From a virus (taxonomy: Duplodnaviria > Caudoviricetes), in the IMG/VR virus record IMGVR_UViG_3300005095_000141, positions 1-60,538 of that record: a DNA stretch of 60,538 nt; one strand, 5' to 3'. The notes beneath the pieces were generated by a model. That model saw only the letters and a list, made by a program, of their open reading frames with translations. It had not been told where the DNA came from and did not search any database. Shown piece by piece: positions 1 through 60,538 of the stretch; within the stretch, counting starts at the first letter, position 1, and the number at the start of each line of letters is the position of its first letter. The position numbers were made by a program, and so were the translations under genes.

Positions 1-91
1 TAAGAACTCGTATATTATACCGTTGTATGCCCGTCTTACCGGTGCTGGTAGCATACGTGTTGCTGGCTATGCTTTTCTTGATAGGTGGAGT
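1..91. repeat. Terminal direct repeat (assembly overlap), copy 1
   Basis: Bases 1-91 are identical to 60448-60538, and the E2 ORF reads through the junction, so the genome is circular or permuted. Confidence 0.97.
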
Positions 92-1078
92 AATGCGTTG
101 ATTGAGAGGTTGTTGAGGGAGTATGATGTTGTGGCGTTTGCGTATGGGTATGGTAATGGCCCGGTTGTATGTAGTGTTGCTTCGCAGGTATATGGCGGCG
201 GCACCGGTGTTCCGGCTGTGCTTGTACGGTCGCCTAGTACTGAGGCTTCGAATGTAGTGGATGCACTTACCGGTTTCCGCGGTGTATGCTATGTTGATGA
301 TGACACGTTCTTCTGCAGTGTTACCGATAGCGATGGCCGTATGCATGTGTTTGGCAGTACGAATTTCTTCGAGTACCGGTCTAGCCGTGCCGCCGGCGTT
401 ATGGTGGTGCTTAGAAGGTATTTCGGCAGTGACAGGGTTGAGGACGCCTATGTGATGGAGACCCTGCGCGACCTGTTCGGCGCTGTGCAGAACACTGTTG
501 TTGCTGAGACCCGTCTTGTAAGCTACCGTGTTAACGCTGTGTTCGACGTTGTGCCGGGGCGTGAAAAGCTGTATATGGGCAGGTACTGTACCGACTATAC
601 CGGTGATGAGTGCCTGTTTGGACTGGAGCGCCTTGTTGATTTTACAGGTAACCGTGTAGTGCTTAGATATGATAGTAGGCGTGGCATGGAGTACGTTGTG
701 TTGCCGGAGCCGTTCCGTGTTACCGGTAAGCTTGTAGTGTACGCTGTTGGCAGTTCCAGTAGATTGAGCGATGAGGGCATACCGCTTAGCCTATACGGAG
801 ACCTGTGGATAAGGTTTGACAACCAGTTGTTCAGGCACCCGAACAACAGTGACAGCGGCTCGGTGTGTCTGGGAGGCTATGAGTTGCCACGCTATACTGG
901 TAGGGGTGATACTGTGGATGAGCTTAGACGTGTGCTTGACACCGCCGTGTCTATACTGAGCATGCCGACCAGTAATGCGTTTAACAGCTCGTTTATTGAC
1001 TATGTGCGTGAATACTGTGATACGCATAGGTGCGAGGAAGGAGTGTTCAGGATGGATGAGGCGTGGGGCACCGGGTAG
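1..1078 (+). CDS. E2/UBC-like ubiquitin-conjugating protein, 3' part (gene starts at ATG 60269 and spans the junction; 418 aa in total)
   Basis: FRHPNNSDSGSVCLG matches the UBC signature HPN-x-G-x-[IV]-C-L (Cys codon 866-868), followed by the UBC-like helix VLDTAVSILSMPTSNAFN. Confidence 0.8.
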   Translation, partial: KNSYIIPLYARLTGAGSIRVAGYAFLDRWSNALIERLLREYDVVAFAYGYGNGPVVCSVASQVYGGGTGVPAVLVRSPSTEASNVVDALTGFRGVCYVDDDTFFCSVTDSDGRMHVFGSTNFFEYRSSRAAGVMVVLRRYFGSDRVEDAYVMETLRDLFGAVQNTVVAETRLVSYRVNAVFDVVPGREKLYMGRYCTDYTGDECLFGLERLVDFTGNRVVLRYDSRRGMEYVVLPEPFRVTGKLVVYAVGSSSRLSDEGIPLSLYGDLWIRFDNQLFRHPNNSDSGSVCLGGYELPRYTGRGDTVDELRRVLDTAVSILSMPTSNAFNSSFIDYVREYCDTHRCEEGVFRMDEAWGTG

Positions 1079-1080
1079 TA

Positions 1081-1099
1081 TGTGCTCTGCATATACTGG
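1081..1099 (+). promoter_or_regulatory. 19-bp viral motif copy (upstream of Ubl)
   Basis: TGTGCTCTG-CATAT-ACTGG. Confidence 0.7.
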
Positions 1100-1126
1100 A
1101 ATATGGAACAGTAGGAGGTGTATGGG

Positions 1127-1333
1127 TTGCCTAAAGTAGTAATAGCCGGGAACGAGTACGAGGTAACAGGTACTGGCGAGGAGATAGTTAAGTTTATACT
1201 GGAGAAGGCGGCTGAGCTTGGCTGGGCAAGTGTACGCATATTTGCCGATGGGAAGGTTGTACCCGAGGGCGATGTACAGGCGCTTGAGCAGGCTTCGACG
1301 ATTGAGGTTGTTAAGGCGGACGTAGCGGCTTAG
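1127..1333 (+). CDS. Small ubiquitin-like (beta-grasp) protein with C-terminus DVAA
   Basis: About 68 aa with a beta-beta-alpha-beta-beta pattern (KVVIAG-NEYEV-helix-VRIFADGKVV-TIEVVK) and a free small-residue tail; directly follows E2; GGAGGTG RBS before TTG 1127 (track start 1118). Confidence 0.7.
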   Translation: MPKVVIAGNEYEVTGTGEEIVKFILEKAAELGWASVRIFADGKVVPEGDVQALEQASTIEVVKADVAA

Positions 1334-1424
1334 CCGTGTATGTGGCGTAGGGCTTAGCTTAAAGGGTTTTTTCCACGTGCCTGTAATACCGGGAAAGCCG
1401 TGCACTGGGGGTGTCTGAGGCGGT

Positions 1425-1685
1425 GTGCCGCTGATGTATATGCCCCCGGTGTTCGGCCCCGACGGGTTGGAGGTGTATGCGTGTATGGATGGGGAGAAAA
1501 AGGTTATTGTCTGTGACCTGATTGAGAAGAGTGTTAAGGAGAAGGGAGCCGTTATTGATACTGAGTGGTGGGCTGAGCACGCTGTTTTTACGAAGAAGGA
1601 GCACGACGCAGTAGCTGTTGTAGCCGATAACGGGCTGATGCTTGTGATTATTGATGGGAAGGCTCGTGTCGGAAGGATACAGTAG
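1425..1685 (+). CDS. Hypothetical protein
   Basis: ORF with GAGGCGGTG RBS-like site and genome-typical codon usage. Confidence 0.65.
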   Translation: MPLMYMPPVFGPDGLEVYACMDGEKKVIVCDLIEKSVKEKGAVIDTEWWAEHAVFTKKEHDAVAVVADNGLMLVIIDGKARVGRIQ

Positions 1686-1763
1686 TATGTGTGGAGGGAA
1701 AGGCTTTTTTATTTGTCGTGCAGATTATTACCCAAACAAAAAGGTTAGGTCGGGTGGTAAGTT

Positions 1764-2003
1764 ATGAATTGGGTAGATGAGCTGTGTAAGATTAGGCGTA
1801 TAGCCCAGATGATGGTGGATGCGATAGACCGTGTAATGGATGATGATATGGATTGTTTGGATGAGCTACGGTATTTCCTGCACATGGCTGGTACCGATAT
1901 TGCGGATGCGATGAAGAGCGAGGGAGCGATACCGATTGCCGTGATGTTTGTGAACAGGAACTACGAGCACGTGATTAGATGTGTTGAGGGGCGTTTAGAG
2001 TAA
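1764..2003 (+). CDS. Hypothetical helical protein
   Basis: ORF with GGTGG RBS downstream of a BRE/TATA-like element (GAAAGGCTTTTTTATT, about 1698-1713). Confidence 0.7.
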   Translation: MNWVDELCKIRRIAQMMVDAIDRVMDDDMDCLDELRYFLHMAGTDIADAMKSEGAIPIAVMFVNRNYEHVIRCVEGRLE

Positions 2004-2045
2004 TGTGTTTTTTACTGTGCATCGGGTTCGAGTGGGGTGTGTGTA

Positions 2046-2870
2046 ATGGTTAGTCTGGCCGAGTTTGTACCGGAGCTGAAAAAGGTTCGTACAGGCAGTA
2101 CTGGTGGTGAAGAGAAGCTGGCCAAGGGAAGCGAGATATGCTTGTGGTTGCCCGGTAAGAAGGGCTGGTTTAAGACGAAGTATTGCTACAAGAGGAGTGT
2201 TGTGACGAGCTGGTTGCAGAAGGCGATACGTCGTGGTGACTGGATACGGGCGGCTTGGGCTGGTCTGATACTGGGGCAGAATGAGCCGTGGTATTTCTGG
2301 CACCGTGCACGTATTATTGCTGTTGAGGACTGCCTTGGTAGCCCGGAGCTGTTCGGCCTTGTGTATGGTATGATGCGTGAATTCGAGGCGCTTACCGGTT
2401 ACCGTATGTCGAAGGAGGATAAGAGGCAGTTGTTGAAGCTGGTTGACCTGGTATGTGCCAGTACCGGTGATGCCGACCTGTGCGATGGGTTGCACGAGTA
2501 TGTGAATAATTTGACCGGGTTTAAGGGGCCGGTGAAGAACTGGGATGCGCTGAGACTGATTGTTGCCGTTAGTGTGTTGCTGGCTAGGGCGAAACATGAC
2601 CGTAGTTCTGATGCGTTCCTTGACCTGATAACGGAGATTGTGAACCGTTTGAGCGATGGACGTGTGGATGAGGATAACGAGGCTGTTAGGTGGTTGGAGG
2701 AGCTGAGTAGGCCGCCTGAGTATGTGTTTGATATGCATGTGCTTGGTAAGGCGGCCCGTGTTAGCTGGGTTGAGAGTAGCCGTACCGTGAATAATACTGA
2801 GGAGTACGAGGAGTTCCGTGGGCTGTGGGAGCGGCTGTACCGTGCTGTTGGTGCGGCTGATGATTACTAG
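2046..2870 (+). CDS. Stand-alone MgsA/RarA C-terminal-like helical domain protein (no ATPase domain)
   Basis: SWLQKAIRRGD...A...FWHRARIIAVED and PEYVFDMH resemble the RarA/MgsA post-AAA domain; no Walker motifs. Confidence 0.6.
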   Translation: MVSLAEFVPELKKVRTGSTGGEEKLAKGSEICLWLPGKKGWFKTKYCYKRSVVTSWLQKAIRRGDWIRAAWAGLILGQNEPWYFWHRARIIAVEDCLGSPELFGLVYGMMREFEALTGYRMSKEDKRQLLKLVDLVCASTGDADLCDGLHEYVNNLTGFKGPVKNWDALRLIVAVSVLLARAKHDRSSDAFLDLITEIVNRLSDGRVDEDNEAVRWLEELSRPPEYVFDMHVLGKAARVSWVESSRTVNNTEEYEEFRGLWERLYRAVGAADDY

Positions 2871-3165
2871 GCTTGTTTTTCCCGTTGTGTGTATGTGTTT
2901 GTGGTTTGCCCCGGTACTGGGTGTTCTGGCCGGTGCTGGTGTTTTTTGTACGGTTTCTGTCTTTGTTATACTGTATATTGTACGGTATGGTATGGTATGG
3001 TTTCCGTATATTGTACGGTTGTTTCTGTTCTGTGCTGGTTTGCGATGTGTTTGTGATGGTGTTTTTTCGTGGGCCGGACGTTTTTTGTGGGGGTGTGTTT
3101 CTGGTGTTTGACTTAGGTGTTTTACCGGTTGGCTGTGTCTGTACTGGTTATTTGAGTGGTGTGGA
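2871..3165. repeat. T-rich non-coding region with (TATGG)3 and TATATTGTACGG direct repeats
   Basis: Repeats are visible at about 2945-3020; the track ORFs here are low-complexity. Confidence 0.6.
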
Positions 3166-3182
3166 TAAGAAACTTTTTAAAC
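3165..3182 (+). promoter_or_regulatory. Canonical archaeal BRE-TATA promoter
   Basis: ATAAGAAACTTTTTAAA upstream of an operon start. Confidence 0.6.
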
Positions 3183-3235
3183 CGTCACGAGAACATTTAC
3201 ACAACAAACAAAATGTAACGGGTAGGTGTATAGGA

Positions 3236-3547
3236 TTGGGTAGGAGGAAGAGTAGGCGGGTTGTCCCCGCACCTGTACCGTACTGGAAAAGAATAGCTTT
3301 TTTAGAAGACCGTGCTACGCAGATAAGGTTTGTCCGGTTCAGCCTGATAAGGAAGGATGAGAAGGCTGGACGTTACCGCTACAGTGTACAGGTGTTCGAT
3401 GCCGATAATGGCAGGCCCGGACGGGTGTACGTTGTTAGTGACCGTAGGCTGGACAGGTTCGGCCTGTGGAACGCGGTGCAGTGCTATTTCAGATTCGGCG
3501 ATACCGAGATGGATGGGGTAAGGGTTGAGAAGGAGGTGTGGAAGTAA
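3236..3547 (+). CDS. Hypothetical basic protein
   Basis: Coding-like 3' half of track ORF 2873..3547; probable TTG start after GGTAGGTG; stop overlaps the next start (TAATG). Confidence 0.65.
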   Translation: MGRRKSRRVVPAPVPYWKRIAFLEDRATQIRFVRFSLIRKDEKAGRYRYSVQVFDADNGRPGRVYVVSDRRLDRFGLWNAVQCYFRFGDTEMDGVRVEKEVWK

Positions 3548-4179
3548 TGATTGGGACTGAGGAGATTAGGTCGTCGGTTGAGAGCGGTGGGTACTGGAGT
3601 TTTACCGAGGATGAGCGCTGGGGTAGATGCCGTGAAGTAGTTGTTACCGAGTATGGGGAGGCGGTGTGTAAGGATACTGGTGAGGTGCTTGGGTATGCTT
3701 GGGATGGTAGTCCGTCTGCGGTTGGGGATGATACTGGTGTTGTGTTTAGTGATGTGAAGCCGATTAGCGGTAAGACTGTCTGGTATAGTGTGTCTGCTGA
3801 GCTGAAGAAGAAGGTTGGTGTTGCCGAGGAACTGCTTGGGGAGAGGCTGGACTGGTTTGTACCGGTGCTTGCAGAGTATGGTGGCTGGGCACGCCGTAAT
3901 AGTGGTGGGCTTGGCATGTTTGCCCGTGTTGTGTCTGGGAAGACGGTAGCGTTGTTCAGCCTGTACTACCGGTACCTTGAGGGTAAGATGTCGTACAGCG
4001 AGTTTAGGGAGAAGGCACGCAGTATCGGGTTCCTCTATATTGATAAGAGGTTGCTGTACAAGTTTAGGCTGTGGCATGACGGTGTCAGCCCCGATGATGC
4101 TGTATTGTTTGATAAGAAGGCCGGCGTGTATAGGCGTGTGTCTGAGATAAGGTTTGAGGACGTGTTTCCCCGTAAGTAG
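3547..4179 (+). CDS. TFIIB/TFB-type zinc-ribbon protein
   Basis: CREVVVTEYGEAVCKDTGEVLG resembles the crenarchaeal TFB ribbon (GE-x-[IV]-C-x-x-TGEVL); no recognisable cyclin repeats. Confidence 0.55.
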   Translation: MIGTEEIRSSVESGGYWSFTEDERWGRCREVVVTEYGEAVCKDTGEVLGYAWDGSPSAVGDDTGVVFSDVKPISGKTVWYSVSAELKKKVGVAEELLGERLDWFVPVLAEYGGWARRNSGGLGMFARVVSGKTVALFSLYYRYLEGKMSYSEFREKARSIGFLYIDKRLLYKFRLWHDGVSPDDAVLFDKKAGVYRRVSEIRFEDVFPRK

Positions 4180-4246
4180 AGTGTGTTTTTCCGGCTGTGT
4201 TTCTGTGCTTTGCTTATACTGGACTTGTACTGTACCGGGTGGTTGT

Positions 4247-4726
4247 ATGGTGGCTAGGTCTTCTGTACTGGAGTATGAGGGTATTGTGGGCGGCGGTGTT
4301 ATTAATGCTGTTTTTAGCCCTAGGAAGGGACGGTTTGCGAAGCCGTTCGATGCCGTGCCGAGCTATAACGGTGCTGTTGTGCTGAAGTACCGGTTGTTGC
4401 CGGGCAAGTATGTTGTTGTTAATGCCCGTGTTGAGGGTGACCCGTTTGTAAGTGGTGGTGCCATAGAGATTGTGTTTGAGGGTATGCGTGTACTGGGTGC
4501 TGGAGTGTTAGAGAATGGTGGCACCGTGTCTGTTGTGTATGATACTGGTGTGAAGCAGGTGTTTCTACGGCATATTGTAAGGGCGGCTACCCGTACCTAT
4601 AGTTCGCTGGAGCATGTGTTCCGCTGGCTGTGCAGACGATACGATACCGATAGCTGGCAGTGGCTGGTTGACCTTGTATTCGACAATACCGGTAAGAAGG
4701 TTGTTGTAGAGATTAGAGAGGAGTGA
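4247..4726 (+). CDS. Hypothetical protein
   Basis: ATG after GGTGG and a copy of the 19-bp motif. Confidence 0.7.
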   Translation: MVARSSVLEYEGIVGGGVINAVFSPRKGRFAKPFDAVPSYNGAVVLKYRLLPGKYVVVNARVEGDPFVSGGAIEIVFEGMRVLGAGVLENGGTVSVVYDTGVKQVFLRHIVRAATRTYSSLEHVFRWLCRRYDTDSWQWLVDLVFDNTGKKVVVEIREE

Positions 4727-4732
4727 CTTGTT

Positions 4733-5161
4733 ATGGATAAGAAGGACAGGGAGCGTATTAGGCGTGTACTGGGTGTTGAACCCGGTGATAGGAGCCGTGT
4801 GTTCACGCCTAGGGCTAGACAGTATGTGCTGAACAGGTTTGGCCGTGGTACGCCGCTTAGCCTTGACCGTGAAGGGATATGTGACCTGTGCGGCCGTAAG
4901 GATGTTGTGTTCCCGAATACCGGGGAGATACCGGTGTGCCGTAGGCATCTGGGCAAGTTTGTACGTATTGGGCAGTTGAAGGCGCTTGGACGTGTGCAGG
5001 TGGTTACGAATTTCTATGGGCGGATACGGTGTTTTTTCTGTGGCAGGGCTGATCCGGTGATGTATTTTGTTAGGCCGAGGAAGCTGTGTATTAGGTGTAT
5101 GTGGTATGTGCTTGGCAGGCAGAGCAAGAGGCTTAGTATTGACGGTACCCGTATAACGTAG
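4733..5161 (+). CDS. Zinc-finger protein
   Basis: CDLC..CRRH and CFFC..CIRC pairs. Confidence 0.7.
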   Translation: MDKKDRERIRRVLGVEPGDRSRVFTPRARQYVLNRFGRGTPLSLDREGICDLCGRKDVVFPNTGEIPVCRRHLGKFVRIGQLKALGRVQVVTNFYGRIRCFFCGRADPVMYFVRPRKLCIRCMWYVLGRQSKRLSIDGTRIT

Positions 5162-5166
5162 CCGGG

Positions 5167-5544
5167 GTGGTGTGCTTGACTGATGCGTATAGTCTTGACA
5201 GGGATGATACTGAGCATTTGAAGAGTAAGGTTGCGGAGTACTGCGGTAAGCTGTGTAGTGGGCTGGTTGACCCGGCTGGTTTTGCCTTGTACCGGTGGTT
5301 TGCTGGTTTGCTTGGGACTAGGTGTGCCTGTATTGACGATGTTGTGCATGCCTATGTTGTTGTTTTGTGTGGCGATACCTATGTCTTTGTTGACAGTGAC
5401 TGTGATACCGATTTTGATGTTGCTGTGCGTTCTGCTATTGATAAGTGTGGGTGTGCGTATGAATGTTTTGCGGACGAGATGCGTTCTGCAGGCTTTATAC
5501 CGGTTCGTGTGCTGGATGTTGTGCGTGTAGATGCTGGGCGGTAG
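5167..5544 (+). CDS. Hypothetical Cys-rich protein
   Basis: ORF within an operon. Confidence 0.6.
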   Translation: MVCLTDAYSLDRDDTEHLKSKVAEYCGKLCSGLVDPAGFALYRWFAGLLGTRCACIDDVVHAYVVVLCGDTYVFVDSDCDTDFDVAVRSAIDKCGCAYECFADEMRSAGFIPVRVLDVVRVDAGR

Positions 5545-5577
5545 GGTGTCTGTGCTTTGATTCTAACGGTGAATAAA

Positions 5578-5949
5578 ATGTCGGGTAAGAGCCTGTACCG
5601 TAGGGTTGCGGAGTATATTGTTCGTGATAGTTTTTTACAGGTTGGCCCTGAAAGCAGTATGAGAAAAGTAGCTGAGTGGCTTGAGAACGACGGCAAGGTC
5701 GTCCATACCGGTGCATGGGTGGCTGGAGAGATTGCTGTGCTGGTGCATGAGTGCGGTAAGAAGATGGGTGTTATTACCGAGGAGGGCGGAGAGGCTGTTA
5801 CTGTTACGTTTCCGAACAAGGGGTTAGCAGAGATACCGGTGTATGACAGTGACAGGCTGGTGGATTTTGTTGAGCGCATACTGATGGTTGTGAAGCTGTT
5901 CTATGGTGACGAGATGATTAAGTGTATTGAGAAGGAGGTGAACATGTGA
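5578..5949 (+). CDS. Hypothetical protein
   Basis: ATG 27 nt after the start of the motif at 5551. Confidence 0.7.
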   Translation: MSGKSLYRRVAEYIVRDSFLQVGPESSMRKVAEWLENDGKVVHTGAWVAGEIAVLVHECGKKMGVITEEGGEAVTVTFPNKGLAEIPVYDSDRLVDFVERILMVVKLFYGDEMIKCIEKEVNM

Positions 5950-6263
5950 TGGCTGGTCTGTTCGTACCGGAGGATGTTGTGTTTGAAACTGTTGTTGTAG
6001 AGCACGGTGTTGCTGACGTGTACGGTGTTGTCCATACCGATAAGGGAGTGTTTAAGCTACATATTGAGGGGTGTGCGGACGACTTTGTGGCTGACAGGGA
6101 TTCGATAAAGGTGTTACTGGAGCTTGCGGCTGAGAGGGCTGAGACGGAGGTTGACGGCATATACAGGTACTGTGCCGGCAGGTTTGATGTGAAGATTACT
6201 ATGCTTGAAGGTGTTGATTGGCGTATAAGAATTGCTGAGTCTTGTAAGGGAGGTGGTAAGTGA
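5949..6263 (+). CDS. Hypothetical protein
   Basis: GGAGGTG RBS and TGATG coupling. Confidence 0.7.
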   Translation: MAGLFVPEDVVFETVVVEHGVADVYGVVHTDKGVFKLHIEGCADDFVADRDSIKVLLELAAERAETEVDGIYRYCAGRFDVKITMLEGVDWRIRIAESCKGGGK

Positions 6264-6463
6264 TGGGTAGGGCGTGTCCTGTGTGTGGCCGTGGAATGTT
6301 TAGCAGGAAGAAGCTGTTGGAGCATATTAAGAGGGAGCACCCGGCGTACTACCATAAGTGGATAGCGAATAGCCCGAGATACAGTGTCTGCCATTCACTA
6401 ATGATTGCGAAGAAGCGTGGCAGGGATGTTAAGATTCCGTCGCAGTGCAGGGGTGGTGCTTGA
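6263..6463 (+). CDS. C2H2 zinc-finger protein
   Basis: CPVCGRGMFSRKKLLEHIKREH. Confidence 0.8.
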   Translation: MGRACPVCGRGMFSRKKLLEHIKREHPAYYHKWIANSPRYSVCHSLMIAKKRGRDVKIPSQCRGGA

Positions 6464-6639
6464 TGAAGAGTGTTATTGGAATTGTACCGTATGTGAAGCT
6501 TGAGGATATGCTTAGGAAGAGGGACTTCGAGGTTGCCAAGTACGTTGTCGAGGTGATGTGTAGGGGTAGTGTTAGTGTAGAAGGGGGCAATATTGTGTGT
6601 AAGGAGAAGGACAGGGTTGTTACGATAGAGCTGTACTAG
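6463..6639 (+). CDS. Hypothetical protein
   Basis: TGATG coupling. Confidence 0.6.
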   Translation: MKSVIGIVPYVKLEDMLRKRDFEVAKYVVEVMCRGSVSVEGGNIVCKEKDRVVTIELY

Positions 6640-6645
6640 TGGTGG

Positions 6646-6894
6646 TTGTGGATGAGTATTAGGGCTTACGATATACTGTCTAGGATTGACTTGGAGGGCG
6701 TTGGTAAGGCTAAGCAGGTTATTGACGCTATTAGGGAGTTGCTTAGGGCTAGCTGTGCCAGTGTAGAGGAGTTTGACAATGGCTTTGACTGCCTGATACC
6801 GGATGAGGAGACTGTGCTTGATAATGGCGATGTTGTTGTTGCCCGGTGGGTTGTACTGCGTGTAATGTATGGTGTTGAGAAGAAGGAGGTGTAG
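6646..6894 (+). CDS. Hypothetical protein
   Basis: ORF within an operon. Confidence 0.6.
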   Translation: MWMSIRAYDILSRIDLEGVGKAKQVIDAIRELLRASCASVEEFDNGFDCLIPDEETVLDNGDVVVARWVVLRVMYGVEKKEV

Positions 6895-6898
6895 CTGT

Positions 6899-7219
6899 GT
6901 GTCTAAGACTAGGATTGTGTGCTGGGCAGGCGGTAGGGAGACCGTTGTTGATGATGCTGAGAACTGTATATGGGAGATTGCCAGGCTCGGTAACGGCAGG
7001 ATGTACGTTGTGGTAGGCGATGTGAAGCTACCGGTTGATGTTAACGAGGCTGTTAAGAAGATGATGGTTGAGAAGGGCTTGGTCATACAGTCCCGTATGT
7101 GGCTGGCGCACCGCTACAGCAATGATATTGAGGATGAGGAGTGGAGAAGCGAGGTGTTCAGCAGGATTATGAGGGCGCTTAGAGAGTACGAGATGATGTG
7201 GTTCGACGGGAAGAGATGA
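6899..7219 (+). CDS. Hypothetical protein
   Basis: GGAGGTG RBS and GTG start. Confidence 0.6.
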   Translation: MSKTRIVCWAGGRETVVDDAENCIWEIARLGNGRMYVVVGDVKLPVDVNEAVKKMMVEKGLVIQSRMWLAHRYSNDIEDEEWRSEVFSRIMRALREYEMMWFDGKR

Positions 7220-7410
7220 CCGTGTATTTTTGTTTTTGTTACTGTGGTGATAAGGAGTTTTTGGGTCTTGAAGCTGTTAGTGCTGATACCGATTCTGACG
7301 CTGTTAGCAGGGCTGTTGAGAAGGTTCGTGGATACGGCGATGTATGTGATGAACGTATTGTGTGCGAGTGTGTTGATAAGGACTATTTTGTTGTGACGGC
7401 TAGGCTTTGA
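7216..7410 (+). CDS. Hypothetical protein
   Basis: ATGA overlap with the previous gene. Confidence 0.55.
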   Translation: MTVYFCFCYCGDKEFLGLEAVSADTDSDAVSRAVEKVRGYGDVCDERIVCECVDKDYFVVTARL

Positions 7411-7440
7411 TGTGCTTTGATTTTACCGGGGGTGGTTGTT

Positions 7441-7632
7441 ATGGATGGTGTTGATTCACGGTGTGTGGAGGAGTGTTGTTCTGCCGGGTTCGGGCTTAGT
7501 GACTGTGTTTTTATGTGTGCTGGTGTATTAGAGTATTTGGGTACGGACTGGTATGGAACGGTGCATTACCGGGTTGGTGTTGCCCGTATTAGTCTTAGGC
7601 GAGACGTGTTTGCAGGTGGTGGTACGTGGTGA
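7441..7632 (+). CDS. Small Cys-rich protein (twin Cx3C-like)
   Basis: CVEEC..CVFMC; follows the motif at 7411. Confidence 0.55.
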   Translation: MDGVDSRCVEECCSAGFGLSDCVFMCAGVLEYLGTDWYGTVHYRVGVARISLRRDVFAGGGTW

Positions 7633-8018
7633 ACGTGGGTAAGGCTGTGTGTGTGTATAGGAGTTTGTATGAGATGTGGCGTTGTATAGGAGAGGAGCTG
7701 TGTGGTTTGTTTGCAGATGCGCTACGCAGTGTTGTACCGGATATTAAGTGTGCGGATGACAGTTATGGAGATATTATGCTGGATAGTGATGCTAGGAGTG
7801 CCTTTGTAATGCTTGAGCATAACGGAGAGATTGTCAGTATTGAGGATGTTATTAAGAAGGTGTTCCCCGAGCTTAGAGGCTATGAGGGGATAATGTGCGA
7901 CGTGTTCTTTACCGAGGAGGAGGCCGAGAAGGCTGTGCAGGTGCTTGAAAGGATTAGGAACGAGGAGTTCGACCGTGTTATTGCTAAGTGTGTTGAGCGT
8001 GCAGGGAATGTGCTTTGA
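7626..8018 (+). CDS. Hypothetical protein
   Basis: ORF within an operon. Confidence 0.65.
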   Translation: MVNVGKAVCVYRSLYEMWRCIGEELCGLFADALRSVVPDIKCADDSYGDIMLDSDARSAFVMLEHNGEIVSIEDVIKKVFPELRGYEGIMCDVFFTEEEAEKAVQVLERIRNEEFDRVIAKCVERAGNVL

Positions 8019-8027
8019 ATAATACGG
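8009..8027 (+). promoter_or_regulatory. 19-bp viral motif copy (upstream of PCNA); other copies at 4204, 5551, 7411, 10615, 15228, 21438, 22462, 34995, 36361 and 50935
   Basis: TGTGCTTTG-AATAA-TACGG; fixed spacing in all copies. Confidence 0.75.
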
Positions 8028-8038
8028 AGGTGTACTGG

Positions 8039-8779
8039 ATGCCTGGTCTGAGTATTGCAGGGGATGAGCTTAAGGGTTTGTTCAAGCTGTTAAAGGAGCT
8101 TGGTGTTAGTGTGGCTGAGTTCAGGTTTGAGAATGGCCGTGTGTCGCTGTTCGGTATGGATGCCAGTAGGGTGTCTGCTGTTAAGTGGTATGCTGACGGT
8201 GTTGACGGCGAGGGTGTCTTTGCGATACCGATTGACCGTGTTGTTAAGTGGCTTGGACGCGTAGGTAAGAGCGAGGTGTCAGTGGAGTTTAAGGAGAACC
8301 GTGCTGTATTCCGTAGCGGTAGGCGGAGACTGTATGTGCCGTACAGTGCATCTAGCAATGAGTTCGAGGATGTTGCGCTGGAGCAGATTATTGAGAGCGT
8401 TGATAATGCGGCGCTCAGGGTTACCGGTAAGGAGTATAAGCAGGTTGTTGACACAGTGGTTGACTACCCGGAGGCGACGTTCGAGTTCCATACCGGTACT
8501 GATGAGAGGCTTGGCATTGTTGCTGACCAGTACAAGGGATACGTGATTGTTAGGGGAGAGGACGAGAGCGGCGTTAAGGAGGAAGCTGTGTTTGGATTGG
8601 AAGAGATTAACGACGAGTTCAGCATTAAGTTTTCGCCGGAGTACCTGAAGATGGGTAAGTACGTTGTTGATGCATGCAGTGTTGTTGATATAAGGTTTGA
8701 CGAGAACAAGCCGCTGGTAATGGTAGGCAGTACCGTTGGAGATAACAAGCTGTTCTACGTGGTGGCGCCCCGTGCCTGA
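8039..8779 (+). CDS. pcn: PCNA sliding clamp
   Basis: About 246 aa; GMDASRV, FSPEYL, ENKPL and the C-terminal VAPR are archaeal PCNA hallmarks. Confidence 0.9.
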   Translation: MPGLSIAGDELKGLFKLLKELGVSVAEFRFENGRVSLFGMDASRVSAVKWYADGVDGEGVFAIPIDRVVKWLGRVGKSEVSVEFKENRAVFRSGRRRLYVPYSASSNEFEDVALEQIIESVDNAALRVTGKEYKQVVDTVVDYPEATFEFHTGTDERLGIVADQYKGYVIVRGEDESGVKEEAVFGLEEINDEFSIKFSPEYLKMGKYVVDACSVVDIRFDENKPLVMVGSTVGDNKLFYVVAPRA

Positions 8780-9002
8780 TACCGGTGTTAAGCTTTTGAA
8801 TGCTAAGTGTTTTTCTGATAAGAAAGGGCGTAAAGTGTATGTTGCTGTGGCTGTTAAGGGAGAAGAGTTCAGCATTGTAATTGCAGGTGATAAGGGCGAT
8901 ATGGATGTCGGCGAGTGTATGGTTGTTGATGATATTGGGGAAGCTGTTATAAGGTATGTTGTTGATACGTATAAACATGGTGTTGGTGGTGCGGGTGCTT
9001 AA
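8772..9002 (+). CDS. Hypothetical protein
   Basis: Coupled ORF. Confidence 0.5.
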   Translation: MPDTGVKLLNAKCFSDKKGRKVYVAVAVKGEEFSIVIAGDKGDMDVGECMVVDDIGEAVIRYVVDTYKHGVGGAGA

Positions 9003-9222
9003 CAAGTACGACGTGCTTATAGTTGTGATTATAGCTGTTACCGTTATTGCGGCGCTTCTAATAGTGTTTAAGGGCAACGATGAGCTGGCGGCTGGATTGA
9101 TAACGGGTATTATTGGTACTGTGCTTGGGTATCTTACCGGTAAGAACAGCGGGGAGGAGACGGCTAGGCGCTTGCTAATGGGTTCTGGAGGTAAGGATGA
9201 GAAGAGAGGTGATGATAAGTGA
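8989..9222 (+). CDS. Small 2-TM membrane protein (holin-like)
   Basis: Two hydrophobic helices (VLIVVIIAVTVIAALLIVF; LAAGLITGIIGTVLGYL) and a charged tail. Confidence 0.6.
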   Translation: MRVLNKYDVLIVVIIAVTVIAALLIVFKGNDELAAGLITGIIGTVLGYLTGKNSGEETARRLLMGSGGKDEKRGDDK

Positions 9223-9809
9223 AAGACCGTGCTATGATTAACCACCGTGTTTTGACCCGTATATACAAGATGCTTAGGCAGAGACGTGGTGTTGACGCTG
9301 TAGAGTTTGCCCGTTCGCTGTGGTTTGCCTATGCACGTTTTACTGTGTTGAGGCAGTCTGCACGTATGCAGTTGAAACGTATGCTTGACGCTATTAGTGG
9401 CGGTAAGCCTGTTGTTAGCAAGGTTCTGCGTGAAGCGCTTAGTATTGTTACTGCGCCTGAGCTACCGAGCGGTGCCGTATCGTATGTTCAGAAGAAGTTT
9501 AACGAGGAGCCGACGCTTAGTAATTTAGCGGCTATTGTACTGGCAGGTCAGAGGCCGGACGTGGAGTTTAAGCTGTACAGGGACGCTGTTGACACTGTTA
9601 TTGAGAAGTACGGTGCGCCTGCACGTTATTTGCTTGGAGACGATACTGTTCCGACTGATGTTGTTATAGCTACGCCGGAGACATGGGTGCTTGTACGGAA
9701 CTGGAAGTATGTTGTGGTTGAAAGACCTCGCAAGAAGAAGAGTAGGAAGAAGAAGAAAAAGACCGGCAGTACCGGTGCTGAGGAGGTGACTGATAGTGGC
9801 TCTGCCTAA
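9219..9809 (+). CDS. Hypothetical protein with a Lys-rich tail
   Basis: GAGGTG RBS; PRKKKSRKKKKK. Confidence 0.7.
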   Translation: MKDRAMINHRVLTRIYKMLRQRRGVDAVEFARSLWFAYARFTVLRQSARMQLKRMLDAISGGKPVVSKVLREALSIVTAPELPSGAVSYVQKKFNEEPTLSNLAAIVLAGQRPDVEFKLYRDAVDTVIEKYGAPARYLLGDDTVPTDVVIATPETWVLVRNWKYVVVERPRKKKSRKKKKKTGSTGAEEVTDSGSA

Positions 9810-9913
9810 GGATAAGGTTGTTGTTGTGGGGGAGGGTAAGAGGATTGTTTTTATACGTGGGTGTCCCGACGGTTCTTGTAGGCGGGACGGTAAGCGGGTG
9901 TTTTTTGTTTCTG

Positions 9914-10612
9914 ATGTTTTTGCTTGTTGAACTGTATGGTGGAGTGCCTGTTGTAGGTTCTGGTCTTGGGACGCTAGGGGTTGTAGTACCGTTTAGTGAT
10001 GGTTTCTACGGTGTTTCTGCCGGGCATGTATTGGCAGATGTTTTTACCGGTAGTTCGTATGACGTGTATTTGCCGGGAGATGGACGTGTAGGATATACCG
10101 TGTACTATACTGGTTTGAGACGGGAGAAGCGTTTTCTTGGAGTGTTTTACCGGTTCTTTGCATGGCTGTGCAATGTGTTTGGGAGTGGAGACCCTATAAG
10201 CCTTGGAAATACCGTTGATTACGGAGTGTTTAGGATTGACGGCAGGGTTGGTGTTAGGCCGTTCGTTGTTGGTGATGGAAGGCGGTTCTACGACCTTAGA
10301 GAGAGACGTATTGTAGGCATGGTGTTTGCAGGGGCTGTTGGTTTGTCTGGCAAGGTGTTTTTCTACGTGCCTTACCGGAGGTTTGCCGATATGTATGGCG
10401 GTGTGCTTAGTGGTTTTGAAGAATATGTGCCTGTATCTGGAGATGTTGTAAGGTTCTGCGGTGTTAGTGGTTGTCACGAGGGAGTTGTGCTTGATACTGA
10501 TGTATGGGTTAGGATACGTTTTTACGGCGGTGTGTCTGCATTGTTTAGCGGTGTAGGGGCTGTTAGCGGGGAGTTCGAGATAGGTGATAGTGGGGCGATT
10601 GTTTTTACCTAG
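9914..10612 (+). CDS. Trypsin-like serine protease (the true 5' end may be the small ORF 9796..9930 via a frameshift)
   Basis: GTLG...SAGHVL...DYGVF...GDSG catalytic triad motifs. Confidence 0.75.
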   Translation: MFLLVELYGGVPVVGSGLGTLGVVVPFSDGFYGVSAGHVLADVFTGSSYDVYLPGDGRVGYTVYYTGLRREKRFLGVFYRFFAWLCNVFGSGDPISLGNTVDYGVFRIDGRVGVRPFVVGDGRRFYDLRERRIVGMVFAGAVGLSGKVFFYVPYRRFADMYGGVLSGFEEYVPVSGDVVRFCGVSGCHEGVVLDTDVWVRIRFYGGVSALFSGVGAVSGEFEIGDSGAIVFT

Positions 10613-10664
10613 TATGTGCTTTGTATATAACGGAGGTACTAGTAACTAGTATGGGCGCTAGGAA

Positions 10665-10856
10665 ATGATTGACCCCGTTGCGTTTCTTGTTGTTATACTG
10701 GCCGTTATTCTTGGTGCAGGTGCAGGAGTGTTGATAATGGTTGAGTCTGTGCGTGTTATGCTTAAATGCATGTTTACCGGTGACTGCTATGACGATAAAG
10801 AGTATGATGAGCAGGAAGACGATGAGGGATGGCTTGCTTCTGAGAGCAATGCTTAA
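10665..10856 (+). CDS. Small membrane protein with an acidic tail
   Basis: N-terminal TM helix. Confidence 0.55.
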   Translation: MIDPVAFLVVILAVILGAGAGVLIMVESVRVMLKCMFTGDCYDDKEYDEQEDDEGWLASESNA

Positions 10857-10895
10857 GACCTGTTCTTGCAATACCGTTATTTAGGTGCGTGTATT

Positions 10896-11753
10896 ATGCT
10901 GTCGGCTTCTGCATCAGCCTGTATAAACGATGTATGCACGGAGCACCACAGCCCGACCAGTACGTTATTGGGTAAGATAGCAAGCGAGCTTGGAAGCGAT
11001 GGAAGTACCGCTATTGTAGGCACGATTGACAAGATTGTGCTTGCATACTATGACAGTAGCAGTGGCAATACTACCGAGTACAGTGATTTGAGCTGGAGCG
11101 TTGCTACGTCTGACTGGACAACAGGTACTGGGATACAGTGTACCGATACGAATAGTGATGGCTTGGCAGATACATGTACCGTTGGTACGAACTACGTGTG
11201 TAAAACAGCTACTGTAAGCGGTGCAAAGACAGTTAATAGGCTGAGAGCATATAGCGGAACAGACCTGTACTTCGAGATAAGCTTTACCGATACGTCGCTT
11301 GCAGACCAGCAAGAGGTAAAGGTATGCTTCTATGTAGGTGCTAAGATGGTTGTTGACGGAGCTAATACCACGTTCAGCAAGGTAGCTATTAATGACCATG
11401 TATATACGCAGGCGCTTAGGGACAGGCTTACAGTAGGAAGCAGTACGAAGCTGGCAGTTGTTACAGCCAAGTTCTTTGACAGCGGTGGAAACGCTATTAG
11501 TGGCTCGTTAACGATTAACAGGAGTGTAAGCGGTACGACTGCTACTGTGAACCTGTTGTTTACGCCTGACGGTACTACTGGAAATACGACAGCAGTATTT
11601 AGTGTGAACGTGTTCCCGGACACTACGAATACGACGAGTAGCGATGGGCTTGAATTCAGCCTTGTTGACCCCAGCACGAATACGAGCGAGTACAACGTTG
11701 TACAGGGAGTTACGAACCAGCTAGACATAGTGTTTGAGGTGAGTAGCTCGTGA
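10896..11753 (+). CDS. Putative virion structural protein (S/T-rich, beta)
   Basis: Composition and position at the start of the tail module. Confidence 0.6.
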   Translation: MLSASASACINDVCTEHHSPTSTLLGKIASELGSDGSTAIVGTIDKIVLAYYDSSSGNTTEYSDLSWSVATSDWTTGTGIQCTDTNSDGLADTCTVGTNYVCKTATVSGAKTVNRLRAYSGTDLYFEISFTDTSLADQQEVKVCFYVGAKMVVDGANTTFSKVAINDHVYTQALRDRLTVGSSTKLAVVTAKFFDSGGNAISGSLTINRSVSGTTATVNLLFTPDGTTGNTTAVFSVNVFPDTTNTTSSDGLEFSLVDPSTNTSEYNVVQGVTNQLDIVFEVSSS

Positions 11754-12475
11754 CGGTGGTTAAGCCGGAGATAACGGTTACTGTTGGAGATGAGACTGTA
11801 GGTGCTTTGCACCAGAGCTTTACAAGTACGTTTCAGAGTGACTTTATAGGTGAACTGGTGAATGCTACGAAGACGCTTGGCGTTATTGATACTGTTGTTC
11901 TTAACGGGAGCGATACGATAAGCAGTGTTACGTGGTCGCTTGTTGATAGTGGAAGCGGTTATGCCACGTTTAGAACCAGTGTTACGACCAGTATTAACGG
12001 GCAGATAACGAGTATTGAGCTGAAAAGCGGTACTAAGAGCTATGCTTCTGCAACTATTACTGGGCCGAACGTTAAGTCTGGGTGGAAAATAGTTATTGAC
12101 GTAAAGGTTAGCTGGTCTGAAAGCGCTAGTGTAGGCCCTGGAGGTAGCATTACCGGTGTTGGTGACTGGATGCTTCAGAGTCTGCAGGAGATATTTGGCA
12201 CTGCTACCCGTACGGGTATATGGTTTAGTGCGGCGGCGGCATACCAGCTTGTAAACGATACGCCGACCAAGATAGCAGATATGAGCATAAGCAGGTCGAA
12301 CCCGGCAAGCGATACTGCTGAATATGTGTTTTCGACTACGACCGGCGGTAGCATTAACTATATTGAGATTACGACGTATAATGGGAAGAAGATTGACATT
12401 AACTTTACCAGTGCACAGGAATTCGTTAGTGGTTTGACGAACAAGGTAGTGTTTGACGTTAAGCTGAGTGTGTAA
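11750..12475 (+). CDS. Putative virion structural protein, probable paralogue of the preceding gene
   Basis: Shared motifs G.ID.[IV]VL, WS and G[VL]TN...[IV]. Confidence 0.6.
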   Translation: MTVVKPEITVTVGDETVGALHQSFTSTFQSDFIGELVNATKTLGVIDTVVLNGSDTISSVTWSLVDSGSGYATFRTSVTTSINGQITSIELKSGTKSYASATITGPNVKSGWKIVIDVKVSWSESASVGPGGSITGVGDWMLQSLQEIFGTATRTGIWFSAAAAYQLVNDTPTKIADMSISRSNPASDTAEYVFSTTTGGSINYIEITTYNGKKIDINFTSAQEFVSGLTNKVVFDVKLSV

Positions 12476-12497
12476 GCATTGTAGATAGTGACTTGCA

Positions 12498-13745
12498 TTG
12501 ACGCTGTATTACTGGACGAGCAATACCGGTACTGTGAACGGTATAAGTGCGTATTTGCTTAGCACGACGAACAGCAGTAGTTCTGTAGAGGTTTATGGTG
12601 CGGCTGTTACCGTTGAGTTTGTAATAGTTGCTAGTGACGGTACTGTTACGAGTGTGGAGAGCAAGACTGTTTCTACGACTAGTGTGACGCCGGTGCAGAA
12701 CACATATACGTTTGCTGTTAGCGGTAAAGTAGTTAAGTCTGGGGAGGCATGGGGTTTTAAGGTAAGCGGGGACAGTGGTACTGCATATATTTTGTCGAGT
12801 GCCGCTACTGCTGACTTTGGATTTACTGCTGATGCCGACCTTCACGTATGGGTTAGCTATGACAGTTACAGTGGCAACACGTATGTTATGTGGGGAGACA
12901 GCACCTACGATACTAGTGTTGACGTAAGCATTGGGTACCCGGCAAACATTAGCTGTAGCGATACGATAACGGTGTCTGACGCATATACTGTTACGAGCGG
13001 TAGATACGGTAAATGCGCTGTTAAGCCGATACCTACCGACAGCCATGGATTGACAAAGAGCTATATTTCTAGGTGTTCAGACAGCATTAGCATTAGTGAT
13101 GCATACAGTTTTACAGCAGGTAAGTACGGAAAATGCACAGTTAAACCGATGCCGACGGACAGCTACGGCATTACGACCGCATACATTACTAGATGCTCTG
13201 ATACTGTAAGCATTGCAGACAGCTATAGCTTTAAGACTGGAATATATGGGAAGTGCGCAGTTAAGCCGGTGCCGACAGATGACTACCGGATACTGTTCCC
13301 TGCGAATATAAAGACGAGCGACGAGATAACGATTACAGACAGCTACAGCTTCGGAGTAGGTAAGTACAGCAAGTGTGCCGTGACGTTTGCACCTACAGAC
13401 AGCTACAAGATGTTGTTTCCGGCGAACATTAGTGTGACAGACACAATAAGCATTAGCGACGCATACAGCTTCATAATAGGTAGGGCAGGGGCACTGTACT
13501 TAGACCTGAGCCTTACAGATACATGCACAGTACGTGGAGCAGTAACGATAATAGCAAGTGACGAGATAAGCCTTTCAGACCAGTACCTGATATATGCGGG
13601 CCAGTACCGTATAGCACTGTGGTTTGCACCGACAGACCTGATAACAGGTGATTTTCTAGCAAATGCAATAGCTGTTGTGTTTACGCCGTTCGAGTTCCAG
13701 AAGAACAATATGAGGAAGTTCGGGTGTGGAAGATTATTATCTTGA
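12498..13745 (+). CDS. Fibre-like structural protein with six 40-aa tandem repeats
   Basis: SD.I.[IV]SD.Y....G.Y.KC.V...PTD repeats with an exact 120-bp period from about 12942 to 13660. Confidence 0.75.
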   Translation: MTLYYWTSNTGTVNGISAYLLSTTNSSSSVEVYGAAVTVEFVIVASDGTVTSVESKTVSTTSVTPVQNTYTFAVSGKVVKSGEAWGFKVSGDSGTAYILSSAATADFGFTADADLHVWVSYDSYSGNTYVMWGDSTYDTSVDVSIGYPANISCSDTITVSDAYTVTSGRYGKCAVKPIPTDSHGLTKSYISRCSDSISISDAYSFTAGKYGKCTVKPMPTDSYGITTAYITRCSDTVSIADSYSFKTGIYGKCAVKPVPTDDYRILFPANIKTSDEITITDSYSFGVGKYSKCAVTFAPTDSYKMLFPANISVTDTISISDAYSFIIGRAGALYLDLSLTDTCTVRGAVTIIASDEISLSDQYLIYAGQYRIALWFAPTDLITGDFLANAIAVVFTPFEFQKNNMRKFGCGRLLS

Positions 13746-13774
13746 TGAAGCATAGTATGTAGTGGTGGATAAAA

Positions 13775-14212
13775 GTGCTTGGAGTACTTGAAGCGCTTAG
13801 GGAACGCATTGATGGACTGCTGAGCAGATACGGTATTGACCACGAAATAGTGGAGTACGGTGCGTTTAAGCAGTTGAACCCTACCCGTGAAGTAACGGTT
13901 GTTATTAGAGCTAGGGATGAACGTGTGTCCCCTGCTGGTATTGGTTTTAAACTGTTTGAGCGTGAAGGAACTGTTGAGCTGGTAGTGTATGTCCAGAGGA
14001 CGATGCCCGGAGCAACGAATGCTAGTCTGGAAGAATGTAGTGACAGGCTTGACTATATTATTGCTTTGATAATGAATGATTTTTCCCGTAACGCCGTTAT
14101 TGGCAAATATGTTATTTCGTATATTGACAGGGTTGCACCGAACTATAGTGAATTCGGATACTGTGTGGAGGTGCTTGAAATAAGCTTAAAGAGGTATGAC
14201 GCTATACAATGA
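13775..14212 (+). CDS. Putative tail terminator / neck protein
   Basis: About 145 aa immediately before the tail tube; typical synteny. Confidence 0.55.
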   Translation: MLGVLEALRERIDGLLSRYGIDHEIVEYGAFKQLNPTREVTVVIRARDERVSPAGIGFKLFEREGTVELVVYVQRTMPGATNASLEECSDRLDYIIALIMNDFSRNAVIGKYVISYIDRVAPNYSEFGYCVEVLEISLKRYDAIQ

Positions 14213-14229
14213 CATGGAGAGGTGGTTAG

Positions 14230-15225
14230 ATGAGTGCTACAGGTGGATTTGTCCCGATAACAGGCAATGTAGTTGACATGGAGTACTGGTACGAGGATAC
14301 GTTTGCCGGTGGGGGCACTGTAAAGAGGAGATTTGGGCATGCACAGAGAATAGACAGGATAAGCATAAGCAGAGAGTATGAGCGCATATACAAGCTTGGA
14401 AGCAGGCAGTACGTTGCGAACATACCGATGAGATGGGGGATAGACTTTTCTGTTGCAGGGATACTGAGCGACCCGTACATACTGGAGTTCTTTCTGAAGC
14501 CGAACGTAGATACGAGTTCTACGCCAGCAACGCTTAACGGATACGTATTTGATAACGAATGGATTAGGAGTGGAGTAGTTGATTTATGGGTTAAAGGAGC
14601 GAGTGCAATAGAAAAAGTAGAGATAGCAGGCTTTGTGCCTAGGACGCTTAGTCTTAACATAAGGAACGGCGAGACCGTAGAGTTTACACTTGACGGTGTA
14701 GCGGCTAAGATAAGCAAGACGACCGATACTGCGTTACCGTCTGTAACGGTTGACAGTAGCAGTGGATTGGGAGACACTAGTGACGTGATACATACATACT
14801 GGGGTGCAAGCATAGGGTTTGGCAGTGATTCCAGCCTTAGCGAGGGAAGCAACATAATAGTAAGCAGTATGACGATGAGGATAAACCAGAACCCGAACAT
14901 GGTATTTGTAGTTGGAAGCGATGTAGCTAAGACCGTGTTTCTACGCCAGTTCGTAGTTACCGGTAGTGTGACTGCATATATTACTGATTTGAAGACGCTT
15001 GACAAGATACTGAACAACGAGAACATAGCTGAGATAGATGTGACGCTTACAGGCATAGGACTGGATGGGAGCACGTCCAGCAAGACAATAACGATTAAGC
15101 TGACAGATATTGTGAAGATTGAGAACCTGAGCTATACGATACAGCCGAACAACGCAGTTACAGTAAGCTTTGACTATGCGGCCAGCAACATAAGTGTGAC
15201 GACAAGCGGATACCTGTACTACTAG
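14230..15225 (+). CDS. Major tail tube protein
   Basis: E.TF.G, IYKLGSR, FVVGS and VTGSVT motifs; precedes the chaperones and tape measure. Confidence 0.75.
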   Translation: MSATGGFVPITGNVVDMEYWYEDTFAGGGTVKRRFGHAQRIDRISISREYERIYKLGSRQYVANIPMRWGIDFSVAGILSDPYILEFFLKPNVDTSSTPATLNGYVFDNEWIRSGVVDLWVKGASAIEKVEIAGFVPRTLSLNIRNGETVEFTLDGVAAKISKTTDTALPSVTVDSSSGLGDTSDVIHTYWGASIGFGSDSSLSEGSNIIVSSMTMRINQNPNMVFVVGSDVAKTVFLRQFVVTGSVTAYITDLKTLDKILNNENIAEIDVTLTGIGLDGSTSSKTITIKLTDIVKIENLSYTIQPNNAVTVSFDYAASNISVTTSGYLYY

Positions 15226-15249
15226 TCTGTGCTTTGACAATAATGGTGT

Positions 15250-15543
15250 ATGGAAATGAGGCAGGCAGAAGTAGAGATTGAATGGGAAGGCAGAAAGGAG
15301 ACAGTAGTGGTTAGGGAGCTGACGTTCGGAGAGCATAACGAGGTACTGAGCAAGTCGCTGAAAGTACGGAATGTAGGCGGTCTTTCACAGGTTGACTTCG
15401 ATATAGCGACATACCGGAAAGAAGTTATGAAGAAGGCGATTGTGAAGGCGCCGTTCGATAAGAACAGGATTGACGATATACCGCTTAGCGTTGCCAATAA
15501 GATATGGGAGAAGATTGCAGAGCTGAACCCTTTGATGGAGTAA
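15250..15543 (+). CDS. Tail assembly chaperone (gpG-like)
   Basis: VRELTFGE motif; lies between tube and tape measure; slippery site at its 3' end. Confidence 0.8.
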   Translation: MEMRQAEVEIEWEGRKETVVVRELTFGEHNEVLSKSLKVRNVGGLSQVDFDIATYRKEVMKKAIVKAPFDKNRIDDIPLSVANKIWEKIAELNPLME

Positions 15544-15707
15544 CGCTTAACGAGAGGGAGAGAGCTAGGTATGAGGCATACTATGTTTTTGCACGGGAAT
15601 TCGGATGGACGCCGGAGCAAGTTGATGATTTGCCGGTGACTGTACTGGTGTTTCTGCTGAACAAGATACGGGAGGAGCGTGAACGGATAAAGAGGATTTC
15701 CGGGTAG
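15528..15707 (+). CDS. Tail assembly chaperone extension (gpGT-like, -1 frameshift product)
   Basis: -1 frame after C CCT TTG (15528-15534); FGWTPEQVDDLP is a typical gpT motif. Confidence 0.8.
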   Translation, partial: PFDGVTLNERERARYEAYYVFAREFGWTPEQVDDLPVTVLVFLLNKIREERERIKRISG

Positions 15708-15753
15708 AAAAATATATGGTGTTTGAAGCCAATATTTTTATGCAGGTGGTTAA

Positions 15754-17100
15754 ATGCCGGTAAGAGCACGTTTGCCTAATTTGTCCAGCCGGGATATACC
15801 GGAGCTACGGACTGTTATGCGTGTTTTGGAGAACGGACGTGTGTTTCTGCGTATGGAGAGGATACTGGAGTTTATGAAGCGTATAAGCATTAGGCTTAGT
15901 CGTAGAGAGGAGACGGAGATTAGACGTAGGGGTCTGCTTCTTATTGCTATTGACAAGATTGTTAAGACTGTGGGTGATATTAGCCGTACTATGGACAGCT
16001 ATATGCAGACTACACGGCGTTTGCCCCGTATGTTTGTTGATATGATGCTTGCACGTAGCAGTGCGTTTCTGCACGGCATGACATACGGCATTACCAGTAT
16101 AGCCAGAGCACAGGAGAAAATAGCGTTTATGATTGGCGGAGTGTTTAACCTGCTTGCACCGATTGCACCGTACGCTATTTACTTTGTGTATTTGACCGAT
16201 AGTGTTGCCATGATATACAAGCAGGTAACGGCGATAACGGAGAGCGTTAGGCTGTTCTTCGGCGTACTTAGACGTGTGTATAGTGTGTTCGGTAAGCCGG
16301 TCATTGCGTTTCTGCGTAGAATACTGTTGGCGATACTGAGTATTGAAACATTGCAAAAAATTAAGCTTGTAAGAGATTTATTTAGTAAAGGTGTTGGAAA
16401 GATAGCTTCTGCTATTGGTGCTGGTACTGGTGTTGCTATTCTTTCCCGGATAAGTACAACACTTGCTGGTATTGCTTCGTCTTTAGGGGGGTTATTGCTG
16501 ATTATTACTATGATTGTTACTGCTGGTGGTAAGATAGCTGAGGCTATGGGTGTTACTGCGTCTGGACTGGAGCGTGAAAGCAGGCAGTTGCTTGTAAAGG
16601 GTAACTGGTTTGCGGCTGGAGTAGCTAATCTTGCTTATACTGTATGGGTATGGGGAGACCAGGCTAAACAGTATTTGGAGAAGAACGTACCGGTTATTGG
16701 GTGGTTGCTTGGTAATTTTGCACAGGGACTAGCGCATGGAGTCAGTATGATACTGAATGCGTTTGCAGGGCTGTTCGACCTGTTTGGATGGATACGTGAT
16801 AAGATAGTGTCCGGAGTTATGTCTGTGTGGAACGCAATACTGGGGCTTAGCAAGATTGTTATGAACGCTATTAATTCGTTGATTGCACCGCTTAGGGGAT
16901 TAGCAGATGCTATACGTGGTGTTGCTACTGGTGGAACTGATGTGTGGGGTGCTATTGCTGGTCTTGGAAAGGAGATAGCTGATGCGGTGTCTAGGGCTGT
17001 TCGTGGCATAGGCATAACGGTTAATGTAAGCGGGGGAGGAAGCGCTACTGGGTCTGCTACGTTGGGCGCTGGAATACTTGATTTGTTTGGTGTGCCTTGA
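15754..17100 (+). CDS. Tape measure protein (short, 448 aa)
   Basis: Amphipathic helical, G/A/I-rich with periodic W/F; follows the chaperones. Confidence 0.75.
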   Translation: MPVRARLPNLSSRDIPELRTVMRVLENGRVFLRMERILEFMKRISIRLSRREETEIRRRGLLLIAIDKIVKTVGDISRTMDSYMQTTRRLPRMFVDMMLARSSAFLHGMTYGITSIARAQEKIAFMIGGVFNLLAPIAPYAIYFVYLTDSVAMIYKQVTAITESVRLFFGVLRRVYSVFGKPVIAFLRRILLAILSIETLQKIKLVRDLFSKGVGKIASAIGAGTGVAILSRISTTLAGIASSLGGLLLIITMIVTAGGKIAEAMGVTASGLERESRQLLVKGNWFAAGVANLAYTVWVWGDQAKQYLEKNVPVIGWLLGNFAQGLAHGVSMILNAFAGLFDLFGWIRDKIVSGVMSVWNAILGLSKIVMNAINSLIAPLRGLADAIRGVATGGTDVWGAIAGLGKEIADAVSRAVRGIGITVNVSGGGSATGSATLGAGILDLFGVP

Positions 17101-17111
17101 GGTGGTAAGAC

Positions 17112-17546
17112 ATGTTTGTACGCATAGTTAAGGGGAAAAGCACGGATACGAACGTGTGTACCGACACTAGTACGTACCCGACGTTCGAGATAAAGAATAC
17201 TGTAGGGCTTGAAGTGGAGAACAAGGTGAACTTCGCCGTTAATATAGGGATGCCGGGGGCTGTGCCGGAGAACAGGATACTGATTAACCTTGGAGGAGGC
17301 GAGATGCAACTTAGAGTTACAGGCGTTGTTACCGGTGTTGCGGCTAACCTGCAGACAATACTGGGTAAGGTGCATGATTTTGTAAGCTATGGAGTTAACG
17401 ATGACCGTGTTCTCTGCATACTGAGTGATGATGGCAGTACTGTTATTGCTAAGTACCCCGGACGTGTAAGCACGATACGTGCGACTGTTAAGGGCGGAGA
17501 GGACGTTATTGACTTGGCTGTGTCGTTTATTGTTGCGGCTGACTAG
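17112..17546 (+). CDS. Putative distal tail protein
   Basis: Synteny after the tape measure; beta-rich. Confidence 0.5.
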   Translation: MFVRIVKGKSTDTNVCTDTSTYPTFEIKNTVGLEVENKVNFAVNIGMPGAVPENRILINLGGGEMQLRVTGVVTGVAANLQTILGKVHDFVSYGVNDDRVLCILSDDGSTVIAKYPGRVSTIRATVKGGEDVIDLAVSFIVAAD

Positions 17547-17548
17547 CG

Positions 17549-18937
17549 GTGGTGCTTATGGTTTACAGTATTAGTGTTGCTGGGAGCACTGTTACAGGTG
17601 TGCTAGACCGTATTGAATGCGTTGCTAATAAGCCCTGTATAGCCGTGTTTTACACTACGCAGAGCGTTAGTCAGGGAAGCAGTGTAGCCATAACAGTTAG
17701 TACTGGAAATGTGTCTTCGCCTACACAGATACCGGTGTTTGCAGGTTATGTTTACCGTGCGGTTGACAGGAGTAAAGGTACTGGTAAGTGGTACGAAGTA
17801 AACGCTGTTAGCCGTATAGACCTGATACTGCATGGATTTATAGATGCTAGTTTTAACGAGACGCTTGACAATTTTATGAATAATTTGCTTAGCAAGTACT
17901 TGAACAACGGTAGCATACCGGGTGGAATGAGCTATTTTCTGAACGATGAGCTGACAAGCTATAATGCTAGTGGCAGGTACTATGGAGAGCTTGATGCGTT
18001 TTTTGATGCCTTGTACGCTAAGGGCTTTGTACTTGTGTCTATACCGCATAGTGATGGTACGGAGGGGATTACTCTTAGTGGCAGGGGACGTGTTGCGTAT
18101 GAGGTTACAGAGAAGGTTGACGCTGTTACGAATATTGGTGGTGCTACTGGTGTAAGGCATTACAACTGCCTGTATGTTAAGGCGTGGAGCGTGGTAGAGC
18201 AGTACCAAGACCAGATAGACGGCAACGACAATAACGGCACTGTGCAGTTATCTGCGATACCGGTAGGGGAGATAAAAGTATATGTTACAGACGACCAGTA
18301 CACGCCGCAGTTCGAGCTATGCAAGGACGTTGACTATACGATACAGGTTGACGACCCCGAGACGCCGCCCAGCATTGTTCTTAACGACGAGTATAGTGGG
18401 CAGTACCTGTTGATAACGTATAGTGGAAGGACGCTGTATAAGAAGAAGTACACTTCCAGCACAGGAGTACCGACTAGGTGTTATGCTGTTGAAATAAAGG
18501 ATGTTGCGACCAGCGATAATTTACAGACAGCAGTTGACGATTTTGCGAATAAATGGCTTGCCACACATACCGGTAGTAAGGAGAGGCACATTTACCAGCC
18601 GACGATAATTGATGGTCAGTACTTTAAGATGCTTGGAGCCGGGACTGTGTTTTACCAGAGTGGAAGCGCTGTTACTGTGCATGGCCTGTTTAACCTGACG
18701 ATACGTAGATGGCTTGATGCGGCGCACACTAGTAACGAGCTACTGTATGTTAAGAAGATAGTGCTTAGACCTACCGGTATAGACGTGTATGCGTTGCCGC
18801 CTAGCGCAGTAAGTGATGTTGCAGAGGCTATAGGAGATATAGGAGTGGCGATAACGGCGTTGAAGACCCGTGTAACAGGATTCAGACCAGCATTACCGGT
18901 ACAGAATGATAGTGGGTCGGGATTAGTACCTATATAA
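17549..18937 (+). CDS. Putative baseplate hub / tail tip protein
   Basis: VFAGYV motif and synteny. Confidence 0.55.
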   Translation: MVLMVYSISVAGSTVTGVLDRIECVANKPCIAVFYTTQSVSQGSSVAITVSTGNVSSPTQIPVFAGYVYRAVDRSKGTGKWYEVNAVSRIDLILHGFIDASFNETLDNFMNNLLSKYLNNGSIPGGMSYFLNDELTSYNASGRYYGELDAFFDALYAKGFVLVSIPHSDGTEGITLSGRGRVAYEVTEKVDAVTNIGGATGVRHYNCLYVKAWSVVEQYQDQIDGNDNNGTVQLSAIPVGEIKVYVTDDQYTPQFELCKDVDYTIQVDDPETPPSIVLNDEYSGQYLLITYSGRTLYKKKYTSSTGVPTRCYAVEIKDVATSDNLQTAVDDFANKWLATHTGSKERHIYQPTIIDGQYFKMLGAGTVFYQSGSAVTVHGLFNLTIRRWLDAAHTSNELLYVKKIVLRPTGIDVYALPPSAVSDVAEAIGDIGVAITALKTRVTGFRPALPVQNDSGSGLVPI

Positions 18938-18972
18938 GCCATGAGAAAGATACATAAGAAGGAGTGATATGC

Positions 18973-19752
18973 ATGGAGCTGGAACCGAAAGAGGCGGTTG
19001 CGGTTCTTCTGGTATCGGATACACATGTAGGTAGGAAGACCGAGACGTATGATACCGACGTGTTTCAGCACAGGATGTCCATGCTTACTAGGTGCGTTAG
19101 AAGGCATAAGAGACTGCTTAGCAGAGGACGTGTAAGCCTTACCGATACGTATGTTGTGTTTTTAGGAGACATTGTTGATGGAGAAGCGATATACCGTAGG
19201 CAGAGATATGAGCAGGAGATAAATATTGATGACCAGATAGACATAGCGGTTGACGAGTTCGAGAAGCTATTACTGGAAGTAGGCGCTACGAAGGCGTACT
19301 GTGTGCCCGGAAACCACGGAAGAAGCAGGCTGGACGGTACTGGGAACTGGGACTACGTGTTCTACCGGTTGCTGAAAGAGAAGACAGGAATAGATATGGA
19401 GATAGGGCATCCAGACCTGTACATAGATATAGATGGATTGACAGCGTATGCTTTTCACGGCGACCAGATACGTATGTACCAGCAGATACCGTTCTACGGG
19501 ATAATGAAGTATGTGGGGCGCCAGTACATGATAAGGCCGTTTGATGCGGCGTTCCTAGGGCATTTCCACGTTAACGCTAAGTACGTGTATAATGGTGTGC
19601 GGATATACTTTAACGGCACGTTGCTTACCGATGACGAGCTTAGCAAGAGGTATGCATTGCGTAGCATACCGGAGTATTGGTTTTTAGCTGTTAGTGGAAA
19701 AAGCATAATTTATGAGGCAAGCATAGGTATGGATGGTGGTGGTTGTATTTGA
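18973..19752 (+). CDS. Calcineurin-like metallophosphoesterase
   Basis: SDTHVG, GDIVDG, GNHG, FHGD and GHFH motifs. Confidence 0.9.
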   Translation: MELEPKEAVAVLLVSDTHVGRKTETYDTDVFQHRMSMLTRCVRRHKRLLSRGRVSLTDTYVVFLGDIVDGEAIYRRQRYEQEINIDDQIDIAVDEFEKLLLEVGATKAYCVPGNHGRSRLDGTGNWDYVFYRLLKEKTGIDMEIGHPDLYIDIDGLTAYAFHGDQIRMYQQIPFYGIMKYVGRQYMIRPFDAAFLGHFHVNAKYVYNGVRIYFNGTLLTDDELSKRYALRSIPEYWFLAVSGKSIIYEASIGMDGGGCI

Positions 19753-21425
19753 GCTTTCTGCGGAGACTGTTCGGAAGAAAAATAGAGAAGCAGGAAAGCA
19801 AGGACTATTCGGCAGTACTGAACCCGTCTATGGTAGCTAACTTTGACAGCGACCGACCAGTAGGTAGCCAGATACCGCTTATGGGGTACGGAACAGCCAG
19901 ACTGCCAGTGCTTCCGCTACCGTTTAAATGGGCGTACAACCTAGCATACAGTAGTGACATACTGAGAACAGTGATACGTGCACTAGTAACAGAAACGTTT
20001 AGGAACGGCATAGCGATAAAACAGAGATACGTTATGAAATGCAAAGTATGCGGAGCAGAATTTCACCACAAAGTAGATAGATGCCCGATATGCGGTTCTA
20101 CCAAGTTCTACGTACCGAACCCGCAGAACAAGCAGTACTTAGAGAAGGTACTGAGGGATGCTAACCTGAACGACGAGGCACTGGTGGATGTATTGATGGC
20201 TATTGACTGGGACTTAAATGTTGTAGATAACGCTTACTTGGTAGTGATTAAGAAGTATTTCTTCGACGACGAAGGCAATATTGTTGGTGCAGAGCCTGTT
20301 GAGGTACTGCGTGCAGACCCCCGGTATATGCAGTTAGTTATGAGTAAGGATGGAAGGCCCGGATATACTGATGATGGTAAGGTAGTTGTGTTTTGCCCGG
20401 AGCATAGGGACGAGTTCGATACCGTTGACCCGGACGAGGTTGGGAAGAAGAAATGTCCCGTATGCGGTAAGACGATGTTGCCTGCGTATTTCAGGTTCTA
20501 CCGTAAGGGCAATTACGTGTTTTATACTGGCGGAGAGGTTCTGCATATTAAGAAGTTCACGTATGGAATAGGGTATGGGTACCCGCCGATAATGTCTATA
20601 CTGTTTAAGGTGCTGATACTGCTTAGGCAGGACTACTTTATGCTGTTAGCATATACGTTGCAGAGAAGTCCCCGTGGAATACTGGTTATTAAGACGCTGA
20701 ACCGTGAAAGCGTGGAGCGTGCATGGAGCTATTTGGAGGAAAGAGCTAGGAATAACCCGTGGATGATATACCCGCTGATAGTTGAGGGAGACCCGAAGGC
20801 TAGGAATATTATTGAGTGGCTAGACCTGAGCTTTAGGCCGCAGGAGTTTAACCTTATGGAGTACAGGCAGGAGCTACGCAGAAGCATAAGTGCGTTGTAC
20901 GGTGTTACGCCGATATGGGTTGGAGAACCCGGTGGGAGTGGACGTGATACGATGCAGGTGCTTGTAACGAACCGTGCGGTTGAAATGGAGCAGAGGCTGT
21001 TTAACGAGAAAGTGTTGCCTTGGCTTACGAAACAGCTAGGAGTGGATGACTGGACGTACCAGCTAATACCGAATGAGATGCGTGATGTTGAGAAGAAGCT
21101 TAAGATACTTGAGGATAAGCTACGGCTTGCAGAGAAGCTTAAGGAGCTTGGATATGTACCGAAGGTTATTAGCAATGAGCTTGGAGAAATAGATATTACA
21201 TGGGAGCCTGCTAAGAAACAGGAGGAAAACGTTGTAGCGAATGTTCTTTCCACCGATACTGATAAGAATAGACGTAGTGCTGAGAGATACTATGAGCGGT
21301 TTGAGACAGGTGGGTTGGAAGGGGAGAACAGGGATGTTAATGCTAAGCCGAGGAAATACGACCAGCGCTTTACCGGGGAGCCGACTGCACCACAGGAAGA
21401 ACTAGAAGGGGAGGATAGGCCGTAG
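19743..21425 (+). CDS. Portal protein with zinc-ribbon insertions
   Basis: DNAYL, EVLHIK, GYGYPPI and ALYGVTP HK97-type portal motifs; CKVC/CPIC and CPEH/CPVC pairs. Confidence 0.88.
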   Translation: MYLSFLRRLFGRKIEKQESKDYSAVLNPSMVANFDSDRPVGSQIPLMGYGTARLPVLPLPFKWAYNLAYSSDILRTVIRALVTETFRNGIAIKQRYVMKCKVCGAEFHHKVDRCPICGSTKFYVPNPQNKQYLEKVLRDANLNDEALVDVLMAIDWDLNVVDNAYLVVIKKYFFDDEGNIVGAEPVEVLRADPRYMQLVMSKDGRPGYTDDGKVVVFCPEHRDEFDTVDPDEVGKKKCPVCGKTMLPAYFRFYRKGNYVFYTGGEVLHIKKFTYGIGYGYPPIMSILFKVLILLRQDYFMLLAYTLQRSPRGILVIKTLNRESVERAWSYLEERARNNPWMIYPLIVEGDPKARNIIEWLDLSFRPQEFNLMEYRQELRRSISALYGVTPIWVGEPGGSGRDTMQVLVTNRAVEMEQRLFNEKVLPWLTKQLGVDDWTYQLIPNEMRDVEKKLKILEDKLRLAEKLKELGYVPKVISNELGEIDITWEPAKKQEENVVANVLSTDTDKNRRSAERYYERFETGGLEGENRDVNAKPRKYDQRFTGEPTAPQEELEGEDRP

Positions 21426-21472
21426 CTTAGTTTTTATTGTGCTTTGATAATACTGGAACATGGTGGAAAGAT

Positions 21473-21793
21473 ATGGATGAGCTTAGGAAGAAGATTCTTG
21501 AGGTAAAAAAGAAGGTAATGAGAAAAGCACTGGAATATATTGGTACGGTTAGAGTGCCTGCTTTAAGCGCTAGTGAAGTAAAAGCGCTGATTGACAATAA
21601 TGTTGACATAGGAGAACTAGTACTGGATGTTAATAATGATGCTTCAAGAAGTCTTTCCAGAACAGTGGAGCTGACGGTTTCTGGAATAAATGCTGATGGG
21701 ACTGTAGATGTGTATGTTAGAGTTGATACCGATGAGATGACAAGAATAATACGGAGAGCGTTTGCTCAGAATCTAAGACGATATGATATTTAG
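21473..21793 (+). CDS. Hypothetical head-module protein
   Basis: Follows the motif at 21438. Confidence 0.6.
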   Translation: MDELRKKILEVKKKVMRKALEYIGTVRVPALSASEVKALIDNNVDIGELVLDVNNDASRSLSRTVELTVSGINADGTVDVYVRVDTDEMTRIIRRAFAQNLRRYDI

Positions 21794-21837
21794 ATGCGGC
21801 AAATGATAATTGCAGAGGTGTTAGAAGACTGATTGAA

Positions 21838-22059
21838 TTGAAGAAAAGGCTGGAAAAAATAAGAAAGGAGTTGGTAGAAAAACAGGGTGCTGGCATACTG
21901 GGAATAAGAGATGAACTTTCTGATATTATGGATAGGCTTTCTAGGATTGCAACTGCAGTTAGGAATGAAGGCTTAGAAGATGTTGCTCAGTATATTGATG
22001 ATGCAATGGTAAGATTGGCTAGAGCTAGACTTAAGTTGAGAGAATTAGGTCAGAAGTGA
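21838..22059 (+). CDS. Small coiled-coil protein, possible internal head protein
   Basis: N-terminal LEKIRKELVEKQ. Confidence 0.6.
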   Translation: MKKRLEKIRKELVEKQGAGILGIRDELSDIMDRLSRIATAVRNEGLEDVAQYIDDAMVRLARARLKLRELGQK

Positions 22060-22376
22060 TGATGATGGATATGGATGATTTTATTGCTCGCATTGAGAGG
22101 ATAAAGAAGGAGCTTAAGAAGCAGGAAATAGATGTTGCGACCGCTGTTAACGAGCTTAAAGCTATATATGACAGGCTCGACGCTATTATGGATGAAGTTA
22201 GACGTGCATACCGTAGAGTAGAGGAGCTTGTTACTGGTGGCCCGGTGTACCAGATAGTATCGTTTGCCAGTATAAGGCAGTTAAGAGAAAGCTATAATGA
22301 TGCTATTACGCAGTTAGAGGAATTAAAGGACACAGTGTATGATATGCTTATAGACCTTATGGATTCTGGCAAGTAG
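22056..22376 (+). CDS. Small coiled-coil protein, possible internal head protein
   Basis: N-terminal IERIKKELKKQ, similar to the preceding gene. Confidence 0.6.
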   Translation: MMMMDMDDFIARIERIKKELKKQEIDVATAVNELKAIYDRLDAIMDEVRRAYRRVEELVTGGPVYQIVSFASIRQLRESYNDAITQLEELKDTVYDMLIDLMDSGK

Positions 22377-22502
22377 TTTGGTAACGGCTAGATTATTATA
22401 AGTTGACTGTGTTTTTCCGTGTACTTTTCTAGTTGTTGATGATGTGCGAACAGTATATTTTTGTGCTTTGTATATACTAGCAAACAGGAGTGGTGATACT
22501 GG

Positions 22503-22775
22503 ATGGAGAAAGCAGAGGATGTCTTTCATGCAATGCTTAAAGTATATAAGTTCATAGCGATACTGATGGAGCATGCCAAGCCGGACGATGAACGTGCAAA
22601 AAAGGCTAAGGAGATTATTGCAGAGATGGAGAAGATTGCCAAGCAGATAGAGGAGCTGTATGGTCAGTACCTAGTACTGTATGCTGAGCTTAGGAAACTG
22701 ATACTTGACGCTATGTCCCTATACCTAGACTTTAAGAAAGAGTTTGATGATGGAGACGGGAAAGGTAAAAAATAA
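22503..22775 (+). CDS. Coiled-coil hypothetical protein
   Basis: RBS GGAGTGGTG and motif copy at 22462. Confidence 0.7.
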   Translation: MEKAEDVFHAMLKVYKFIAILMEHAKPDDERAKKAKEIIAEMEKIAKQIEELYGQYLVLYAELRKLILDAMSLYLDFKKEFDDGDGKGKK

Positions 22776-23073
22776 CTTTTTTGGCGATGCCCTTATGCCT
22801 ACCGGTAATAACGGACGGATATACGATGCTGAATGCATAAGGAGTGGTAACGGCAGGAAGATATGTGTGCTTATAGGTGACGGTAAGACCTATGTTGGAA
22901 GTGCGGCTGACCGTATAATACTGCATATAGGGGATGACTGCACGTCTGCATGGGACATTGTGTATGCTCTTCTAGTGGGAGGTATAGGATTAGATGGTGA
23001 TAGTGCGGGTTTTCTGGTTGATTTTATGAGGAGGCATATTAATGTGGATGAGGAAAAGAAATATTTGATTTAA
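22744..23073 (+). CDS. Hypothetical protein
   Basis: Overlapping operonic ORF. Confidence 0.55.
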   Translation: MMMETGKVKNNFFGDALMPTGNNGRIYDAECIRSGNGRKICVLIGDGKTYVGSAADRIILHIGDDCTSAWDIVYALLVGGIGLDGDSAGFLVDFMRRHINVDEEKKYLI

Positions 23074-23099
23074 GCCATACTTGTTTACAGGTGGTTTAG

Positions 23100-23531
23100 A
23101 TGCCAGTGATTGGTAAGCACATAATAGCAGATATGCATGACATTGCATGGATACCGAGTCTTGACGAGCTTGAAAGCATTGTTGTGGAAGCGGCTAAGAG
23201 TGCCGGTATGCATGTTGTTAGTACCGCCAAGTTTCTAGAGGGGAAGCCTGGGGACGAGTTCTATGGGCCGAGCGTGATAGTTATTGTTGTTGAGAGCCAT
23301 ATTGCTGTGCATATATGGGCTTCTTACAGGTTTGCAACTGTTGATGTATATACGTGTGGAGAGAAGAGTGACCCGTACAGGGCGTTTGCATACATACTGA
23401 GCGTGCTGAAGCCCGGTAAGGTTGAAATGTACTATTTGAACCGCAGTAGCGATAAGAAGCTATGTCCGATGCGTATGTCGTGGATGCACAGATATACCGA
23501 CGCCAAAACAGTTACCGGTGGCTGTGAATGA
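23100..23531 (+). CDS. speH: Pyruvoyl-dependent S-adenosylmethionine decarboxylase family (may act as arginine decarboxylase)
   Basis: GKHIIAD, ES/HIAVHIW autocleavage site and VDVYTCG. Confidence 0.88.
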   Translation: MPVIGKHIIADMHDIAWIPSLDELESIVVEAAKSAGMHVVSTAKFLEGKPGDEFYGPSVIVIVVESHIAVHIWASYRFATVDVYTCGEKSDPYRAFAYILSVLKPGKVEMYYLNRSSDKKLCPMRMSWMHRYTDAKTVTGGCE

Positions 23532-24772
23532 GAGTCTTAGTTGTTGATACCGGCTATTTTATGGAGATACCGCTTGAGATAGCATGGCGTGGAGACGCAG
23601 TATTCTACCATGTAGAGTGGCGCAAGGATTTCCCCGACATAGAGAGCTGGGCGCCCGGATACGGGTTTAAAGACATTGTGAAGATAAAGGACTATATGGT
23701 GGAGGTTGACGAGGCAGACCTTATAGTGTTTCCAGACGTTGGTTTTGGTGGAGTAGCTGATTATTTGAGGAGCAAAGGCTATACTGTGTATGGAGCTAGT
23801 TATGCGGGACAGTTACTGGAGCTTAACAGGGAGTTTATGCATAGGACGGCGGTTGAGCTTGGAATAGGCAGGCCGAGAACAGCTATTGCAAAAGGAGTTG
23901 ACGGTATTAAGGCGGTGTTTCGATACGGTGATAACGGGGAGAAGTATGTGAAGATTAGTACTTGGCGTGGAAACATGGAGACGCTTAAAGTGTCTAGCGA
24001 GAAAGAAGTTGATGCATTGATTTCTGGCACGAGGCTAGGCCCCCTTGCAGACGATATAGAGTTTATAGTAGAGGATAAGGTTGGCAATGGAGAAAAAGCG
24101 GTTGAGATAGGTGCTGATTTCTTCTTTAATGGAAGAGAGTTTGTTAGGCCGTACCTGTTTAGCCCCGAAGTGAAGGATACAATAACGGTTGCTAGGTGGG
24201 TTAACAGCAGTGTGCTTGACGAGGAATTCATTGATAAGATAGAGGGCTGGCTTGCAGATACCGGCTATAGAGGACAGATAAGTATTGAGGGGTTCTTGAC
24301 GGAGAGCGGAAGGTTCTACCTGTTAGACGTTACTGCTAGACAGCCGTTTCCCGCTGGCGGGATACTGTGTAAGAGCATAGAGAATTACAGCGAGGTATTG
24401 TACCAGATTGCCAGAGGAGAAGACGTTAGGATTGTGCCGAGGAAAGAGTTTGGAGTGGAGATTGTTATTGGTACTGAGAACACGAAGATGTGGATACCGG
24501 TGCATATAGATGGCGGTATGGATACTGTTAAGCAGGGGATTACGCCGAAGATGATGATATATAAGGACGACGTGTTCTGGCATATACCGGCGCCGACTGT
24601 TGCTGGTGCTGTAGGGCTTGGAGACAGTATTGAGGAGGCGTACCGTAACGCTGTTGCGTTTGTTGACAAGGTGCATGCACAGTTCCTGTATGACGGTAGA
24701 TACGGTATAGAGGAGTTTGAGAAGAGGAAGAAGTTATTAGAAGAGATGGGTTATAATGTTTTTAGTGGATAA
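23528..24772 (+). CDS. PurD-like ATP-grasp amine ligase
   Basis: LELNREF, YVK, IVEDKV, GYRGQISI and LDVTAR follow the PurD-like ATP-grasp layout. Confidence 0.75.
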   Translation: MRVLVVDTGYFMEIPLEIAWRGDAVFYHVEWRKDFPDIESWAPGYGFKDIVKIKDYMVEVDEADLIVFPDVGFGGVADYLRSKGYTVYGASYAGQLLELNREFMHRTAVELGIGRPRTAIAKGVDGIKAVFRYGDNGEKYVKISTWRGNMETLKVSSEKEVDALISGTRLGPLADDIEFIVEDKVGNGEKAVEIGADFFFNGREFVRPYLFSPEVKDTITVARWVNSSVLDEEFIDKIEGWLADTGYRGQISIEGFLTESGRFYLLDVTARQPFPAGGILCKSIENYSEVLYQIARGEDVRIVPRKEFGVEIVIGTENTKMWIPVHIDGGMDTVKQGITPKMMIYKDDVFWHIPAPTVAGAVGLGDSIEEAYRNAVAFVDKVHAQFLYDGRYGIEEFEKRKKLLEEMGYNVFSG

Positions 24773-24778
24773 AGAATA

Positions 24779-27148
24779 TTGAGGAGTGATGCGTTGAGCC
24801 GCCCAGAACAGTTTAAGATAACAGACCCTGACGAACGAATAGTTGCTGGATGGGCAAGCGTAGAAATAGTTGATTTACAGAAAGACATTATACCGGTCAA
24901 AGTGCTTGAAAGAGCAATGTACAAGTACATGGACAGAGGAGGGCACATACTGTATCATCACAGCAATGTACCGGTAGGCAAGGTGCTTAGATGGGAGGTT
25001 AAGAAGCACCCGGAGACAGGTAAGTACGGTGTTTGGATAGAGGCGAAGATTTTCAACGAGTATGAGACAGACAATATTGTATGGAACGCCATTAAGCAGG
25101 GCAAGATAAAGGGGTTCAGCATAGGCGGTGTGGGTAAGGAGAAGAAAGTTAAGATAAAGGATGCAGATGGAAAGGAACAGGAAGTTGACCTTGTAACCGA
25201 TATTGAGCTTAACGAGATAAGCTTGGTAGAGGAGCCTGCTAACCCGCTGGCTAAGATTGAGCAGATAAACTGGTATGCTAAAAGCAATGATGCTGTAAAA
25301 AAGAGTGTGAACAGGATAACCTCTGACTATAGTGTTGTTGACGATGATATTGTTAGGATAGTGTTTGTCATTGAAGGAGATAATGTAGGAGAGCTTGAGG
25401 ATAAGGTCAGGGACATACTGGTGGCTGTTTCTAGGGCTGGAGACTATGGCGGTAGAGAAGTGTTTGTTACCGCTTCTGGCAATAAGATAATGGCTGACAT
25501 ACTGGTGAAGAAGGATTTCTTTGATATTGCGAAGAGATATGCTGACGAGCTGTTTAGACGTGATTTCGGCGTTGATATAGACTGGACTGTAAAGGGTATT
25601 GTGAAGGAAGCTACTGATATTGAGAAGGCGTGTAAGGACAGGTATTTAGTATGCAGTGGTGACGAGTGCCACTTTAAAGAGATGACGTGCCCCGATAACC
25701 CGAACCATAAGAGCAGGTTCTGTGGATGTGTACGGTACATGATGACCTGTAACGGTAAGAGCTTGGAGAGTGCTAAGAAAATATGTGCGAAGATATACCA
25801 TGAGAAGTACGGTAAGAGCCTTAGCAAGGATATTGACTGGTACGAGGACATTATTAGCGGTAAGAAGTACATTGTTGAGATAGAGACCGTAGAGGGAGAG
25901 GATGGGGAGAACCTGTTTATTGCTAGGATACGCAACCCGGACAATGGAGACATAATTGTGGAGACAGAGCCGCTTTATACCGAGGAGGAAGCTATTGATG
26001 TTGCGTATGACTTGCTTGAGAGCAAGGAGGGTATGGTTAAGGCGCTTGTACCGATTATGAAGCCGTTTGCAGGGTTTAAGAACTTTGACGAATGTGTTGA
26101 TACGATGCGTAAGCGTGGATACGATAAGGACAGTGCACGCAGAATATGTGGATGGCTGTACTGGAGATATGAGCGTGGAGACAAGAACAAGAGTGTTGAC
26201 GACATGCTTAAAGAATTTATGGATAAGAAGAAGAGACTGCTACGCACGTTCAAGATAGACCTGTACAACATACCGAGCGCTATAGCACGCAGGATAGAGA
26301 ACGTGGTTGACTCTGTGTTTGTAACGCCGGTATGGAAGTTTTATATACCTATAACGAGATACGTTAAGACGGGTGCAGAAAGTATGGCTGACGAAGAACC
26401 TAAGACCGAGAAGAAGCCAGTCAAGGAAGAAGAAGTCACAATTACAGTTACAGACCCGACTACTGATGAGAAGAAGAAAGAGAATGACGAGGAAGGAGGA
26501 AAGGGTGTGAAGGAAGAACTAGCGGAGATAAAGGCGCTTCTTACACAGCTTATAGAGACGCTTGGGCGTAGGGAGACTTCTGTACAGGACGCAGAGAAGA
26601 GCATTGAGGAAACAAGCGGGAGACAGCCCGGAATTGCTAAGGGCAGGATAGACAAGCTTGAAAAAGCGGTTCTAGAGCTTACCGATATTGTGGAGAAGAT
26701 AGCCGAGAAGGTAAACGAAATTGAAAAGAAGATTACCAAGCAGGCAGTAACTACTGACAGCACTGCAAACGATAACCCGACCTATGGAGGGACACCGATT
26801 AAGCCCGGCGATACGGTAACGATTGTCGAAGCACCGTTTAACAGGCCGGACGCTAAGGGTAAGACCGGGACTGTTGTAAGCGTTGACCTTGACAAGAACA
26901 CCGCTGTTATTAGGCTTGAAGACGGTACCGAGCTGGTAGTAGGTCTTGACAAGCTAGAGCTTGCAAAGAGCATTGAGCCTGCACCTGCTGTTACAAAGGT
27001 AGCTAAAGGAGTAGTTGCGCCTAGACCGTTCGTTGCCAATACCGATGTTAATACCGGCGGGGACGAGAGACTAGAGATTATACAGAAGATACTTCGTGGA
27101 GAGCTGAAGCCAATAGATATTTTAAAGCAGAAGAAAGATATTATTTAG
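24779..27148 (+). CDS. Prohead protease fused to accessory domains and scaffold
   Basis: GWASVEIVD, HHSNVPVG, KGFSIGG and EISLVEEPANP; coiled-coil/acidic C-terminal half; precedes the major capsid gene. Confidence 0.9.
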   Translation: MRSDALSRPEQFKITDPDERIVAGWASVEIVDLQKDIIPVKVLERAMYKYMDRGGHILYHHSNVPVGKVLRWEVKKHPETGKYGVWIEAKIFNEYETDNIVWNAIKQGKIKGFSIGGVGKEKKVKIKDADGKEQEVDLVTDIELNEISLVEEPANPLAKIEQINWYAKSNDAVKKSVNRITSDYSVVDDDIVRIVFVIEGDNVGELEDKVRDILVAVSRAGDYGGREVFVTASGNKIMADILVKKDFFDIAKRYADELFRRDFGVDIDWTVKGIVKEATDIEKACKDRYLVCSGDECHFKEMTCPDNPNHKSRFCGCVRYMMTCNGKSLESAKKICAKIYHEKYGKSLSKDIDWYEDIISGKKYIVEIETVEGEDGENLFIARIRNPDNGDIIVETEPLYTEEEAIDVAYDLLESKEGMVKALVPIMKPFAGFKNFDECVDTMRKRGYDKDSARRICGWLYWRYERGDKNKSVDDMLKEFMDKKKRLLRTFKIDLYNIPSAIARRIENVVDSVFVTPVWKFYIPITRYVKTGAESMADEEPKTEKKPVKEEEVTITVTDPTTDEKKKENDEEGGKGVKEELAEIKALLTQLIETLGRRETSVQDAEKSIEETSGRQPGIAKGRIDKLEKAVLELTDIVEKIAEKVNEIEKKITKQAVTTDSTANDNPTYGGTPIKPGDTVTIVEAPFNRPDAKGKTGTVVSVDLDKNTAVIRLEDGTELVVGLDKLELAKSIEPAPAVTKVAKGVVAPRPFVANTDVNTGGDERLEIIQKILRGELKPIDILKQKKDII

Positions 27149-27169
27149 ATGGTGAGGTGAATAGGAAGA

Positions 27170-28369
27170 ATGCCAAGAATACTTACAGCAAAAGACATAG
27201 AGTTATTCTACGCAGGAGCACCGGGACACCCGTTCCTAGCACTGGGAGACGTAGCCTACATTACAAAGGCGGCAGGAGCGGTTACAACTGACCTTTCACC
27301 GCAGTTTATGAACTACGTATATGGAGCGCAGGTCTGGTACCAGATAAACATGGAGGCTAATGCGTTTGCCGCACTGCCGAAGACTACATGGCCGAGAAGC
27401 GGATGGCGTGTAATTACCAGCCTAAGCACTACGCCGGACAACATTGCCATTGCACAGACAGGTGCTTTACCGGACAGTGTAAGACCTAATGTTGAGACCG
27501 TTAAGACACCGCCAAAAGTAGAGGCGCTGACATTCGAGGTAAGCGAAGTAATAGAAGCACTTGCAAACATGAGCCAGGACGATATTTACGGCAGTGTTGA
27601 CCAGCTAAGAACATATTACGGCACAGAGTTTGCAAAGCTACTGAACATGCAGTTACTGCACAAGGCAATAGGAAACAGTGGAAGCACTTCAGAGGCAAGC
27701 GCAGGATATAAGCTTGAGAGCCTTGACAGGATAGTGTCTAGCTACAGCGAGAGCCAGATTGGAAGTTCGCTTTCAACGCCAGACCCTGTGGGTGCGGCTG
27801 TAGATGTATATGGTATTGACAGGCACAGTGCTGAGAGCTGGGCTGACAGCGTAGTACTGCATAATAACGGACAGCTACGTGCGCTTACAGACGACCTTAT
27901 ACGTGAACTGATACAGGCTACTACGACAAAGGGAGCACACCCGACAATGTTCATTACCGGTTACGACACGTATGCTACAATGCTTGGACTGTACATGACA
28001 TACGTAAGATACATACCGATGAGCGAGAAGCAGGTGCAGTTTGGACTAGAAGGCGTTAAGACCGCCAAGGGCATTAATGCCGGTGTAAAGGTAGCCAGCC
28101 TATACGACATACCGGTTATACAGGCTGTGAACACGCCGAACGACGGAGACGGAAGCATAAGCAGAATATACCTGCTAGACACCAGCGACTACGAGGGCAA
28201 CGGACTACCGAGACTAGGAATAGGAGTAGTAAGACCGATAGAGTACTTCGAGAGCCGTGACTTCGTACTGCTAAACAAGTTCGTGATAAAAGGAGTATAT
28301 AGATTCGTAGGAGAAACAATAGCAAGAGGACTAGCATACCAGGGCAAACTCCGCGATCTCTCTGCTTAA
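27170..28369 (+). CDS. Major capsid protein (HK97 fold)
   Basis: YGAQVWYQINMEANAF.ALPK..W..SGWRVIT, LESLDRIV and QGKLRDL as in archaeal tailed-virus capsids; synteny. Confidence 0.88.
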   Translation: MPRILTAKDIELFYAGAPGHPFLALGDVAYITKAAGAVTTDLSPQFMNYVYGAQVWYQINMEANAFAALPKTTWPRSGWRVITSLSTTPDNIAIAQTGALPDSVRPNVETVKTPPKVEALTFEVSEVIEALANMSQDDIYGSVDQLRTYYGTEFAKLLNMQLLHKAIGNSGSTSEASAGYKLESLDRIVSSYSESQIGSSLSTPDPVGAAVDVYGIDRHSAESWADSVVLHNNGQLRALTDDLIRELIQATTTKGAHPTMFITGYDTYATMLGLYMTYVRYIPMSEKQVQFGLEGVKTAKGINAGVKVASLYDIPVIQAVNTPNDGDGSISRIYLLDTSDYEGNGLPRLGIGVVRPIEYFESRDFVLLNKFVIKGVYRFVGETIARGLAYQGKLRDLSA

Positions 28370-28444
28370 TGATATAGAGTAAGTAGAGTGTTTTTTAGAA
28401 TAAGCCTTATTATTTGCTTTTTGCATACTTTATATAGGGAACAA

Positions 28445-29253
28445 ATGTCACATGATAATAGATGGAATGCGTATGTTGCTGGATATTTTGATGGTGATGG
28501 TTCTGTTTGGATAGCACGTCATAAGTGTAAGCAGTGCAGGAGTGGTTATACGTATTTTTGGTGGTTGAGATTGTTTCTGTTGATAGGGATGTTCTTGACT
28601 TTATTGCTGGTGTTTATGGTGGCAAGGTTTATCCGAAGAGGAAAGTTGGTGCGTGGAAGTGGGTTGCATATAGTAATGTGGCGTATAATTTTTTGCTGAA
28701 CGTGTATAGGTATTTACAGATTAAGAGGAGACAGGCAGACCTAGCTATGATGTTTCAAGAAAGGATGATTAAGGGAAATAATTATATTTCTGATGATGAA
28801 ATGAAATGGCGTGAATGGGTTAGAAAAGAGATATCTGTGTTAAAGAAAATGTATGATGTTTTTGATTTTGCTGAGTTCGATACTGATGAAGAAGCTAGAC
28901 AATATATTGCTGGTTTGTTTGATGCGGAAGGATATGTAGGTGTATCTGAACGGAACAGAGGAAGTATGTATTTGCGAGTGGAAATTGGAAATAGATGTCT
29001 TAAATTACTTGAGTGGTTGAAAAGCATATATGGAGGGTCAATATACTGGAGCAGGAGGGCATACGTTTTTGAATTGGTATCGTTTGGTGCTAAGAGGTTG
29101 TTGGATGATGTTTTACCGTATTTGCATGTTAAGAAGGAGAGAGCTAAGATTGCACTTGAGTATCAGTCTATTACTAAGAAGGGGAGACAAGATTATGCTA
29201 TATTGAAAAGAAGAAAGAAGCTTGCTCGCTTATTGAAAGAACTTAATTATTAG
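28445..29253 (+). pseudogene. Free-standing double-motif LAGLIDADG homing endonuclease, split by a 1-nt frameshift
   Basis: YVAGYFDGDG lies in the frame from ATG 28445 and YIAGLFDAEG in the -1 frame; the junction is the T5 run at 28555-28559; AT-richer than flanks. Confidence 0.82.
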
Positions 29254-29322
29254 TATGGAAGATAATTTTTATATGTGGTGCTTGTGTATTGATATTATAG
29301 TTGTTGTTTCTGGTGGTTTTCT

Positions 29323-29451
29323 ATGCGTGAAAAGGGAGTGTTTGGAGAGCGTGTGGAGATAGTTGTTGTTAAGAATGGTAGGCGGATGCGTGTTTCTGGC
29401 AATGTTTTTTACCGCTTGAAGAGATACTTACTAAGATGGTGGAAGAAATGA
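29323..29451 (+). CDS. Small ORF (42 aa) resembling the N-terminus of the next gene
   Basis: MREKGVFGERVEIVVVKNGR; GGTGG RBS; ATGA overlap. Confidence 0.35.
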   Translation: MREKGVFGERVEIVVVKNGRRMRVSGNVFYRLKRYLLRWWKK

Positions 29452-29930
29452 AGTTTAAGGTTAAAGGCTACGTAGTGCTTAGAGTATATAGGAACGGACG
29501 CCTTACCGATACGATTGAAGTGCCGAACGTGATAACGAATGTTGGTCTGAAACAGCTTTCTGGACTGATAAACGGGCTTGTGACCACGCCGTTCAAGTAC
29601 ATTGCCATAGGAGACGGTAGTAGCACTTCTGCCGGTAGCTGTACCGATGCCGCCGCTACTGATACGGCGCTTGGGCATGAGCTTAAACGTAAGGAGGCGA
29701 CCGCTAGCCAGGTAACGACAAGTGTTACTGATGATACTGCACAGTTGGTTGCTACGTTCAGCAGTGCAGACGGTCTTACAGGAAGCGCTAGCCTATGTGA
29801 AGCAGGAGTATTCGACGCCAGTACCGGTGGAAACATGCTTGCCCGCAGGACGTTCCCGGTGATAAACCTGAACTGGGATAACGGAGACAGCATACAGATA
29901 ACGTGGAAGATACAGGTCTCGACGTCATAA
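29436..29930 (+). CDS. Tail-collar/fibre-type structural protein
   Basis: NVITNVGL..YIAIGDG..DTALGHE..EAGVF..GNMLAR motif set. Confidence 0.75.
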   Translation: MVEEMKFKVKGYVVLRVYRNGRLTDTIEVPNVITNVGLKQLSGLINGLVTTPFKYIAIGDGSSTSAGSCTDAAATDTALGHELKRKEATASQVTTSVTDDTAQLVATFSSADGLTGSASLCEAGVFDASTGGNMLARRTFPVINLNWDNGDSIQITWKIQVSTS

Positions 29931-29943
29931 GGTTGATACAGGG

Positions 29944-31026
29944 ATGCCGGAGCTAGCAGAAGTAAGCAGTAGCAATACTGGATATTTTTCCCCGATACAG
30001 ATAACGAATGCTTCTGGTGCAGGAGACTACTATGATTTTACAGTTGAGATAAAGCTTGACAGTACGTGGGGCGGATGGAACTACCTAGCCAGTACAGATG
30101 GGAGCGACATATACTTTGTAGATGATGGTGGAGACCCCCTGTATTTCTACCTAGAAGAATTTGATGCGTCGAGCAAAATAGGCATAGCATGGGTCAAGAT
30201 ACCGAAGATAGCTGACGGGGAGACGAAGACAATATACATGATGTATGGCGCTGAAAACCCGTACAGTAACTATAACGACCCGACCAAGGCGTTCCTGTTC
30301 TACGATGGATTCGATACCGATACCGTGAACAGTGGGTTGTGGAAGAAATACTATGATGCGACCGACTTTACGTATTCGTACAGTATTTCGGCGTCAGTAT
30401 TGAATTTGACGATGACTGGTGCTGGGCTTAACCCGAGTGGATGGAGGCACTGGGGTATATGGACTACTGTGTCGCTGAGCAATTCTATACAGGGAATACG
30501 TGTGGTTTCTAAGGCGTTTGACAATGATGGTGTTAACACGTATTTGCATGTGTTTGTGTTTGGAGAAATAGATGGTTTGACAACTGTTGGGCAGGGATAC
30601 AATATTACGAAGAAGAACGGGCAGAGGTTTCTTGTAAGCACGTACCATACTGATTTGTGGAACGGAGACATTGAGTGTGGAGACGGCACGACAGCATATA
30701 GTACTGGACAGCTAACAGTAAATGTTACAGGATGGCTTGTGCATGATGCTAAGATGACAAATAGTAGCTGGTCATGGTATGCTTATTCCGACTTGATTGA
30801 TGATACCGGCACGAAGTTTGTTGATATTGACAGCAGTAGTTTCTCGTGTACGCCGAGCCTTGACACTGTTAGTAGTTTGACGATACTGCTTTTGCAGGTG
30901 CAGAACGATACAGCTAGCCATACCGTTAGGATTGACGATATACGTGTTATGAACTGGGGGCCGAACCCGCCTACGTATAGTATTGGCGGGGTATTTAGTA
31001 TGAAGAGAGATATTGATTTTATGTAG
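29944..31026 (+). CDS. DUF2341-domain virion protein (putative adhesin)
   Basis: DGSDIYF..LYFYLE..AWVKIPKI..IYMMYG..FLFYDGF. Confidence 0.8.
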   Translation: MPELAEVSSSNTGYFSPIQITNASGAGDYYDFTVEIKLDSTWGGWNYLASTDGSDIYFVDDGGDPLYFYLEEFDASSKIGIAWVKIPKIADGETKTIYMMYGAENPYSNYNDPTKAFLFYDGFDTDTVNSGLWKKYYDATDFTYSYSISASVLNLTMTGAGLNPSGWRHWGIWTTVSLSNSIQGIRVVSKAFDNDGVNTYLHVFVFGEIDGLTTVGQGYNITKKNGQRFLVSTYHTDLWNGDIECGDGTTAYSTGQLTVNVTGWLVHDAKMTNSSWSWYAYSDLIDDTGTKFVDIDSSSFSCTPSLDTVSSLTILLLQVQNDTASHTVRIDDIRVMNWGPNPPTYSIGGVFSMKRDIDFM

Positions 31027-31036
31027 GTGGTGCTAT

Positions 31037-32029
31037 ATGCCGAATATTTCGACGGTGCTTAGTAAGGTAAACAAGTATGCTTTACCGATAACGCTTACGG
31101 AGAACAGCGGAAGCACGCTTACCGACCAGCAGGTACTGATAAAGCTTGACAGCAGTTTTACAGGATGGGACATGATAAACAGTGATGGTAGCAATATATG
31201 GTTTGAAACAGAGGACTGGGAGCCTATATATTTCTGGATAGAGAAGATTGATACGGCGAACAAGATAGCGTATATATGGGTGAAAGTGCCGAGCATACCG
31301 GCTAGTTCGCAGACCGTTATTAATATGTGCTGGGGAGAGACGAACTCGTACAAGGCGTACCACAGTGGAAGCGGAGTATTTCTGTTCTTTGACGACCTGA
31401 ATAGCTGGAGTGGATGGAGCAACTACGGTACTGGTGCTGTAAGCCATGATACGAGCACGTATTTCTACGGTACCGGTAGCTTGGAGAAGATAACGAACTG
31501 TGACCCGAACGGAGGCTATAAGGCGCTTGGCATAACGATTGATAGGACGAGTGGTAGCTATGCATTGATGTACAGGGCTAGGCGTGGTAACGGCAGTGGT
31601 ACCGATTGTTATGCAGACCGTGTAGGGCTGGAGGCAAGCAGTAACTGGAACGGGTACAGCTTTAACTTGGGACACAGTACTGGCGGTACTGCACAGTTGT
31701 CTATAGATAAGAGGACAAGTGGAAGCGCTACTGTGCAGGGAAGCACTTCGTTGCCGAGCGGTAACAACGCTACCGATATATGGTATGTGGCGGAGCTTGT
31801 TCTTACCAGCAGTAGTGTTATAGCGACGCTGTACGATGAAAACTACAACAAGATTGTTAGTACGAGCAGTACCGATACTGCTTATACTACGTTTGACACG
31901 TTTGTTGTGCGCGGTGGAAGACCGTATAATGTTGATGTGCCCCGTGTTATGAAGTATGTTAGCAGTCCGCCCGGTGTTAGTTTTGGTAGCTGGGAATATA
32001 TAGGTAAGATACGAATAGGTTTTTACTAG
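31037..32029 (+). CDS. DUF2341-domain virion protein (paralogue)
   Basis: DGSNIWF..IYFWIE..IWVKVPSIP..VFLFFDD. Confidence 0.8.
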   Translation: MPNISTVLSKVNKYALPITLTENSGSTLTDQQVLIKLDSSFTGWDMINSDGSNIWFETEDWEPIYFWIEKIDTANKIAYIWVKVPSIPASSQTVINMCWGETNSYKAYHSGSGVFLFFDDLNSWSGWSNYGTGAVSHDTSTYFYGTGSLEKITNCDPNGGYKALGITIDRTSGSYALMYRARRGNGSGTDCYADRVGLEASSNWNGYSFNLGHSTGGTAQLSIDKRTSGSATVQGSTSLPSGNNATDIWYVAELVLTSSSVIATLYDENYNKIVSTSSTDTAYTTFDTFVVRGGRPYNVDVPRVMKYVSSPPGVSFGSWEYIGKIRIGFY

Positions 32030-32040
32030 GGGTGTTTTAT

Positions 32041-32412
32041 ATGGGCGTGCAAATAGCCAGTAAGACCGATTATACAGGCAGTGTTACGCCGTCGGCGCTT
32101 AATACCGAGACGGATGTTGTTAGTATTTCTGCACAGACCGATGACTATATTGTTGAGGGATATATTGATTTGTCTGCTATGCAGGACGGGGACACGATTG
32201 TTGTTACCGAGTACATTAGTGTTGACGGGCAGAACTACCGTGTGTTTCTGCAGGCGACGTTTAACGGTGCACAGGCACAGCCGATACTGAGGTTTCACAG
32301 CAAGATGCTGTATAAGAACATGCTGTACAAGGTAACGATTAACCAGACAGCAGGTACTGTTAGGACGATACCGTATGCGTTTATACTGCAGGTACTGAAG
32401 ACTACTACGTGA
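32041..32412 (+). CDS. Putative structural protein
   Basis: Beta-rich, within the fibre module. Confidence 0.6.
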   Translation: MGVQIASKTDYTGSVTPSALNTETDVVSISAQTDDYIVEGYIDLSAMQDGDTIVVTEYISVDGQNYRVFLQATFNGAQAQPILRFHSKMLYKNMLYKVTINQTAGTVRTIPYAFILQVLKTTT

Positions 32413-32418
32413 TGAGCA

Positions 32419-33948
32419 TTGAGCTTTGTAGCTGTTTACCCCGGATACGAGCCAGTATATACTGTTGGCACGAAGTACGAGGAGGCATGGTCGGAGACAC
32501 TGTATGGTTCTGAGTCAGCACCAGTACTGCCCCAGATACCGGTTGCTAGTGCTGTGGCTGTTGCTGGTGGTATTGTTTCTACTGTTGCGAGCGTGCTTAA
32601 GACTGTAGCTGTTTTTGCCAGTACAGTGTATGGTGCTGTAACGAGTGTTGCTAGGTCTGTAGCCGGCATTGTAGGAGCTATTGCAAATGCAGTGGCGAGT
32701 ACTGGAAAAGACAGAGTGGTTGTATCTGATTCTGGTGCAAGGTACGGTGTTGGTAAGAAGATAGAGTCTGTGTTAGCATATATTGGTGCTACGGTGCACG
32801 GTATTGTTAAGGGAATTGCTTCGGCGGCTGGTTACGCTGGTGTTGTTGCGAAGAAATACGCTACTGCTTTTACCGGAAAAGCAGGTGTTACGGGAACAGT
32901 TATTGCTGGTGCTGTGAAGAGTGTTCTTGATACTGTTAGGACTGCTGGTCTGCATATAGCCGGTACTGTTAAGAAAATAGGGGAAGTGTTTGGAGTTGCT
33001 GGTAGTAAGTTGGTGTTTCTAGTTGTTACCGGTAGGGAAAGCATAGGGTTATCTGAAGCGGTAAAGAACGGTGTTGCCGCTGTATGTTCACGGATACTGG
33101 GCGTTACTGGAAGAATTGGGAATGCTGTTGCCACTGTATTGGTTGATAGTGGTGGTTTGACAGAGTATTTCTCTGCGTTTAGACTGTATGTGGAAGTGCT
33201 TGTTGAAAAGATAGTTGTAGGTACGTCTGCCCTGTACGGCATTGTTAAGGGTGTGTTCGAGAAGCTTGTTTACTACGTGATTACTGGTACTAGGCATACC
33301 GTGTTGTTTGAAGACATAGTGTATGGTGCGGGGATGATAGCGGTGTACGTGGCAGAAACGATAAAGGATATTGTTAAGACTGCTGGGAGAGAGTTTCTCG
33401 ATGCATTGGCAGTGTTTGATATTGCGGTAAGAGTGGTTGCTAGGACTGTTGATGCTGTTACGTCTGTACTGCTGGAAGATATTGTAGCTACTGGTAGGAT
33501 AGTTAAGACTGCTGTCCGCAAAATAATTGACACTGTAGAGGTTGTGGTTGGAAAGATAATGAATAGTGTAGGGTCTGTGCACTGTGCTTTTACAGGGTTT
33601 GCTGATGCTATTGTCACGAACAAGTGGATATACAGGTTGTTTGTGGAGAACGTAGTTGTTACCGGTGCTGTGAAGTTTATACGTGGTAAGATGATGGTGT
33701 TTGTTGATTCTGTGAAATACGCTGTTAGTGCTGTGTCTGTGTTTGGCAAGACATTTATTGACGCTGTAGTGTACGGCGTAGCTGTTAAGGTATGGAAGAC
33801 TATTAAGAGGCTGGCAGTGTATGGTGCTAGGTCTGTCGTGCTTGTCTATACCGGTGTTAGGACTGCGTTCTACGGTATTAGGAAGCTTGTGGTACGTGCT
33901 CTGAGAACGAGAAAGGATGTGTTTTTTGAGGATGAAAAAGATAAGTAG
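32419..33948 (+). CDS. V/A/G/T-rich repetitive fibre-like protein
   Basis: Degenerate short repeats; module context. Confidence 0.6.
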   Translation: MSFVAVYPGYEPVYTVGTKYEEAWSETLYGSESAPVLPQIPVASAVAVAGGIVSTVASVLKTVAVFASTVYGAVTSVARSVAGIVGAIANAVASTGKDRVVVSDSGARYGVGKKIESVLAYIGATVHGIVKGIASAAGYAGVVAKKYATAFTGKAGVTGTVIAGAVKSVLDTVRTAGLHIAGTVKKIGEVFGVAGSKLVFLVVTGRESIGLSEAVKNGVAAVCSRILGVTGRIGNAVATVLVDSGGLTEYFSAFRLYVEVLVEKIVVGTSALYGIVKGVFEKLVYYVITGTRHTVLFEDIVYGAGMIAVYVAETIKDIVKTAGREFLDALAVFDIAVRVVARTVDAVTSVLLEDIVATGRIVKTAVRKIIDTVEVVVGKIMNSVGSVHCAFTGFADAIVTNKWIYRLFVENVVVTGAVKFIRGKMMVFVDSVKYAVSAVSVFGKTFIDAVVYGVAVKVWKTIKRLAVYGARSVVLVYTGVRTAFYGIRKLVVRALRTRKDVFFEDEKDK

Positions 33949-33960
33949 TAGTGGTGGTGC

Positions 33961-34269
33961 ATGGTGCTTGCGTGTATAAGTGTGCATAAGGGGGATTACG
34001 GGTTTTCGCTTACGTTTACGCTGGTGCGTGAAGACGGTAGTGCGGTGGAGATACCGGATGGCGCTACGATAAGCTTTGTGCTTACAGATTTTACCGGCAA
34101 GCAGGTGAACAGCATTACCGGTACAAAGATAGCTGATAATGACGTGATGTTTAACATACCGAGCGGTTTCTTCGATGTTGACGCTGGAAGATACTATGGA
34201 TACGTTGTGCTTGAGACAGATTCATATCGGGAGACAAGCAATAAGATATGTATAGATGTATGGGAGTGA
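33961..34269 (+). CDS. BppU-N-like Ig-fold structural protein
   Basis: KGDYGFSLTFTL...GRYYGYV. Confidence 0.55.
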   Translation: MVLACISVHKGDYGFSLTFTLVREDGSAVEIPDGATISFVLTDFTGKQVNSITGTKIADNDVMFNIPSGFFDVDAGRYYGYVVLETDSYRETSNKICIDVWE

Positions 34270-34276
34270 TGAGAGA

Positions 34277-34987
34277 ATGTATGTAGAGCCAGACGAGATA
34301 CGCATGTTTCTGAATATTGATTCAACCGCTTTACCGGATGCTGTGCTTAGCAAGTATATTAGCATGGCCGAGGGATATGTTGACCGTCTTACCGATACGT
34401 GCTGGAACGGGAAGTGGAAGGATACGCTGAAGTATTTGCAGGATAACGGATTTGTTGACGATAACGGTGTGCTTACTGTTGACCCCGCTAGTCTGGCCGA
34501 TAAGCAGTGCTTTGACTATGAAGTGCATGACCTGACAAAGTATAAGGGCGGAGTCTGGTGGGGTGCAGGCATACCGGTTTATTTGGGGCACAGGTTTGTC
34601 AGGAAGCTTGTAAGCCTTAAACTGTTCAACGGTAGCGAGTACGAGGAATGGATAGGGGAGAAGACCGAGGCACGGAATATTGGTGACTACTGGGTTGACT
34701 ACTGGAACGGAGTAGTGTACATAAACGTGTTCTGGTACTACCAAGGAGGTAAGGAAGTGACTGTTGCGTACCTGTATGGAAGAGATGATTTGCCGTGGTA
34801 TATTAAGGAGCTGACGATGCTGTATGCGATTAAGTATGTACTGATGTTTGAGCGCAGGTTTGCCGCAATACTGGAGACCAGTGATTCGCCGAGGATTACA
34901 GATATGCTTGGATATATTGATGAGAGACTGGAGTATTTGGAGAGCATGGCTAGGAGTATTAAGGTGCCGAGAACCCGTGTAATGTAG
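34277..34987 (+). CDS. Head-tail adaptor protein
   Basis: Y.....IR.FL, I..AE.YVDRLT and V.YLYG..LP..IKE gp6/gp15-like motifs. Confidence 0.7.
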   Translation: MYVEPDEIRMFLNIDSTALPDAVLSKYISMAEGYVDRLTDTCWNGKWKDTLKYLQDNGFVDDNGVLTVDPASLADKQCFDYEVHDLTKYKGGVWWGAGIPVYLGHRFVRKLVSLKLFNGSEYEEWIGEKTEARNIGDYWVDYWNGVVYINVFWYYQGGKEVTVAYLYGRDDLPWYIKELTMLYAIKYVLMFERRFAAILETSDSPRITDMLGYIDERLEYLESMARSIKVPRTRVM

Positions 34988-35022
34988 TTTTTTCTGTGCT
35001 TTGCATATATCGGTGCAACAGT

Positions 35023-35370
35023 ATGGATGGAAACGACAGTAATGAAATAGATGCATTACTGGTTCTTAGGCCGAATGTAAGGGTTACTGAGCGAGGGATT
35101 TATGTCACGTACTATATGTATGTGCCGTTTGTAGTTGCGAAGAAAATACTGGAGAAGGCCGGTGCGCCGATGATTATTGGCAAGGTCAAAGGAGATACTG
35201 TGGTGTATGTGCATGTTAGGGCGAAGCTAGAGCCTGTAAGCTATGTTGTAGCTGTCATTGACCGGAATACTGAGAAAGAGGATGGAAGTGAAGAAGAGAT
35301 TGATGAGAAGGAAAAGGAGTTTGCCAAGACGATACTGGAGTACTTGGTTAGAATGGGAGGTGAGCAGTAA
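35023..35370 (+). CDS. Hypothetical protein
   Basis: ATG 28 nt after the start of the motif at 34995. Confidence 0.65.
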   Translation: MDGNDSNEIDALLVLRPNVRVTERGIYVTYYMYVPFVVAKKILEKAGAPMIIGKVKGDTVVYVHVRAKLEPVSYVVAVIDRNTEKEDGSEEEIDEKEKEFAKTILEYLVRMGGEQ

Positions 35371-35735
35371 TGTTTGTTGAGGCAGGAATAGTTCTGCATG
35401 ATAAACAGTACTTGCTATACAGGAGTGTTAATAACGACGTTGTGTGTGTATGGTTTCCAGCAGGGTTTGCCGGGCCGGGGGACGTTATAGGTGCGGATAG
35501 GGGATATGAAGGAGTGGGGCTGTGTTTTCACGATGACAAGTACAGCATGGAGATATGCATAGAGGGTAAGTGTACGAAGGTAGTGCCAGATACCGATTTT
35601 CTGAAGGCTGTTAGAGATATACTGGAGAATATTTCGAGGATTGGAGAGGACGAGATAGCTATTACGAGCATTGCTGACGAGCTTAGATATAAGATAGACA
35701 TGGTTTGTGCAAGAGGTGGTAGGAATGAGGCTTAA
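35370..35735 (+). CDS. Hypothetical protein
   Basis: TAATG coupling. Confidence 0.65.
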   Translation: MFVEAGIVLHDKQYLLYRSVNNDVVCVWFPAGFAGPGDVIGADRGYEGVGLCFHDDKYSMEICIEGKCTKVVPDTDFLKAVRDILENISRIGEDEIAITSIADELRYKIDMVCARGGRNEA

Positions 35736-36024
35736 GAGTGGTAGGAACATTTACAGGGTTGTCCATGTACGTAGGATAGGAAGGAAGAAGGGAATGAGTA
35801 AATTAGAGGTTGACGTAGCATATAGGGACGGAAAGCCGTATTTCTACTTCAAGATAACGGATTTTAGGATGAGCACTGTTGTTATACGGCTTAGTGGTAA
35901 CGAGGTACTGGCGCTTATTAGTTCGTTGCTTACCGGCTTTATGAATGAGGAGAAAAACAGTAAAAGAGCCGGGCGAGATACTGGTTCTGACGAAGAGATA
36001 AGCACCGATGTTGAGGCGCTGTAG
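35725..36024 (+). CDS. Hypothetical protein (PC4/whirly-like pattern possible)
   Basis: Beta strands followed by the helix IRLSGNEVLALI. Confidence 0.55.
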   Translation: MRLKSGRNIYRVVHVRRIGRKKGMSKLEVDVAYRDGKPYFYFKITDFRMSTVVIRLSGNEVLALISSLLTGFMNEEKNSKRAGRDTGSDEEISTDVEAL

Positions 36025-36025
36025 C

Positions 36026-36370
36026 ATGATTGTTGATTCTGGTTTTGAGTACCGTAGATTTTTGATGAAGAGCGAGAAAGACGAGATGCGTAGGACGTCG
36101 TTGCACATGCCTGTACGGTTGCTGGAGGAGGTTACCCGTATAGCGCAGATAGAGAGAATTAGCCGTGCAGAGGTCATACGGTATGCTGTGTTTAAGCTTG
36201 TGGAGGAAGTGAATACGTCTGGCCGTATAGGTGTTATAGTGCTTGTTAGGAATGGCAAGCCGTTTAAGGTAACGTTTGACTGGACAGAGCTTAGCAGGAG
36301 GGACTGTTATTTTGTTCCCGGCACGAATGAGTATGAGTGTGCAGAGGGTGTGCATGCGTATGTGCTTTGA
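36026..36370 (+). CDS. Ribbon-helix-helix DNA-binding protein
   Basis: RRTSLHMPVRLLEEVTRIAQIERISRAEVIRYAV. Confidence 0.8.
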   Translation: MIVDSGFEYRRFLMKSEKDEMRRTSLHMPVRLLEEVTRIAQIERISRAEVIRYAVFKLVEEVNTSGRIGVIVLVRNGKPFKVTFDWTELSRRDCYFVPGTNEYECAEGVHAYVL

Positions 36371-37497
36371 CTATACCGGATTCTGGTGTAATAGAGTTGA
36401 AGGTGCATGAGTATGCCCGTGTACAGACTAGGACGTATATGCACTTATACGCACTTGTTACCGGGAGCACTGGCACGCATACTGCTGATGTGCTTTGGTA
36501 TTACGGGGGCAGGACAGATGAATACTGTAGCTGTAAAGGGTTTAGAACCCGTAAAAACTGTAGTCATTTGAGGTGGGTGAAGGGATTGCCCGGCAAGAAC
36601 TTGCTTGGAGATATTCTGCCTATTGACGACTTTATAGAGAGAGAGGTGAAGCTGTACAAGAGTAGTTTGAATGCCCTTAACGAATTGTTTGACGGTGCGC
36701 CTTACAGTAACGATGCGATAACGGTTTTCTACGGTAAGCCGAAGGTTGGCAAGAGCCTTCTTGTATTACAGGAGGCGGCGTATTTAGAGTCTGAGGGGTA
36801 CAGAGTACTGATTATTGATACTGAGGGCAGTCTTAGGGAGAGCGCTAGGTACTGGTTGCCGATACTGCGTAACAGGTTTAACAGCAAGAATAAGGGCATA
36901 TATGTTGTTAAGAAGCTGACGCTACAGGTGCTGGGGGATTTTATGGGGAAGAAAGTAACTGTTGTCACGAAGGGTAATGAGAGGAAAGGTGGTAAGACGG
37001 AGTTCTATGTTATTGGTGATACTGTTGATTTGCTTGGCGAGGCGATTAAGAAGTATAAGATTGACGTTGTAATAGTGGACAGTATTACTGCGCCGATACG
37101 CACGGCGATTACCGCTACACAGCAGAACTTACCGGCTAAGAGTGATGCCGAGGCGTTTCTTATGGGGAGACTGCTACGCTATATTGACGTGTACGGGGTA
37201 GCTGTTATTGTTACGGCGCATGCAAGCTTTAACCCTGCTAACCCGTATGAGACGATGGCAAGTATTCGTGGAGGAGTAAGCATACTGCATTTCGCCAAGA
37301 ACGTAGTATATATTGACAGGCGTGAAAAGAAAGAGATACGTGATATACGTAGGTTCTGGCTTGTACGGCACGGAAGTAACGCAGAGGAGTTCAGCAAGGT
37401 GTCTGTTGCCCGCATTACCGATATAGGCTATGTTGACGTGGAGGGTGACCCGACAGATTATTTGACTGATGCGGAGATTAAGAGGCTTGGAAAGTAG
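36367..37497 (+). CDS. SWIM zinc finger fused to a RadA/RadB-like RecA-family ATPase
   Basis: CSCKGFRTRKNCSH; Walker A GKPKVGKS; IDTEG; Walker B VVIVDS. Confidence 0.85.
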   Translation: MTIPDSGVIELKVHEYARVQTRTYMHLYALVTGSTGTHTADVLWYYGGRTDEYCSCKGFRTRKNCSHLRWVKGLPGKNLLGDILPIDDFIEREVKLYKSSLNALNELFDGAPYSNDAITVFYGKPKVGKSLLVLQEAAYLESEGYRVLIIDTEGSLRESARYWLPILRNRFNSKNKGIYVVKKLTLQVLGDFMGKKVTVVTKGNERKGGKTEFYVIGDTVDLLGEAIKKYKIDVVIVDSITAPIRTAITATQQNLPAKSDAEAFLMGRLLRYIDVYGVAVIVTAHASFNPANPYETMASIRGGVSILHFAKNVVYIDRREKKEIRDIRRFWLVRHGSNAEEFSKVSVARITDIGYVDVEGDPTDYLTDAEIKRLGK

Positions 37498-37499
37498 GT

Positions 37500-38552
37500 T
37501 TGAATAGAGGTGGTTTTTTGGAGCTTGACGGTTTCTACGAGAAGTTCTATAAGGGAAGGTTTTACCGAGAGGTAGGCATTAGGGAGAACGACAGGTTTAG
37601 CAGGTTTGTAGTGCGTAACAAGGTGCAGTTCTACCGGTTTCTGCGTGCTAATAGGTCTGAGAATAAGGACGTATATGCTGGACTGTACGATGTGCCCAGC
37701 ATTAACTCGATGGTTATTGACAGGATAATGCTTGATGTTGACTGGCATGATGGAAGCATTAACACACAGCTAGAGATGTCATACCGGTATATGAGGAAGG
37801 TTGCCGACAGGCTTGACGATGTAGGTATAGAGTATATGCTGTTCTTTACGGGGCGTGGATACCACTTCTATATTGATTTTGAACCTGTGCATATTAACAA
37901 CGTTGGAGATGCACTGCTTGGCTTTGTACAGATGCTTGGAATAGAAGAGTATGTAGATAAGAAAGTGTTTGACATACGGAGACTTGCCCGTGTGCCGTTC
38001 ACGTACAACACAGCTACCGGTCTTATGATGGTACCGGTAAGGAAGAATATGGAGCTTGAAGAGATAGTTAGACGTGCACGAAGCAGTAACGTGTTTGAAA
38101 CAATAGATTTGCCCGATAACGACTGGATAGCGGATGTACTGAAACAGCTAGACGTTGCGAAGACTGTAAGTGGAGACGTTAAGGACAGAGTGCCGTTCTT
38201 CAAGAAGTACAGGGAGTACAGATGGTTTCCGAGATGCGTTAGGAATGCATTGAACCAGTTGCTTGTTACCGGAGAGCTTGACCATTACCAGAGATTGTTT
38301 CTTGCATGGTTTCTGCTACGCATATACCCGGTAGAAGAAGTAGAGAAGATATTTAGGCTGGCGAAAGACTATAAGCCATACTATACCCGGTACCAGCTAG
38401 AATACATTAAGAGCAGGAAGCACAAGATATACAAGTGTGCCCGTATAAAAGACGAGCTTGGGCTTTGCCCGTACCAGAACATGCATGAGTGCCCGTTCTA
38501 CCCGTGGCTGGAAGCATGGTTGCCTAGGTGGGAGGATGCGCCTGTCCAGTAA
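37500..38552 (+). CDS. Archaeo-eukaryotic primase, PriS-PriL fusion
   Basis: LDVD, FTGRGYH and RLARVP (AEP) plus FPRCV..LDHYQR..TRYQ..C..C (PriL Fe-S C-terminal domain). Confidence 0.88.
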   Translation: MNRGGFLELDGFYEKFYKGRFYREVGIRENDRFSRFVVRNKVQFYRFLRANRSENKDVYAGLYDVPSINSMVIDRIMLDVDWHDGSINTQLEMSYRYMRKVADRLDDVGIEYMLFFTGRGYHFYIDFEPVHINNVGDALLGFVQMLGIEEYVDKKVFDIRRLARVPFTYNTATGLMMVPVRKNMELEEIVRRARSSNVFETIDLPDNDWIADVLKQLDVAKTVSGDVKDRVPFFKKYREYRWFPRCVRNALNQLLVTGELDHYQRLFLAWFLLRIYPVEEVEKIFRLAKDYKPYYTRYQLEYIKSRKHKIYKCARIKDELGLCPYQNMHECPFYPWLEAWLPRWEDAPVQ

Positions 38553-40593
38553 GTTAGCTTATGTGCCCGGAAGAAAGCTTAGGATGTACGGTCTTATTGA
38601 CGGAGAGTACAGGGAGTTTGTACCGCCGAGGCCGTATATGTTTAGTGTTGTGGAGCCGAGGAATATTGATGCTGAGGTCGAGAAGACCGATTTAGTGGAC
38701 AAGATTACCGGTAGGAAGGTGTGGAAGATTAGTGCTGAGAGACCCAGCCTTATACCGAGGCTTAGGAACAAGATTGGCTATAATAATACGAGGGAAGCAG
38801 ATGTACGGTTCGACGTAGTGCTTATGAAAGACTATGTGCTTGAGTCTGCATTTAGTGCAGGTAATGTGTGCTTCTTAGACATTGAGGTGTGGGATGAAAA
38901 CGGTTTTCCTAGGTCTGACAGAGACAGAATAGTTGCTGTGTCTGTGACCAGCTATAACGGTAGCGATACGATGTTTTTCTACGTGGGCAACTATGGGGAT
39001 AGCGAGGCAGAGATGCTTCGTGCCCTTACCGATTATATGATGCGTAAGAAGTACAGTGTGGTTGTAGGCTGGAATATAGGGTTTGACGCCGAGTACTTGC
39101 TTGACAGGATGAAGATTAACGGTATTGATACGCTGTTCTATGATACGTTGCAGTTTATTGATTTGCGTGACGAGTACAAGGCGAGTGTTAAAGGGCTTGG
39201 GATTTATACGTTGTTGAACGTTGCGAAGCATGAGGGATTGTCTGGCTATGAGATTAAGAAGAAGTACGAGGATAAGCGGATATACCAGATGAGCGAGAAG
39301 GAGCTTGAGGAGTACAATGTTAACGATGTGAAGATGCTTGTTGATATTGAGCGTAAATACGGGTTTGTGAACGTGCTTGTGGAGTTTGCTAACCGGTTTA
39401 ACGTTACCGTTGAGCATGCTATGAAGCCCATAGTACGTAGCGACGTGATTATACTGAGGCGTATAAGGGAGCTTGGATACGTTGCTAAGAATGTGGATAG
39501 GAATAAGAAGAAGCATGGATACGAGGGAGCAATTGTTCTTCAGCCGCCGCTACCGGGGCTGTACAGAAATGTTGTTGAGTACGACTTCGATGCGATGTAC
39601 CCGAACATTATACGGATAAAGAAGATAGATATTGACGGTTTTAACGGAGAGGTTCTGCCGCACATTATTGACCGTTTGTATGCTGAGAGGCTGGAGGCTA
39701 AGCGCAAGTACAAGCTTACAGGAGATGTTAGATACGATGTTAAGCAGAAGGCGCTGAAAGTAGCTATGAACACATTGTACGGTGTATTTGGCAACAAGCA
39801 TTTCCGGTACTTTGACGAGAGGAAAGCAGAGATGGTAACGGCGAACGGAAGGAAACTGATACGGGGAGTGAAAGAGTTTGTGGAGAAGAACGGGTACTTT
39901 GTGGTGTATGGCGATACGGATAGTTTGTTCATTCAGAACCCGTATGTTGACGGGGAGAAGCTTGTGGAGTGGGCGAGGGCTACTGAGAGGCTGTTGAACG
40001 TGTTGATTAGGCCGTTTTCGCTTAAGCTTGAGGCTGTTGGAGACATACTGTTTCCGGCGGCGGCTACTAAGAAGAATGAGGCGCCGAAGAAGCGCTATAT
40101 TTTCAGGACGATAGACGGTAACTGGATTATACGTGGTATAGAGATACGTCGTGGTGACTGGGACGAGTTTACGAAGATGGTGGTGTGGAACGTGATACAG
40201 ATGATTTTTGAGGGTAAGTCGGAGAAGGAGATACGGGAGTATTTGAAGCAGGAGAAAGAAATGCTGTATATGGGCGTGTATGACCGTATGTTGATTATTA
40301 GCAAGGGGATTGACCCGGAGAAAAACTATAAGCAGTTGAACGCAGAGCATTTACGTGCATACCGGAAGCTGTGTCAGAGGCTTGGTGTTGATAGGCTGAA
40401 CATTGATACTGTGATGTACGTGTATGCTGGGAACGACGTGTACCCGGTTCTTACCGAGAAGGATGTTGACGCTATACGTGGTAAGCTGAACTATACCCGG
40501 TACTGGAACAGGCTGATGCGGTCTGTGCTTCGATACTTAATGGCTATAACTACACAGAATGCGCATACCTTGGAGGAGTGGTCTCGTGTCTGA
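38536..40593 (+). CDS. polB: Family B DNA polymerase with 3'-5' exonuclease
   Basis: DIE, GWN..FD, YN..D, DFDAMYP, K...NTLYG and YGDTDS. Confidence 0.96.
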   Translation: MRLSSKLAYVPGRKLRMYGLIDGEYREFVPPRPYMFSVVEPRNIDAEVEKTDLVDKITGRKVWKISAERPSLIPRLRNKIGYNNTREADVRFDVVLMKDYVLESAFSAGNVCFLDIEVWDENGFPRSDRDRIVAVSVTSYNGSDTMFFYVGNYGDSEAEMLRALTDYMMRKKYSVVVGWNIGFDAEYLLDRMKINGIDTLFYDTLQFIDLRDEYKASVKGLGIYTLLNVAKHEGLSGYEIKKKYEDKRIYQMSEKELEEYNVNDVKMLVDIERKYGFVNVLVEFANRFNVTVEHAMKPIVRSDVIILRRIRELGYVAKNVDRNKKKHGYEGAIVLQPPLPGLYRNVVEYDFDAMYPNIIRIKKIDIDGFNGEVLPHIIDRLYAERLEAKRKYKLTGDVRYDVKQKALKVAMNTLYGVFGNKHFRYFDERKAEMVTANGRKLIRGVKEFVEKNGYFVVYGDTDSLFIQNPYVDGEKLVEWARATERLLNVLIRPFSLKLEAVGDILFPAAATKKNEAPKKRYIFRTIDGNWIIRGIEIRRGDWDEFTKMVVWNVIQMIFEGKSEKEIREYLKQEKEMLYMGVYDRMLIISKGIDPEKNYKQLNAEHLRAYRKLCQRLGVDRLNIDTVMYVYAGNDVYPVLTEKDVDAIRGKLNYTRYWNRLMRSVLRYLMAITTQNAHTLEEWSRV

Positions 40594-41344
40594 AGTAGAG
40601 CCTAGTGAAGAGGAGATTAGAAGGTTTATGCAGAAGTATTACCCGGAGTACGCAGGTAATTTGGAGCTTGGCAGGATACTGTACAAGAGGTTTATGAAGA
40701 AGAAGTATGGTAGAAAGGGTGGCGGGGGAAGATATGCTAGAAAAAATATTGGTGATATAAGTGCTAGGGAGCGTGTAGAGGTTGAAGGGGTAATTGCGGA
40801 TGTTTACCGTGAATACGAGTATGTTGGCTGTGCTGTTTGCCGTAGGAAGAACTGTAATAACCCTAGGCATAGGGGTAGGAGGACGTATGTTGTAAAGAGC
40901 TTTGTGCTTGGAGATAATACCGGTACTGTGCATGTGTCGTATATTGTGCCGAAGGAGGAGAATGGCTCTGAGATAGAGGTTGGATGCAAGGTTGTTGTGC
41001 GTGGATATGTGAAGAACTACAGGGGCAATAACGAGATTGTTGCTGATAGTGTTGAGGTGAAGAAAAAAGTAAATATACGTGATGTGCAGAATGATAGTGT
41101 TGAAGGAGAGGAAGCTGATGAGCCAAGTTCTAGTTCTGAACCTGTACATGAGGATACGGAGGATACTGATAAGAAGAGCAGGATTGACGACCTATTGTCT
41201 GCACTTGGAGTGTTTGGTAAGCTTAAGAAAGAGTTGTTCCCGGTTGTTCTTGACAGGTATGGTCTTAGCTGGGATGATGTTAAACCGTATGTTGAAGTTG
41301 TGGAGGAGGGAGGAGAGGAATGGGTAGTGGTGAAGAAACAATAG
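40586..41344 (+). CDS. OB-fold ssDNA-binding protein (RPA-like) with Zn finger
   Basis: VEGVI..CAVC..C..H..LGDNTG..VVVRGYV. Confidence 0.7.
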   Translation: MSEVEPSEEEIRRFMQKYYPEYAGNLELGRILYKRFMKKKYGRKGGGGRYARKNIGDISARERVEVEGVIADVYREYEYVGCAVCRRKNCNNPRHRGRRTYVVKSFVLGDNTGTVHVSYIVPKEENGSEIEVGCKVVVRGYVKNYRGNNEIVADSVEVKKKVNIRDVQNDSVEGEEADEPSSSSEPVHEDTEDTDKKSRIDDLLSALGVFGKLKKELFPVVLDRYGLSWDDVKPYVEVVEEGGEEWVVVKKQ

Positions 41345-41985
41345 CGCAGGAGATTAAGACCAAGTTTTACCGGGCTGTGCTTGACGAGATAGCCGAGGAT
41401 AGGAGTAATGAGGTGCATGTTACTGATTTGGTGTATGATTGTTTGAGGCGTGCGTATTTTGAGAAGAAATATGGGGAGACGCCGTCTGATGAGAGCGGGG
41501 CGCTTGTACTGTGGATTGGCAAGAAACTGCATGAGACACCTGTTTGTGACGGGCATGAAGTACCGCTTGAATACTCTGTCAATACCGATAATGGGATGGT
41601 GGCGGTGAAGGGAAGTATTGATGAGCTTTGCACTGTTGACGATAAGATTGTTATTGTGGATAAGAAGAGCACTAGGTCTGCACCGAGCAAACCGCATGAG
41701 CACCATGTTAAGCAGGTAATGTTTTATGCGGCGATGCTGTACAAGACGAAGGGGATAAAGGCTGACTATGGTGCGATACTGTATATTGATGTTGCGAACC
41801 TGTACAGCAGAGTGCATGTATTCCCGATAACGCTGGCGGATATAGAGTTGCATGCCGATGAGCTTGAGAAAAAGGCGGCTGAGCTTTGGAATTCGATGCA
41901 AACAGGTGTTTTGCCGAGGAAGAAGGCCGGGTGGCTGTGTAAGTATTGTCCGTACTGGAGGAAATGCATACGTGATACTGCTTAG
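41320..41985 (+). CDS. cas4: Solo Cas4-like PD-(D/E)xK exonuclease
   Basis: VTDL..C.RR, G..LH, GSID, VDKK, QVMFY and C..CPY...C. Confidence 0.88.
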   Translation: MGSGEETIAQEIKTKFYRAVLDEIAEDRSNEVHVTDLVYDCLRRAYFEKKYGETPSDESGALVLWIGKKLHETPVCDGHEVPLEYSVNTDNGMVAVKGSIDELCTVDDKIVIVDKKSTRSAPSKPHEHHVKQVMFYAAMLYKTKGIKADYGAILYIDVANLYSRVHVFPITLADIELHADELEKKAAELWNSMQTGVLPRKKAGWLCKYCPYWRKCIRDTA

Positions 41986-41996
41986 AGGTGGTCTGC

Positions 41997-42827
41997 ATGG
42001 AGCTTAAGATATTCATTCTGTGTGCAGGATATGGGAAGCGTGTTAGACCGGTTACTGGTGGTAAGCAGAAGTGTGCAGAGACCGTTAGGGTTGATTATGA
42101 GGAGTTGCCGATGTTTATGCATCAGATGAGAGTTATTAGTAAAGCTATGGATGACATTGCCCGTATTATTGGTGGGATTGAGTATGGCTTTTACCTAGTG
42201 GTGGGATACCGGGCGGACGATATTATTGATGCTATTGCAGAGTATGGTAGTGAAGTTGGACGAATACATGGTGTTCTGTATCAGCACGCTATTGACGGCA
42301 TAGGTGGTGCTTGGAACAGGATACGTGCGTTTCTGGACGGCGAGATGGTTGACGATGAAGATATGGTTGTTATTGTTAACTGCGACGACCATATAGGAGT
42401 TGATGATGCATACCGGTTTCTGCTTAGGACGATTCTGTTCTGGAGCGATACTAGTGTAGGGGCAGTGCTTGCCGCTAAGAATATTGTTGACGAATGCTCT
42501 GATGACGGTGACTGTAGAATAGTGTATGATGTTGAGAGATACGTGAATAAGACGATACTTGTGACTAGACGTGGGTGGAACGTGGCCGTTGACATTATAC
42601 CGAGGCTGGCAAGTGCCGATGAGCTACCGGATATTGACAGGTATGACCTGTACCTTGGAGTAGGATGGTATGCTGTGCGTAAACGATATGTTAACGCTGT
42701 ACGGTGCTGTGCCGAGTTTGAACCAGACGTGCAGGCGATTGTTAGTAGTAGGCTTGTACTGTTGAGCAGAGTTAATAAGTGGATAGACATGGGTAACCCG
42801 GAGATACTTGCTAAGTACCGTGCTTAG
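41997..42827 (+). CDS. Sugar-phosphate nucleotidyltransferase
   Basis: ILCAGYGKRV....K, NCDD and WIDMG. Confidence 0.8.
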   Translation: MELKIFILCAGYGKRVRPVTGGKQKCAETVRVDYEELPMFMHQMRVISKAMDDIARIIGGIEYGFYLVVGYRADDIIDAIAEYGSEVGRIHGVLYQHAIDGIGGAWNRIRAFLDGEMVDDEDMVVIVNCDDHIGVDDAYRFLLRTILFWSDTSVGAVLAAKNIVDECSDDGDCRIVYDVERYVNKTILVTRRGWNVAVDIIPRLASADELPDIDRYDLYLGVGWYAVRKRYVNAVRCCAEFEPDVQAIVSSRLVLLSRVNKWIDMGNPEILAKYRA

Positions 42828-42835
42828 GTGGTAGC

Positions 42836-43927
42836 ATGTATGTTCCTGCATGGAGACCGGTTATGAGTGCTGATAGGAAGAAAAGATTTCTTGCGTATGT
42901 AAAGGACATACTTGGCGGTACTGTGTTTAGGAATGGAAAATACGTTGCAGAGCTTGAAAAGACATTTGCGAAGAGACATGGATATAGGCATGGAATAGCT
43001 GTTAGTAGTGGAGGAGCAGGTATTGAGGCGTTACTGTATTATTACCGTGTGCGTGGATATAGGAACGTTGTTGTGCCTGCGGTTAGTTTTTCCGCCGACT
43101 ATACGATACCGAGCGAGCTTGGATACAATGTTGTTGTAGTTGATACGTTGAAGGATAAGCCGTTGATAGACCCGGATAAGGTACGGAAGGCAGTGCTGTA
43201 CTATGGCAGGAGCGTTGTGATAGCGATACCGTATTTTGGATATGTTGACCGTGAATGGGTTAAGGCACTGCTTGAGGTGAAAGAGGAGAACCCCGGCATG
43301 GAGATTATATGGGATACTGCGCACTGCTATGGTGTGGAGCTTGGCCGATACGGTATTGACCCCGCAGTTATAAGCATGTACACGACCAAGATAAGCAGTG
43401 GAGACAATGCGGGCATGGTTCTTACCGATAATATGATGCTTAGGGATAAGCTGTTACTGATACGCAGGTACGGTATTGACGGTGACGGCAGAACCGTGTA
43501 TGTTGGGAACAACTTTGGTCTTAGCGAGTTTAGTGCGGCGTTCATACTGGCTGGAATGGATGATGCTGAGAAAAGAATAGAGTCTGGACGTGCAGGATAT
43601 GATGTGATTAAGGACGAGTTGCCCGTGTACCCGGAGAACGCTACTGATGACTACAACTACTATGTGGTTGCAGTTCGCGTTAACGATAGGAAGGAGGCTG
43701 AGAAGGCGCTGATTGAGAACGGTATAGAGCCTTGGACACACTATGTACCGGATACTGTTGATAGGGAGAAGGTGCGTGTGCTTCTACGTGTATTTGTGTT
43801 TCCCGGCAAAACAGTTAATGCGCACAGGTTTGTAGAGCAGAACGTGTTTTTGTCCCCCGGCATACTGTATGAGTACCGTGTGCTTGAAAAAGTAGTGGAT
43901 ATTCTTAGACCGTATGCGAGGTGGTAG
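42836..43927 (+). CDS. DegT/DnrJ/EryC1 PLP-dependent sugar aminotransferase
   Basis: G.YV.ELE..F, AVSSG, VVVPAVSF, DTAH and S.YTTK. Confidence 0.88.
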   Translation: MYVPAWRPVMSADRKKRFLAYVKDILGGTVFRNGKYVAELEKTFAKRHGYRHGIAVSSGGAGIEALLYYYRVRGYRNVVVPAVSFSADYTIPSELGYNVVVVDTLKDKPLIDPDKVRKAVLYYGRSVVIAIPYFGYVDREWVKALLEVKEENPGMEIIWDTAHCYGVELGRYGIDPAVISMYTTKISSGDNAGMVLTDNMMLRDKLLLIRRYGIDGDGRTVYVGNNFGLSEFSAAFILAGMDDAEKRIESGRAGYDVIKDELPVYPENATDDYNYYVVAVRVNDRKEAEKALIENGIEPWTHYVPDTVDREKVRVLLRVFVFPGKTVNAHRFVEQNVFLSPGILYEYRVLEKVVDILRPYARW

Positions 43928-44898
43928 ATGTGGAGAACGTGCTTGTAACAGGAGGTTCTGGACAGATAGCTTCGTATATAGTTGAGGAGTTCGTTAGGCG
44001 TGGATACAGGGTATTTGTACTTGACCCTGCACCGCCGCTTAGGGAATGGGCTGGCCTGATACATGATGATAAGATAGTGTATAAGCATGGTACAAGCTAT
44101 GATGTGCACCAGATATTCGACCTTGCAACATACCGGTTTAAGTATATTGTTGACTGCGGTGCATTGCTTGGAAGCGAGGAGCTAACGCCTAGGCTTGACA
44201 GTGCCGCCGCATACGACTTTATTGGTAGCAGGAACGTGTTCGAGCTTGCCAGATACATTGGTGCGAAAGTATTCCATATAAGCATAGAGTTTGCAGGGTA
44301 TGGCTTTACCGACGGCTATAGTGTGACGAAGATGGCGGCGCTTAGGACGGCACAGGAATACGCTAAGAAGTACGGAGTAAATATTGTTGCGGCGACCGTG
44401 CACCACATATTTAGCCCTAGGCAGAAACTGTTACCGGCTAGAAAGATTATGCCGACACTGATATCGTATGCAATGACAGGTGCTAAGTTCAGAATATTTG
44501 GAAGCCCGGACAAGATGATGGATTTACTGTATGCCGGCGACTTTGCAAAGGTTGTAGTGGAGCTTCTGGAGTCTGATAATACGAAGACGGCCGATAAGCA
44601 CGTATATGATATTGGGAGTGGAGAAGGAATACGGCTTGAAGACCTTGTGATTCGCACATACTATGAATGCGGGCATGAGCCGAACTATACTGTGACCGAA
44701 GACTTTAGATTCCAGAGGCCAGACCCGTACCGTGTAGCTAGGAATGACTGGGTTGACGATGTTGAACATGTACCGATGCTTAGGAGCATAGATAAGATGC
44801 TGAACTGGCTTGTACGACAGTATAAGAAGAAATATAGTATGGAGGACTTTGAGCTAGCAGTAGAGGTTTACGAGCAGAGGCATAGATGGGGTGTATAA
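43921..44898 (+). CDS. NAD-dependent sugar epimerase/dehydratase
   Basis: VTGGSGQIA and YSVTK. Confidence 0.88.
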   Translation: MVDVENVLVTGGSGQIASYIVEEFVRRGYRVFVLDPAPPLREWAGLIHDDKIVYKHGTSYDVHQIFDLATYRFKYIVDCGALLGSEELTPRLDSAAAYDFIGSRNVFELARYIGAKVFHISIEFAGYGFTDGYSVTKMAALRTAQEYAKKYGVNIVAATVHHIFSPRQKLLPARKIMPTLISYAMTGAKFRIFGSPDKMMDLLYAGDFAKVVVELLESDNTKTADKHVYDIGSGEGIRLEDLVIRTYYECGHEPNYTVTEDFRFQRPDPYRVARNDWVDDVEHVPMLRSIDKMLNWLVRQYKKKYSMEDFELAVEVYEQRHRWGV

Positions 44899-45601
44899 CG
44901 TGAAGTGGTGCCACGGAGACCCTAGATGCCCGTATTATTTTGAGCAACTGGTGAAGATAGCCAAGTACATGGTGGATACTGTTGGAAGGGATGAGGGTAA
45001 GTCAATACTGGATGTTGGTGCGGGGGATGGTTTGCTTGGTCATCTGCTACGCATATATGGGTTTAGAGGACGCATAGACGCTGTTGAGATAGATAATAAG
45101 AAAGCCTATGTGCTGAAGCAGAGCGGTATATACGGCCGTGTGTTTGAGAATGATTTTCTGGAGATGCGGTATTTGGAGTACGTTAACTACCATAACAGCT
45201 ATGATGCTGTTGCGATGATAAACTTTCTGTATGCATTTGGAGGAGTACTGGTGAACCTTGTGCTTGACACGGCTAGTTTGCTTGTGAAGAGACGTGGACA
45301 CGTGTTTTTTACGTTTACGAACAGGGAGTCGCCGATAACGAAGTTTCTGGCAGAGCGTGGTATTAAGAAGTCGCATACGCAGAGCAGAGAAGAAATAATT
45401 GATGCGTGTTTTAGGGCAGGTCTAGACCCTAGGTTTGTGCACGACCTTAGCATGTGGATAGTGCCGTTCAGTACCGGAGATAAGTGGACTGGAGAGCTAT
45501 ATACTGGTGCGAAGGCTATGCTGAAATGGATTAAGTTGGCTGTTAAGTATAGGAAGTTCGGGCCGATAGAGTATTTTGTCGACGCAGTACCGTATTACTG
45601 A
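44891..45601 (+). CDS. Class I SAM-dependent methyltransferase
   Basis: ILDVGAGDG, AVEID and YDAV. Confidence 0.88.
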   Translation: MYNVKWCHGDPRCPYYFEQLVKIAKYMVDTVGRDEGKSILDVGAGDGLLGHLLRIYGFRGRIDAVEIDNKKAYVLKQSGIYGRVFENDFLEMRYLEYVNYHNSYDAVAMINFLYAFGGVLVNLVLDTASLLVKRRGHVFFTFTNRESPITKFLAERGIKKSHTQSREEIIDACFRAGLDPRFVHDLSMWIVPFSTGDKWTGELYTGAKAMLKWIKLAVKYRKFGPIEYFVDAVPYY

Positions 45602-45611
45602 GGCGGTGTGC

Positions 45612-47138
45612 ATGGATGACCTTGGAAAACTGAGAGTACTTGTGACACAGTATTATTATTCAGCGAGAGACCTTACCGGGGTAAGCATGTTTAACTGGTA
45701 TAGGGCGCTGTATAAGGCGAATGAAGATAGGATGATTATGTATTTGGAGGTGCCGAGGGAATGGTGGAAGGAATGGGGAAAAGCATTTGTGGAGTATGAT
45801 ATTGATGATGATGAACTTGAAAAATACAGGAAAATGATTGGAGATAATGTAAGGTTTATACGTCTTGCCAGAGCTAGGGAGATGAAGGAGTGGGAGACAT
45901 ACATACCGACTGAGGATGAGCACAGGTTTGTAAGGAACATTCGTTCTATGCCGATTGATGTTATACTGAGCGGTACGTATGGCTATACGTGGTTGCCTGT
46001 TATTTCACAGCTTGAAAGGAAGAGTGCATATTATAGTGAGGTACGTGTACCGGTTATTCATTTTCAGCACGAGACGTGGAGAGACTATATTAGCATGCAG
46101 ATGCTTGGAACTAGGCAGTTAAAGACCATAATACTGATGAACATGGTGTTGTCTGATATGGTGTTTGTATTTAACGAGCCTGACAAGATAGCTGTGCTTG
46201 AGGAAGCTAAGAAACTTCTGTCGCATTCTGTCTATAACGATTTGAAGAAGAAGATAGAGATTGTGCACCCGATATACCCGTACTACGAGATTGACGATAA
46301 GACCGAGAGCTATATTGAGAGTAGGAAGGAACGGATTAGAAGAGAGAAGAAGGTTGTGTTTTACCATGCTGGCACGCCTGAAAAGAAGAGAAGGTTGCAC
46401 GTATTTGCCGATATATTGAAGAAACTGGTTGATGATGGTAGTGTAGATGCTAAGTTTAAGATGATAATAAGTAGTGCTGGTACGTATGAGAAAGAGCTAA
46501 AGAAGTTTTTTGGGCATGAAAGCATTGAAATGCTGTTTGCATTGCCTAGGCATAGGTTGATTGAAGAGATGCGTACTGCTGATATTGCTGTGTGTCTGAG
46601 CATTTACTACGGTACTGGTCTTGCGTGTCTAGAGGCTAGTGCTAGTGGTATGCTACCAATATACTGGAGGATACCGGATACTGTTGATAGGGTTCCGCCG
46701 AAGTACCCGTACCGTGTGGTTGATGAGAAGGAGCTGGAAGAGGTTGTTAAACAGCTTGGTGACCCGGCAGAGTTTCTTAAGGTGTATGATGAGTGGGCGC
46801 ACAAGGTTGCTAGGCATGTACAGAAGAATTTCGGTAGGGAAGAGGCTAGAAGGATATTTGACTTGATAGTGAAGCTGAGGAAACGATTTGTTGATGATTA
46901 CAGCGAGAAAAAGATACTGTTGTGGGATGCGTTTAAAGACGCAGTTGACAGCATACCGAGTGGATGGAAGGTTGACCATGAAAGGCTGATTTCGATTGTT
47001 TCTGCTATGACGAAGAAGGGCAAGAGGCCGAAAGAGATTAGGTCGCTTATTACCGAGATTGGACTGCGTATTCTTGCACATAAGTATGGACTGCGTGATA
47101 TAGGGGATATAGACAAGATTGTGTGGTGGAAGCCATGA
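45612..47138 (+). CDS. GT-B (GT4-like) glycosyltransferase
   Basis: AG...KKR and ADIAVCLS..YGTGLACLEA..SG. Confidence 0.75.
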   Translation: MDDLGKLRVLVTQYYYSARDLTGVSMFNWYRALYKANEDRMIMYLEVPREWWKEWGKAFVEYDIDDDELEKYRKMIGDNVRFIRLARAREMKEWETYIPTEDEHRFVRNIRSMPIDVILSGTYGYTWLPVISQLERKSAYYSEVRVPVIHFQHETWRDYISMQMLGTRQLKTIILMNMVLSDMVFVFNEPDKIAVLEEAKKLLSHSVYNDLKKKIEIVHPIYPYYEIDDKTESYIESRKERIRREKKVVFYHAGTPEKKRRLHVFADILKKLVDDGSVDAKFKMIISSAGTYEKELKKFFGHESIEMLFALPRHRLIEEMRTADIAVCLSIYYGTGLACLEASASGMLPIYWRIPDTVDRVPPKYPYRVVDEKELEEVVKQLGDPAEFLKVYDEWAHKVARHVQKNFGREEARRIFDLIVKLRKRFVDDYSEKKILLWDAFKDAVDSIPSGWKVDHERLISIVSAMTKKGKRPKEIRSLITEIGLRILAHKYGLRDIGDIDKIVWWKP

Positions 47139-48619
47139 GGATACTTGTAATACCGCATGTGGCGAGCAAGAACCTTGAAGGAGAGAGTGTGGCGCTGGTG
47201 TTTGCAGAGTATATGAAGAGCATTAAGAAATATGCTGAGAAAAACGGTGAAAAAGTATGGTTTTACGTTGTGTTGCCCAGAGGAGTTACCGGAGAGAAGA
47301 TATATGAGGATGTAGGGAACACTACGGTTGTGTTTGAGAACAGACGCCTTAAGCAGTTCTATACCGAGATTGACGCTGTGGATGTTGATACGCTTGAACT
47401 GTTCGGTGCACGTACCGGTATTTACCCTGTTGACGCAGTTATAACGAGTAAGACTGGATTTGCATTGATGATGACGAAGTACCTTAGTGATTTTAGGTAT
47501 GCGCAGGAGAGTCTTGACTACCTTAGGATACCGGTAGTGATAATTGAGGACAGGGCATTTGGAAGGAAGAACACGCATAACCTTGTAGATGGAGTGGAGT
47601 TTATGCTTAGAGCGATGAGCTATGCAACGCATTATACCGTGTTTATGGATGAGTTCGAGTTCGAGGAAGCGTATGATGCCAGCAAGCAGTACTTGTCTAA
47701 GGCGATGCTACGACGCTTTATGAAGCACGCAATAATGTACCCCGGTGTACGGTGCAGAGAGATAGACAGGATAATACATGGTGTGAAAAAACGGGAGAAG
47801 TTCACGCTGTTCTGGGGAGGAAGGATTTCTGCACAGAAGAGACCCGGCTTTGTACTGGACGTGTACAATAGGTTTTACGAGCTTGGATACGATGTCGACA
47901 TAATTGTTACTACACCGCACGAGGCAGACGTGAAAACCGATGTAATACCGAAAGCACTGAGGAGAAACAGCAAGATAAAAGTACTGTATAACGTAAGCAG
48001 AGAAGAATACCTTAAGCTACTGGCTAGTAGCCATGTGTTTCTGAGTGGTAGCTTGTACGAGGGCTTCACGATTGGTCATACCGAGGCTGGCTATACTGGT
48101 GTGCCTGTGATTGTACCGAATAGGCCGTGGAGCAGATTGATATTTGGCAGTGACTATAAGCTGATGTATGACCCTAGGAGCGAGAAGGAGGCACTGGCAG
48201 TACTGATATGGTGTTATGAGAACTATGATGAGTGCGTGGAGATTAGTAGGAAGACTAGGGAGAGGATAAGGGAATTGTTTGATGCGGAGAAGACGCATGA
48301 GATACTGTATAATGTGGTGAAGAAAGCATATACTGAGACCGTGCTTGACAATATTGACCAGCTAATAATAGGCAGAGGGATAAAAGAGGTGCTTGACACA
48401 GTGATTTCAGAGGCTAGGAGCAGAGGATACGATAAGATTTCGCTTAGGATGCTGATAATGCTGATGAAGAAGTATATGCGTGTAAGCAACAGATGGACTG
48501 ACCCCCGCCTAGGAATGCCTAGTATGTGGGCGCTGTACCAGTACATTAAGAACGTGCTTGGATACCGTGACACATGTGATTCAGAAGAGCCTGTTTTTAA
48601 TATTGAAGTAGATAATTAA
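47135..48619 (+). CDS. GT-B (GT4-like) glycosyltransferase, paralogue
   Basis: GGRISAQKRP and VFLSGSLYEGFTIGHTEA..GVPVI. Confidence 0.82.
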   Translation: MRILVIPHVASKNLEGESVALVFAEYMKSIKKYAEKNGEKVWFYVVLPRGVTGEKIYEDVGNTTVVFENRRLKQFYTEIDAVDVDTLELFGARTGIYPVDAVITSKTGFALMMTKYLSDFRYAQESLDYLRIPVVIIEDRAFGRKNTHNLVDGVEFMLRAMSYATHYTVFMDEFEFEEAYDASKQYLSKAMLRRFMKHAIMYPGVRCREIDRIIHGVKKREKFTLFWGGRISAQKRPGFVLDVYNRFYELGYDVDIIVTTPHEADVKTDVIPKALRRNSKIKVLYNVSREEYLKLLASSHVFLSGSLYEGFTIGHTEAGYTGVPVIVPNRPWSRLIFGSDYKLMYDPRSEKEALAVLIWCYENYDECVEISRKTRERIRELFDAEKTHEILYNVVKKAYTETVLDNIDQLIIGRGIKEVLDTVISEARSRGYDKISLRMLIMLMKKYMRVSNRWTDPRLGMPSMWALYQYIKNVLGYRDTCDSEEPVFNIEVDN

Positions 48620-48638
48620 ACGTGTATGGGTGGTCTGC

Positions 48639-49424
48639 ATGCAAGACATAAAACGTGAAATAAAAGAAGTTCCTGTGTCCCAGATTATACCGCTTGAAGA
48701 GAACATTAGAGAGATGAGTGACGAGGAATTTAATGCGCTGTGCAAGAGCATAGAGGAAAACGGGTATGCGGAGCCGATACAGGTTGTTGAGACGCCTGAC
48801 GGTAAATACCGTATAGTGAACGGCCAGCACAGGTATGAAGCACTTGTAAATGTGTTTGGAGTTGATACCGTAACAGTTATAGTGCTTGGCAGGATGTGTA
48901 AGGAAGGAGAGGACCCTGAGAAGGATGGTTGCTGGGACGAGTACCGTTACTGGGCGGAGGTGATAAGGCTTAACAACATACGTGGTGACTGGAAGAAGCC
49001 GGCGCTTGCAAAGAAGATATTTGAGCTGTGGGAGTACTATAAGAAGAAAGGATATGACAGGCTTGACCTGAAGGAGCGTCTAGGTTTTACCGGGGCTAAG
49101 ACGTTCTTTGACAAGTTGTTTGAGGATGTGAAGAAGTCGTTACCGAAGGATATTGCAGAGGAGCTTGAGAAGAAAAAGGACAAGATAGATACTGTGGAGG
49201 ATTTGAGCAGGATAATAAACGAGATAATGAGGAAAAGCGGGAACACCGTGAAGTACGGATACCTGATATTCAGCCTTGGAGGAAAACAGCACATACTGGT
49301 ACGTGCGTTGCCGGAGCTGTTCTCGGTGGTGCGGGATATACTGGACTACTGCAAGTATAATGGGAGGAATGCGTCTGAAGTACTGTATGAACTGCTTAGT
49401 GGATGGGAGGAGAAACTGCAATGA
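48639..49424 (+). CDS. ParB-N/sulfiredoxin-domain protein
   Basis: N.R.MS..EF..L..SIEENG..EPI.V...YRIVNGQHR. Confidence 0.85.
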   Translation: MQDIKREIKEVPVSQIIPLEENIREMSDEEFNALCKSIEENGYAEPIQVVETPDGKYRIVNGQHRYEALVNVFGVDTVTVIVLGRMCKEGEDPEKDGCWDEYRYWAEVIRLNNIRGDWKKPALAKKIFELWEYYKKKGYDRLDLKERLGFTGAKTFFDKLFEDVKKSLPKDIAEELEKKKDKIDTVEDLSRIINEIMRKSGNTVKYGYLIFSLGGKQHILVRALPELFSVVRDILDYCKYNGRNASEVLYELLSGWEEKLQ

Positions 49425-50314
49425 CGCTGACCGTGCTTCTTACCGGTAGCGAGGGTGTTCTTGGGAAGAGAATAAAGGAACTGTTGCCGAAGATGATTGA
49501 TGCGAGGATAATAGGTCTTGACATAAAGGAGACTGCCGATATTGTGGGTGATATACGGAACTATGATGTACTTGTGTCCGCTATGAAAACATATAGACCG
49601 GATGTTGTACTGCATTTTGCGGCTTTGACAAGCCCGATAGAGAGTACGTACCGTGAAATAGAGTATTATGACGTGAACATGATTGGTACTGCGAAGCTTG
49701 TGAAGATAGTGCCGAGGGATGCCCTGTTTATATTTGCGAGTAGCTGTGCAGTATATGGGAATGCGTACGATGTTCTTAAGAGACCGGTGATTCTTAGCGA
49801 TGCATGGAGGTTTACGCCGCTAAGCCCGTATGGTCTGAGCAAGCTGTTTGCAGAGAAAATAATACGTAGCCATAGAGACGATGCGGTTATACTGAGGTTT
49901 GGAAACGTGTATAGCCCGTATGACGATAAGTATGTGTTCTGGAAGATGTTTAGCAACAAGGTGTTCGTTCTTAACGACCCTGATGCTGTAAGGGATTTTG
50001 TAAGTGTGGATGACCTGATACGGCTGATTGTGAAGATAATACGTAGATGGGATGCGGGCGAATACGTTGGAGGTACGTATAATGTTGGTGGTGAACCGCT
50101 TAAGATGGCTGATGTGGTAGAGATTGCTAGGAAAAAGGCTGGATGGCCGGAGAAAGTGGTTATTGGCAATGGTTTGAAGCCTGGAGAGTTTAAGCGCATG
50201 GTTCTGAACATTACAGCTACTAGGGATGCATTTGACTGGTCGCCTATTGACAGGCTGGAAAACTATATAGATGTTCTAGACCGATACTTTAGAATGAGGT
50301 CTGCGGGGAGATAA
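49421..50314 (+). CDS. NAD-dependent epimerase (GalE-like)
   Basis: LTGSEGVLG, HFAA, ASSCAVYG, YGLSK, RFGNVY and RDFV. Confidence 0.9.
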   Translation: MTLTVLLTGSEGVLGKRIKELLPKMIDARIIGLDIKETADIVGDIRNYDVLVSAMKTYRPDVVLHFAALTSPIESTYREIEYYDVNMIGTAKLVKIVPRDALFIFASSCAVYGNAYDVLKRPVILSDAWRFTPLSPYGLSKLFAEKIIRSHRDDAVILRFGNVYSPYDDKYVFWKMFSNKVFVLNDPDAVRDFVSVDDLIRLIVKIIRRWDAGEYVGGTYNVGGEPLKMADVVEIARKKAGWPEKVVIGNGLKPGEFKRMVLNITATRDAFDWSPIDRLENYIDVLDRYFRMRSAGR

Positions 50315-50317
50315 ATT

Positions 50318-50668
50318 ATGGCGCTTGAAGACCTTGTACGTGAATGTAACCCGGAGCATGCAAAGGAGATTGTGCGTGCTATAAGGAAGCTTGAACGATA
50401 CGCTAATGGCATGGATGTGAATGCTGTGTATGACAGGTATTCGTTACTGGTGTTTAAGGAGCCGTTGTTTACGATAGAGTATGAACTGTACGGTGCCGCA
50501 TACGGTGGAAGCTTTAAGTGTCAGGAAATGATAGGCAAGATACAGGATGCTATAAGCCAGATAAAGGACATACTGGTTGAGATGGAGGACAGATACCGTA
50601 GGAACGAGTCGCAGAGCGACCTGATAGTTAAGCTACAGAGCCTTGTAAACAGCCTTAACGAGATATGA
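50318..50668 (+). CDS. Hypothetical protein
   Basis: ORF within an operon. Confidence 0.65.
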   Translation: MALEDLVRECNPEHAKEIVRAIRKLERYANGMDVNAVYDRYSLLVFKEPLFTIEYELYGAAYGGSFKCQEMIGKIQDAISQIKDILVEMEDRYRRNESQSDLIVKLQSLVNSLNEI

Positions 50669-50677
50669 TGATGAGGT

Positions 50678-50944
50678 ATGAGTAAGAGGCGTTTTTTCAC
50701 ACGCTATATAGATGAGAAGTGGCTTAGGACAGCGCATTTTCTGCATGGTTTTTTGACAGCACTTGCAATGCATTTCTACGGGATAGGAGTAGCTTTGTTT
50801 ATGTTTGTACAGTTTATGAGCTATGAGGCAATAGAGTATATGAAGATACGTGATACGTTTTACCCCGAAGTACTGGAATGGGATATGGGGTTTGCGCTTG
50901 GAATAGTTGTGCTGATTATACTGAGGCTGTTTTCTGTGCTTTGA
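50678..50944 (+). CDS. Small membrane protein
   Basis: 2-3 hydrophobic segments. Confidence 0.65.
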   Translation: MSKRRFFTRYIDEKWLRTAHFLHGFLTALAMHFYGIGVALFMFVQFMSYEAIEYMKIRDTFYPEVLEWDMGFALGIVVLIILRLFSVL

Positions 50945-50961
50945 ATTAACCGGTGGATAAA

Positions 50962-51348
50962 ATGGCTTGGAACGTAGGAAAATGGTCGACCCGTAGTGTA
51001 ATACTGGAAAAGGTTAAAAAGAGCGTTGACATTGACGCTATTAAGCAGAAGATTGAGAAGATAGAGATGCCCAGCTTCAATGTCTATATAGACAAGGAGA
51101 ATGACAATGAACTGAAAGTAGAGGGCGGAGTTAAGACGGTCTATAGGCTTGTATTCGACATTAACGGTCTTGACTATACGATAATAGCAGATACTGAGGA
51201 CGCTGTTATTGAGAAGCTTATTGACAAGCTTGTAGAAGTAGTATGGATGAAGATTATGGAGAGAGAGTCTGAGATAAGCGATGAGGAAGACGATGAATAT
51301 ACTGATGACGAATACGATGATTGGGAAGACGATGACGATGACTGGTGA
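50962..51348 (+). CDS. Hypothetical protein with a highly acidic tail
   Basis: DEEDDEYTDDEYDDWEDDDDDW; follows the motif at 50935. Confidence 0.7.
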   Translation: MAWNVGKWSTRSVILEKVKKSVDIDAIKQKIEKIEMPSFNVYIDKENDNELKVEGGVKTVYRLVFDINGLDYTIIADTEDAVIEKLIDKLVEVVWMKIMERESEISDEEDDEYTDDEYDDWEDDDDDW

Positions 51349-51366
51349 ATAGGTGGGGGATAAAGA

Positions 51367-52677
51367 TTGGGTTTCCCCCGTATGCCATTAGAAATTGTTT
51401 TTTCACGCCCCGATACTGTTCTTGCACATAGATTAGTAGGAGCTACAGATACCGATGATTATGAGAGGAAGATGCATAAGATTTTCGATATTTACGCCAG
51501 TAAGCAGTGTGTGGAAGGAAAGGAATGGTGTGAATGTGTGTACCGTTACACAGAGCTTGGCACGATAAAGTATTTCAGATACCCGATACTGAGTGTTCTG
51601 CGTGGAAGTGTTGTGCGGTTCTACAGCAATGGAGAAGCAAGGCAGGTTAGCTTTCCGTTTGCCAAGTTCTTTAACGAGGGAGAAGTTAGGGCGGACAGGC
51701 TGGAGAAATACGGTATTGTTGCTAGGGATACCGAGAACGTTGACAAGTATGCTGGGAAGAATGCCCTTGCTACCGAGAAGATTGACGGAACGCTTATAGT
51801 GGTTTGGAGAGACCCGGATACCGGTGTACTGCGTGCTAATACTAGAGGACGACTGGATGTTGGTAAGAGGAACTGGTTTGTAGAGATTTTCTTTGGAACG
51901 ATTGAGAGACGTGGTATGTGGAATGACTTAGAGGAACTGGTAGGAGACAACGAGACTGTTATGTTTGAGCTTAGAAGCAGTGATTACCCTGGAAGCACTA
52001 TGCCGTTCAAGTATGTTGAGTGGTCTGCAGACAATATTGATGGTTGCTGGGAGAAGTGGACGCCGTACCTGCTTGCCCGTAGAAGACATGATACGCTTGA
52101 GATAGAGTACTACCGTGACAGTGTGTTTGATATGCCCGTAACGATTGATGCTAGGAGATTTGATGATGTGATGGAGTTTGTTAGGACGCACCCGGAGAAA
52201 GAAGGTGTTGTACTGTGGTTTCCCGGCATGCGGTATATGGATGAGTTTGTGTGGTGGGATTACCTTGTGAAGATGAAGAACTTCGCCTATTTACTAAAGA
52301 CGGTGTTTACTGGCAGGAAGCCGTACAGGAAGATAATGAAGTATATTGGGAACGGACGCATAGATGACCTGTACCCGTTCTTACCGGATGATATGAAGGA
52401 GTTTGTTGATACTGTTAGGGAGAAATATGATAAGTTGATGGAGATTGTGAACGAGATACGGTATTTGTACGATACTGCTGATGAGGAGACGAGGAAGAAA
52501 ATATATGGTGTGCTTAGACGAAAGATATGGTTTGCCCGTGATATTGTTACTGGACGGCTTGGGAGGATGATGTCTGTTCTGGTGAAAGACGATAATGAGA
52601 AGACGTTTAAGGCTGTTGATAGACTGCTTAGGAGAATGAAGGATGTATATAGTGCTGTGCTGGAAGTGGTTGATTAA
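51367..52677 (+). CDS. T4 Rnl1-like RNA ligase
   Basis: PFAKFFN.GE, EKIDGT (motif I), FEL, EGVVL and KMK. Confidence 0.85.
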   Translation: MGFPRMPLEIVFSRPDTVLAHRLVGATDTDDYERKMHKIFDIYASKQCVEGKEWCECVYRYTELGTIKYFRYPILSVLRGSVVRFYSNGEARQVSFPFAKFFNEGEVRADRLEKYGIVARDTENVDKYAGKNALATEKIDGTLIVVWRDPDTGVLRANTRGRLDVGKRNWFVEIFFGTIERRGMWNDLEELVGDNETVMFELRSSDYPGSTMPFKYVEWSADNIDGCWEKWTPYLLARRRHDTLEIEYYRDSVFDMPVTIDARRFDDVMEFVRTHPEKEGVVLWFPGMRYMDEFVWWDYLVKMKNFAYLLKTVFTGRKPYRKIMKYIGNGRIDDLYPFLPDDMKEFVDTVREKYDKLMEIVNEIRYLYDTADEETRKKIYGVLRRKIWFARDIVTGRLGRMMSVLVKDDNEKTFKAVDRLLRRMKDVYSAVLEVVD

Positions 52678-52762
52678 ATAGGTTTTTGACTAGGCTTTTA
52701 TGCGGTGATGATTATTTTGTTTAAATGGGAATACCGACATACAAACAGCATGGTGTGCAGGG

Positions 52763-52975
52763 ATGTCTGCGAGGGCAAGTGCCTTTGTGGAGATGCTACT
52801 GGTTATACTGGCGTTGGTAGGCGGTATTCTATGGCTTGTGTTTCCGTTGATAGTGTTTCTAGCTATTGGATATAGTGATGGGAGTCTGAGTGTTAAGGAT
52901 GTTGCTGTTGCTGTTGGATGCGAGGTGGCTTACCTGTTGTTCCTGTACATTGTTTATTACCGGCGACGCAGATAA
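52763..52975 (+). CDS. Small 2-TM membrane protein (holin-like)
   Basis: Two TM helices and a basic C-terminus RRRR. Confidence 0.55.
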   Translation: MSARASAFVEMLLVILALVGGILWLVFPLIVFLAIGYSDGSLSVKDVAVAVGCEVAYLLFLYIVYYRRRR

Positions 52976-52981
52976 GATATT

Positions 52982-53188
52982 GTGGTGGTAGCTGTGCCCG
53001 AAGACCTTAACACGCTAGCCGAGAAGCTGAACATGATTGTGAAGCTATTGGCTGGTAAGAAATGTGAATGCTACTGTGACGAGGAGCTTGATAACCTTGT
53101 TAAGGAGTTGCAGGAGACTGTTAACCTGCTTATTGACTGGGCAACAAAGGCTGGTATGGGGGTGATTGGCAGAGATGTTGAAGGCTGA
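52982..53188 (+). CDS. Small coiled-coil protein
   Basis: ORF within an operon. Confidence 0.55.
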   Translation: MVVAVPEDLNTLAEKLNMIVKLLAGKKCECYCDEELDNLVKELQETVNLLIDWATKAGMGVIGRDVEG

Positions 53189-53663
53189 TATTGGTACGAT
53201 TGCACAGTATGTGAAGCAACTGTATGACTGGTATGTGCCGCCGTTTAAGCCAAAGACCGTCAATATTGGTTGGCAGGGAATGTATAAGGTGCTTAGCAAG
53301 TTACCGAACTTTAGCCCTGCAAAGGTGCTTCGTACTGATGGTAATTACTATGCTACTGATTATGAGACGTTTAAGAAGATTATTGCTTGGGACTGGACGA
53401 ACACTAGGCAGTACATTGTTGATACGTTTGACTGTGACAAGTTTGCTCTGTACTTTAAGGTTAGGATGGCGATAAACTTCGGCATTAACGCTGTACCGGC
53501 TGTGTTTGACTATGACGGTGGACACGCATATAATGTTGTAGTGTTTACCGATAAGGATGAGCCGTACCTGTACGAGCCGCAGAACGACAGGCTGTTCTTA
53601 CCGACTAAGGAGAACCTTAAGAAGCCGTATGTTCTTGGACAGCACTACATACTGATTGTGTGA
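53166..53663 (+). CDS. Papain/transglutaminase-like cysteine protease
   Basis: FDCDKFA...HAYN...EPQ catalytic motif set. Confidence 0.75.
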   Translation: MAEMLKADIGTIAQYVKQLYDWYVPPFKPKTVNIGWQGMYKVLSKLPNFSPAKVLRTDGNYYATDYETFKKIIAWDWTNTRQYIVDTFDCDKFALYFKVRMAINFGINAVPAVFDYDGGHAYNVVVFTDKDEPYLYEPQNDRLFLPTKENLKKPYVLGQHYILIV

Positions 53664-53669
53664 TGCTGT

Positions 53670-53933
53670 ATGGGAGAGACGAAGTGTTTTGAAGTAGAGC
53701 TTGTTTTTACGGGCAGTCTTTCCTACACGTATGTTTTGCCGATAACGGGGTATGCTGTAGGATACGGTAATTTGTTTGGTCTTGACGGCACTGTTTATGC
53801 CTATGTAAAGGAGAATAGCTGTGGAGATACCGGTGTATGCAGTAGAAACCTTATATACAGGATTGTGCTTAATGAAGTACCTGAGAAGATAGGAGACAAG
53901 TTCACCGTGTTTCTATGTTATACAGAGTTTTGA
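53670..53933 (+). CDS. Hypothetical protein
   Basis: ORF within an operon. Confidence 0.55.
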   Translation: MGETKCFEVELVFTGSLSYTYVLPITGYAVGYGNLFGLDGTVYAYVKENSCGDTGVCSRNLIYRIVLNEVPEKIGDKFTVFLCYTEF

Positions 53934-53945
53934 GCGTGATATGGT

Positions 53946-54398
53946 TTGAAGACCCCGCTTGATGATGTTAAGGATACGGCTAAACGTGTTATTGCTGAAG
54001 GCGTCGCGTCTGGAAAGAAGTTTGAAGAGATAGCGCAGGAGCTTAGCGAGATGCTAGGTAAGAAGATAACGCCTAGTATGGTGCGGTATTTCTACTACAG
54101 AGAGTTTGGGGATGTTGTTTCTGATACGCCTAGAAGCAGTACCGATGTTGTTGACGATGAAGGAGAATTTGATTTGGAGAAGGAATTGATATGGCTGTAC
54201 CGTGTGCAGAAGAAACGTATTAGACGGCTGGTTAGACTGGAGGAAGAAGCTGGACTGCCACTGCCTGATACGAGCAAGAACATTGATATTGCAAGCAGGA
54301 TACTGGAGAAGCTTGGAAAAATAGGAAGTGCAGAGGATGAGAACATTATTGAGAAGGTGCTTGAGGCGCTGGAGTCTGATACTGGTACTGAGCAGTAG
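53946..54398 (+). CDS. terS: Putative terminase small subunit
   Basis: N-terminal HTH-like segment; coupled to the large subunit. Confidence 0.6.
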   Translation: MKTPLDDVKDTAKRVIAEGVASGKKFEEIAQELSEMLGKKITPSMVRYFYYREFGDVVSDTPRSSTDVVDDEGEFDLEKELIWLYRVQKKRIRRLVRLEEEAGLPLPDTSKNIDIASRILEKLGKIGSAEDENIIEKVLEALESDTGTEQ

Positions 54399-55831
54399 TG
54401 GTGTTTGTTTTGAACAAGCTTGTTGAGAAGGCGCTTAGGAATTTCGACAAGTTTGTAGCGGCTTTGTTTGTAGGGCCGGACGGCAAGCCGTTGCGGCTGA
54501 CGTATTACCAGAAAGAGTTTATTATGAAGGCGCTTACGAGGAAGCCGGGCAAGTTTATTTTCTTGGCGGCGACCCGTAGCGGTAAGACGACCAGTACAGC
54601 CGTGCTTGCAATACTGTATGGATTGCTGTACCCGAGAGAAGAGATTGTTGTTGTTGCGCCCACGTTTAGACAGGCAAACATACTGTTTGGAAGGATACGA
54701 GAATTCATTATGTCCAGCCCGATACTGATGCGCATGATAGACAGGGAGAAGAGCTTTAGGCACGACCTGATACACTTTAAGAACAAGACTGTACTGAGAG
54801 CGTTGTCTGCAGGTAACCCTGAGGCGTTGCTTGGCTTCGGTGCTACTGTGCTGATTGTTGATGAGGCTGGTAGCATACCGGACAATATTTTCAGAACCCG
54901 TATATTGAGGATGATTATGAGTAACCCGCTTGGAAGGAAGCCTGTGCTGATACTGCTTGGTACGCCGCACGTACACAACTATATGTGGAGGCTGTGGGTA
55001 GAAGGTGATGAGAAAGAAGTGTTTAAGATGCGTGTTACTTGGAGGGACGCTGTTAAGGCTGGAATAATGAGGAAGGATGAGGTGGAGTTTGCCCGTAAGA
55101 TGCTTAGCGAGACAGAGTTTAGGATGTGGTATGAGGCGGAGTTCGTGAATACTGAGGGCAAGTTCTTCGATATTGATGATATTAGGAAGTGTGCTGTTGC
55201 CCGTGGAATAGTTGGTGCGAAGCCTTTGCCTAGGAGACCGGGGCATATACGGATACTGAGTGTTGATGTTGCACGGCTGGGGGATGACGAGACAGCCGCT
55301 GTTATTGTTGAGGTGCCGAAGAACTTTACGCCGGAGGAAGGCATAGTAGAAGTGCTTGGAGTGTACCGGCGCAAGAAGATGTACTTGAATGAGACAATAG
55401 GCTGGGTACTGCACTTGGCAGAGGAATGGCTGGTAGATTATGTAGCTGTTGACGCTATAGGAATGGGCGTCGGGGTCTGCGACGTGCTTAGGGAGAAGCT
55501 TGGTTTTTACCGTGTTGTTGATGTTTCGGCGGCTGGTAGGGAGCGTATTGATATGTTTATGCTGTTTAGGCGTCTTGCTAGGGAGAGGCGTATTATTTTG
55601 CCTGAGAATGAAGATATAGTTAGGCAGTTCTGGTCTTATGAGGTTCGCTATGGCGGTAATGGTGATGTGCGCATTATTAAGAAGGCCGGGTACCGTGATG
55701 ATGTTGCCGATGCTATTATTTATGGTGTTTGGGTGGGCTACAAGTACAGTAACTACGCTGGCTATACCGTGCATGTGTCTGACAAGATAGCCAATATTGT
55801 TGAGCGCATGTCTGCTAGTGGAAGCCTGTGA
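54398..55831 (+). CDS. terL: Terminase large subunit
   Basis: YQ, RSGKTT, VAPTFRQA, IVDEAG, GTP, YEAEF, VDVARLGDD and DDVADA. Confidence 0.95.
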   Translation: MVFVLNKLVEKALRNFDKFVAALFVGPDGKPLRLTYYQKEFIMKALTRKPGKFIFLAATRSGKTTSTAVLAILYGLLYPREEIVVVAPTFRQANILFGRIREFIMSSPILMRMIDREKSFRHDLIHFKNKTVLRALSAGNPEALLGFGATVLIVDEAGSIPDNIFRTRILRMIMSNPLGRKPVLILLGTPHVHNYMWRLWVEGDEKEVFKMRVTWRDAVKAGIMRKDEVEFARKMLSETEFRMWYEAEFVNTEGKFFDIDDIRKCAVARGIVGAKPLPRRPGHIRILSVDVARLGDDETAAVIVEVPKNFTPEEGIVEVLGVYRRKKMYLNETIGWVLHLAEEWLVDYVAVDAIGMGVGVCDVLREKLGFYRVVDVSAAGRERIDMFMLFRRLARERRIILPENEDIVRQFWSYEVRYGGNGDVRIIKKAGYRDDVADAIIYGVWVGYKYSNYAGYTVHVSDKIANIVERMSASGSL

Positions 55832-55835
55832 CGGC

Positions 55836-55854
55836 TGTGCTTTGAGAATACCGG
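55836..55854 (+). promoter_or_regulatory. 19-bp viral motif copy (upstream of JAB)
   Basis: TGTGCTTTG-AGAAT-ACCGG. Confidence 0.75.
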
Positions 55855-55878
55855 ATAAACTGCATTGGGCTGGTAGGT

Positions 55879-56598
55879 ATGCGTGTTAAGAAAATACGTG
55901 CTAGTTCGTCTAAATGGAGTACTGGGTATAAGCCTGTAACTGAATGCCCGTATATGAAGATTGGTAAGCTGATAGTGCTTGTTGATTTTTCGTTGTTCGA
56001 GAAGATAAGCAGGCTTGCAGACGAGATTGATACCGAGTTCCTGATGTATGCTAAGTACAAGAAGCTTGGTGAAAATGAAATATACGTTGTTGATGACGTG
56101 TTTGTACCGAAACAGAAAGCTAGTGCTACGTTTGTAGAGGTAGAGGACAAGATACCGGAGAAGTTTGCTACTGAGACTGTTGTTATACATAAGCACCCGC
56201 CGAATATAGAGTCGTTCAGCAGAACAGATTATGAGTACATTAATGCGAATAACGATGTTAGTCTGCTGTGGTGTGATGGAGAGTTTACTGATGCTACTGT
56301 AAGGCGCAAGCTACCGTGTGGTAAGACTGCTATTGCGAGTGCAGATACTGTTAAGATGTATGTTGTTCTGCCTACTGGTAAGAAGGTTGATAAGCTGATA
56401 GATGGTATTAAGAAATGGGTTGAGGAGGCGAAGAAGAAGATAAAGCAGGAATATGTGCATGTGGCGAATGGCAAGACTATTCTTGACTATAGCGATTATG
56501 GTGGGTGGAGGACTAGCCTGTACGACATACCGGATTATGATGATGAGATAGAGGAGCTGTATAATGGAGAGATTAGTAGGATGATGCGTAGAAGGTGA
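55879..56598 (+). CDS. JAB/MPN+ metallo-isopeptidase (Ubl deconjugase)
   Basis: TEF (catalytic Glu), VPKQ and VIHKHP....FS.TD (JAMM HxH-x7-S-x2-D). Confidence 0.85.
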   Translation: MRVKKIRASSSKWSTGYKPVTECPYMKIGKLIVLVDFSLFEKISRLADEIDTEFLMYAKYKKLGENEIYVVDDVFVPKQKASATFVEVEDKIPEKFATETVVIHKHPPNIESFSRTDYEYINANNDVSLLWCDGEFTDATVRRKLPCGKTAIASADTVKMYVVLPTGKKVDKLIDGIKKWVEEAKKKIKQEYVHVANGKTILDYSDYGGWRTSLYDIPDYDDEIEELYNGEISRMMRRR

Positions 56599-56939
56599 TG
56601 TTTGTGGATAGATGGGACTTTGTGTATTGGTTTAGGAGACCGGTTGGAAGTACTGCTGATGTTGTAGAGGCGGTTGCTAGTGACGGTGATAAATGGTATG
56701 TTGTAACTATGGGTGGAAGGATTAACGAGAGAGGGGAATACGAGATTATGGGAGAACCGATACCGATTGATGGGCCGAAGGATGACCCTGTAGATATGCT
56801 GTGTAGTCACCTAGAGTTTTACAGGGAGATTGGTATTGTTGGGAAATGGGATAAGCAGGTTGAGAAGTTCTGTAGCGATACCGGTGTAGATGATGAGATT
56901 GTGTTTATGAAGCACTTGAGGATAAGGAGGTCTAGGTGA
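56595..56939 (+). CDS. Hypothetical protein
   Basis: Coupled to the JAB gene. Confidence 0.65.
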   Translation: MMFVDRWDFVYWFRRPVGSTADVVEAVASDGDKWYVVTMGGRINERGEYEIMGEPIPIDGPKDDPVDMLCSHLEFYREIGIVGKWDKQVEKFCSDTGVDDEIVFMKHLRIRRSR

Positions 56940-56946
56940 TAGTGGA

Positions 56947-57144
56947 ATGAGTGGAAACGATAGTGCTGTTATAGAGGATTGGTGTGGAGAAAAATACGAT
57001 GTGAACGAGATACTTGTAGAAGTAGATAGCGTAGAGGATATACTGAGGAGACTGTGCAATCCATATAAGAGAATAGGTGATGTGCATGTGTGTGTAATAG
57101 AATGTAGTGCGTTTGCATTTAGAGTTAGAGGTGATAGTGCTTGA
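56947..57144 (+). CDS. Hypothetical protein
   Basis: AGGTGA RBS. Confidence 0.55.
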   Translation: MSGNDSAVIEDWCGEKYDVNEILVEVDSVEDILRRLCNPYKRIGDVHVCVIECSAFAFRVRGDSA

Positions 57145-57260
57145 TAACGGTTCCGATGGATGAATGTGTTAAGAAGTGCTTGGAGAAGAATGGCTGGACA
57201 CAGGAGAACATGATACGGTGTATGCATAAGTGTGCGGAGGAGGTGAAGTCTGCATGGTGA
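57141..57260 (+). CDS. Tiny twin-Cx3C protein (below the track cutoff)
   Basis: MITVPMDECVKKCLEKNGWTQENMIRCMHKCAEEVKSAW; GAGGTGA RBS; TTGA overlap. Confidence 0.45.
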   Translation: MITVPMDECVKKCLEKNGWTQENMIRCMHKCAEEVKSAW

Positions 57261-57646
57261 AATGGCGTGTTGACGATATGGATGATTTGGGAGACAAGGT
57301 CTGGGTGACCGTTATATTTGAGATAGATAAGGATGACTGGGTTGAGAGGTCTGTGTCTAGGTATAGTGAACTGCGTGATAAATGGACGAAGCTGTACCGT
57401 AAGGAGCTTGACATATATAGGAAGCTTGGTGGAAGAACTGGAGATGTTGTTGAGGTGTATAAGGACGGCACGGTTGTTATTGAGTATGGTGGTTTGCTGG
57501 GGAGGAAGCGTGTGAAGAAAGTGGTGTCTGCTGAGCTTAAACGCATTATTGATGAGAGAGCTGTGGTTGAGAAGGCTGTTAGCAATATTGTTGACAGGCT
57601 TGCTGAGAGGATTTTCGAGGAACTGTGCGGTGATAATGGTTATTAG
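57254..57646 (+). CDS. Hypothetical protein
   Basis: GGAGGTGA RBS. Confidence 0.65.
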   Translation: MVKWRVDDMDDLGDKVWVTVIFEIDKDDWVERSVSRYSELRDKWTKLYRKELDIYRKLGGRTGDVVEVYKDGTVVIEYGGLLGRKRVKKVVSAELKRIIDERAVVEKAVSNIVDRLAERIFEELCGDNGY

Positions 57647-57679
57647 TTGTTTGTTGTATAGTTTGTAGTGGTGGTAGGT

Positions 57680-58066
57680 ATGCCGTTTACTGGTAGGAGT
57701 GCGTTGAACCGTATTGTTGGTTTGCTTGAGGGTGTGCTTCGTGTTGCTAGTGATGTTGTAAGCGGTAGTTCTGGCAGTGTTTCTACTGGTGATGCTGAGG
57801 CTGTTGTTGCTAGTGTTGATTTGTCTGGCTGTGTGCGTGGCGTTGTGTTGGTTGCTAATACTGGTGGTAATGGTGTGGATGTTGTTGTGTCTGCTGTTGT
57901 TCCCGGCGGTAGTGTTTCGTACCAGTTGTTTAGCGGTAGTGTTGCGGCTGGTGCTGTACAGCGTGTGGATGTTGATTTTCCCTGTAAGGTCAGTGTGTTT
58001 GCTAAGAATAGTACGAGTGGTGCGGGCAGTACTGTTGTTGTTGACTGGGTTGGCTGGAAAGCCTAG
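57680..58066 (+). CDS. Small beta-rich protein (possibly structural)
   Basis: ATG after GGTGG; G/V/S-rich. Confidence 0.5.
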   Translation: MPFTGRSALNRIVGLLEGVLRVASDVVSGSSGSVSTGDAEAVVASVDLSGCVRGVVLVANTGGNGVDVVVSAVVPGGSVSYQLFSGSVAAGAVQRVDVDFPCKVSVFAKNSTSGAGSTVVVDWVGWKA

Positions 58067-58160
58067 CACTGTTTTTTAGCCTGTACTGAACAATGTGTGC
58101 CGGGCAATGTACAGGCGCCGGACACAGACCACCATATAGAATACAGGAGAGGAGAACACA

Positions 58161-58511
58161 ATGCCCAGACACATACACACAATAATAACAGAGAAACTAT
58201 ACTGGGTAATAGACAGTATTAGGGGCCGGTACGGTGTTAGTAGTGGTGCTTTGCTAGAGTTTGTTTTCTGGGCTTGCTGGGAGGATAGTGGTTGTAGGCG
58301 GCGTGTTTTGGACTGGCTTGCTGGCCGTGGTGTTCGTACTGGTAGTACTGGTGGTGCTGGCGATACTGGTTCTGGTTCGGCTGGTTCTGCTGGTGGTGTG
58401 GATAGTACCGGTAATGCTGGTGGTGGTGGTGCTTCGTCTTTTGCTGAGTGGTTGGTGCGTGGGTGGGGTGACCCGTTGAACCAGTTGTTGTTTGAGCTTG
58501 GCGGTGACTAG
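58161..58511 (+). CDS. Putative RHH-like regulator
   Basis: MPRHIHTIITEKLYWVIDSIRGRYGVSSGALLE has a beta-alpha-alpha pattern; GGAGAGGAG RBS. Confidence 0.5.
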   Translation: MPRHIHTIITEKLYWVIDSIRGRYGVSSGALLEFVFWACWEDSGCRRRVLDWLAGRGVRTGSTGGAGDTGSGSAGSAGGVDSTGNAGGGGASSFAEWLVRGWGDPLNQLLFELGGD

Positions 58512-58523
58512 GCTGGTTTGTGC

Positions 58524-58542
58524 TGTGCTTTGTTTTTACTGG
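58524..58542 (+). promoter_or_regulatory. 19-bp viral motif copy (upstream of E1)
   Basis: TGTGCTTTG-TTTTT-ACTGG. Confidence 0.75.
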
Positions 58543-58570
58543 TATTTACTGGGTTTGTGGGTGGTGTGTT

Positions 58571-59416
58571 GTGTCTGGTCGGGATTTGCTGTGGTTTCTT
58601 AGGCGGGCGGCGGCTGGAGGGTCTGTTTCTGGCAGTACTGGTTCTGTGGCTGGTGATTCTAGGTCTGCTGGTGCAGACGATGCTGGCGTTGCTGTTAATA
58701 CTGGTACTGGTGGTTCTGGTGCTGGGTTTGTGTTTCCTGGTGTGCGTGCTGTTGTGTTTGGGTTGGGTGGTGTTGGTTCGTGGCTTGTGTTTCTTGCTGG
58801 TGGTTACCGGTTGTTTGGTGGTTTTGTATTGGTTGATGGTGATGTGTGGGAGCCGGTGAATAGTAATAGGTTGTGGTTGTACCCGTTTGGGGGGTTGTTG
58901 GGCCGGTGTGTTGCTGGTGGCCGGTGTTTTAAGGCTGGTTTGGCTGGTGGGTGGCTTGTGCGGCGTGCTGGCTATACTGGTGGCCGGGTAAGGGTTGTTC
59001 CCCGGTATGTGCGTGGGGTGGATGATGTGCGTGCTGTTTTGTCCCGTTACTGTACCGGTACCGGCGGTGACGGTGCTGGTTATCGTTACCCGTGTGTTGT
59101 GTTTGACTGTGTTGATTCGCCGCGTGTGTCTGCTGATGTTCGGTATGCTGGTGTTGGTGCTGGGTTGCCTGTTGTTAGTCTTCATTTTGACGGTGGTAGT
59201 GTTACTGGTGAGGTGTTTTTGCCGGGGTCTGGGGCTGGTGTTTTTAGTGTTGGTGGTGCTCGTGGTGGGTATGTGGCTGGTAGTGTTGCGGGGTCTAGTG
59301 TGTTGGCGGCTTGGCTTGGCGTGGTGCTTGCTTACCGTGTTCTTACTGGGGCTGTTGGTGGCTATGTGTTGGTTGGTGGTGATACTGGGTCTGGGCTTCG
59401 TGTTTTTGGCTTGTAG
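58571..59416 (+). CDS. E1/ThiF-family ubiquitin-like activating enzyme
   Basis: VFGLGGVGS (GxGxxG), VDGDVWEPVNSNR (D-x-D..NxNR), the conserved K and FDCVD. Confidence 0.85.
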   Translation: MSGRDLLWFLRRAAAGGSVSGSTGSVAGDSRSAGADDAGVAVNTGTGGSGAGFVFPGVRAVVFGLGGVGSWLVFLAGGYRLFGGFVLVDGDVWEPVNSNRLWLYPFGGLLGRCVAGGRCFKAGLAGGWLVRRAGYTGGRVRVVPRYVRGVDDVRAVLSRYCTGTGGDGAGYRYPCVVFDCVDSPRVSADVRYAGVGAGLPVVSLHFDGGSVTGEVFLPGSGAGVFSVGGARGGYVAGSVAGSSVLAAWLGVVLAYRVLTGAVGGYVLVGGDTGSGLRVFGL

Positions 59417-59417
59417 T

Positions 59418-59436
59418 TGTGCTTTGTTTTTACCGG
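59418..59436 (+). promoter_or_regulatory. 19-bp viral motif copy (upstream of the unknown ORF-E2 pair)
   Basis: TGTGCTTTG-TTTTT-ACCGG. Confidence 0.75.
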
Positions 59437-59437
59437 T

Positions 59438-59501
59438 ATCTGTACTGTATCTGTAACTGTACTGTATTGTATCTGTATTGGTATGGTATGTATTGGTATG
59501 T
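59438..59501. repeat. Short (TGTAY)/(TATGG)-type repeats
   Basis: tgtactgtatctgtaactgtactgtattgtatctgtattggtatggtatg; similar to 2970-3020. Confidence 0.55.
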
Positions 59502-60262
59502 GTTTGGGGGTGTTGGTTGGGTTGTTTGTGCGGAGTGTGGATGTTGGTGGTGTTAGGCGGGCTGGTTCTGGGCGTGTTCCTGGTCGTTACCGGGTTGGTG
59601 ATTGGGGTGTTGAGTGGTTGTTTGTTCTTGATGGTGCTGGTGGGTTCGGTGTTGTTGCCGGGTTTTTGCTTGGTTTGGGGGGTTCTGGTGTTGTTGTTGT
59701 TGGTAGTGGTGGTGTGCCGGGTGTTGTTGCGCCTTGTTATGGTGTGCCGGGGGGTGCTGGGCTTGGTGGTTGGCCGTCTTGTTTTGCTGGTTTGGGCGGT
59801 GTTGTTTCTTACCGGGTTGTTGCTGAGTGGTTGTCTTCCGGTGTTGTGTTTCAGGGTGTTGGGGATGTGTTTGTTGTTGATGTTGGGCTTGGGTTGCCGG
59901 TTTCTTCTTGGCTTTACCGGGGCGGTGTGGGGCTTGTCTTTACCGGTGTTGATGGGGGTGTGTATGTGTTTGTTGCTAGGAGGCTGTATCTTTCTGATTT
60001 GCGCAGGATAGGCCGTGTGTCTGGCGGTGGTGATGGATGGTTTGTGCGTGGGGAGGAGTGCGGTGCGCTGTGCTCTGGTTTAAACGTACCCGGTGCCCTT
60101 ACCGGTGATGAGGGCTTGTTCGGGGGGTATGGCTTGGCTGGATGGGTTAGCAATGTGTTGCTGGAGGGTATTGTTACTGTGCTGAGGCGTACTAGTGATA
60201 GGGCGGTGATGTACCGGCTTGACACTGGTTCTGGCGGTGTTGAGAGACGTGTTTGGAGGTGA
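59498..60262 (+). CDS. Unknown lysine-free protein between E1 and E2
   Basis: Open frame 59417..60262 whose stop overlaps the E2 RBS; start uncertain. Confidence 0.55.
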   Translation: MCLGVLVGLFVRSVDVGGVRRAGSGRVPGRYRVGDWGVEWLFVLDGAGGFGVVAGFLLGLGGSGVVVVGSGGVPGVVAPCYGVPGGAGLGGWPSCFAGLGGVVSYRVVAEWLSSGVVFQGVGDVFVVDVGLGLPVSSWLYRGGVGLVFTGVDGGVYVFVARRLYLSDLRRIGRVSGGGDGWFVRGEECGALCSGLNVPGALTGDEGLFGGYGLAGWVSNVLLEGIVTVLRRTSDRAVMYRLDTGSGGVERRVWR

Positions 60263-60268
60263 CCGTGT

Positions 60269-60538
60269 ATGAGCTGGAGTGTTGAGAGCTGGTATGCATG
60301 GTTTTCCCGCCGGGATACCGGTGCTGGGCGTGGTACTGGTGGTGATGCGGGGTCTGGGCCTGTTAGGACGCTGAGCTTTAGGCGTGCTGGTGCGGACGTT
60401 GTGTTTGACCTGTACGGTGATGTTAACGACAGGTTTGTGCGTGCTGTTAAGAACTCGTATATTATACCGTTGTATGCCCGTCTTACCGGTGCTGGTAGCA
60501 TACGTGTTGCTGGCTATGCTTTTCTTGATAGGTGGAGT
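60269..60538 (+). CDS. E2/UBC-like protein, 5' part (continues at base 92)
   Basis: ATG 60269 follows RBS GGAGGTGA; the frame MSWSVESWYAWFSRR...RAVKNSYIIPLYARLT is open and continuous with ORF 23..1078. Confidence 0.85.
   Translation, partial: MSWSVESWYAWFSRRDTGAGRGTGGDAGSGPVRTLSFRRAGADVVFDLYGDVNDRFVRAVKNSYIIPLYARLTGAGSIRVAGYAFLDRWS
60448..60538. repeat. Terminal direct repeat (assembly overlap), copy 2
   Basis: Identical to bases 1-91. Confidence 0.97.

Follow-up and report, generated by a model that had tools for sequence, protein, structure and literature searches.

A complete siphovirus-type genome from a probably undescribed archaeal virus lineage, and its possible hyperthermophilic hosts

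Which archaea do head-tailed viruses with archaeal replication genes infect at high temperature? We know of no head-and-tail virus isolated from the class Thermoprotei, and the locus studied here, a 60,538-nt stretch of virus DNA from IMG/VR (hereafter the window), was read in the original prediction as a head-tailed virus with a thermophilic, possibly crenarchaeal host. The same prediction stated that cultured archaeal tailed viruses infect mostly halophiles and methanogens, which agrees with the consulted sections of PMC8651126. Our overall reading, to which we give about even chances as a whole, is a complete genome of a non-integrating siphovirus-type member of Caudoviricetes, from an undescribed family-level lineage on hyperthermophilic archaea, probably Thermoprotei. 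If such a host is true, this would be a head-tailed virus of a class that has yielded no such isolate. That it is a tailed archaeal virus of Caudoviricetes is nearly certain, and the capsid, portal, terminase and tail, together with archaeal replication genes, fully support this part of the prediction.

Genome form and virion genes

The window spans a whole virus genome, circular or circularly permuted, with 60,447 bp of unique sequence. An exact direct repeat of 91 nt (100% identity) occupies both ends, and the IMG/VR record is classed under direct terminal repeats with a completeness of 100%. Because the open reading frame of g01 is continuous through the repeat, the ends of the record are not physical genome ends.

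1-91, no strand: terminal direct repeat, with its copy at 60448-60538, marking a circular or circularly permuted genome
60269-60538, + strand: start of g01, whose frame crosses the repeat and resumes at 92-1078 (418 aa in total)

The roughly 90 genes all lie on one strand, and strand asymmetry is extreme (GC skew +0.18 to +0.51; third-position A 4-20%). Ribosome-binding sites of the GGTG type, as predicted, are found upstream of 26 of the 90 provisional starts, against 10.2 expected. A 9-mer with a TATA-like element after stop codons may drive a dozen or more transcription units; the motif shows no enrichment in the IMG/VR relatives' records. A six-frame search of the window for tyrosine and serine recombinases gave none at E<=1, in line with the prediction, and none of 10 relatives' records carries an integrase. 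Since an integrase is lacking, the virus would be non-integrating, either virulent or episomal.

The head genes are as follows.

18964-19752, + strand: g36, calcineurin-like metallophosphoesterase (Metallophos, E 1.7e-5), adjoining the portal gene in relatives
19743-21425, + strand: g37, portal protein carrying a pair of zinc-ribbon insertions (Phage_portal, E 6.1e-7, under the curated cutoff)
23528-24772, + strand: g44, 414 aa, ATP-grasp-like by eye only, kept between portal and protease across the lineage
24779-27148, + strand: g45, fusion of a prohead serine protease and a long, scaffold-like C-terminal part (Peptidase_S78, E 2.5e-8; Peptidase_S78_2, E 9.3e-6)
27170-28369, + strand: g46, HK97-fold major capsid protein (MCP) of an SU10-like family (PHROG major head protein, E 3.7e-33)
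28534-29253, + strand: g47, free-standing LAGLIDADG homing endonuclease (LAGLIDADG_3, E 1.9e-5), directly 3' of the MCP gene
34256-34987, + strand: g55, conserved virion-module protein and, by position, connector candidate (phrog_17057 of unknown function, E 1.3e-7)
53946-55831, + strand: g81, small terminase candidate by position, followed by g82, large terminase (TerL_ATPase, E 1.8e-9; Terminase_6N, E 3.5e-9; Terminase_6C, E 1.2e-3)

While the Pfam search gave no match for the MCP, tblastn matched it to nine records, all of archaeal tailed viruses (best, the HCTV-1 MCP at 29%, E 8e-33), which together with the PHROG match bears out the HK97-type capsid. The portal assignment also stands, with matches to Druskaviridae portals at 26-27% identity (E 2e-36), as does the terminase, which the listed family matches identify as TerL. 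The crenarchaeal-style TFB ribbon of the prediction does not: the sole TFIIB-ribbon-like signals of the window (20079-20120 and 20451-20516) lie within the portal gene and score just 13 and 8.6 bits with PF08271, against a cutoff of 29. Homologues occur in 6 related loci for g36, in 12 for g44, which matched neither Pfam nor PADLOC models, and in 27 for g55. The head is an HK97-type capsid made of g46, with g37 as its portal and g45 as the protease-scaffold fusion, and terminase g82 fills it.

The genes for tail and surface proteins are listed next.

10866-13745, + strand: g26-g28, repeat-containing S/T-rich proteins ahead of the tail module
14230-15225, + strand: g30, tail tube protein (Phage_tube_2, E 1.1e-8, above cutoff)
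15250-15707, + strand: g31 and overlapping g32, tail assembly chaperone pair (Phage_TAC_5, E 0.0027, below cutoff; frames overlapping by 40 nt)
15754-17100, + strand: g33, tape measure protein of 448 aa (phrog_305, E 3.1e-5; phrog_1272, E 1e-4)
17112-18937, + strand: g34-g35, distal tail or baseplate candidates by position
29436-32412, + strand: g49-g52, fibre and adhesin module (Gp80-like fibre protein, E 4.7e-6; two DUF2341 proteins, E 6.3e-18 and 3.9e-15)
32419-33948, + strand: g53, second tape-measure-like hydrophobic protein (phrog_58, E 7.6e-5)

A siphovirus-like tail had been predicted, and the tube, the weakly matched chaperone g31 with g32, the tape measure and the absence of a sheath in six frames of the window agree with it. 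We infer that g31/g32 occupy the canonical chaperone site ahead of the tape measure, and the non-contractile tail is completed by fibres with DUF2341 adhesins. Family searches gave no match for g34-g35 or for g26-g28, the latter being probably virion surface or fibre proteins by position and composition.

Replication genes and the decarboxylase

The window encodes an archaeo-eukaryotic replisome of its own, and the replication block is syntenic in relatives.

8015-8779, + strand: g20, PCNA-like sliding clamp (top three PDB matches S. solfataricus PCNA3, E ~0.002)
36337-37497, + strand: g60, RecA-superfamily ATPase (RadA/KaiC/DnaB-like) with uncertain start (AAA_24, E 7.9e-7; AAA_25, E 1.1e-6; Rad51, E 1.2e-4)
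37500-38552, + strand: g61, fused PriS-PriL primase, an AEP catalytic half and an Fe-S domain with four invariant Cys (DNA_primase_lrg, E 1.9e-9)
38458-40593, + strand: g62, family B DNA polymerase (PolB) with 3'-5' exonuclease domain (DNA_pol_B, E 3.6e-37; exonuclease, E 3.9e-9)
40559-41985, + strand: g63, OB-fold protein and ssDNA-binding candidate (tRNA_anti-codon OB, E 1.8e-5, below cutoff), and g64, Cas4-like PD-(D/E)XK nuclease (PDDEXK_1, E 2.2e-14; Cas_Cas4, E 6.6e-9)

The three replication proteins named in the prediction were recovered. Although the Pfam search gave no match for g20, its Atlas model (pTM 0.82) has TM scores of 0.78-0.82 to archaeal PCNA clusters, and a 24% homologue occurs in one relative (G034). 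The Atlas structural neighbours of g20 span many archaeal phyla. PriS and PriL are present as a single gene: g61 is not matched by the Pfam PriS model, but an orthologue profile picks up PriS (7e-5) and the PriL Fe-S domain (0.006). The ATPase g60 is of RadA/KaiC/AAA_25 type, with homologues in 15 related loci; an N-terminal Cys/His cluster was spotted in it by eye. The true start of g62 probably lies downstream of 38458.

A decarboxylase gene lies between the portal and protease genes, and the AdoMetDC assignment of the prediction holds for it.

23100-23531, + strand: g43, pyruvoyl AdoMetDC-family decarboxylase (AdoMet_dc, E 1.6e-24; PDB AdoMetDC, E 2.8e-16)

Its nearest cellular relatives are Thermoprotei proteins, many of them named arginine decarboxylase proenzyme. 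A word-based neighbour search gave 39 candidates in all; a taxon is named for 10 of the 30 non-self AdoMetDC-family matches, in every case Thermoprotei (Ignisphaera, Vulcanisaeta, Thermofilum, Desulfurococcaceae and Acidilobaceae), and some of these lie on 291-446 kb contigs or in a 2.37-Mb genome. In the decarboxylase tree, a check suggested in the prediction, the viral gene is nested in no Thermoprotei genus; with its single 75% relative it sits on a long branch (length 1.73) that is part of a polytomy. The gene is absent from all 10 IMG/VR relatives' records searched. The enzyme may supply polyamines that help to condense and stabilize DNA at high temperature.

Relatives, temperature and host

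By sequence comparison with the classified families, the window probably belongs to an undescribed family-level lineage; with the candidate families of recent preprints it was compared by their descriptions. The MCP has 157 homologues (best 82%) and 571 relatives in IMG/VR. The nearest classified kin of MCP and portal are Druskaviridae (Thumleimavirales; HCTV-1, HCTV-5, HVTV-1), siphovirus-type Caudoviricetes of haloarchaea, and related haloviruses likewise have family B polymerases. However, identity in capsid and portal is 26-29%, well under family level; Druskaviridae genomes are ~102-105 kb with halophile hosts, against 60 kb here, and the family is an outgroup in the MCP tree. Megablast of window positions 14000-34000 gave no DNA similarity. 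Caudoviricetes sp. vir519 (BK063666; stated host Methanofastidiosa) has an MCP in the same PHROG, 24667 (30%), and a distant portal match, yet this 38.8-kb mangrove-sediment genome lies on a long isolated MCP branch, and the annotated part examined has no PolB/PCNA/primase block.

Closer are uncultured IMG/VR relatives (for example L003/L004, L007, L009, L016) with a syntenic core of metallophosphatase, portal, g44, protease, MCP, g55, ATPase, PriS-PriL, PolB, OB-fold protein and Cas4-like nuclease, at only 31-58% identity. Eleven genes are in shared synteny with L003, L004, L009, L081 and others, and the whole record G034 has 14 genes in common with the window, PCNA and TerL among them, and is equally one-stranded and C-depleted. 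Among candidate families, Erebus-, Hypnos-, Moros- and Nyxviridae are uncultured, geothermal head-tailed viruses with archaea-specific MCP clades; in the consulted text their hosts are assigned to Caldarchaeales by spacers (10.1101/2025.08.23.671958). Satan-, Astaroth- and Beelzebubviridae and MFTV1 resemble the window as head-tailed viruses of hyperthermophilic archaea; according to the consulted part of PMC12934983, 'Satanviridae' lack integrases and 'Beelzebubviridae' have PolB, both also traits of the window, but, compared by description, these viruses have marine vent euryarchaeal hosts and no label link to its clade.

The host is very probably thermophilic, as predicted. The proteome has an IVYWREL fraction of 0.444 (Q 1.5%, H 1.2%), which predicts ~80 C by a relation derived on cellular proteomes. 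In the MCP tree the window falls in a 75-row clade (SH-aLRT 99) with IVYWREL of ~0.37-0.43, most rows outside having 0.32-0.38; every labelled member of this clade is from a MAG that bears the name of a thermophilic archaeon, and MCPs of euryarchaeal viruses are outgroups. The extreme strand asymmetry shifts amino-acid usage, so the thermophile signal might be a composition artefact of a virus of a mesophilic archaeon or a bacterium, and the wider SU10-like MCP family does have contigs labelled as bacteria and mesophilic archaea. We hold this highly improbable: PCNA, PriS-PriL and PolB are of archaeo-eukaryotic types, mesophile-labelled MCPs fall outside the 75-row clade, and labelled relatives at >=45% identity all bear names of thermophilic archaea.

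Within the thermophiles, Thermoprotei are the best single candidate, though by our estimate they might as easily be wrong as right; the likeliest would be those of Desulfurococcales, Thermofilales or Thermoproteales type. The neighbours of the decarboxylase, of MCP/TerL and of PCNA favor them. Within the 17-row MCP clade that holds the window (SH-aLRT 97), a single member is labelled, its records being in an Ignisphaera MAG and in a Thermofilum genome, and a TerL cluster at 43% identity carries the labels Thermofilum, Ignisphaera and Nezhaarchaeales; the Sulfolobus PCNA3 matches are weak. Against this stand the polytomy of the decarboxylase tree and the many archaeal phyla among the Atlas neighbours of PCNA. 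Other relatives are binned inconsistently, as Caldarchaeum, Nezhaarchaeales, Aenigmatarchaeota and Nanopusillaceae, and since one ~44 kb contig type bears both Ignisphaera and Thermofilum labels, binning of such contigs is unreliable. No CRISPR spacer, provirus junction or tRNA linked the virus to a host, the two spacer tests covering one MAG.

These bin labels leave a minor chance for another co-resident thermophile, such as Nezhaarchaeales, Methanomethylicia, Korarchaeia, thermophilic Bathyarchaeia or a DPANN symbiont (Aenigmatarchaeota, Nanopusillaceae): one relative (L081, 52% MCP) is in an Aenigmatarchaeota MAG, a TerL relative (42%) in a Nanopusillaceae MAG and another in a Nezhaarchaeales MAG. 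The decarboxylase neighbours are nevertheless Thermoprotei. The Aenigmatarchaeota-labelled genome (G001) is probably a mixed bin; it measures 1.7 Mb, against 0.3-1.2 Mb in 30 sampled order-mates, none of which has the MCP, and for a DPANN host a 60-kb virus genome encoding a full replisome plus a sugar pathway would be large. Slightly less likely still is Candidatus Caldarchaeales (Aigarchaeota), the thermophilic sister group of ammonia oxidisers, to which spacers and genome content tie geothermal head-tailed viruses in the consulted text of 10.1101/2025.08.23.671958; the part of Liu 2021 consulted mentions Aigarchaeota proviruses. An MCP relative at 46% (P0076) was binned in a Caldarchaeum MAG, but it falls in a different MCP subclade, where its sister is a Desulfurococcaceae-labelled contig; the 10 labelled decarboxylase neighbours include no Caldarchaeales, and of the family traits described in the consulted text, the window has TFII-like signals (Nyxviridae) only below threshold and no MCM (Erebusviridae) was found in it. 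A host among thermophilic euryarchaea (Thermococcales, ANME-1, Methanocaldococcus or Archaeoglobi) is quite improbable. Head-tailed viruses are known there, namely MFTV1, Ekchuahviridae and three candidate families of Thermococcales, one with PolB (consulted parts of PMC12934983 and PMC8651126), and the sole described match of the fused primase is from a Methanothermobacter virus (24%), yet no relative is labelled as a euryarchaeal thermophile, MCP matches to euryarchaeal viruses reach merely 29-30%, and no euryarchaeal protein is among the nearest neighbours of the decarboxylase. No signal places the host in Euryarchaeota, and the virus lies far outside the classified families of the phage collection.

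Accessory genes

41988-50314, + strand: g65-g72, sugar-modification cluster (DegT aminotransferase, two NAD epimerase/dehydratases, methyltransferase, two GT4 glycosyltransferases)
6260-6463, + strand: g13, small C2H2-type zinc-finger protein, candidate regulator (zf-Di19, E 2.2e-5; zf-C2H2_4, E 1e-3; both below curated cutoffs)
36008-36370, + strand: g59, weakly matched ribbon-helix-helix protein (RHH_1, E 9.9e-4, 19.4 bits against a cutoff of 20.5)
51367-52677, + strand: g76, weakly matched RNA/DNA-ligase-type nucleotidyltransferase (RNA_lig_T4_1, E 0.0014, below cutoff; KxDG motif by eye)
55879-56598, + strand: g83, exact JAMM-type metal-site pattern by eye, a lead only
58520-59416, + strand: g89, G/V-rich protein with ThiF/E1-like nucleotide-binding motifs, a lead only (ThiF, E 3.7e-4, 20.2 bits against a cutoff of 28.1)
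1-1078, + strand: rest of g01; close to the C-terminus an E2/UBC-like active-site pattern was seen by eye, a lead only

The sugar cluster, of six to eight genes and enclosing the ParB-like nuclease g71, may glycosylate the virion or host surface. Matches for the predicted C2H2 and RHH regulators were seen in g13 and g59, but both are weak and under the Pfam cutoffs. The JAMM-type pattern of g83, which the JAB and Prok-JAB models do not match, arises in 19 of 2000 proteome shuffles, and no ThiF match was found in the 10 IMG/VR relatives' records searched. For g01, Pfam, Prok-E2_D and PADLOC gave no match; its E2/UBC-like pattern arose in none of 2000 proteome shuffles in a post hoc test, and Atlas feature matches to Prok-E2_D-bearing clusters reach 0.88-0.89.

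Virion genes and class assignment

The Pfam scan covered 60 of the 90 provisional ORFs, and 29 of these matched a family at the thresholds used. Curated Pfam cutoffs were passed by the terminase TerL (g82), the fusion of an S78 protease with a scaffold-like region (g45), and the tail tube (g30). TerL has both ATPase and nuclease domains (TerL_ATPase, 1.8e-9; Terminase_6N, 3.5e-9; Terminase_6C, 1.2e-3). The portal (g37) matches Phage_portal at 6.1e-7, which is under the Pfam cutoff, and annotated portals of Druskaviridae, the nearest classified family, match it at E 2e-36. The major capsid protein (MCP, g46) has no Pfam match; it matches phrog_24667 'major head protein' at 3.7e-33, its homologues carry PF17236 SU10_MCP, and it is 29% identical to the annotated MCPs of HCTV-1 and HVTV-1. 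From these matches, g46 can be assigned as an HK97-fold MCP. All nine records that it matches in the phage collection are archaeal tailed viruses (eight haloarchaeal, one assigned to Methanofastidiosa). On sequence grounds, the MCP, portal and TerL all place the virus in Caudoviricetes (realm Duplodnaviria). A bacterial phage was considered and rejected, because the relatives of the replisome and the MCP are archaeal.

The tail genes comprise the tube, a tape measure (g33) and g31, which weakly matches a tail chaperone and is overlapped by the next ORF, g32. No Phage_sheath_1 match was found at E ≤ 1 in six frames of the window, although a very divergent contractile sheath could escape such a search. 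These genes fit a non-contractile, siphovirus-type tail, as predicted from gene content. By homology, the capsid is assembled on the portal with the protease-scaffold fusion, the DNA is packaged by the terminase, and the tail carries DUF2341 and Gp80-like fibres. There are two tape-measure-like proteins: g33 (15754-17100), at the canonical tail position, and the very hydrophobic g53 (32419-33948), which is encoded after the fibre genes and may act in ejection or membrane penetration.

Further features lie next to the capsid gene and inside the portal gene:

28534-29253, + strand: gene for a free-standing LAGLIDADG homing endonuclease, immediately 3' of the MCP gene
20079-20120 and 20451-20516, in portal g37: two CxxC-type zinc-ribbon inserts, with weak HypA, Rrn7 and TFIIB-ribbon-like matches

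The homing endonuclease gene has no homologue among the related loci searched. The zinc-ribbon inserts are unusual in a portal and probably the source of the TFB ribbon in the original prediction. In the window, PF08271 matches nowhere but at these two inserts, where it reaches 13 and 8.6 bits against a cutoff of 29. A TFB-encoding virus was rejected because these matches are sub-threshold and confined to the portal gene. Apart from this ribbon, what had been observed initially was largely right, including the HK97-type capsid, portal, terminase and siphovirus-like tail.

Genome layout, replication and regulation

As a virus record in its own right, the window is given the class of direct terminal repeats and a completeness of 100%. 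Its last 91 nt are an exact copy of the first 91, which leaves 60,447 bp of unique genome in the 60,538-nt record. Because g01 starts at 60269, runs through the terminal repeat and stops at 1078, the ends of the record do not correspond to ends of the DNA molecule, which is circular or circularly permuted. The roughly 90 ORFs (a greedy set) all lie on the + strand and are nearly gap-free, and a tRNA scan of the window found no tRNA.

G+C content ranges from 42 to 53%, and all 30 intervals analysed have a positive GC skew (+0.18 to +0.51). At 58-60 kb, the + strand consists of 10% A, 14% C, 39% G and 37% T; A makes up 4% of third codon positions in g87-g90 and 9-20% in the rest of the window. 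In G034, a whole related viral record, C is only 7.7% and GC skew is 0.44-0.67 over all 58 kb. A coding strand poor in C and A and rich in T and G is the pattern expected from deamination of an exposed single strand, which may have acted here. The asymmetry is extreme at 57600-60447 and 1-10000, and also along the whole of G034.

PCNA, PriS-PriL and a RadA-like ATPase had been proposed from the outset, and the searches agree with them. In addition, PolB (g62) has a clear Pfam match. PCNA (g20) has none; S. solfataricus PCNA3 supplies its top three PDB matches (E about 0.002), and its Atlas model (pTM 0.82) gives TM 0.78-0.82 to archaeal PCNA clusters over about 226 residues. PriS and PriL occur as a single fused 350-aa gene (g61). 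Its PriL domain matches Pfam at 1.9e-9, and a profile of 11 viral orthologues, across which four cysteines are invariant, reaches PriS chains (7e-5 to 2e-4) as well as the Fe-S domains of PriL (0.006-0.02); with the Pfam PriS model by itself, g61 has no match. The RadA-like ATPase (g60) matches the AAA_24, AAA_25, Rad51 and KaiC models. By homology, the virus encodes an archaeo-eukaryotic replisome of its own.

Among the regulatory features, GGTG-type ribosome-binding sites precede 26 of the 90 provisional starts versus 10.2 expected, a count that is approximate because starts are longest-ORF calls. The predicted C2H2 (g13) and RHH (g59) regulators do have matches, but both are sub-threshold. 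As in the original prediction, no integrase was found: PF00589 and PF00239 (tyrosine and serine recombinases) gave no match at E ≤ 1 in six frames of the window, and the tyrosine recombinase PF00589 is also missing from all ten relatives' records searched. Infection would then be lytic or episomal. A cluster of DegT, epimerase, methyltransferase and GT4 genes may provide a modified amino sugar for a glycosylated virion or host surface; the DegT homologue search returned three matches, none of them taxon-labelled.

The 9-mer TGTGCTTTG occurs 15 times in the window, all on the + strand, versus 1.19 expected, and none of 100 shuffles reached 15:

4204, 5551, 7411, 8009, 10615, 15228, 21438, 22462, + strand: TGTGCTTTG sites 1-8
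34995, 36361, 36489, 50935, 55836, 58524, 59418, + strand: TGTGCTTTG sites 9-15

For 12 of the 15 sites, the distance from the preceding stop codon is between -13 and +9 nt. On its 3' side follow a TATA-like segment and then GG(T/A)G, with ATG about 27-36 nt from the motif start. The motif is not enriched in relatives, and is a candidate virus-specific promoter or operator.

Lineage and host

Placement within a described virus family would have spoken against the original prediction. The window is not close to any described virus: a megablast of 14000-34000 gave no match, and identities to Druskaviridae are 29% for the MCP and 26-27% for the portal. Similarity to Druskaviridae (HCTV-1, HVTV-1) is below family level, as judged on MCP and portal identity and megablast. 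Among uncultured sequences, by contrast, the group is large: MCP homologues number 157 (best 82%), IMG/VR has 571 MCP relatives (best 58%), and TerL representatives are found at 37-48% identity; single-protein scans of IMG/VR with the MCP, TerL, g83, g01 and g89 returned no relatives. Gene order is kept in related contigs for a core made up of the metallophosphatase, the portal, g44, the protease, the MCP, the conserved virion-module protein g55, the ATPase, PriS-PriL, PolB, an OB-fold protein and a Cas4-like nuclease. G034 has 14 genes in common with the window, PCNA and TerL included.

The MCP tree was built from 125 rows: 118 database matches of at least 330 aa, three MAG loci, three described viruses and the window. 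Short homologues (P0072, P0085), partial loci (L086, L088) and three duplicates were left out. With Druskaviridae and vir519 as outgroups, the window sits in a 4-row clade nested in a 17-row clade (SH-aLRT 97), which is in turn nested in a 75-row clade (99). Two candidate families of Caldarchaeales were compared by traits given in the preprint text. Nyxviridae have a TFII-like factor, whereas the window has PF08271 matches of 13 and 8.6 bits in the portal gene only; Nyxviridae are formally defined by proteomic distance, and the comparison concerns only the trait named in the text. Erebusviridae have an MCM-like helicase, whereas PF00493 has no match in the window at E ≤ 1 in six frames. We consider the virus a new family-level lineage, in which the traits named for Nyxviridae and Erebusviridae were not found.

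The host is very probably thermophilic, as originally proposed. The proteome has an IVYWREL fraction of 0.444, with 1.5% glutamine and 1.2% histidine; by the Zeldovich relation, which reportedly converts IVYWREL to growth temperature and was derived for cells, this corresponds to about 80 C. Labelled relatives at 45% identity or more are all named after thermophilic archaea, and MCP IVYWREL is about 0.37-0.43 inside the 75-row clade versus 0.32-0.38 in most rows outside. We stop short of certainty because the strand-biased composition could inflate IVYWREL.

Whether this host belongs to Thermoprotei is, in our judgment, an evenly balanced question. The evidence in favour is indirect and has three parts. 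The AdoMetDC-family decarboxylase g43 has 30 non-self matches, and all ten that are taxon-labelled (directly or via their cluster) are Thermoprotei: Ignisphaera, whose lineage was checked, and Vulcanisaeta, Thermofilum, Desulfurococcaceae and Acidilobaceae, which we take to be Thermoprotei. Their identities are 41-49%, and several bear the name arginine decarboxylase proenzyme. In the 17-row MCP clade that includes the window, one member alone carries a label, and it is listed under both an Ignisphaera MAG and a Thermofilum genome; a TerL cluster at 43% is labelled Thermofilum, Ignisphaera and Nezhaarchaeales. The best solved matches of PCNA are Sulfolobus PCNA3. Against Thermoprotei, other relatives are labelled Caldarchaeum, Aenigmatarchaeota and Nanopusillaceae, and the Desulfurococcaceae-labelled MCP relative is sister to the Caldarchaeum-labelled one. 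In the 37-row decarboxylase tree, g43 groups with its single 75% relative on a long branch that emerges from a polytomy, which argues for an old acquisition rather than a recent host copy. We rate other thermophilic TACK or DPANN archaea as unlikely hosts, Caldarchaeales as slightly less likely still, thermophilic Euryarchaeota as improbable and any other host as very improbable. An archaeal head-tailed virus of a thermophile stands from the original interpretation; the Thermoprotei host is still inferred.

MAG labels are to be read with caution in this group. Near-identical viral contigs of about 44 kb (clusters P0031 and P0132) were placed in MAGs under the names Thermofilum sp. and Ignisphaera sp., which indicates that free viral genomes get binned into different hosts; a shorter contig of these clusters lies in a Nezhaarchaeales MAG. 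G001, the MAG labelled Aenigmatarchaeota that contains the related locus L081, is probably a mixed bin, because it is oversized (1.7 Mb, versus 0.3-1.2 Mb for the 30 members of its order that were sampled) and contains two paralogues of the AdoMetDC family. The MCP is absent from all 30 order-mates. A spacer-type test of window positions 1-20000 of 60,538 against this one MAG gave no match. For L081, the same test yielded short matches at two places (44 nt at 86% and 35 nt at 87%), and no repeat array was found around either in G001. The 44-nt match is a TATA-box-like intergenic stretch common to viral contig C37 and purine-rich C75:6109-6152, which suggests a second related element in the bin. 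The other match lies at C8:27101-27135.

G034 (57,952 nt) is classed as a 'provirus' and 100% complete. Its composition is uniform and virus-like to both ends with no host-like flank, and it has no integrase, tRNA or terminal repeat; it was therefore not used as evidence of integration, and the label looks doubtful. The 26 related loci contain a single tRNA, a tRNA-Ile with anticodon TAT (L023, 9223-9314).

The decarboxylase region, a candidate conjugation set and wider context

The decarboxylase gene is absent from all ten relatives' records searched. Its product would raise the polyamine supply for DNA condensation at high temperature. The stop codon of g43 overlaps the start of g44 (414 aa; the pair spans 23100-24772), which recurs between the portal and protease genes of 12 related loci and has no family match; by eye, g44 appears ATP-grasp-like.

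Four genes on both sides of the genome junction are candidate parts of a ubiquitin-like conjugation set:

55879-56598, + strand: g83, exact JAMM pattern, which 19 of 2000 proteome shuffles also reach
58520-59416, + strand: g89, ThiF/E1-like motifs (ThiF 3.7e-4, 20.2 bits, cutoff 28.1, 47 residues only)
60269-60538 continuing to 1-1078, + strand: g01, active-site pattern that looks E2-like by eye, with Prok-E2_D clusters as Atlas leads (0.88-0.89)
1118-1333, + strand: g02, small protein, candidate for a beta-grasp fold; it matches no family and, with the ORF as called, does not end in Gly-Gly

A Prok-E2_D profile does not match g01, JAB and Prok-JAB profiles do not match g83, and PADLOC matched none of ten window proteins. 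AF2 without alignments gave mean pLDDT values of 36 for g01 and 33 for g83. Together, g89, g01, g83 and g02 are a possible E1-E2-JAB (Bil/Bub-type) ubiquitin-like set spanning the junction, as read from motifs in sequence. Only tentatively, and with considerable doubt, might the clade be described as the missing tailed viruses of hyperthermophilic Thermoprotei, with this member carrying its own E1-like (g89), E2-like (g01) and JAMM-like (g83) set, a crenarchaeal-type polyamine decarboxylase, and a strand bias (coding strand poor in A and C) from heat-driven single-strand deamination.

The cultured virome of Thermoprotei is known for its unique, non-tailed morphotypes. PMC8651126 states that archaeal tailed viruses have been isolated only on halophiles and methanogens (Halobacteria and Methanobacteriaceae) and that proviruses are seen in Thaumarchaeota and Aigarchaeota; among its references is MFTV1 from a hyperthermophilic methanogen. 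Two further reports propose three Thermococcales head-tailed families (PMC12934983) and four Caldarchaeales families (10.1101/2025.08.23.671958); the former quotes a proteomic distance of roughly 0.05 as its family cutoff. Thermoproteota proviruses are reported in Bathyarchaeia only (PMC11705971), Thermoproteia appears only as a software-predicted host class (PMC13552757), and PMC13573593 and PMC10791045 contain nothing specific. In the openly available full texts searched, no defined tailed-virus lineage of Thermoprotei was found.

If the Thermoprotei host is true, this large clade of complete genomes would carry Caudoviricetes into the hottest archaeal habitats, in a class whose known virome has archaea-specific morphotypes, and would touch on the idea that tailed viruses are older than the split of the major archaeal lineages. 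The clade would then be a concrete target for spacer mining and, in samples from hot environments, for enrichment and electron microscopy. This significance is lessened by the record being public already, by the host being inferred, and by recent preprints on comparable hot-environment lineages of Caldarchaeales and Thermococcales. Further assets of the genome are its compact thermostable replication parts (the 350-aa fused primase, PolB and PCNA) and a viral polyamine gene with a testable role in DNA packaging at 80 C.

Follow-up and report, generated by a model that had tools for sequence, protein, structure and literature searches.

A 19-bp motif recurring at 15 gene boundaries, always on the + strand at these sites, is probably the core element of a virus-private promoter class, a reading from sequence to which we would give a probability of roughly 0.55. 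The window, the whole 60.5-kb stretch of DNA analyzed, is a complete tailed-virus genome with about 90 genes, all on the + strand, and its host is probably an archaeon. The motif would mark the starts of about 15 + strand transcription units, plus probably one antisense unit, with TGTGCTTTG (about −17 to −9) as the specificity block, AWTATAC (about −8 to −2) as an easily melted region, and Y-G-G as the initiator, with the pyrimidine at −1 and the two Gs at +1 and +2. On this model the 5′ ends of the mRNAs would coincide with the Shine-Dalgarno sequence or precede it by a few bases, and T-runs shortly upstream of the motif, present at about half of the sites, may end the preceding unit.

Motif Copies and Consensus

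The strict pattern TGTGCTTTG-N5-AHYGG matches the + strand 12 times and the minus strand not once, against 0.01 expected from dinucleotide shuffles (0 of 100 shuffles reached 12), and the fixed-spacing motif reported in a preliminary description of this DNA is therefore real. Three one-mismatch copies (1081, 8009, and 22462) complete the set of 15 sites, each of them on the + strand at a gene boundary (Table 1), with the consensus (C/A)TGTGCTTTG-AWTATAC-YGG. The six bases 5′ of the TATA-like part are an invariant GCTTTG. Positions 10–17 follow AWTATACY, with T12, T14, and A15 nearly fixed, although many copies have C or G within the box. All 15 sites carry C or T at position 17, and the GG at positions 18–19 is kept in 14 of 15, including sites with a Shine-Dalgarno sequence further downstream. 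Across the 15 sites there is no conservation beyond position 19.

TGTGCTTTG is the commonest 9-mer of the genome and occurs exactly 15 times, on the + strand every time; 14 of these copies belong to the 15 sites, and the remaining one is at 36489. A weight matrix scored the sites at 23.5–30.7 bits, a circular result in that the matrix was built from the same sites, and the next best + strand matches at 17.4 (36489), 13.4, and 12.1 bits, so that a clear gap separates the sites from background; the top score of a shuffled sequence was 10.5 bits on average over 50 shuffles and 21.4 at most. The best minus-strand match is a full copy at 16112→16094 and the second best scores 10.3 bits. The earlier statement that every copy lies on the + strand at a gene boundary thus holds for the 15 sites and fails for the minus-strand copy and for the weaker intragenic copy at 36489. 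A full copy on the minus strand, which is otherwise free of genes, fits a DNA signal that fires by itself, and is a candidate antisense start.

Table 1. Motif Copies in the Window and Genes Discussed in the Text (motif position 1 is the first base of each copy)
Feature	Coordinates	Strand	Sequence features	Context
Motif	1081..1099	+	TGTGCTCTG variant 9-mer; GGAGGTG from position 34, TTG at position 47	2 nt past stop of ORF spanning terminal repeat; 68-aa small gene downstream
Motif	4204..4222	+	T5 run 18 nt upstream; ATG 4247 at position 44	
Motif, compact	5551..5569	+	Terminal GG opens Shine-Dalgarno GGTGA; ATG 5578 at position 28	
Motif, compact	7411..7429	+	ATG 7441 at position 31	Adjoins upstream TGA stop
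Motif, compact	8009..8027	+	T at position 15; terminal GG opens GGAGGTG; ATG 8039	10-nt overlap with upstream stop; start of PCNA-like gene
Motif	10615..10633	+	T5 run upstream; 5-codon mini-ORF, then ATG 10665	Heads tail module
Motif, compact	15228..15246	+	ATG 15250 or 15256 (position 23 or 29)	Junction of tail-tube and tail-assembly-chaperone genes
Motif	21438..21456	+	TTTTTATT directly upstream, 23 nt before Shine-Dalgarno (possible canonical TATA)	3′ of portal gene
Motif	22462..22480	+	Ends AG; TATATTTTT directly upstream, 29 nt before Shine-Dalgarno	Heads 12.5-kb head and tail-fiber block
Motif, compact	34995..35013	+	T6 run ends 1 nt upstream; ATG 35023 at position 29	
Motif	36361..36379	+		Overlaps stop of RHH-like gene; heads ATPase-PriL-PolB replication and sugar block
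Weaker copy	36489..36507	+	Exact 9-mer, then GTATTACGGG; 17.4 bits	Inside ATPase gene; status uncertain
Motif, compact	50935..50953	+	ATG 50962 at position 28	Overlaps upstream stop; heads block ending in small and large terminase subunits
Motif	55836..55854	+	ATG 55879 at position 44	4 nt past TerL stop
Motif	58524..58542	+		Before Gly/Val-rich ORF with sub-threshold ThiF/E1 match
Motif	59418..59436	+	Short tandem repeats directly 3′ (59436–59499)	Downstream ORF weak in coding signal
Full motif copy	16112→16094	−	CTGTGCTCTGGCTATACTGG, TGTGCTCTG variant; 22.8 bits	Inside tape-measure-like gene 15754–17100
Gene	6260–6463	+		Small orphan, C2H2 zinc-finger-like protein
Gene	8039–8779	+		PCNA, weak to moderate assignment
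Gene	36008–36370	+		Small orphan, RHH-like protein
Gene	58520–59416	+		Sub-threshold ThiF/E1 match

Placement against Genes and Shine-Dalgarno Sequences

Relative to where the upstream stop codon ends, the motif begins at −10 to +24 nt in 14 of 15 sites and at +85 in the other, and the next start codon lies downstream of it at all 15; even generously drawn, the boundary zone that holds every site makes up at most 12% of the genome. Six sites are compact, with a Shine-Dalgarno sequence that starts within motif positions 18–21 and an ATG at position 28–31 (23–31 when the alternative ATG 15250 is included); here the motif's terminal GG doubles as the opening GG of the Shine-Dalgarno sequence. Homology supports two of these starts, those of the PCNA-like gene and of the tail chaperone, whose alignments to three relatives start at ORF residues 1–7. 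Because the GG is shared, transcription would have to start at or before position 18, and the TATA-like part therefore cannot be a normal TATA box about 26 nt upstream of the start. Genome compaction alone could also produce the pile-up of Shine-Dalgarno sequences at position 18. Among the other sites, an ATG stands at position 42–44 in three, and strong Shine-Dalgarno sequences lie at positions 25–40 in 1081, 4204, 21438, 22462, and 36361.

The preliminary description had correctly noted an ATG 27–30 nt from the motif at 5578, 7441, 8039, 15256, 35023, and 50962, but had read the motif as an element near the TATA position driving leaderless or short-leader mRNAs. That reading is not sustained: 82 of 90 ORFs have a Shine-Dalgarno match 4–10 nt upstream of the start (by our own heuristic), and as the motif's GG opens such a sequence at six sites, the start is expected inside the motif or at its 3′ end and not 27–30 nt beyond. 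It had also proposed a regulon linking PCNA, the replication operon, and ubiquitin-like (Ubl) system genes. Taken together, the units headed by the sites comprise early-like small genes and the tail, head, replication, sugar-modification, and terminase modules, and the spacing of the sites follows the functional modules, with six copies within the 10 kb of small orphan genes and gaps of 12.5 and 14.6 kb spanning the head/tail and replication/sugar blocks. Since motif-headed units cover nearly the whole genome, they form no special regulon, and the motif looks like a general promoter of the genome. As for the gene identities behind that proposal, the ATPase, PriL, and PolB replication operon is confirmed; the PCNA-like protein is full length (246 aa, compared with 244–259 aa for PCNA chains), the assignment being weak to moderate; and the Ubl reading comes down to a sub-threshold ThiF/E1 match (20.2 bits where the cut-off is 28.1; E = 3.7e-4) together with an Atlas lead of 0.84.

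T-Runs and Ordinary TATA Boxes in the Same Genome

T5–T6 runs stop archaeal RNA polymerase. Runs of at least T5 occur within 35 nt upstream of 6 of the 15 sites and are absent at the other 9; with 73 such runs genome-wide, chance would place one at 0.63 sites. At 34995 the run ends so close to the motif that no room is left for another promoter.

The genome also contains 88 A/T runs of at least 8. Seven of them fall in the bin that ends 21–27 nt ahead of a Shine-Dalgarno sequence, compared with an expectation of about 0.8 per bin and with 0 and 3 in the neighboring bins. Such boxes precede capsid, portal, tape-measure, and ParB-like genes, being 8/8 A/T before the capsid, portal, and ParB-like genes, and their spacing suggests that ordinary TATA promoters in this genome place the start at the Shine-Dalgarno sequence. 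The TATA-like part of the motif lies 0–8 nt from the Shine-Dalgarno sequence, outside the 21–27 nt spacing. Only at 21438 and 22462 does an ordinary AT box stand at the canonical distance; the remaining 13 sites have neither a canonical TATA at −26 nor an AT box placed for repressor control.

Search for a Factor Reading the Motif

Neither an RNA polymerase, TBP, TFB, or sigma factor of the virus nor any RNA_pol domain emerged from Pfam scans of 89 of the 90 ORFs; the largest unassigned ORF is of 509 aa. Searching all six frames for families of RNA polymerase, TBP, and TFB also gave nothing, as did the search for multisubunit polymerase domains, for which the controls were valid. The six-frame search for PF00940 (T7-type family) was likewise blank, but its control also gave no match, so this search is uninformative. 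A bacterial sigma-70 promoter (−35 and −10 hexamers 16–18 bp apart) was rejected, there being no conservation past position 19 and no enrichment of sigma-70-like sites in positions 1–20000 (22 found, 24.7 ± 4.6 in shuffles), none of which falls at a motif copy.

With no member of a known RNA polymerase or general transcription factor family detected in the virus, the reader of a virus-private promoter would most likely be the host RNA polymerase with an unrecognized factor, and not TBP/TFB at the usual −26 geometry. This factor could be viral, for example the C2H2 zinc-finger-like protein or the RHH-like protein, or could instead come from the host. A viral factor, if needed, poses a timing problem for the six copies before early-looking genes. 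The motif may also represent a promoter class of this form belonging to the host.

Alternative Explanations

One alternative, which we judge unlikely, is that the motif acts in RNA as a linear, unstructured element of polycistronic transcripts, recognized or cleaved by an RNA-binding protein or endoribonuclease of viral or host origin. Long + strand transcripts would then be cut so that each unit begins with its Shine-Dalgarno sequence, or the element would tune how the following gene is translated. All genes being on one strand, an RNA element predicts the same strand bias as a promoter; moreover, the motif always lies past a stop codon and directly 5′ of a Shine-Dalgarno sequence, the canonical TATA boxes elsewhere in the genome could supply the transcripts, and a viral transcription factor was not found. 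However, the T5–T6 runs upstream of 6 of the 15 sites would halt polymerase before the motif, the minus-strand copy would be silent unless that strand is transcribed, and an AT-rich TATA-like core followed by Y-GG appears typical of melting and initiation rather than of known RNA-protein sites. Nor do the 15 sites share a conserved RNA fold (mean folding-energy z of −0.18, 0.09, and 0.13 in three window settings). A processing site of the hairpin, RNase III-like intercistronic type was considered separately and rejected, as no stem-loop is common to the 15 sites.

T7-like promoters consist of a compact conserved block of about 19–23 bp with a specificity part, an AT-rich part, and initiating Gs. 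The motif is a similarly compact one-strand block among genes all facing one way, and it would match this layout if the start is G18, the block then running from −17 to +2. We consider it unlikely that the virus starts its transcripts without host TBP/TFB geometry through such a compact promoter, read by an unrecognized viral RNA polymerase or sigma-like specificity factor. In contrast to T7-like systems, no single-subunit RNA polymerase gene is detectable here and the host is probably archaeal; viruses of archaea are held, in the excerpted text of PMC5569661, to have no RNA polymerase of their own and to rely on TATA/BRE promoters. If true, a viral reader of this kind would have no precedent among viruses of archaea.

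That the motif is a conventional archaeal core promoter flanked by virus-specific sequence is quite improbable; in this reading, AWTATAC would be the TATA box (TBP) and TGTGCTTTG would lie at the BRE (TFB). Transcription would then start about 22–25 nt downstream, near position 40, and the first genes of compact sites would be expressed by read-through only. The ATG at position 42–44 in three sites would suit leaderless mRNAs, but at 6 of 15 sites the start codon at position 23–31, two of them homology-backed, lies upstream of the predicted start, and the Shine-Dalgarno sequences at positions 25–40 in the five sites named above would be left off the mRNA. Positions 36–45 show neither conservation nor an initiator signal, and the genome's AT boxes stand 21–27 nt from the Shine-Dalgarno sequence, not 0–8 nt. 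The BRE consensus is purine-rich, whereas GCTTTG is T-rich; with the TATA spacing also discrepant, the preliminary description was right that this is not a canonical BRE-TATA. A TATA box centered about 26 nt upstream of the start was rejected, as judged indirectly from the positions of start codons and Shine-Dalgarno sequences. The TATA-like core with a conserved upstream block does resemble the layout of archaeal-virus consensus sequences, for which the available part of PMC11065993 describes a TTTAWATA box and a "purine rich" BRE, and viruses of archaea are held to rely on the TBP and TFB of their hosts (PMC5569661, in excerpt).

A DNA signal unrelated to transcription start is very improbable: strand-specific nick sites occur in some phages and a primase large-subunit domain, an ATPase, and PolB are among the products of the viral genome, but a nicking, priming, replication, or packaging site has no reason to be placed at gene boundaries only or to track module borders. 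As a repressor operator, the motif would be suitably placed at 21438 and 22462, where the AT box upstream puts it between TATA and start, the usual position of archaeal repressor sites (PMC5569661, in excerpt), but a suitably spaced upstream AT box is missing at 13 of 15 sites and the motif is asymmetric, apparently unlike those of RHH or HTH repressor dimers.

Relatives and Known Systems

No exact copy of the motif occurs in any of five related virus records and no match above 12 bits in any of 49 related metagenome loci, nor was it found as a multi-copy element in other IMG/VR contigs; a promoter class specific to this virus, as the preliminary description proposed, explains the motif better than any other single reading. 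With relatives lacking the motif, no phylogenetic footprint backs its function. Relatives carry their own canonical BRE/TATA repeats instead: AAC-ATTTATATA five times in G003, CGAAA-ACTATATATAC three times in G004, and a T6 run followed by TTCTATATATAG in L186. A repeated regulatory consensus that differs between related viruses is thus observed, with 15 copies here and other repeats in relatives.

The MotA box of T4 middle promoters lies about 12 bp from the −10 element. TGCTTTG superficially resembles the MotA-box core, but here lies 2 bp from the −10-like part. The bacterial extended −10, TG then TATAMY, is superficially alike, with the TG here one base out of register, and a bacterial-type start about 7 nt past the hexamer would cut the Shine-Dalgarno sequence at compact sites.

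Among viruses of archaea, SIRV2 early genes and other viruses in the available part of PMC11065993 likewise have an extended motif before many genes of one virus. It contains a TATA-like core and varies among related viruses, as here, and the G003 and G004 repeats are of exactly this kind. Those motifs contain a canonical TTTAWATA with a purine-rich BRE at normal distance, whereas the present element has a weaker TATA-like part and a T-rich upstream block, and ends 0–1 nt before the Shine-Dalgarno sequence in six sites. The GTC motif of SIRV1/SIRV2, downstream of TATA, is also virus-specific, near the transcription start, and present besides host-type signals, but as described in the excerpt of PMC5569661 it comprises three bases accompanied by canonical TATA/BRE, compared with a 19–20 bp block here.

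Motif Copies and Consensus

The strict pattern of the 19-bp motif has 12 matches, on the + strand only, against 0.01 expected, and sites 1081, 8009, and 22462 (named by their start coordinates) are variants with one mismatch. Its 9-mer TGTGCTTTG has 15 exact copies, none of them on the minus strand, and no 9-mer in the genome is commoner. Alignment of the sites gives the consensus (C/A)TGTGCTTTG-A-W-T-A-T-A-C-Y-G-G, with a weak T bias and otherwise no conservation upstream, and none beyond position 19. In a matrix scan the 15 sites score 23.5–30.7 bits and the next-best + strand matches 17.4 (at 36489, inside the ATPase gene), 13.4, and 12.1; a full copy on the minus strand (16112 to 16094), within the tape-measure-like gene, scores 22.8 bits. 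The shuffle control (n = 50) reached a maximum of 21.4, with a mean maximum of 10.5.

Degenerate motif-like sequences follow T6 runs at 1367–1392 (ACGTGCCTG-TAATACCGGG) and 1705–1731 (TCGTGCAGATTATTACCC) and precede two tiny genes (1425–1685 and 1764–2003); they may be decayed or weak motif copies and were left out of the motif count. Enrichment of GTGCTT/TGTGC within genes was considered as a trace of half-motifs and rejected, since it reflects frame-0 Val-Leu codon pairs. Tandem repeats at 59436–59499 (GTATCTGTACT ×3.8, then GTATTG ×6.7) begin at the final base of the last motif copy and include three rare ATC triplets, each within ATCTGTA; this stretch may be non-coding and serve as an origin or in packaging or pausing.

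Placement of the Motif and of Ordinary Promoters

Fourteen of the 15 sites begin −10 to +24 nt from an upstream stop codon, which at three of these 14 is supplied by the motif itself (TTTG-A). A Shine-Dalgarno match, by our heuristic of at least 4 nt matching GGAGGTGA 4–10 nt before the chosen start, is present in 82 of 90 ORFs. At six sites (5551, 7411, 8009, 15228, 34995, and 50935) the Shine-Dalgarno sequence begins at motif position 18–21, using the motif's GG, and the ATG lies at position 28–31; homology supports the start codons of the tail chaperone (alignments to three relatives start at residues 1–7) and of the PCNA-like clamp (the protein is full length). The GG is conserved in 14 of the 15 sites, including those with a more distant downstream Shine-Dalgarno sequence. 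A start 22–25 nt past the TATA-like part, at about position 40, would fall inside the genes at the six sites, and at five more it would come after strong Shine-Dalgarno sequences. With predicted starts so placed, the TATA-like part cannot be a normal TATA box for the adjoining genes; either transcription would begin no later than position 18, or the motif would itself be transcribed.

Between motif 10615 and the gene at 10665 lies a mini-ORF of five codons (10651–10668), whose stop overlaps the start of that gene (ATGA), which suggests that the two may be translationally coupled.

The same genome has a second, ordinary class of predicted promoters, formed by AT boxes. Among its 88 A/T runs of at least 8 nt, 7 have their end 21–27 nt ahead of a Shine-Dalgarno sequence; the expectation is about 0.8 per distance bin, and the neighboring bins hold 0 and 3. 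The related virus record G003 (L028–L030) carries on its reverse strand a canonical promoter repeat of its own, AAC-ATTTATATA-T, in five copies, two of which have AAC-ATTTATATA 21–22 nt before GGTGA; on the reverse strand of G004 (L031–L033), another relative, the repeat is TTCGAAA-ACTATATATAC, in three copies. From the AT-box spacing in the window and in G003, mRNA in this virus group appears to have the Shine-Dalgarno sequence at its 5′ end, and by analogy motif-class transcripts would start at the Y-GG end. G004 also has a six-copy tandem array of a 54-bp unit containing TTTAATTTTGG.

DNA or RNA Signal, and Candidate Readers

The best reading of the motif is a virus-private promoter consensus, and we put the probability of a promoter class at roughly 0.55. 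That it is an RNA rather than a DNA signal we consider unlikely. Folding gives no shared RNA structure at the sites (mean z ~0). T5 and T6 runs halt archaeal RNA polymerase, and 6 of the 15 sites have a run of T5 or longer in the 35 nt upstream, versus 0.63 expected (at 34995 a T6 run stops 1 nt short of the motif), which favors re-initiation there; the minus-strand copy is consistent with a DNA signal that suffices by itself.

Neither an RNA polymerase domain, T7-type or multisubunit, nor a TBP, TFB, or sigma domain turned up in 89 of the 90 ORFs or in six-frame searches, although the control of the T7-type six-frame search was uninformative, so that the blank there carries no weight. Because no such viral domain was found, host polymerase acting with an unrecognized factor is favored as the putative reader of the motif, and a private polymerase or sigma-like factor of the virus seems quite improbable. 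The only two DNA-binding leads, both sub-threshold, are a C2H2 zinc-finger-like match (6260–6463) and an RHH match (36008–36370). For orphan proteins, PDB sequence searches with three gave no matches, PADLOC on nine gave one weak match, PHROGs on ten returned only the clamp, and Atlas yielded a 0.84 lead only.

Comparison with Known Systems

The proposed geometry of the motif is closest to that of T7-type promoters but, unlike these, it comes with no cognate polymerase gene detected in the genome. Archaeal viruses are held to rely entirely on TBP, TFB, and RNA polymerase of the host at TATA/BRE promoters (PMC5569661). The closest kind described is a virus-specific consensus around the BRE/TATA in other archaeal viruses, from which the motif differs in lacking the TATA-to-start distance and the BRE composition (PMC11065993).

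The motif marks nearly all operon starts, in a placement relative to genes that conflicts with the TATA/BRE rule, which relatives and the second site set in the same genome obey. If transcription does initiate at the motif, this would point to a new initiation factor or polymerase, and archaeal genetics would gain a compact, orthogonal promoter; as an RNA signal, too, the motif would be a ready operon map of an uncultivated virus.

Distribution among Relatives

In IMG/VR, TGTGCTTTGNNTATACYGG was found at 2 loci, with a single copy of the 9-mer per whole record, and TGTGCTTTGNNNNTACYGG in at least 117 stretches, which were rejected as further carriers since one match each, among the matches listed, points to chance; nor was there, among the matches listed, any other contig with more than one motif copy. 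A PolB search of IMG/VR gave no close relatives. The TerL profile found relatives at 15 IMG/VR loci, 49 metagenome loci, and 1 genome locus (a MAG titled uncultured Thermococci archaeon, 27% identity), and the motif is absent from these, including all 49 metagenome loci. The TerL-based relatives G003–G007 (38–45% identity) have no copy. The nearest metagenome relatives are short pieces of 60–84% identity: L178 (84% across 166 residues) spans no syntenic motif site, and L186 (70%) and L157 (60%) each span one syntenic motif junction, at both of which the motif is absent, L186 having a T-run and a canonical TATA box instead. A TerL of 61% identity lies on a 75.6-kb ENA contig (P0002), and an 87-kb contig (P0008) has another of the nearest TerL proteins.

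A host-regulon scan of 133 genomes of the MAG's archaeal phylum returned 11 matches, no more than 2 in any genome, versus 13 with the reversed control, which is background level; the MAG itself has 3 one-mismatch matches versus 4 for the control. PolB and TerL share only 22–27% identity with those of named haloarchaeal tailed viruses and phages. In full-text literature, the matches listed for TGTGCTTTG were primers and aptamers, and no description of the motif was found in the main texts on archaeal-virus promoter motifs or virus-encoded RNA polymerases.

Genome and Gene Content

The virus record is complete (60,538 bp, with a 91-bp terminal repeat), and its approximately 90 ORFs, on the + strand only, occupy 98% of the window, with a GC skew of +0.2 to +0.5 throughout. 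The virus is a tailed virus. Its host is likely an archaeon, because the primase and clamp types point to archaea, sigma-70-type sites are not enriched in 1–20000, and canonical archaeal promoters are repeated in relatives.

Genes and AT boxes (ending 22–28 nt before Shine-Dalgarno sequences) located in the virus genome
Feature	Position	Strand	Remarks
Large terminase (TerL)	54398–55831	+	
Portal	19743–21425	+	
Prohead protease	24779–27148	+	
Tail tube	14230–15225	+	
Capsid protein	27170–28369	+	identity to relatives 53–54%
Family B DNA polymerase (PolB)	38458–40593	+	
Archaeo-eukaryotic primase large-subunit domain protein	37500–38552	+	
RadA-like ATPase		+	replication gene
OB-fold protein		+	replication gene
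Cas4-like nuclease		+	replication gene
PCNA-like clamp	8039–8779	+	Sulfolobus PCNA3 E 0.002; phrog_947 7e-8
AT box	13733		before gene at 13775
AT box	15708		before tape-measure gene
AT box	19705		before portal gene
AT box	23059		before AdoMet-decarboxylase gene
AT box	27117		before capsid gene
AT box	31995		before gene at 32041
AT box	48594		before ParB-like gene

The preliminary description had linked PCNA, a replication operon, and genes of a ubiquitin-like system in a regulon defined by the motif. The replication operon (PolB, primase large-subunit domain, ATPase) is borne out, as is, with weak to moderate support, the PCNA assignment, but the selective regulon is not, as the motif heads units of every functional class. 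For the ubiquitin-like system, a possible candidate lies around the repeat junction (58520–59416, 2–1078, and 1127–1333): in the Gly/Val-rich ORF at 58520–59416 a ThiF/E1-type nucleotide-binding stretch is matched at E 3.7e-4, short of the cut-off, while for the large ORF after it (2–1078) the only lead is that from Atlas (0.84), which points to a CBASS-type E2, and a 68-aa gene (1127–1333) comes next; PADLOC was blank.

An ORF of about 418 aa crosses the 91-bp repeat in frame (60269–60538 joined to 1–1078), which makes it probable that the genome is circular or circularly permuted and that the "direct terminal repeat" does not mark physical ends. Directly 3′ of the capsid gene is a LAGLIDADG homing-endonuclease gene (28370–29253), with a TTTATATA box of its own and two T5–T6 runs in front; of the 38 ATC triplets in the genome it contains 5, which a recent insertion would predict. 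The head module includes an S-adenosylmethionine decarboxylase gene (23100–23531), and a 7.5-kb sugar-modification block within 42836–50314 comprises an aminotransferase, two epimerases/dehydratases, a methyltransferase, and two glycosyltransferases; a ParB-like gene lies inside the block.

Word Bias on the + Strand

ATC (38 copies, observed/expected 0.06) and CTC (42 copies, 0.11) are avoided on the + strand to an extreme degree and in a strand-specific manner, and Ile is encoded by ATC 3 times versus 671 for ATA and 562 for ATT. GAT and GAG frequencies are normal in the window, and GATC has 2 copies versus 82 expected from synonymous shuffles. None of five relatives avoids ATC/CTC; GATC is nearly absent from G004 and G007 too (observed/expected 0.01). 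ACCGGT has 82 copies and TACCGGTA 28 in the window, and CACCGGTG has 54 in the relative G007 (L034–L036). TACYGG has 248 copies, 241 of them within genes versus 94 ± 7 by synonymous shuffling, in all three frames; this over-frequent word forms the 3′ end of the motif in 7 of the 15 sites.

What the first reader, a model, noticed from the sequence alone, without database searches (positions are those of the whole stretch)
55836..60538. Virus-encoded ubiquitin-like conjugation system (JAB + E1 + unknown + E2 + Ubl) spanning the contig junction
Seen: a JAMM motif in 55879..56598; ThiF/E1 motifs (GLGGVG, DGD..NSNR, DCVD) in 58571..59416; the UBC signature HPNNSDSGSVCL in a 418-aa ORF running from 60269 to 1078, which only appears whole when the contig is circularised; and a 68-aa beta-grasp-like protein at 1127..1333 directly after it. 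All lie within about 6 kb and are preceded by copies of the same 19-bp motif. Known: prokaryotic E1-E2-JAB systems (CBASS Cap2/Cap3, Bil/Bub) are cellular and the characterised ones are antiviral; eukaryote-like ubiquitin operons occur in Caldiarchaeum and Asgard archaea. Inference: here the virus carries a full write/erase cycle to tag host or viral proteins, for example to disable defences, redirect proteolysis or out-compete a host Ubl defence.
Basis: partly seen in the sequence, partly recalled or inferred. Interest (0 to 1): 0.95.

Follow-up and report, generated by a model that had tools for sequence, protein, structure and literature searches.

The report
Archaeal-type virus ubiquitin-like tagging genes
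A complete 60-kb tailed virus with archaeal-type replication genes carries its own small ubiquitin-like protein, an activating enzyme, a ubiquitin-conjugating-type enzyme and a removing protease, so it probably tags proteins itself, and similar gene sets turn up in several other uncultured viruses.

Summary
The window is a complete virus genome (91-nt terminal repeat, 60,447 unique bases). Joining the ends gives a 418-aa ORF with HPN(339-341) and Cys349 (codon 866-868).

Standard libraries were almost blank: the only hit was Pfam ThiF, below threshold. Relatives in other viral contigs settled the identities.
- **JAB (55879-56598):** keeps the E..HxHx7SxxD motif in 10 of 10 aligned relatives.
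- **E1 (58571-59416):** matches 10 viral minimal ThiF proteins (hhalign 96.8%, E 2.9e-10, 161 columns). It has no cysteine after the DCxD motif.
- **E2 tail:** belongs to a viral family whose profile, built without it, hits solved E2 enzymes (E 2.5e-5).
- **Ubl (1127-1333):** folds with confidence (pLDDT 84.5) as a beta-grasp. Every top structural match is ubiquitin, SUMO or NEDD8. It ends Ala-Ala, not Gly-Gly.

In at least eight other viral records the same E2 family lies next to a ThiF, usually with a JAB and a small Ubl.

Still open:
- The E2 model failed (pLDDT 31.8), so a whole UBC fold is not shown.
- The 259-aa gene between E1 and E2 stays unknown.
- Targets and purpose are untested.

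This scan has noted similar virus-borne kits on other DNA. My five full-text searches found no published description of a complete cassette in a prokaryotic virus.

The parts
55836..55854 (+). copy of the 19-bp gene-start motif TGTGCTTTGnnnnWAnnGG, 24 nt before the JAB start
55879..56598 (+). JAB/JAMM-type metalloprotease, 239 aa (E53, H104, H106, S114, D117)
   Evidence: One homologue at 42% identity. The motif is invariant in 10 of 10 aligned viral relatives. Relatives reach Pfam Prok-JAB. The family profile best hits AMSH-like Sst2, E 0.014. A profile without this protein hits only this ORF in the window, E 4.6e-39.
56595..58511 (+). five small ORFs of unknown role between JAB and E1 (114, 65, 138, 132 and 116 aa). 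The last one ends ...LFELGGD. Membership in the system is not shown.
58524..58542 (+). motif copy before E1
58571..59416 (+). minimal ThiF-type E1 adenylation domain, 281 aa: GxGGxG 64-69, D89xD91, N97..R100, K121, R132, D179-C-x-D182. There is no cysteine after the DCxD motif.
   Evidence: Pfam ThiF E 3.7e-4, below the cut-off. Alignment A2. hhalign against 10 viral ThiFs gives 96.8%, E 2.9e-10, 161 columns. That family hits ThiF, MoeB and Uba1 in the PDB, best E 8.7e-21. Specificity control E 7e-7.
59418..59436 (+). motif copy before the unknown gene
59483..60262 (+). unknown Gly/Val-rich protein, 259 aa as called, between E1 and E2; ends ...ERRVWR
   Evidence: It is a called gene and a singleton cluster. 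The coding frame is favoured. No similarity to E1, E2 or the E2 family. The Atlas gave nothing.
60269..60538 (+). first 90 codons of the 418-aa E2-like gene; 60448-60538 repeats 1-91
2..1078 (+). rest of the E2-like gene. The UBC-like catalytic segment is about 815-1020, with HPN at 836-844 and the Cys349 codon at 866-868. The protein ends DEAWGTG.
1081..1099 (+). motif copy (1 mismatch) before the Ubl gene, followed by GGAGGTG
1127..1333 (+). ubiquitin-like beta-grasp protein, 68 aa from TTG 1127 (71 aa from GTG 1118), ending ...KADVAA
   Evidence: AlphaFold2 pLDDT 84.5 with order strand-strand-helix-strand-strand-short helix-strand. Foldseek and VIA matches are all ubiquitin-superfold. Aligns to small ORFs beside E2/E1 genes in other viruses. 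Specificity control E 2.2e-5.
1..91 (.). direct terminal repeat, identical to 60448-60538

Best explanation
The virus encodes its own ubiquitin-like conjugation and deconjugation set.

Proposed mechanism:
1. The minimal ThiF-type E1 binds ATP and adenylates the C-terminal alanine of the 68-aa beta-grasp Ubl.
2. The E1 has no cysteine after its DCxD motif, so the activated Ubl is passed directly to Cys349 of the 418-aa E2-like protein.
3. That protein's last ~130 residues carry a eukaryote-like HPN...Cys catalytic segment. Its first ~280 residues may hold the E1 or choose targets.
4. The E2~Ubl thioester is resolved on lysines of viral or host proteins that are still unknown.
5. The JAB metalloprotease removes or edits the tag. 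It may also strip host-made tags.
6. The 259-aa gene between E1 and E2 is an accessory of unknown role.

Shown here: family membership of JAB, E1, the E2 catalytic segment and the Ubl fold, and the recurrence of the same four families side by side in other viruses. Inferred: every chemical step, the direct E1-to-E2 transfer, the targets and the purpose.
For: - **Genome type.** It is a complete tailed-virus genome with TerL, portal, prohead protease and tail tube, plus PolB, archaeal/eukaryotic primase large subunit and a Cas4-like nuclease.
- **JAB.** The motif is invariant in 10 of 10 relatives. Those relatives lie directly after a ThiF gene in L002, L003, L004 and L006, with Pfam ThiF E 1e-22 to 1e-24 and Prok-JAB about 1e-5 to 1e-6.
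- **E1.** hhalign against 10 viral ThiFs gives 96.8%, E 2.9e-10 over residues 59-253. That family hits ThiF, MccB, MoeB, Uba1 and Cap2 in the PDB.
- **E2, pairwise.** BLASTP against the 707-aa protein beside ThiF and JAB in L004 gives E 2e-5.
- **E2, neighbourhood.** A ThiF is present in 5 of 5 records that hold an HPN..G.VCLG protein, and a JAB of our type in 4 of 5. They are adjacent in 4 of those 5.
- **E2, more loci.** L037, L038 and L039 show the same layout.
- **E2, profiles.** Ours against the family without it gives 91.8%, E 7.3e-7. That family against the PDB gives 96 hits at E <= 0.01, and the 60 listed are all E2 enzymes, best 2.5e-5. With ours included the best is 2.7e-6, and 59 of the 60 listed are E2s. 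The family against 10 proteins that all pass Pfam UQ_con gives 97.2%, E 4.5e-11.
- **Ubl.** The model is confident and all listed Foldseek rows are ubiquitin, SUMO, NEDD8, ISG15 or Ubl domains. VIA Z reaches 6.7, and a bacterial Bil-type Ubl (8tyz_B) scores Z 5.2.
- **Ubl tail.** The ...DVAA tail lines up with ...DIAG...DVAG and ...DEAG. It also lines up with ...NKAA in the virus whose E2 is closest to ours.
- **Specificity control.** Profiles built without our sequences, run over all 631 six-frame ORFs of the window, hit only the four proposed genes.
- **Precedents in print.** A natural E1 adenylates a C-terminal alanine: the E. cloacae CdnD tail ...GRFA with Cap2 (passages of 10.1101/2022.03.31.486616). 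An E1 without a catalytic cysteine exists: BubCD (abstract and outline of PMC11601596).
Against: - **E2 fold.** Only about 65 residues of the E2-like protein align to UBC. The N-terminal half of the UBC fold was not detected, and the AlphaFold2 model is unusable (pLDDT 31.8).
- **Selection bias.** The E2 relatives and the UQ_con comparison set were both collected with a DNA pattern derived from this protein's own HPN..G.VCLG motif. Part of those scores is therefore built in. Only the helices after the motif and the gene neighbourhoods are independent.
- **No direct library hits.** The E2 gets none in Pfam, PHROGs, PADLOC, NCBIfam or PDB sequences, nor among 1.84 billion representatives. The E1 is below Pfam's cut-off (20.2 against 28.1 bits).
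- **Composition.** The E1 lies in a stretch so G/T-rich that any frame is open, and its coding score is weaker than that of ordinary genes.
- **Ubl.** It ends Ala-Ala and has no sequence match to any Ubl family in Pfam or the PDB.
- **Gene layout.** JAB is 2 kb and five ORFs away from the other genes, unlike the compact cassettes of the relatives.
- **Missing pieces.** No E3, no target and no expression data. Only JAB has a close relative (42%), so conservation of this exact set is unknown.
Confidence: 0.72

Rival explanations
1. The set is a sulfur-carrier system of the ThiS/MoaD-ThiF-JAB kind (as CysO/Mec+/MoeZ). The E1 makes a Ubl thiocarboxylate that feeds a thiolation reaction on a cofactor, tRNA or DNA, and the HPN-Cys protein is not a conjugating enzyme.
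For: E1 plus Ubl plus JAB without an E2 is a known sulfur-transfer arrangement (Table 1 passages of PMC1779556). The E1 is of the short ThiF/MoeB type, and the best PDB hits of its family are ThiF, MccB and MoeB. MoaD and TtuB appear among the Ubl's structural matches at Z 4.7-4.9. In L037 a PAPS-reductase/QueC-like gene lies two genes upstream of the cassette.
Against: A protein with the UBC catalytic signature and an invariant cysteine accompanies the E1 in every related cassette. The best structural matches of the Ubl are ubiquitin, SUMO and NEDD8, not ThiS or MoaD. No rhodanese, cysteine desulfurase or sulfur-acceptor enzyme appeared among the 67 window ORFs scanned with Pfam. The tail is Ala-Ala or Ala-Gly rather than Gly-Gly.
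Confidence: 0.08
2. The chemistry is the same, but the purpose is defence. The virus carries a Bil-like tagging system to cripple competing viruses that superinfect the same cell, not to attack the host.
For: The characterised bacterial relatives act against phages (Bil and CBASS Cap2/Cap3; passages of PMC10557695 and 10.1101/2022.03.31.486616). Defence genes are often carried by mobile elements; that is general knowledge, not tested here.
Against: No integrase or other sign of a resident lifestyle appeared among the 67 of 89 ORFs scanned. PADLOC models gave no match. The cassette recurs in viral contigs of very different size and composition, which fits a function in the infection cycle itself. 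Nothing here tells the two purposes apart.
Confidence: 0.15
3. The set is a decaying remnant. The E1 and the unknown gene are drifting under the strand's G/T mutational bias and no longer work, leaving at most a free JAB protease and a Ubl.
For: 58.0-60.3 kb has the most extreme composition of the genome (AT skew -0.58). The E1 is the most divergent member of its family at 18-28% identity and falls below Pfam's cut-off. The unknown gene and the E2 give very low-confidence models.
Against: Every catalytic residue that is invariant in the viral E1 family is kept in ours. There is no stop or frameshift in 281, 259 and 418 codons. The coding frame is favoured all along. Each gene block keeps the virus's own gene-start motif.
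Confidence: 0.05

Closest known systems
Bil systems (BilABCD, operon classes 6C/6D of Iyer, Burroughs and Aravind 2006; Chambers et al. preprint PMC10557695, passages read)
   Same: It has the same four parts: Ubl, E2, JAB deubiquitinase and E1. The Ubl is a single beta-grasp, and a Bil-type Ubl (8tyz_B) is among the structural matches at Z 5.2.
   Different: Bil is cellular and antiviral. Its E2 carries the CEHH motif and lacks the C-terminal helices of canonical E2s, and its E1 is multidomain. Here the E2 segment has HPN and the helices after the cysteine, the E1 is a ~230-residue core with no cysteine after the DCxD motif, and the Ubl ends Ala-Ala. The genes sit in a virus in the order JAB ... 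E1-unknown-E2-Ubl. PADLOC models gave no match.
Type II CBASS Cap2 (E2-E1 fusion) and Cap3 (JAB) (Ledvina et al. preprint 10.1101/2022.03.31.486616, passages read)
   Same: It couples an E1 adenylation domain, an E2 cysteine and a JAB reversal. It also shows that a C-terminal alanine can be adenylated. Cap2 is among the PDB hits of the viral E1 family, E 5e-15.
   Different: Cap2 is a fusion and its substrate is a cGAS-like enzyme, not a beta-grasp Ubl. No CD-NTase was seen among the 67 ORFs scanned here.
Bub pathways (Ye et al. preprint PMC11601596, abstract and outline read)
   Same: The E1 lacks a catalytic cysteine.
   Different: Bub works through serine oxyesters and has a peptidase-E1 fusion and a serine protease. 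Here the E2 keeps an invariant cysteine and the protease is a JAB. BubCD was only a marginal hit of the JAB profile, E 0.64.
Eukaryote-like ubiquitin operons of Caldiarchaeum subterraneum and Asgard archaea (Ub, E1, E2, RING E3, Rpn11-like JAMM; PMC3082918 and PMC5654768, search listings only)
   Same: They combine an HPN-type UBC signature, a JAMM protease, an E1 and a ubiquitin-fold modifier in an archaeal setting. Caldiarchaeum ubiquitin (6fj7) is among the Foldseek matches.
   Different: No RING E3 was found here. The E1 is minimal and lacks a cysteine after the DCxD motif, the Ubl ends Ala-Ala, the E2 has a ~280-residue N-terminal extension, and the genes are viral.
E1-like (ThiF) genes of Nidhogg viruses of Helarchaeota (Rambo et al. 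preprint 10.1101/2021.07.29.454249, passages read)
   Same: An uncultured archaeal virus carries ThiF/E1-like genes, which the authors read as a way to use ubiquitin-type modification.
   Different: Only E1 homologues are reported there, and they are proposed to harness host E2 and Ubl. Here E1, E2, Ubl and JAB are all viral.
Archaeal SAMP system (SAMP, UbaA, JAMM1), recalled plus passages of PMC12660748
   Same: A small beta-grasp modifier, a ThiF-type E1 and a JAMM protease.
   Different: SAMPylation has no E2 and its modifiers end Gly-Gly.
Phage lambda/T1 tail assembly proteins I (Ubl) and K (JAB + NlpC/P60) (PMC1779556, passages read)
   Same: A phage-encoded Ubl together with a JAB peptidase.
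   Different: That pair has no E1 and no E2 and forms part of the tail gene block.

Membership tests
JAB/JAMM metalloproteases | Catalytic motif E ... HxH x7 S xx D | tested here: met
   E53, H104, H106, S114 and D117 are invariant in 10 of 10 aligned viral relatives.
JAB/JAMM metalloproteases | Match to a curated JAB profile (Pfam Prok-JAB) or to solved JAMM enzymes | tested here: inconclusive
   Our protein has no Pfam hit. The relatives in L002 and L003 pass the cut-off of 25 bits (27.6 and 26.9 bits). The L006 relative hits at 23.0 bits, below the cut-off. The L004 relative has no hit. The family profile's 8 best PDB hits are AMSH-like Sst2, but at E 0.014-0.18.
ThiF/E1 adenylation domains | Pfam ThiF gathering score | tested here: not met
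   20.2 bits against a cut-off of 28.1, 47 residues matched.
ThiF/E1 adenylation domains | Nucleotide-binding and catalytic residues: GxGGxG, DxD, NxxR, Lys, DCxD | tested here: met
   All are present and aligned with the invariant columns of viral ThiFs. hhalign gives 96.8%, E 2.9e-10 over 161 columns.
Canonical E1 (thioester-forming) | Catalytic cysteine after the adenylation core | tested here: not met
   There is no cysteine after D182 in our protein. No Cys column other than the one in DCxD is invariant in the 10 viral E1s.
UBC/E2 (Pfam UQ_con) | Pfam UQ_con or Prok-E2 profile match | tested here: not met
   No hit at E <= 1. None in 5 of 5 close family members either. The L004 member has a sub-threshold UQ_con hit, E 2.9e-4.
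UBC/E2 (Pfam UQ_con) | HPN motif, catalytic Cys about 8 residues later, and the following helices (LL..N.D..Y/N..A) | tested here: met
   HPNNSDSGSVCLG plus SILSMPTSNAFN. The family profile hits solved E2s at 2.5e-5 without ours and 2.7e-6 with ours. hhalign against 10 UQ_con proteins gives 97.2%. Caveat: both sets were picked by this motif.
UBC/E2 (Pfam UQ_con) | Whole UBC fold (N-terminal helix, four-stranded sheet, C-terminal helices) | tested here: inconclusive
   AlphaFold2 with a 5-row alignment gave pLDDT 31.8. The Atlas's own model gave pLDDT 0.47 and TM 0.41 to a UQ_con cluster. The sequence alignments stop at the HPN loop.
Ubiquitin-like beta-grasp modifiers | Beta-grasp fold | tested here: met
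   pLDDT 84.5, pTM 0.67. All listed Foldseek rows are ubiquitin-fold proteins, best E 1.2e-3, TM 0.5-0.62. The 12 best VIA rows are ubiquitin-superfold domains, Z 5.6-6.7.
Ubiquitin-like beta-grasp modifiers | C-terminal Gly-Gly (or terminal Gly) for activation | tested here: not met
   It ends ...KADVAA. Relatives end AG (3), AA (1), KKG (1) or continue into a zinc ribbon (1).
Bil (BilABCD) | Profile match to defence-system models; CEHH-type E2; multidomain E1 | tested here: inconclusive
   PADLOC gave 0 families for 10 proteins, but I do not know whether that 2023 library holds Bil models. The E2 segment shows HPN and the E1 is a single domain.
CBASS Cap2/Cap3 | E2-E1 fusion acting on a CD-NTase | tested here: not met
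   E1 and E2 are separate genes with another gene between them. There is no PADLOC match.

The most novel reading that the evidence does not exclude
A lineage of eukaryote-like (HPN-type) UBC enzymes circulates in tailed viruses of archaea and bacteria. It is paired with a minimal E1 that has no catalytic cysteine and with Ubls ending in Ala or Gly. The viruses use it as an offensive tool to tag host proteins during infection. Such viruses could have moved UBC-type conjugation between domains of life, which bears on how the eukaryotic ubiquitin system was assembled.
Probability: 0.2. Interest if true: 0.85.

Novelty: new variant of a known kind. Interest (0 to 1): 0.7.

Why it matters
Ubiquitin-type conjugation in prokaryotes is currently known as a cellular trait, and where tested as an antiviral one. 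Here a complete virus genome carries a writer (E1, E2), a tag (Ubl) and an eraser (JAB). The same families lie side by side in at least eight other viral records. That would mean viruses of prokaryotes also use protein tagging, as viruses of eukaryotes exploit ubiquitin.

Three features depart from the studied systems:
- an HPN-type E2 segment on a long unknown N-terminal part;
- an E1 without a cysteine after the DCxD motif;
- an alanine-ended tag.

Each of these is directly testable with four recombinant proteins and ATP.

Tried and rejected
**Library scans of the window's proteins**
- Pfam, PHROGs, PADLOC and NCBIfam gave nothing but a sub-threshold ThiF hit.

**Sequence searches with single proteins**
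- phmmer of the E2 and E1 against PDB sequences gave nothing, and PaaA at E 0.92, respectively.
- Word-indexed homologue searches found none for the E2, only itself for the E1, and one relative for JAB.
- The exhaustive HMMER search of 1.84 billion representatives with the E2 gave 0 hits.
- The search for related loci with the single E2 and with TerL in viral contigs found none. With the small alignment A6 it found only a contig already known.
- The search for related loci on genome contigs with A8 and A9 stopped with an error, because no stretch was conserved enough.

**The second ~290-aa viral family**
- The family beside ThiF/JAB in L002, L003 and L006 (motif HYH..CWGDF) is not significantly similar to our E2 (hhalign E 0.33). 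I do not claim it as the same family.

**The unknown 259-aa gene**
- It shows no similarity to the E1, the E2 or the E2 family.
- The Atlas best score was 0.77 and its model pLDDT 0.25.
- I considered an inactive E1-like domain or a second E2-like protein. Nothing supports either.

**Other negatives**
- ORF 58161-58511 (ends LGGD) against the Ubl family was not significant.
- The Ubl family profile against PDB sequences and Pfam gave no beta-grasp family.
- The AlphaFold2 model of the E2 (pLDDT 31.8) was not sent to fold search, because a match to it would mean nothing.
- There are no tRNA genes.
- The sigma-70 promoter scan was at chance, and the terminator-like sites are an effect of the G/T-rich composition.

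- An Atlas look-up of the Ubl failed because the exact sequence is not held.

**Cellular genomes**
It gave mostly Planctomycetota UQ_con proteins and no clear cellular copy of the viral cassette. It therefore says nothing firm about absence from cells or about the host.

**Literature**
- Five full-text searches found no paper that describes a complete Ubl-E2-E1-JAB cassette in a virus of bacteria or archaea.
- The jumbo-phage review PMC7824862 mentions ubiquitin only twice, and not in this sense.
- Subscription journals and supplements were not seen.

Full report
**What the window is**

The first 91 bases repeat exactly at the end. The record is an IMG/VR virus genome with direct terminal repeats, rated 100% complete. 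The unique length is 60,447 bases.

A tiling of 89 + strand ORFs covers the genome almost without gaps (that script read the + strand only). The + strand holds only 15.3% C, and GC skew is +0.18 to +0.51 in every 2-kb bin.

Pfam on 54 further ORFs shows a tailed virus with archaeal-type replication genes:
- tail tube, portal, prohead protease and terminase;
- family B DNA polymerase, the archaeal/eukaryotic primase large subunit, a Rad51/AAA protein and a Cas4-like nuclease;
- an S-adenosylmethionine decarboxylase and a sugar-modification cluster.

The terminase is only 25% identical to its best named relative, Halogranum tailed virus 1 (E 7e-27). No close viral relative was found with TerL. 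The host is unknown.

**The observation**

- Joining the ends gives an ATG ORF from 60269 to 1078 of 418 aa. HPN is at 339-341 and the cysteine of GSVCLG at 349, codon 866-868.
- The motif TGTGCTTTGnnnnWAnnGG occurs 17 times against 0.34 expected, 16 of them on the + strand. It lies 2-60 nt before an ORF start.
- Copies precede JAB, E1, the unknown gene and, with one mismatch, the Ubl. The E2 gene has none and starts 6 bases after the unknown gene's stop, so those two are probably one transcript.
- A GGAGGTG just before the Ubl favours the TTG at 1127 as its start.

In 300 block shuffles the short JAMM pattern is common (0.47 per genome). The strict UBC pattern and the composite ThiF pattern never occurred.

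One caution applies. Bases 58.0-60.3 kb are so poor in A and C (AT skew -0.58) that all three + frames are open and any ORF there is Gly/Val/Leu-rich. A codon-usage scan trained on 17 Pfam-supported genes nevertheless favours one frame, that of E1 and the unknown gene, along the whole stretch (+0.19 and +0.20 per codon, others negative). A gene caller had called the same two proteins.

**Direct searches were nearly blank**
- Pfam gave only ThiF at E 3.7e-4 over 47 residues, below its cut-off. PHROGs, PADLOC and NCBIfam gave nothing.
- The E2-like protein had no hit in PDB sequences, in the word-indexed search of 5.8 billion proteins, or in the exhaustive search of 1.84 billion representatives.
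- The E1 found only itself.
- The ESM Atlas placed the E2 tail nearest to clusters of viral hypothetical proteins (score 0.94). One of these has Prok-E2_D on 11% of its members. This is a lead only.

**The way in was JAB**

JAB has one 42%-identical relative. A profile of the two found five viral loci. In L002, L003, L004 and L006 the JAB relative lies directly after a short ThiF gene (Pfam E 1e-22 to 1e-24). That ThiF is preceded by a ~290-aa or 707-aa protein and, in L002 and L003, by a 90-aa ORF.

The 707-aa protein of L004 carries HPNVSSDGSVCLG and matches our E2 tail (BLASTP E 2e-5). It also has a sub-threshold UQ_con hit.

**Collecting the E2 family**

A degenerate DNA pattern for HPN..G.VCLG found 12 viral stretches. 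They sort as follows:
- five belong to proteins built like ours, with the motif about 70-90 residues from the end of a 360-710-aa protein;
- one is a giant-virus UBC;
- four are 100-aa jumbo-phage proteins;
- one has another architecture;
- one is a chance match.

In the five records examined, ThiF is present in 5 of 5 and a JAB of our type in 4 of 5. They are adjacent in four, in these orders: E2-E1-JAB, E1-E2-JAB, Ubl-E2-E1-JAB and E2-E1-JAB.

A profile scan added L037, L038 and L039 with the same layout. L037 reads Ubl/zinc-ribbon, E1, E2, JAB, then portal.

**The four identities**

- **E1.**
  - Against 10 viral ThiFs, none of them ours, hhalign gives 96.8%, E 2.9e-10 over residues 59-253.
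  - All invariant residues of that family are kept.
  - The family hits ThiF (8.7e-21), MccB, MoeB, Uba1, NAE, UBA5 and Cap2 in the PDB.
  - Our E1 has no cysteine after the DCxD motif, and the family has no invariant one.
- **E2.**
  - Ours against the four others gives 91.8%, E 7.3e-7 over 65 columns.
  - Those four alone hit 96 PDB sequences at E <= 0.01, and all 60 listed are E2 enzymes.
  - With ours included the best hit is UBE2C at 2.7e-6, aligned from HPN through the cysteine to the LL..N.DS..N helices.
  - The family against ten proteins that all pass Pfam UQ_con gives 97.2%, E 4.5e-11.
- **JAB.** E53, P77, Q79, H104, H106, S114 and D117 are invariant in 10 of 10 sequences. The 8 best PDB hits of the profile are the JAMM deubiquitinase Sst2, but only at E 0.014-0.18.
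- **Ubl.**
  - It aligns with the small ORFs beside the cassettes of L002, L003, L033, L037 and L038.
  - It also aligns with the C-terminal domain of the 202-aa protein upstream of the L004 E2.
  - AlphaFold2 on that 6-row alignment gives pLDDT 84.5 and pTM 0.67, with the order strand-strand-helix-strand-strand-short helix-strand and a free tail.
  - All listed Foldseek rows are SUMO, ubiquitin, NEDD8, ISG15 or Ubl domains, though none is below E 1e-3 (best 1.2e-3, TM 0.5-0.62).
  - The search that does not use Foldseek gives only ubiquitin-superfold domains at the top (Z up to 6.7). It includes the Ubl of a bacterial E1-E2-Ubl complex (Z 5.2) and MoaD (Z 4.8-4.9). Z values of this size are middling for a 71-residue model.

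As a specificity control, profiles built without our sequences were run over all 631 six-frame ORFs of the window. They hit only the proposed genes: E2 4.5e-6, E1 7e-7, JAB 4.6e-39 and Ubl 2.2e-5.

**Limits of this evidence**
- The E2 relatives, and the UQ_con set used for comparison, were both gathered with a pattern taken from our own motif. Part of their similarity is therefore guaranteed. What is independent is the conserved helix region after the cysteine, the matches to unselected solved E2s, and the neighbouring ThiF, JAB and Ubl genes.
- Only the catalytic half of a UBC domain is aligned.
- The AlphaFold2 model of the 358-aa part, with a 5-row alignment, failed (pLDDT 31.8) and was not searched.
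- The 259-aa gene between E1 and E2 has no detectable relative or fold.
- The five small ORFs between JAB and E1 are unassigned.

**Mechanism proposed**
1. The E1 adenylates the Ubl's terminal alanine.
2. The Ubl passes straight to Cys349 of the E2-like protein.
3. It then passes to lysines of unknown targets.
4. JAB reverses or edits the tag, or strips host tags.

Both unusual points have precedents in print. Cap2 adenylates the CdnD tail ending ...GRFA (passages of 10.1101/2022.03.31.486616). BubCD is an E1 without a catalytic cysteine (abstract and outline of PMC11601596).

The tail residue seems to vary with lineage: Ala-Gly in three cassettes, and Ala-Ala in ours and in the L004 type, whose E2 is the closest to ours. 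All chemical steps are inferred.

**Comparison with what is known**
- Bil systems have the same four parts, but a CEHH-type E2 without the C-terminal helices and a multidomain E1, and they are cellular (passages of PMC10557695).
- Iyer, Burroughs and Aravind 2006 describe cellular E1/E2/JAB clusters and, in phages, only the tail-assembly Ubl plus JAB pair (passages of PMC1779556).
- Rambo et al. report three ThiF/E1-like genes in Nidhogg viruses of Helarchaeota and suggest they harness host E2 and Ubl (passages of 10.1101/2021.07.29.454249).
- The Asgard virus preprint of Medvedeva et al. has nothing on this.
- Borgs carry many JAMM 'de-SAMPylases' (passages of PMC12660748).
- Five full-text searches found no description of a complete cassette in a virus of bacteria or archaea. 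Papers outside the held library and all supplements were not seen.
- Earlier notes of this scan (AI notes) report similar kits in magroviruses and other archaeal viruses. One of them (e1-5368735) concerns the L004-type phage, and I checked its claim of an ...NKAA tail.

**Verdict**

This is a real, virus-encoded ubiquitin-like conjugation gene set. It is a divergent member of a recurrent viral cassette and a new variant of the known prokaryotic Ubl-E2-E1-JAB kind. Its targets and purpose are open, and one component, the whole UBC fold, is not yet shown.

Noticed in passing
window 1-60538: The + strand is strongly depleted in C (15.3%), with GC skew +0.18 to +0.51 in every 2-kb bin. A + strand ORF tiling of 89 ORFs covers the genome. 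Bases 58.0-60.3 kb are also A-poor (AT skew -0.58), so the E1 and the unknown protein are Gly/Val/Leu-rich and all three frames are open there. The cause is unknown.
   Followed up: partly
window, 17 sites such as 4204, 5551, 7411, 10615, 15228, 21438, 34995, 36361, 50935, 55836, 58524, 59418: The motif TGTGCTTTGnnnnWAnnGG occurs 17 times against 0.34 expected, 16 of them on the + strand, 2-60 nt before ORF starts. It is probably a promoter or operator element of one gene class. No test of function was made.
   Followed up: partly
window 58161-58511: The 116-aa ORF just upstream of E1 has a Gly/Ser-rich linker and ends ...LFELGGD, that is Gly-Gly plus one residue. It could be a second substrate for JAB and E1. 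It shows no similarity to the Ubl family (hhalign not significant).
   Followed up: partly
window 1055-1075; L031 5031-5050; L033 5610-5633; L037 5430-5450; L038 5190-5210; window 60240-60259: The E2-family proteins share a C-terminal (E/D)-V-x-W tail: ours DEAWGTG, others GEVWTNG, EVVWRT, DVLWR and KDVW. The unknown 259-aa protein also ends ERRVWR. This may be a docking peptide. It was not tested.
   Followed up: no
L002 8478-9332, L003 6341-7228, L006 6057-6938: A second ~290-aa viral family lies beside ThiF and JAB genes. It has an invariant HYH...CWGDF motif and an EVWG tail. It may be another E2-like type, but it is not significantly similar to ours and has no Pfam match.
   Followed up: partly
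L042-L121 (genome contigs): Many Planctomycetota genomes encode 200-390-aa proteins with HPN..G.VCLG. The 8 sampled, together with a Methanothrix protein (L093) and a giant-virus UBC, all pass Pfam UQ_con, making 10 of 10 tested.
   Followed up: partly
window 23100-23531; 28534-29253; 42836-50314: The virus encodes an S-adenosylmethionine decarboxylase (Pfam E 1.6e-24) and a LAGLIDADG endonuclease ORF. It also has a seven-gene sugar-modification cluster: DegT aminotransferase, two epimerases/dehydratases, a methyltransferase and two GT1 glycosyltransferases, with a ParB_N protein inside it.
   Followed up: no
   Followed up: partly
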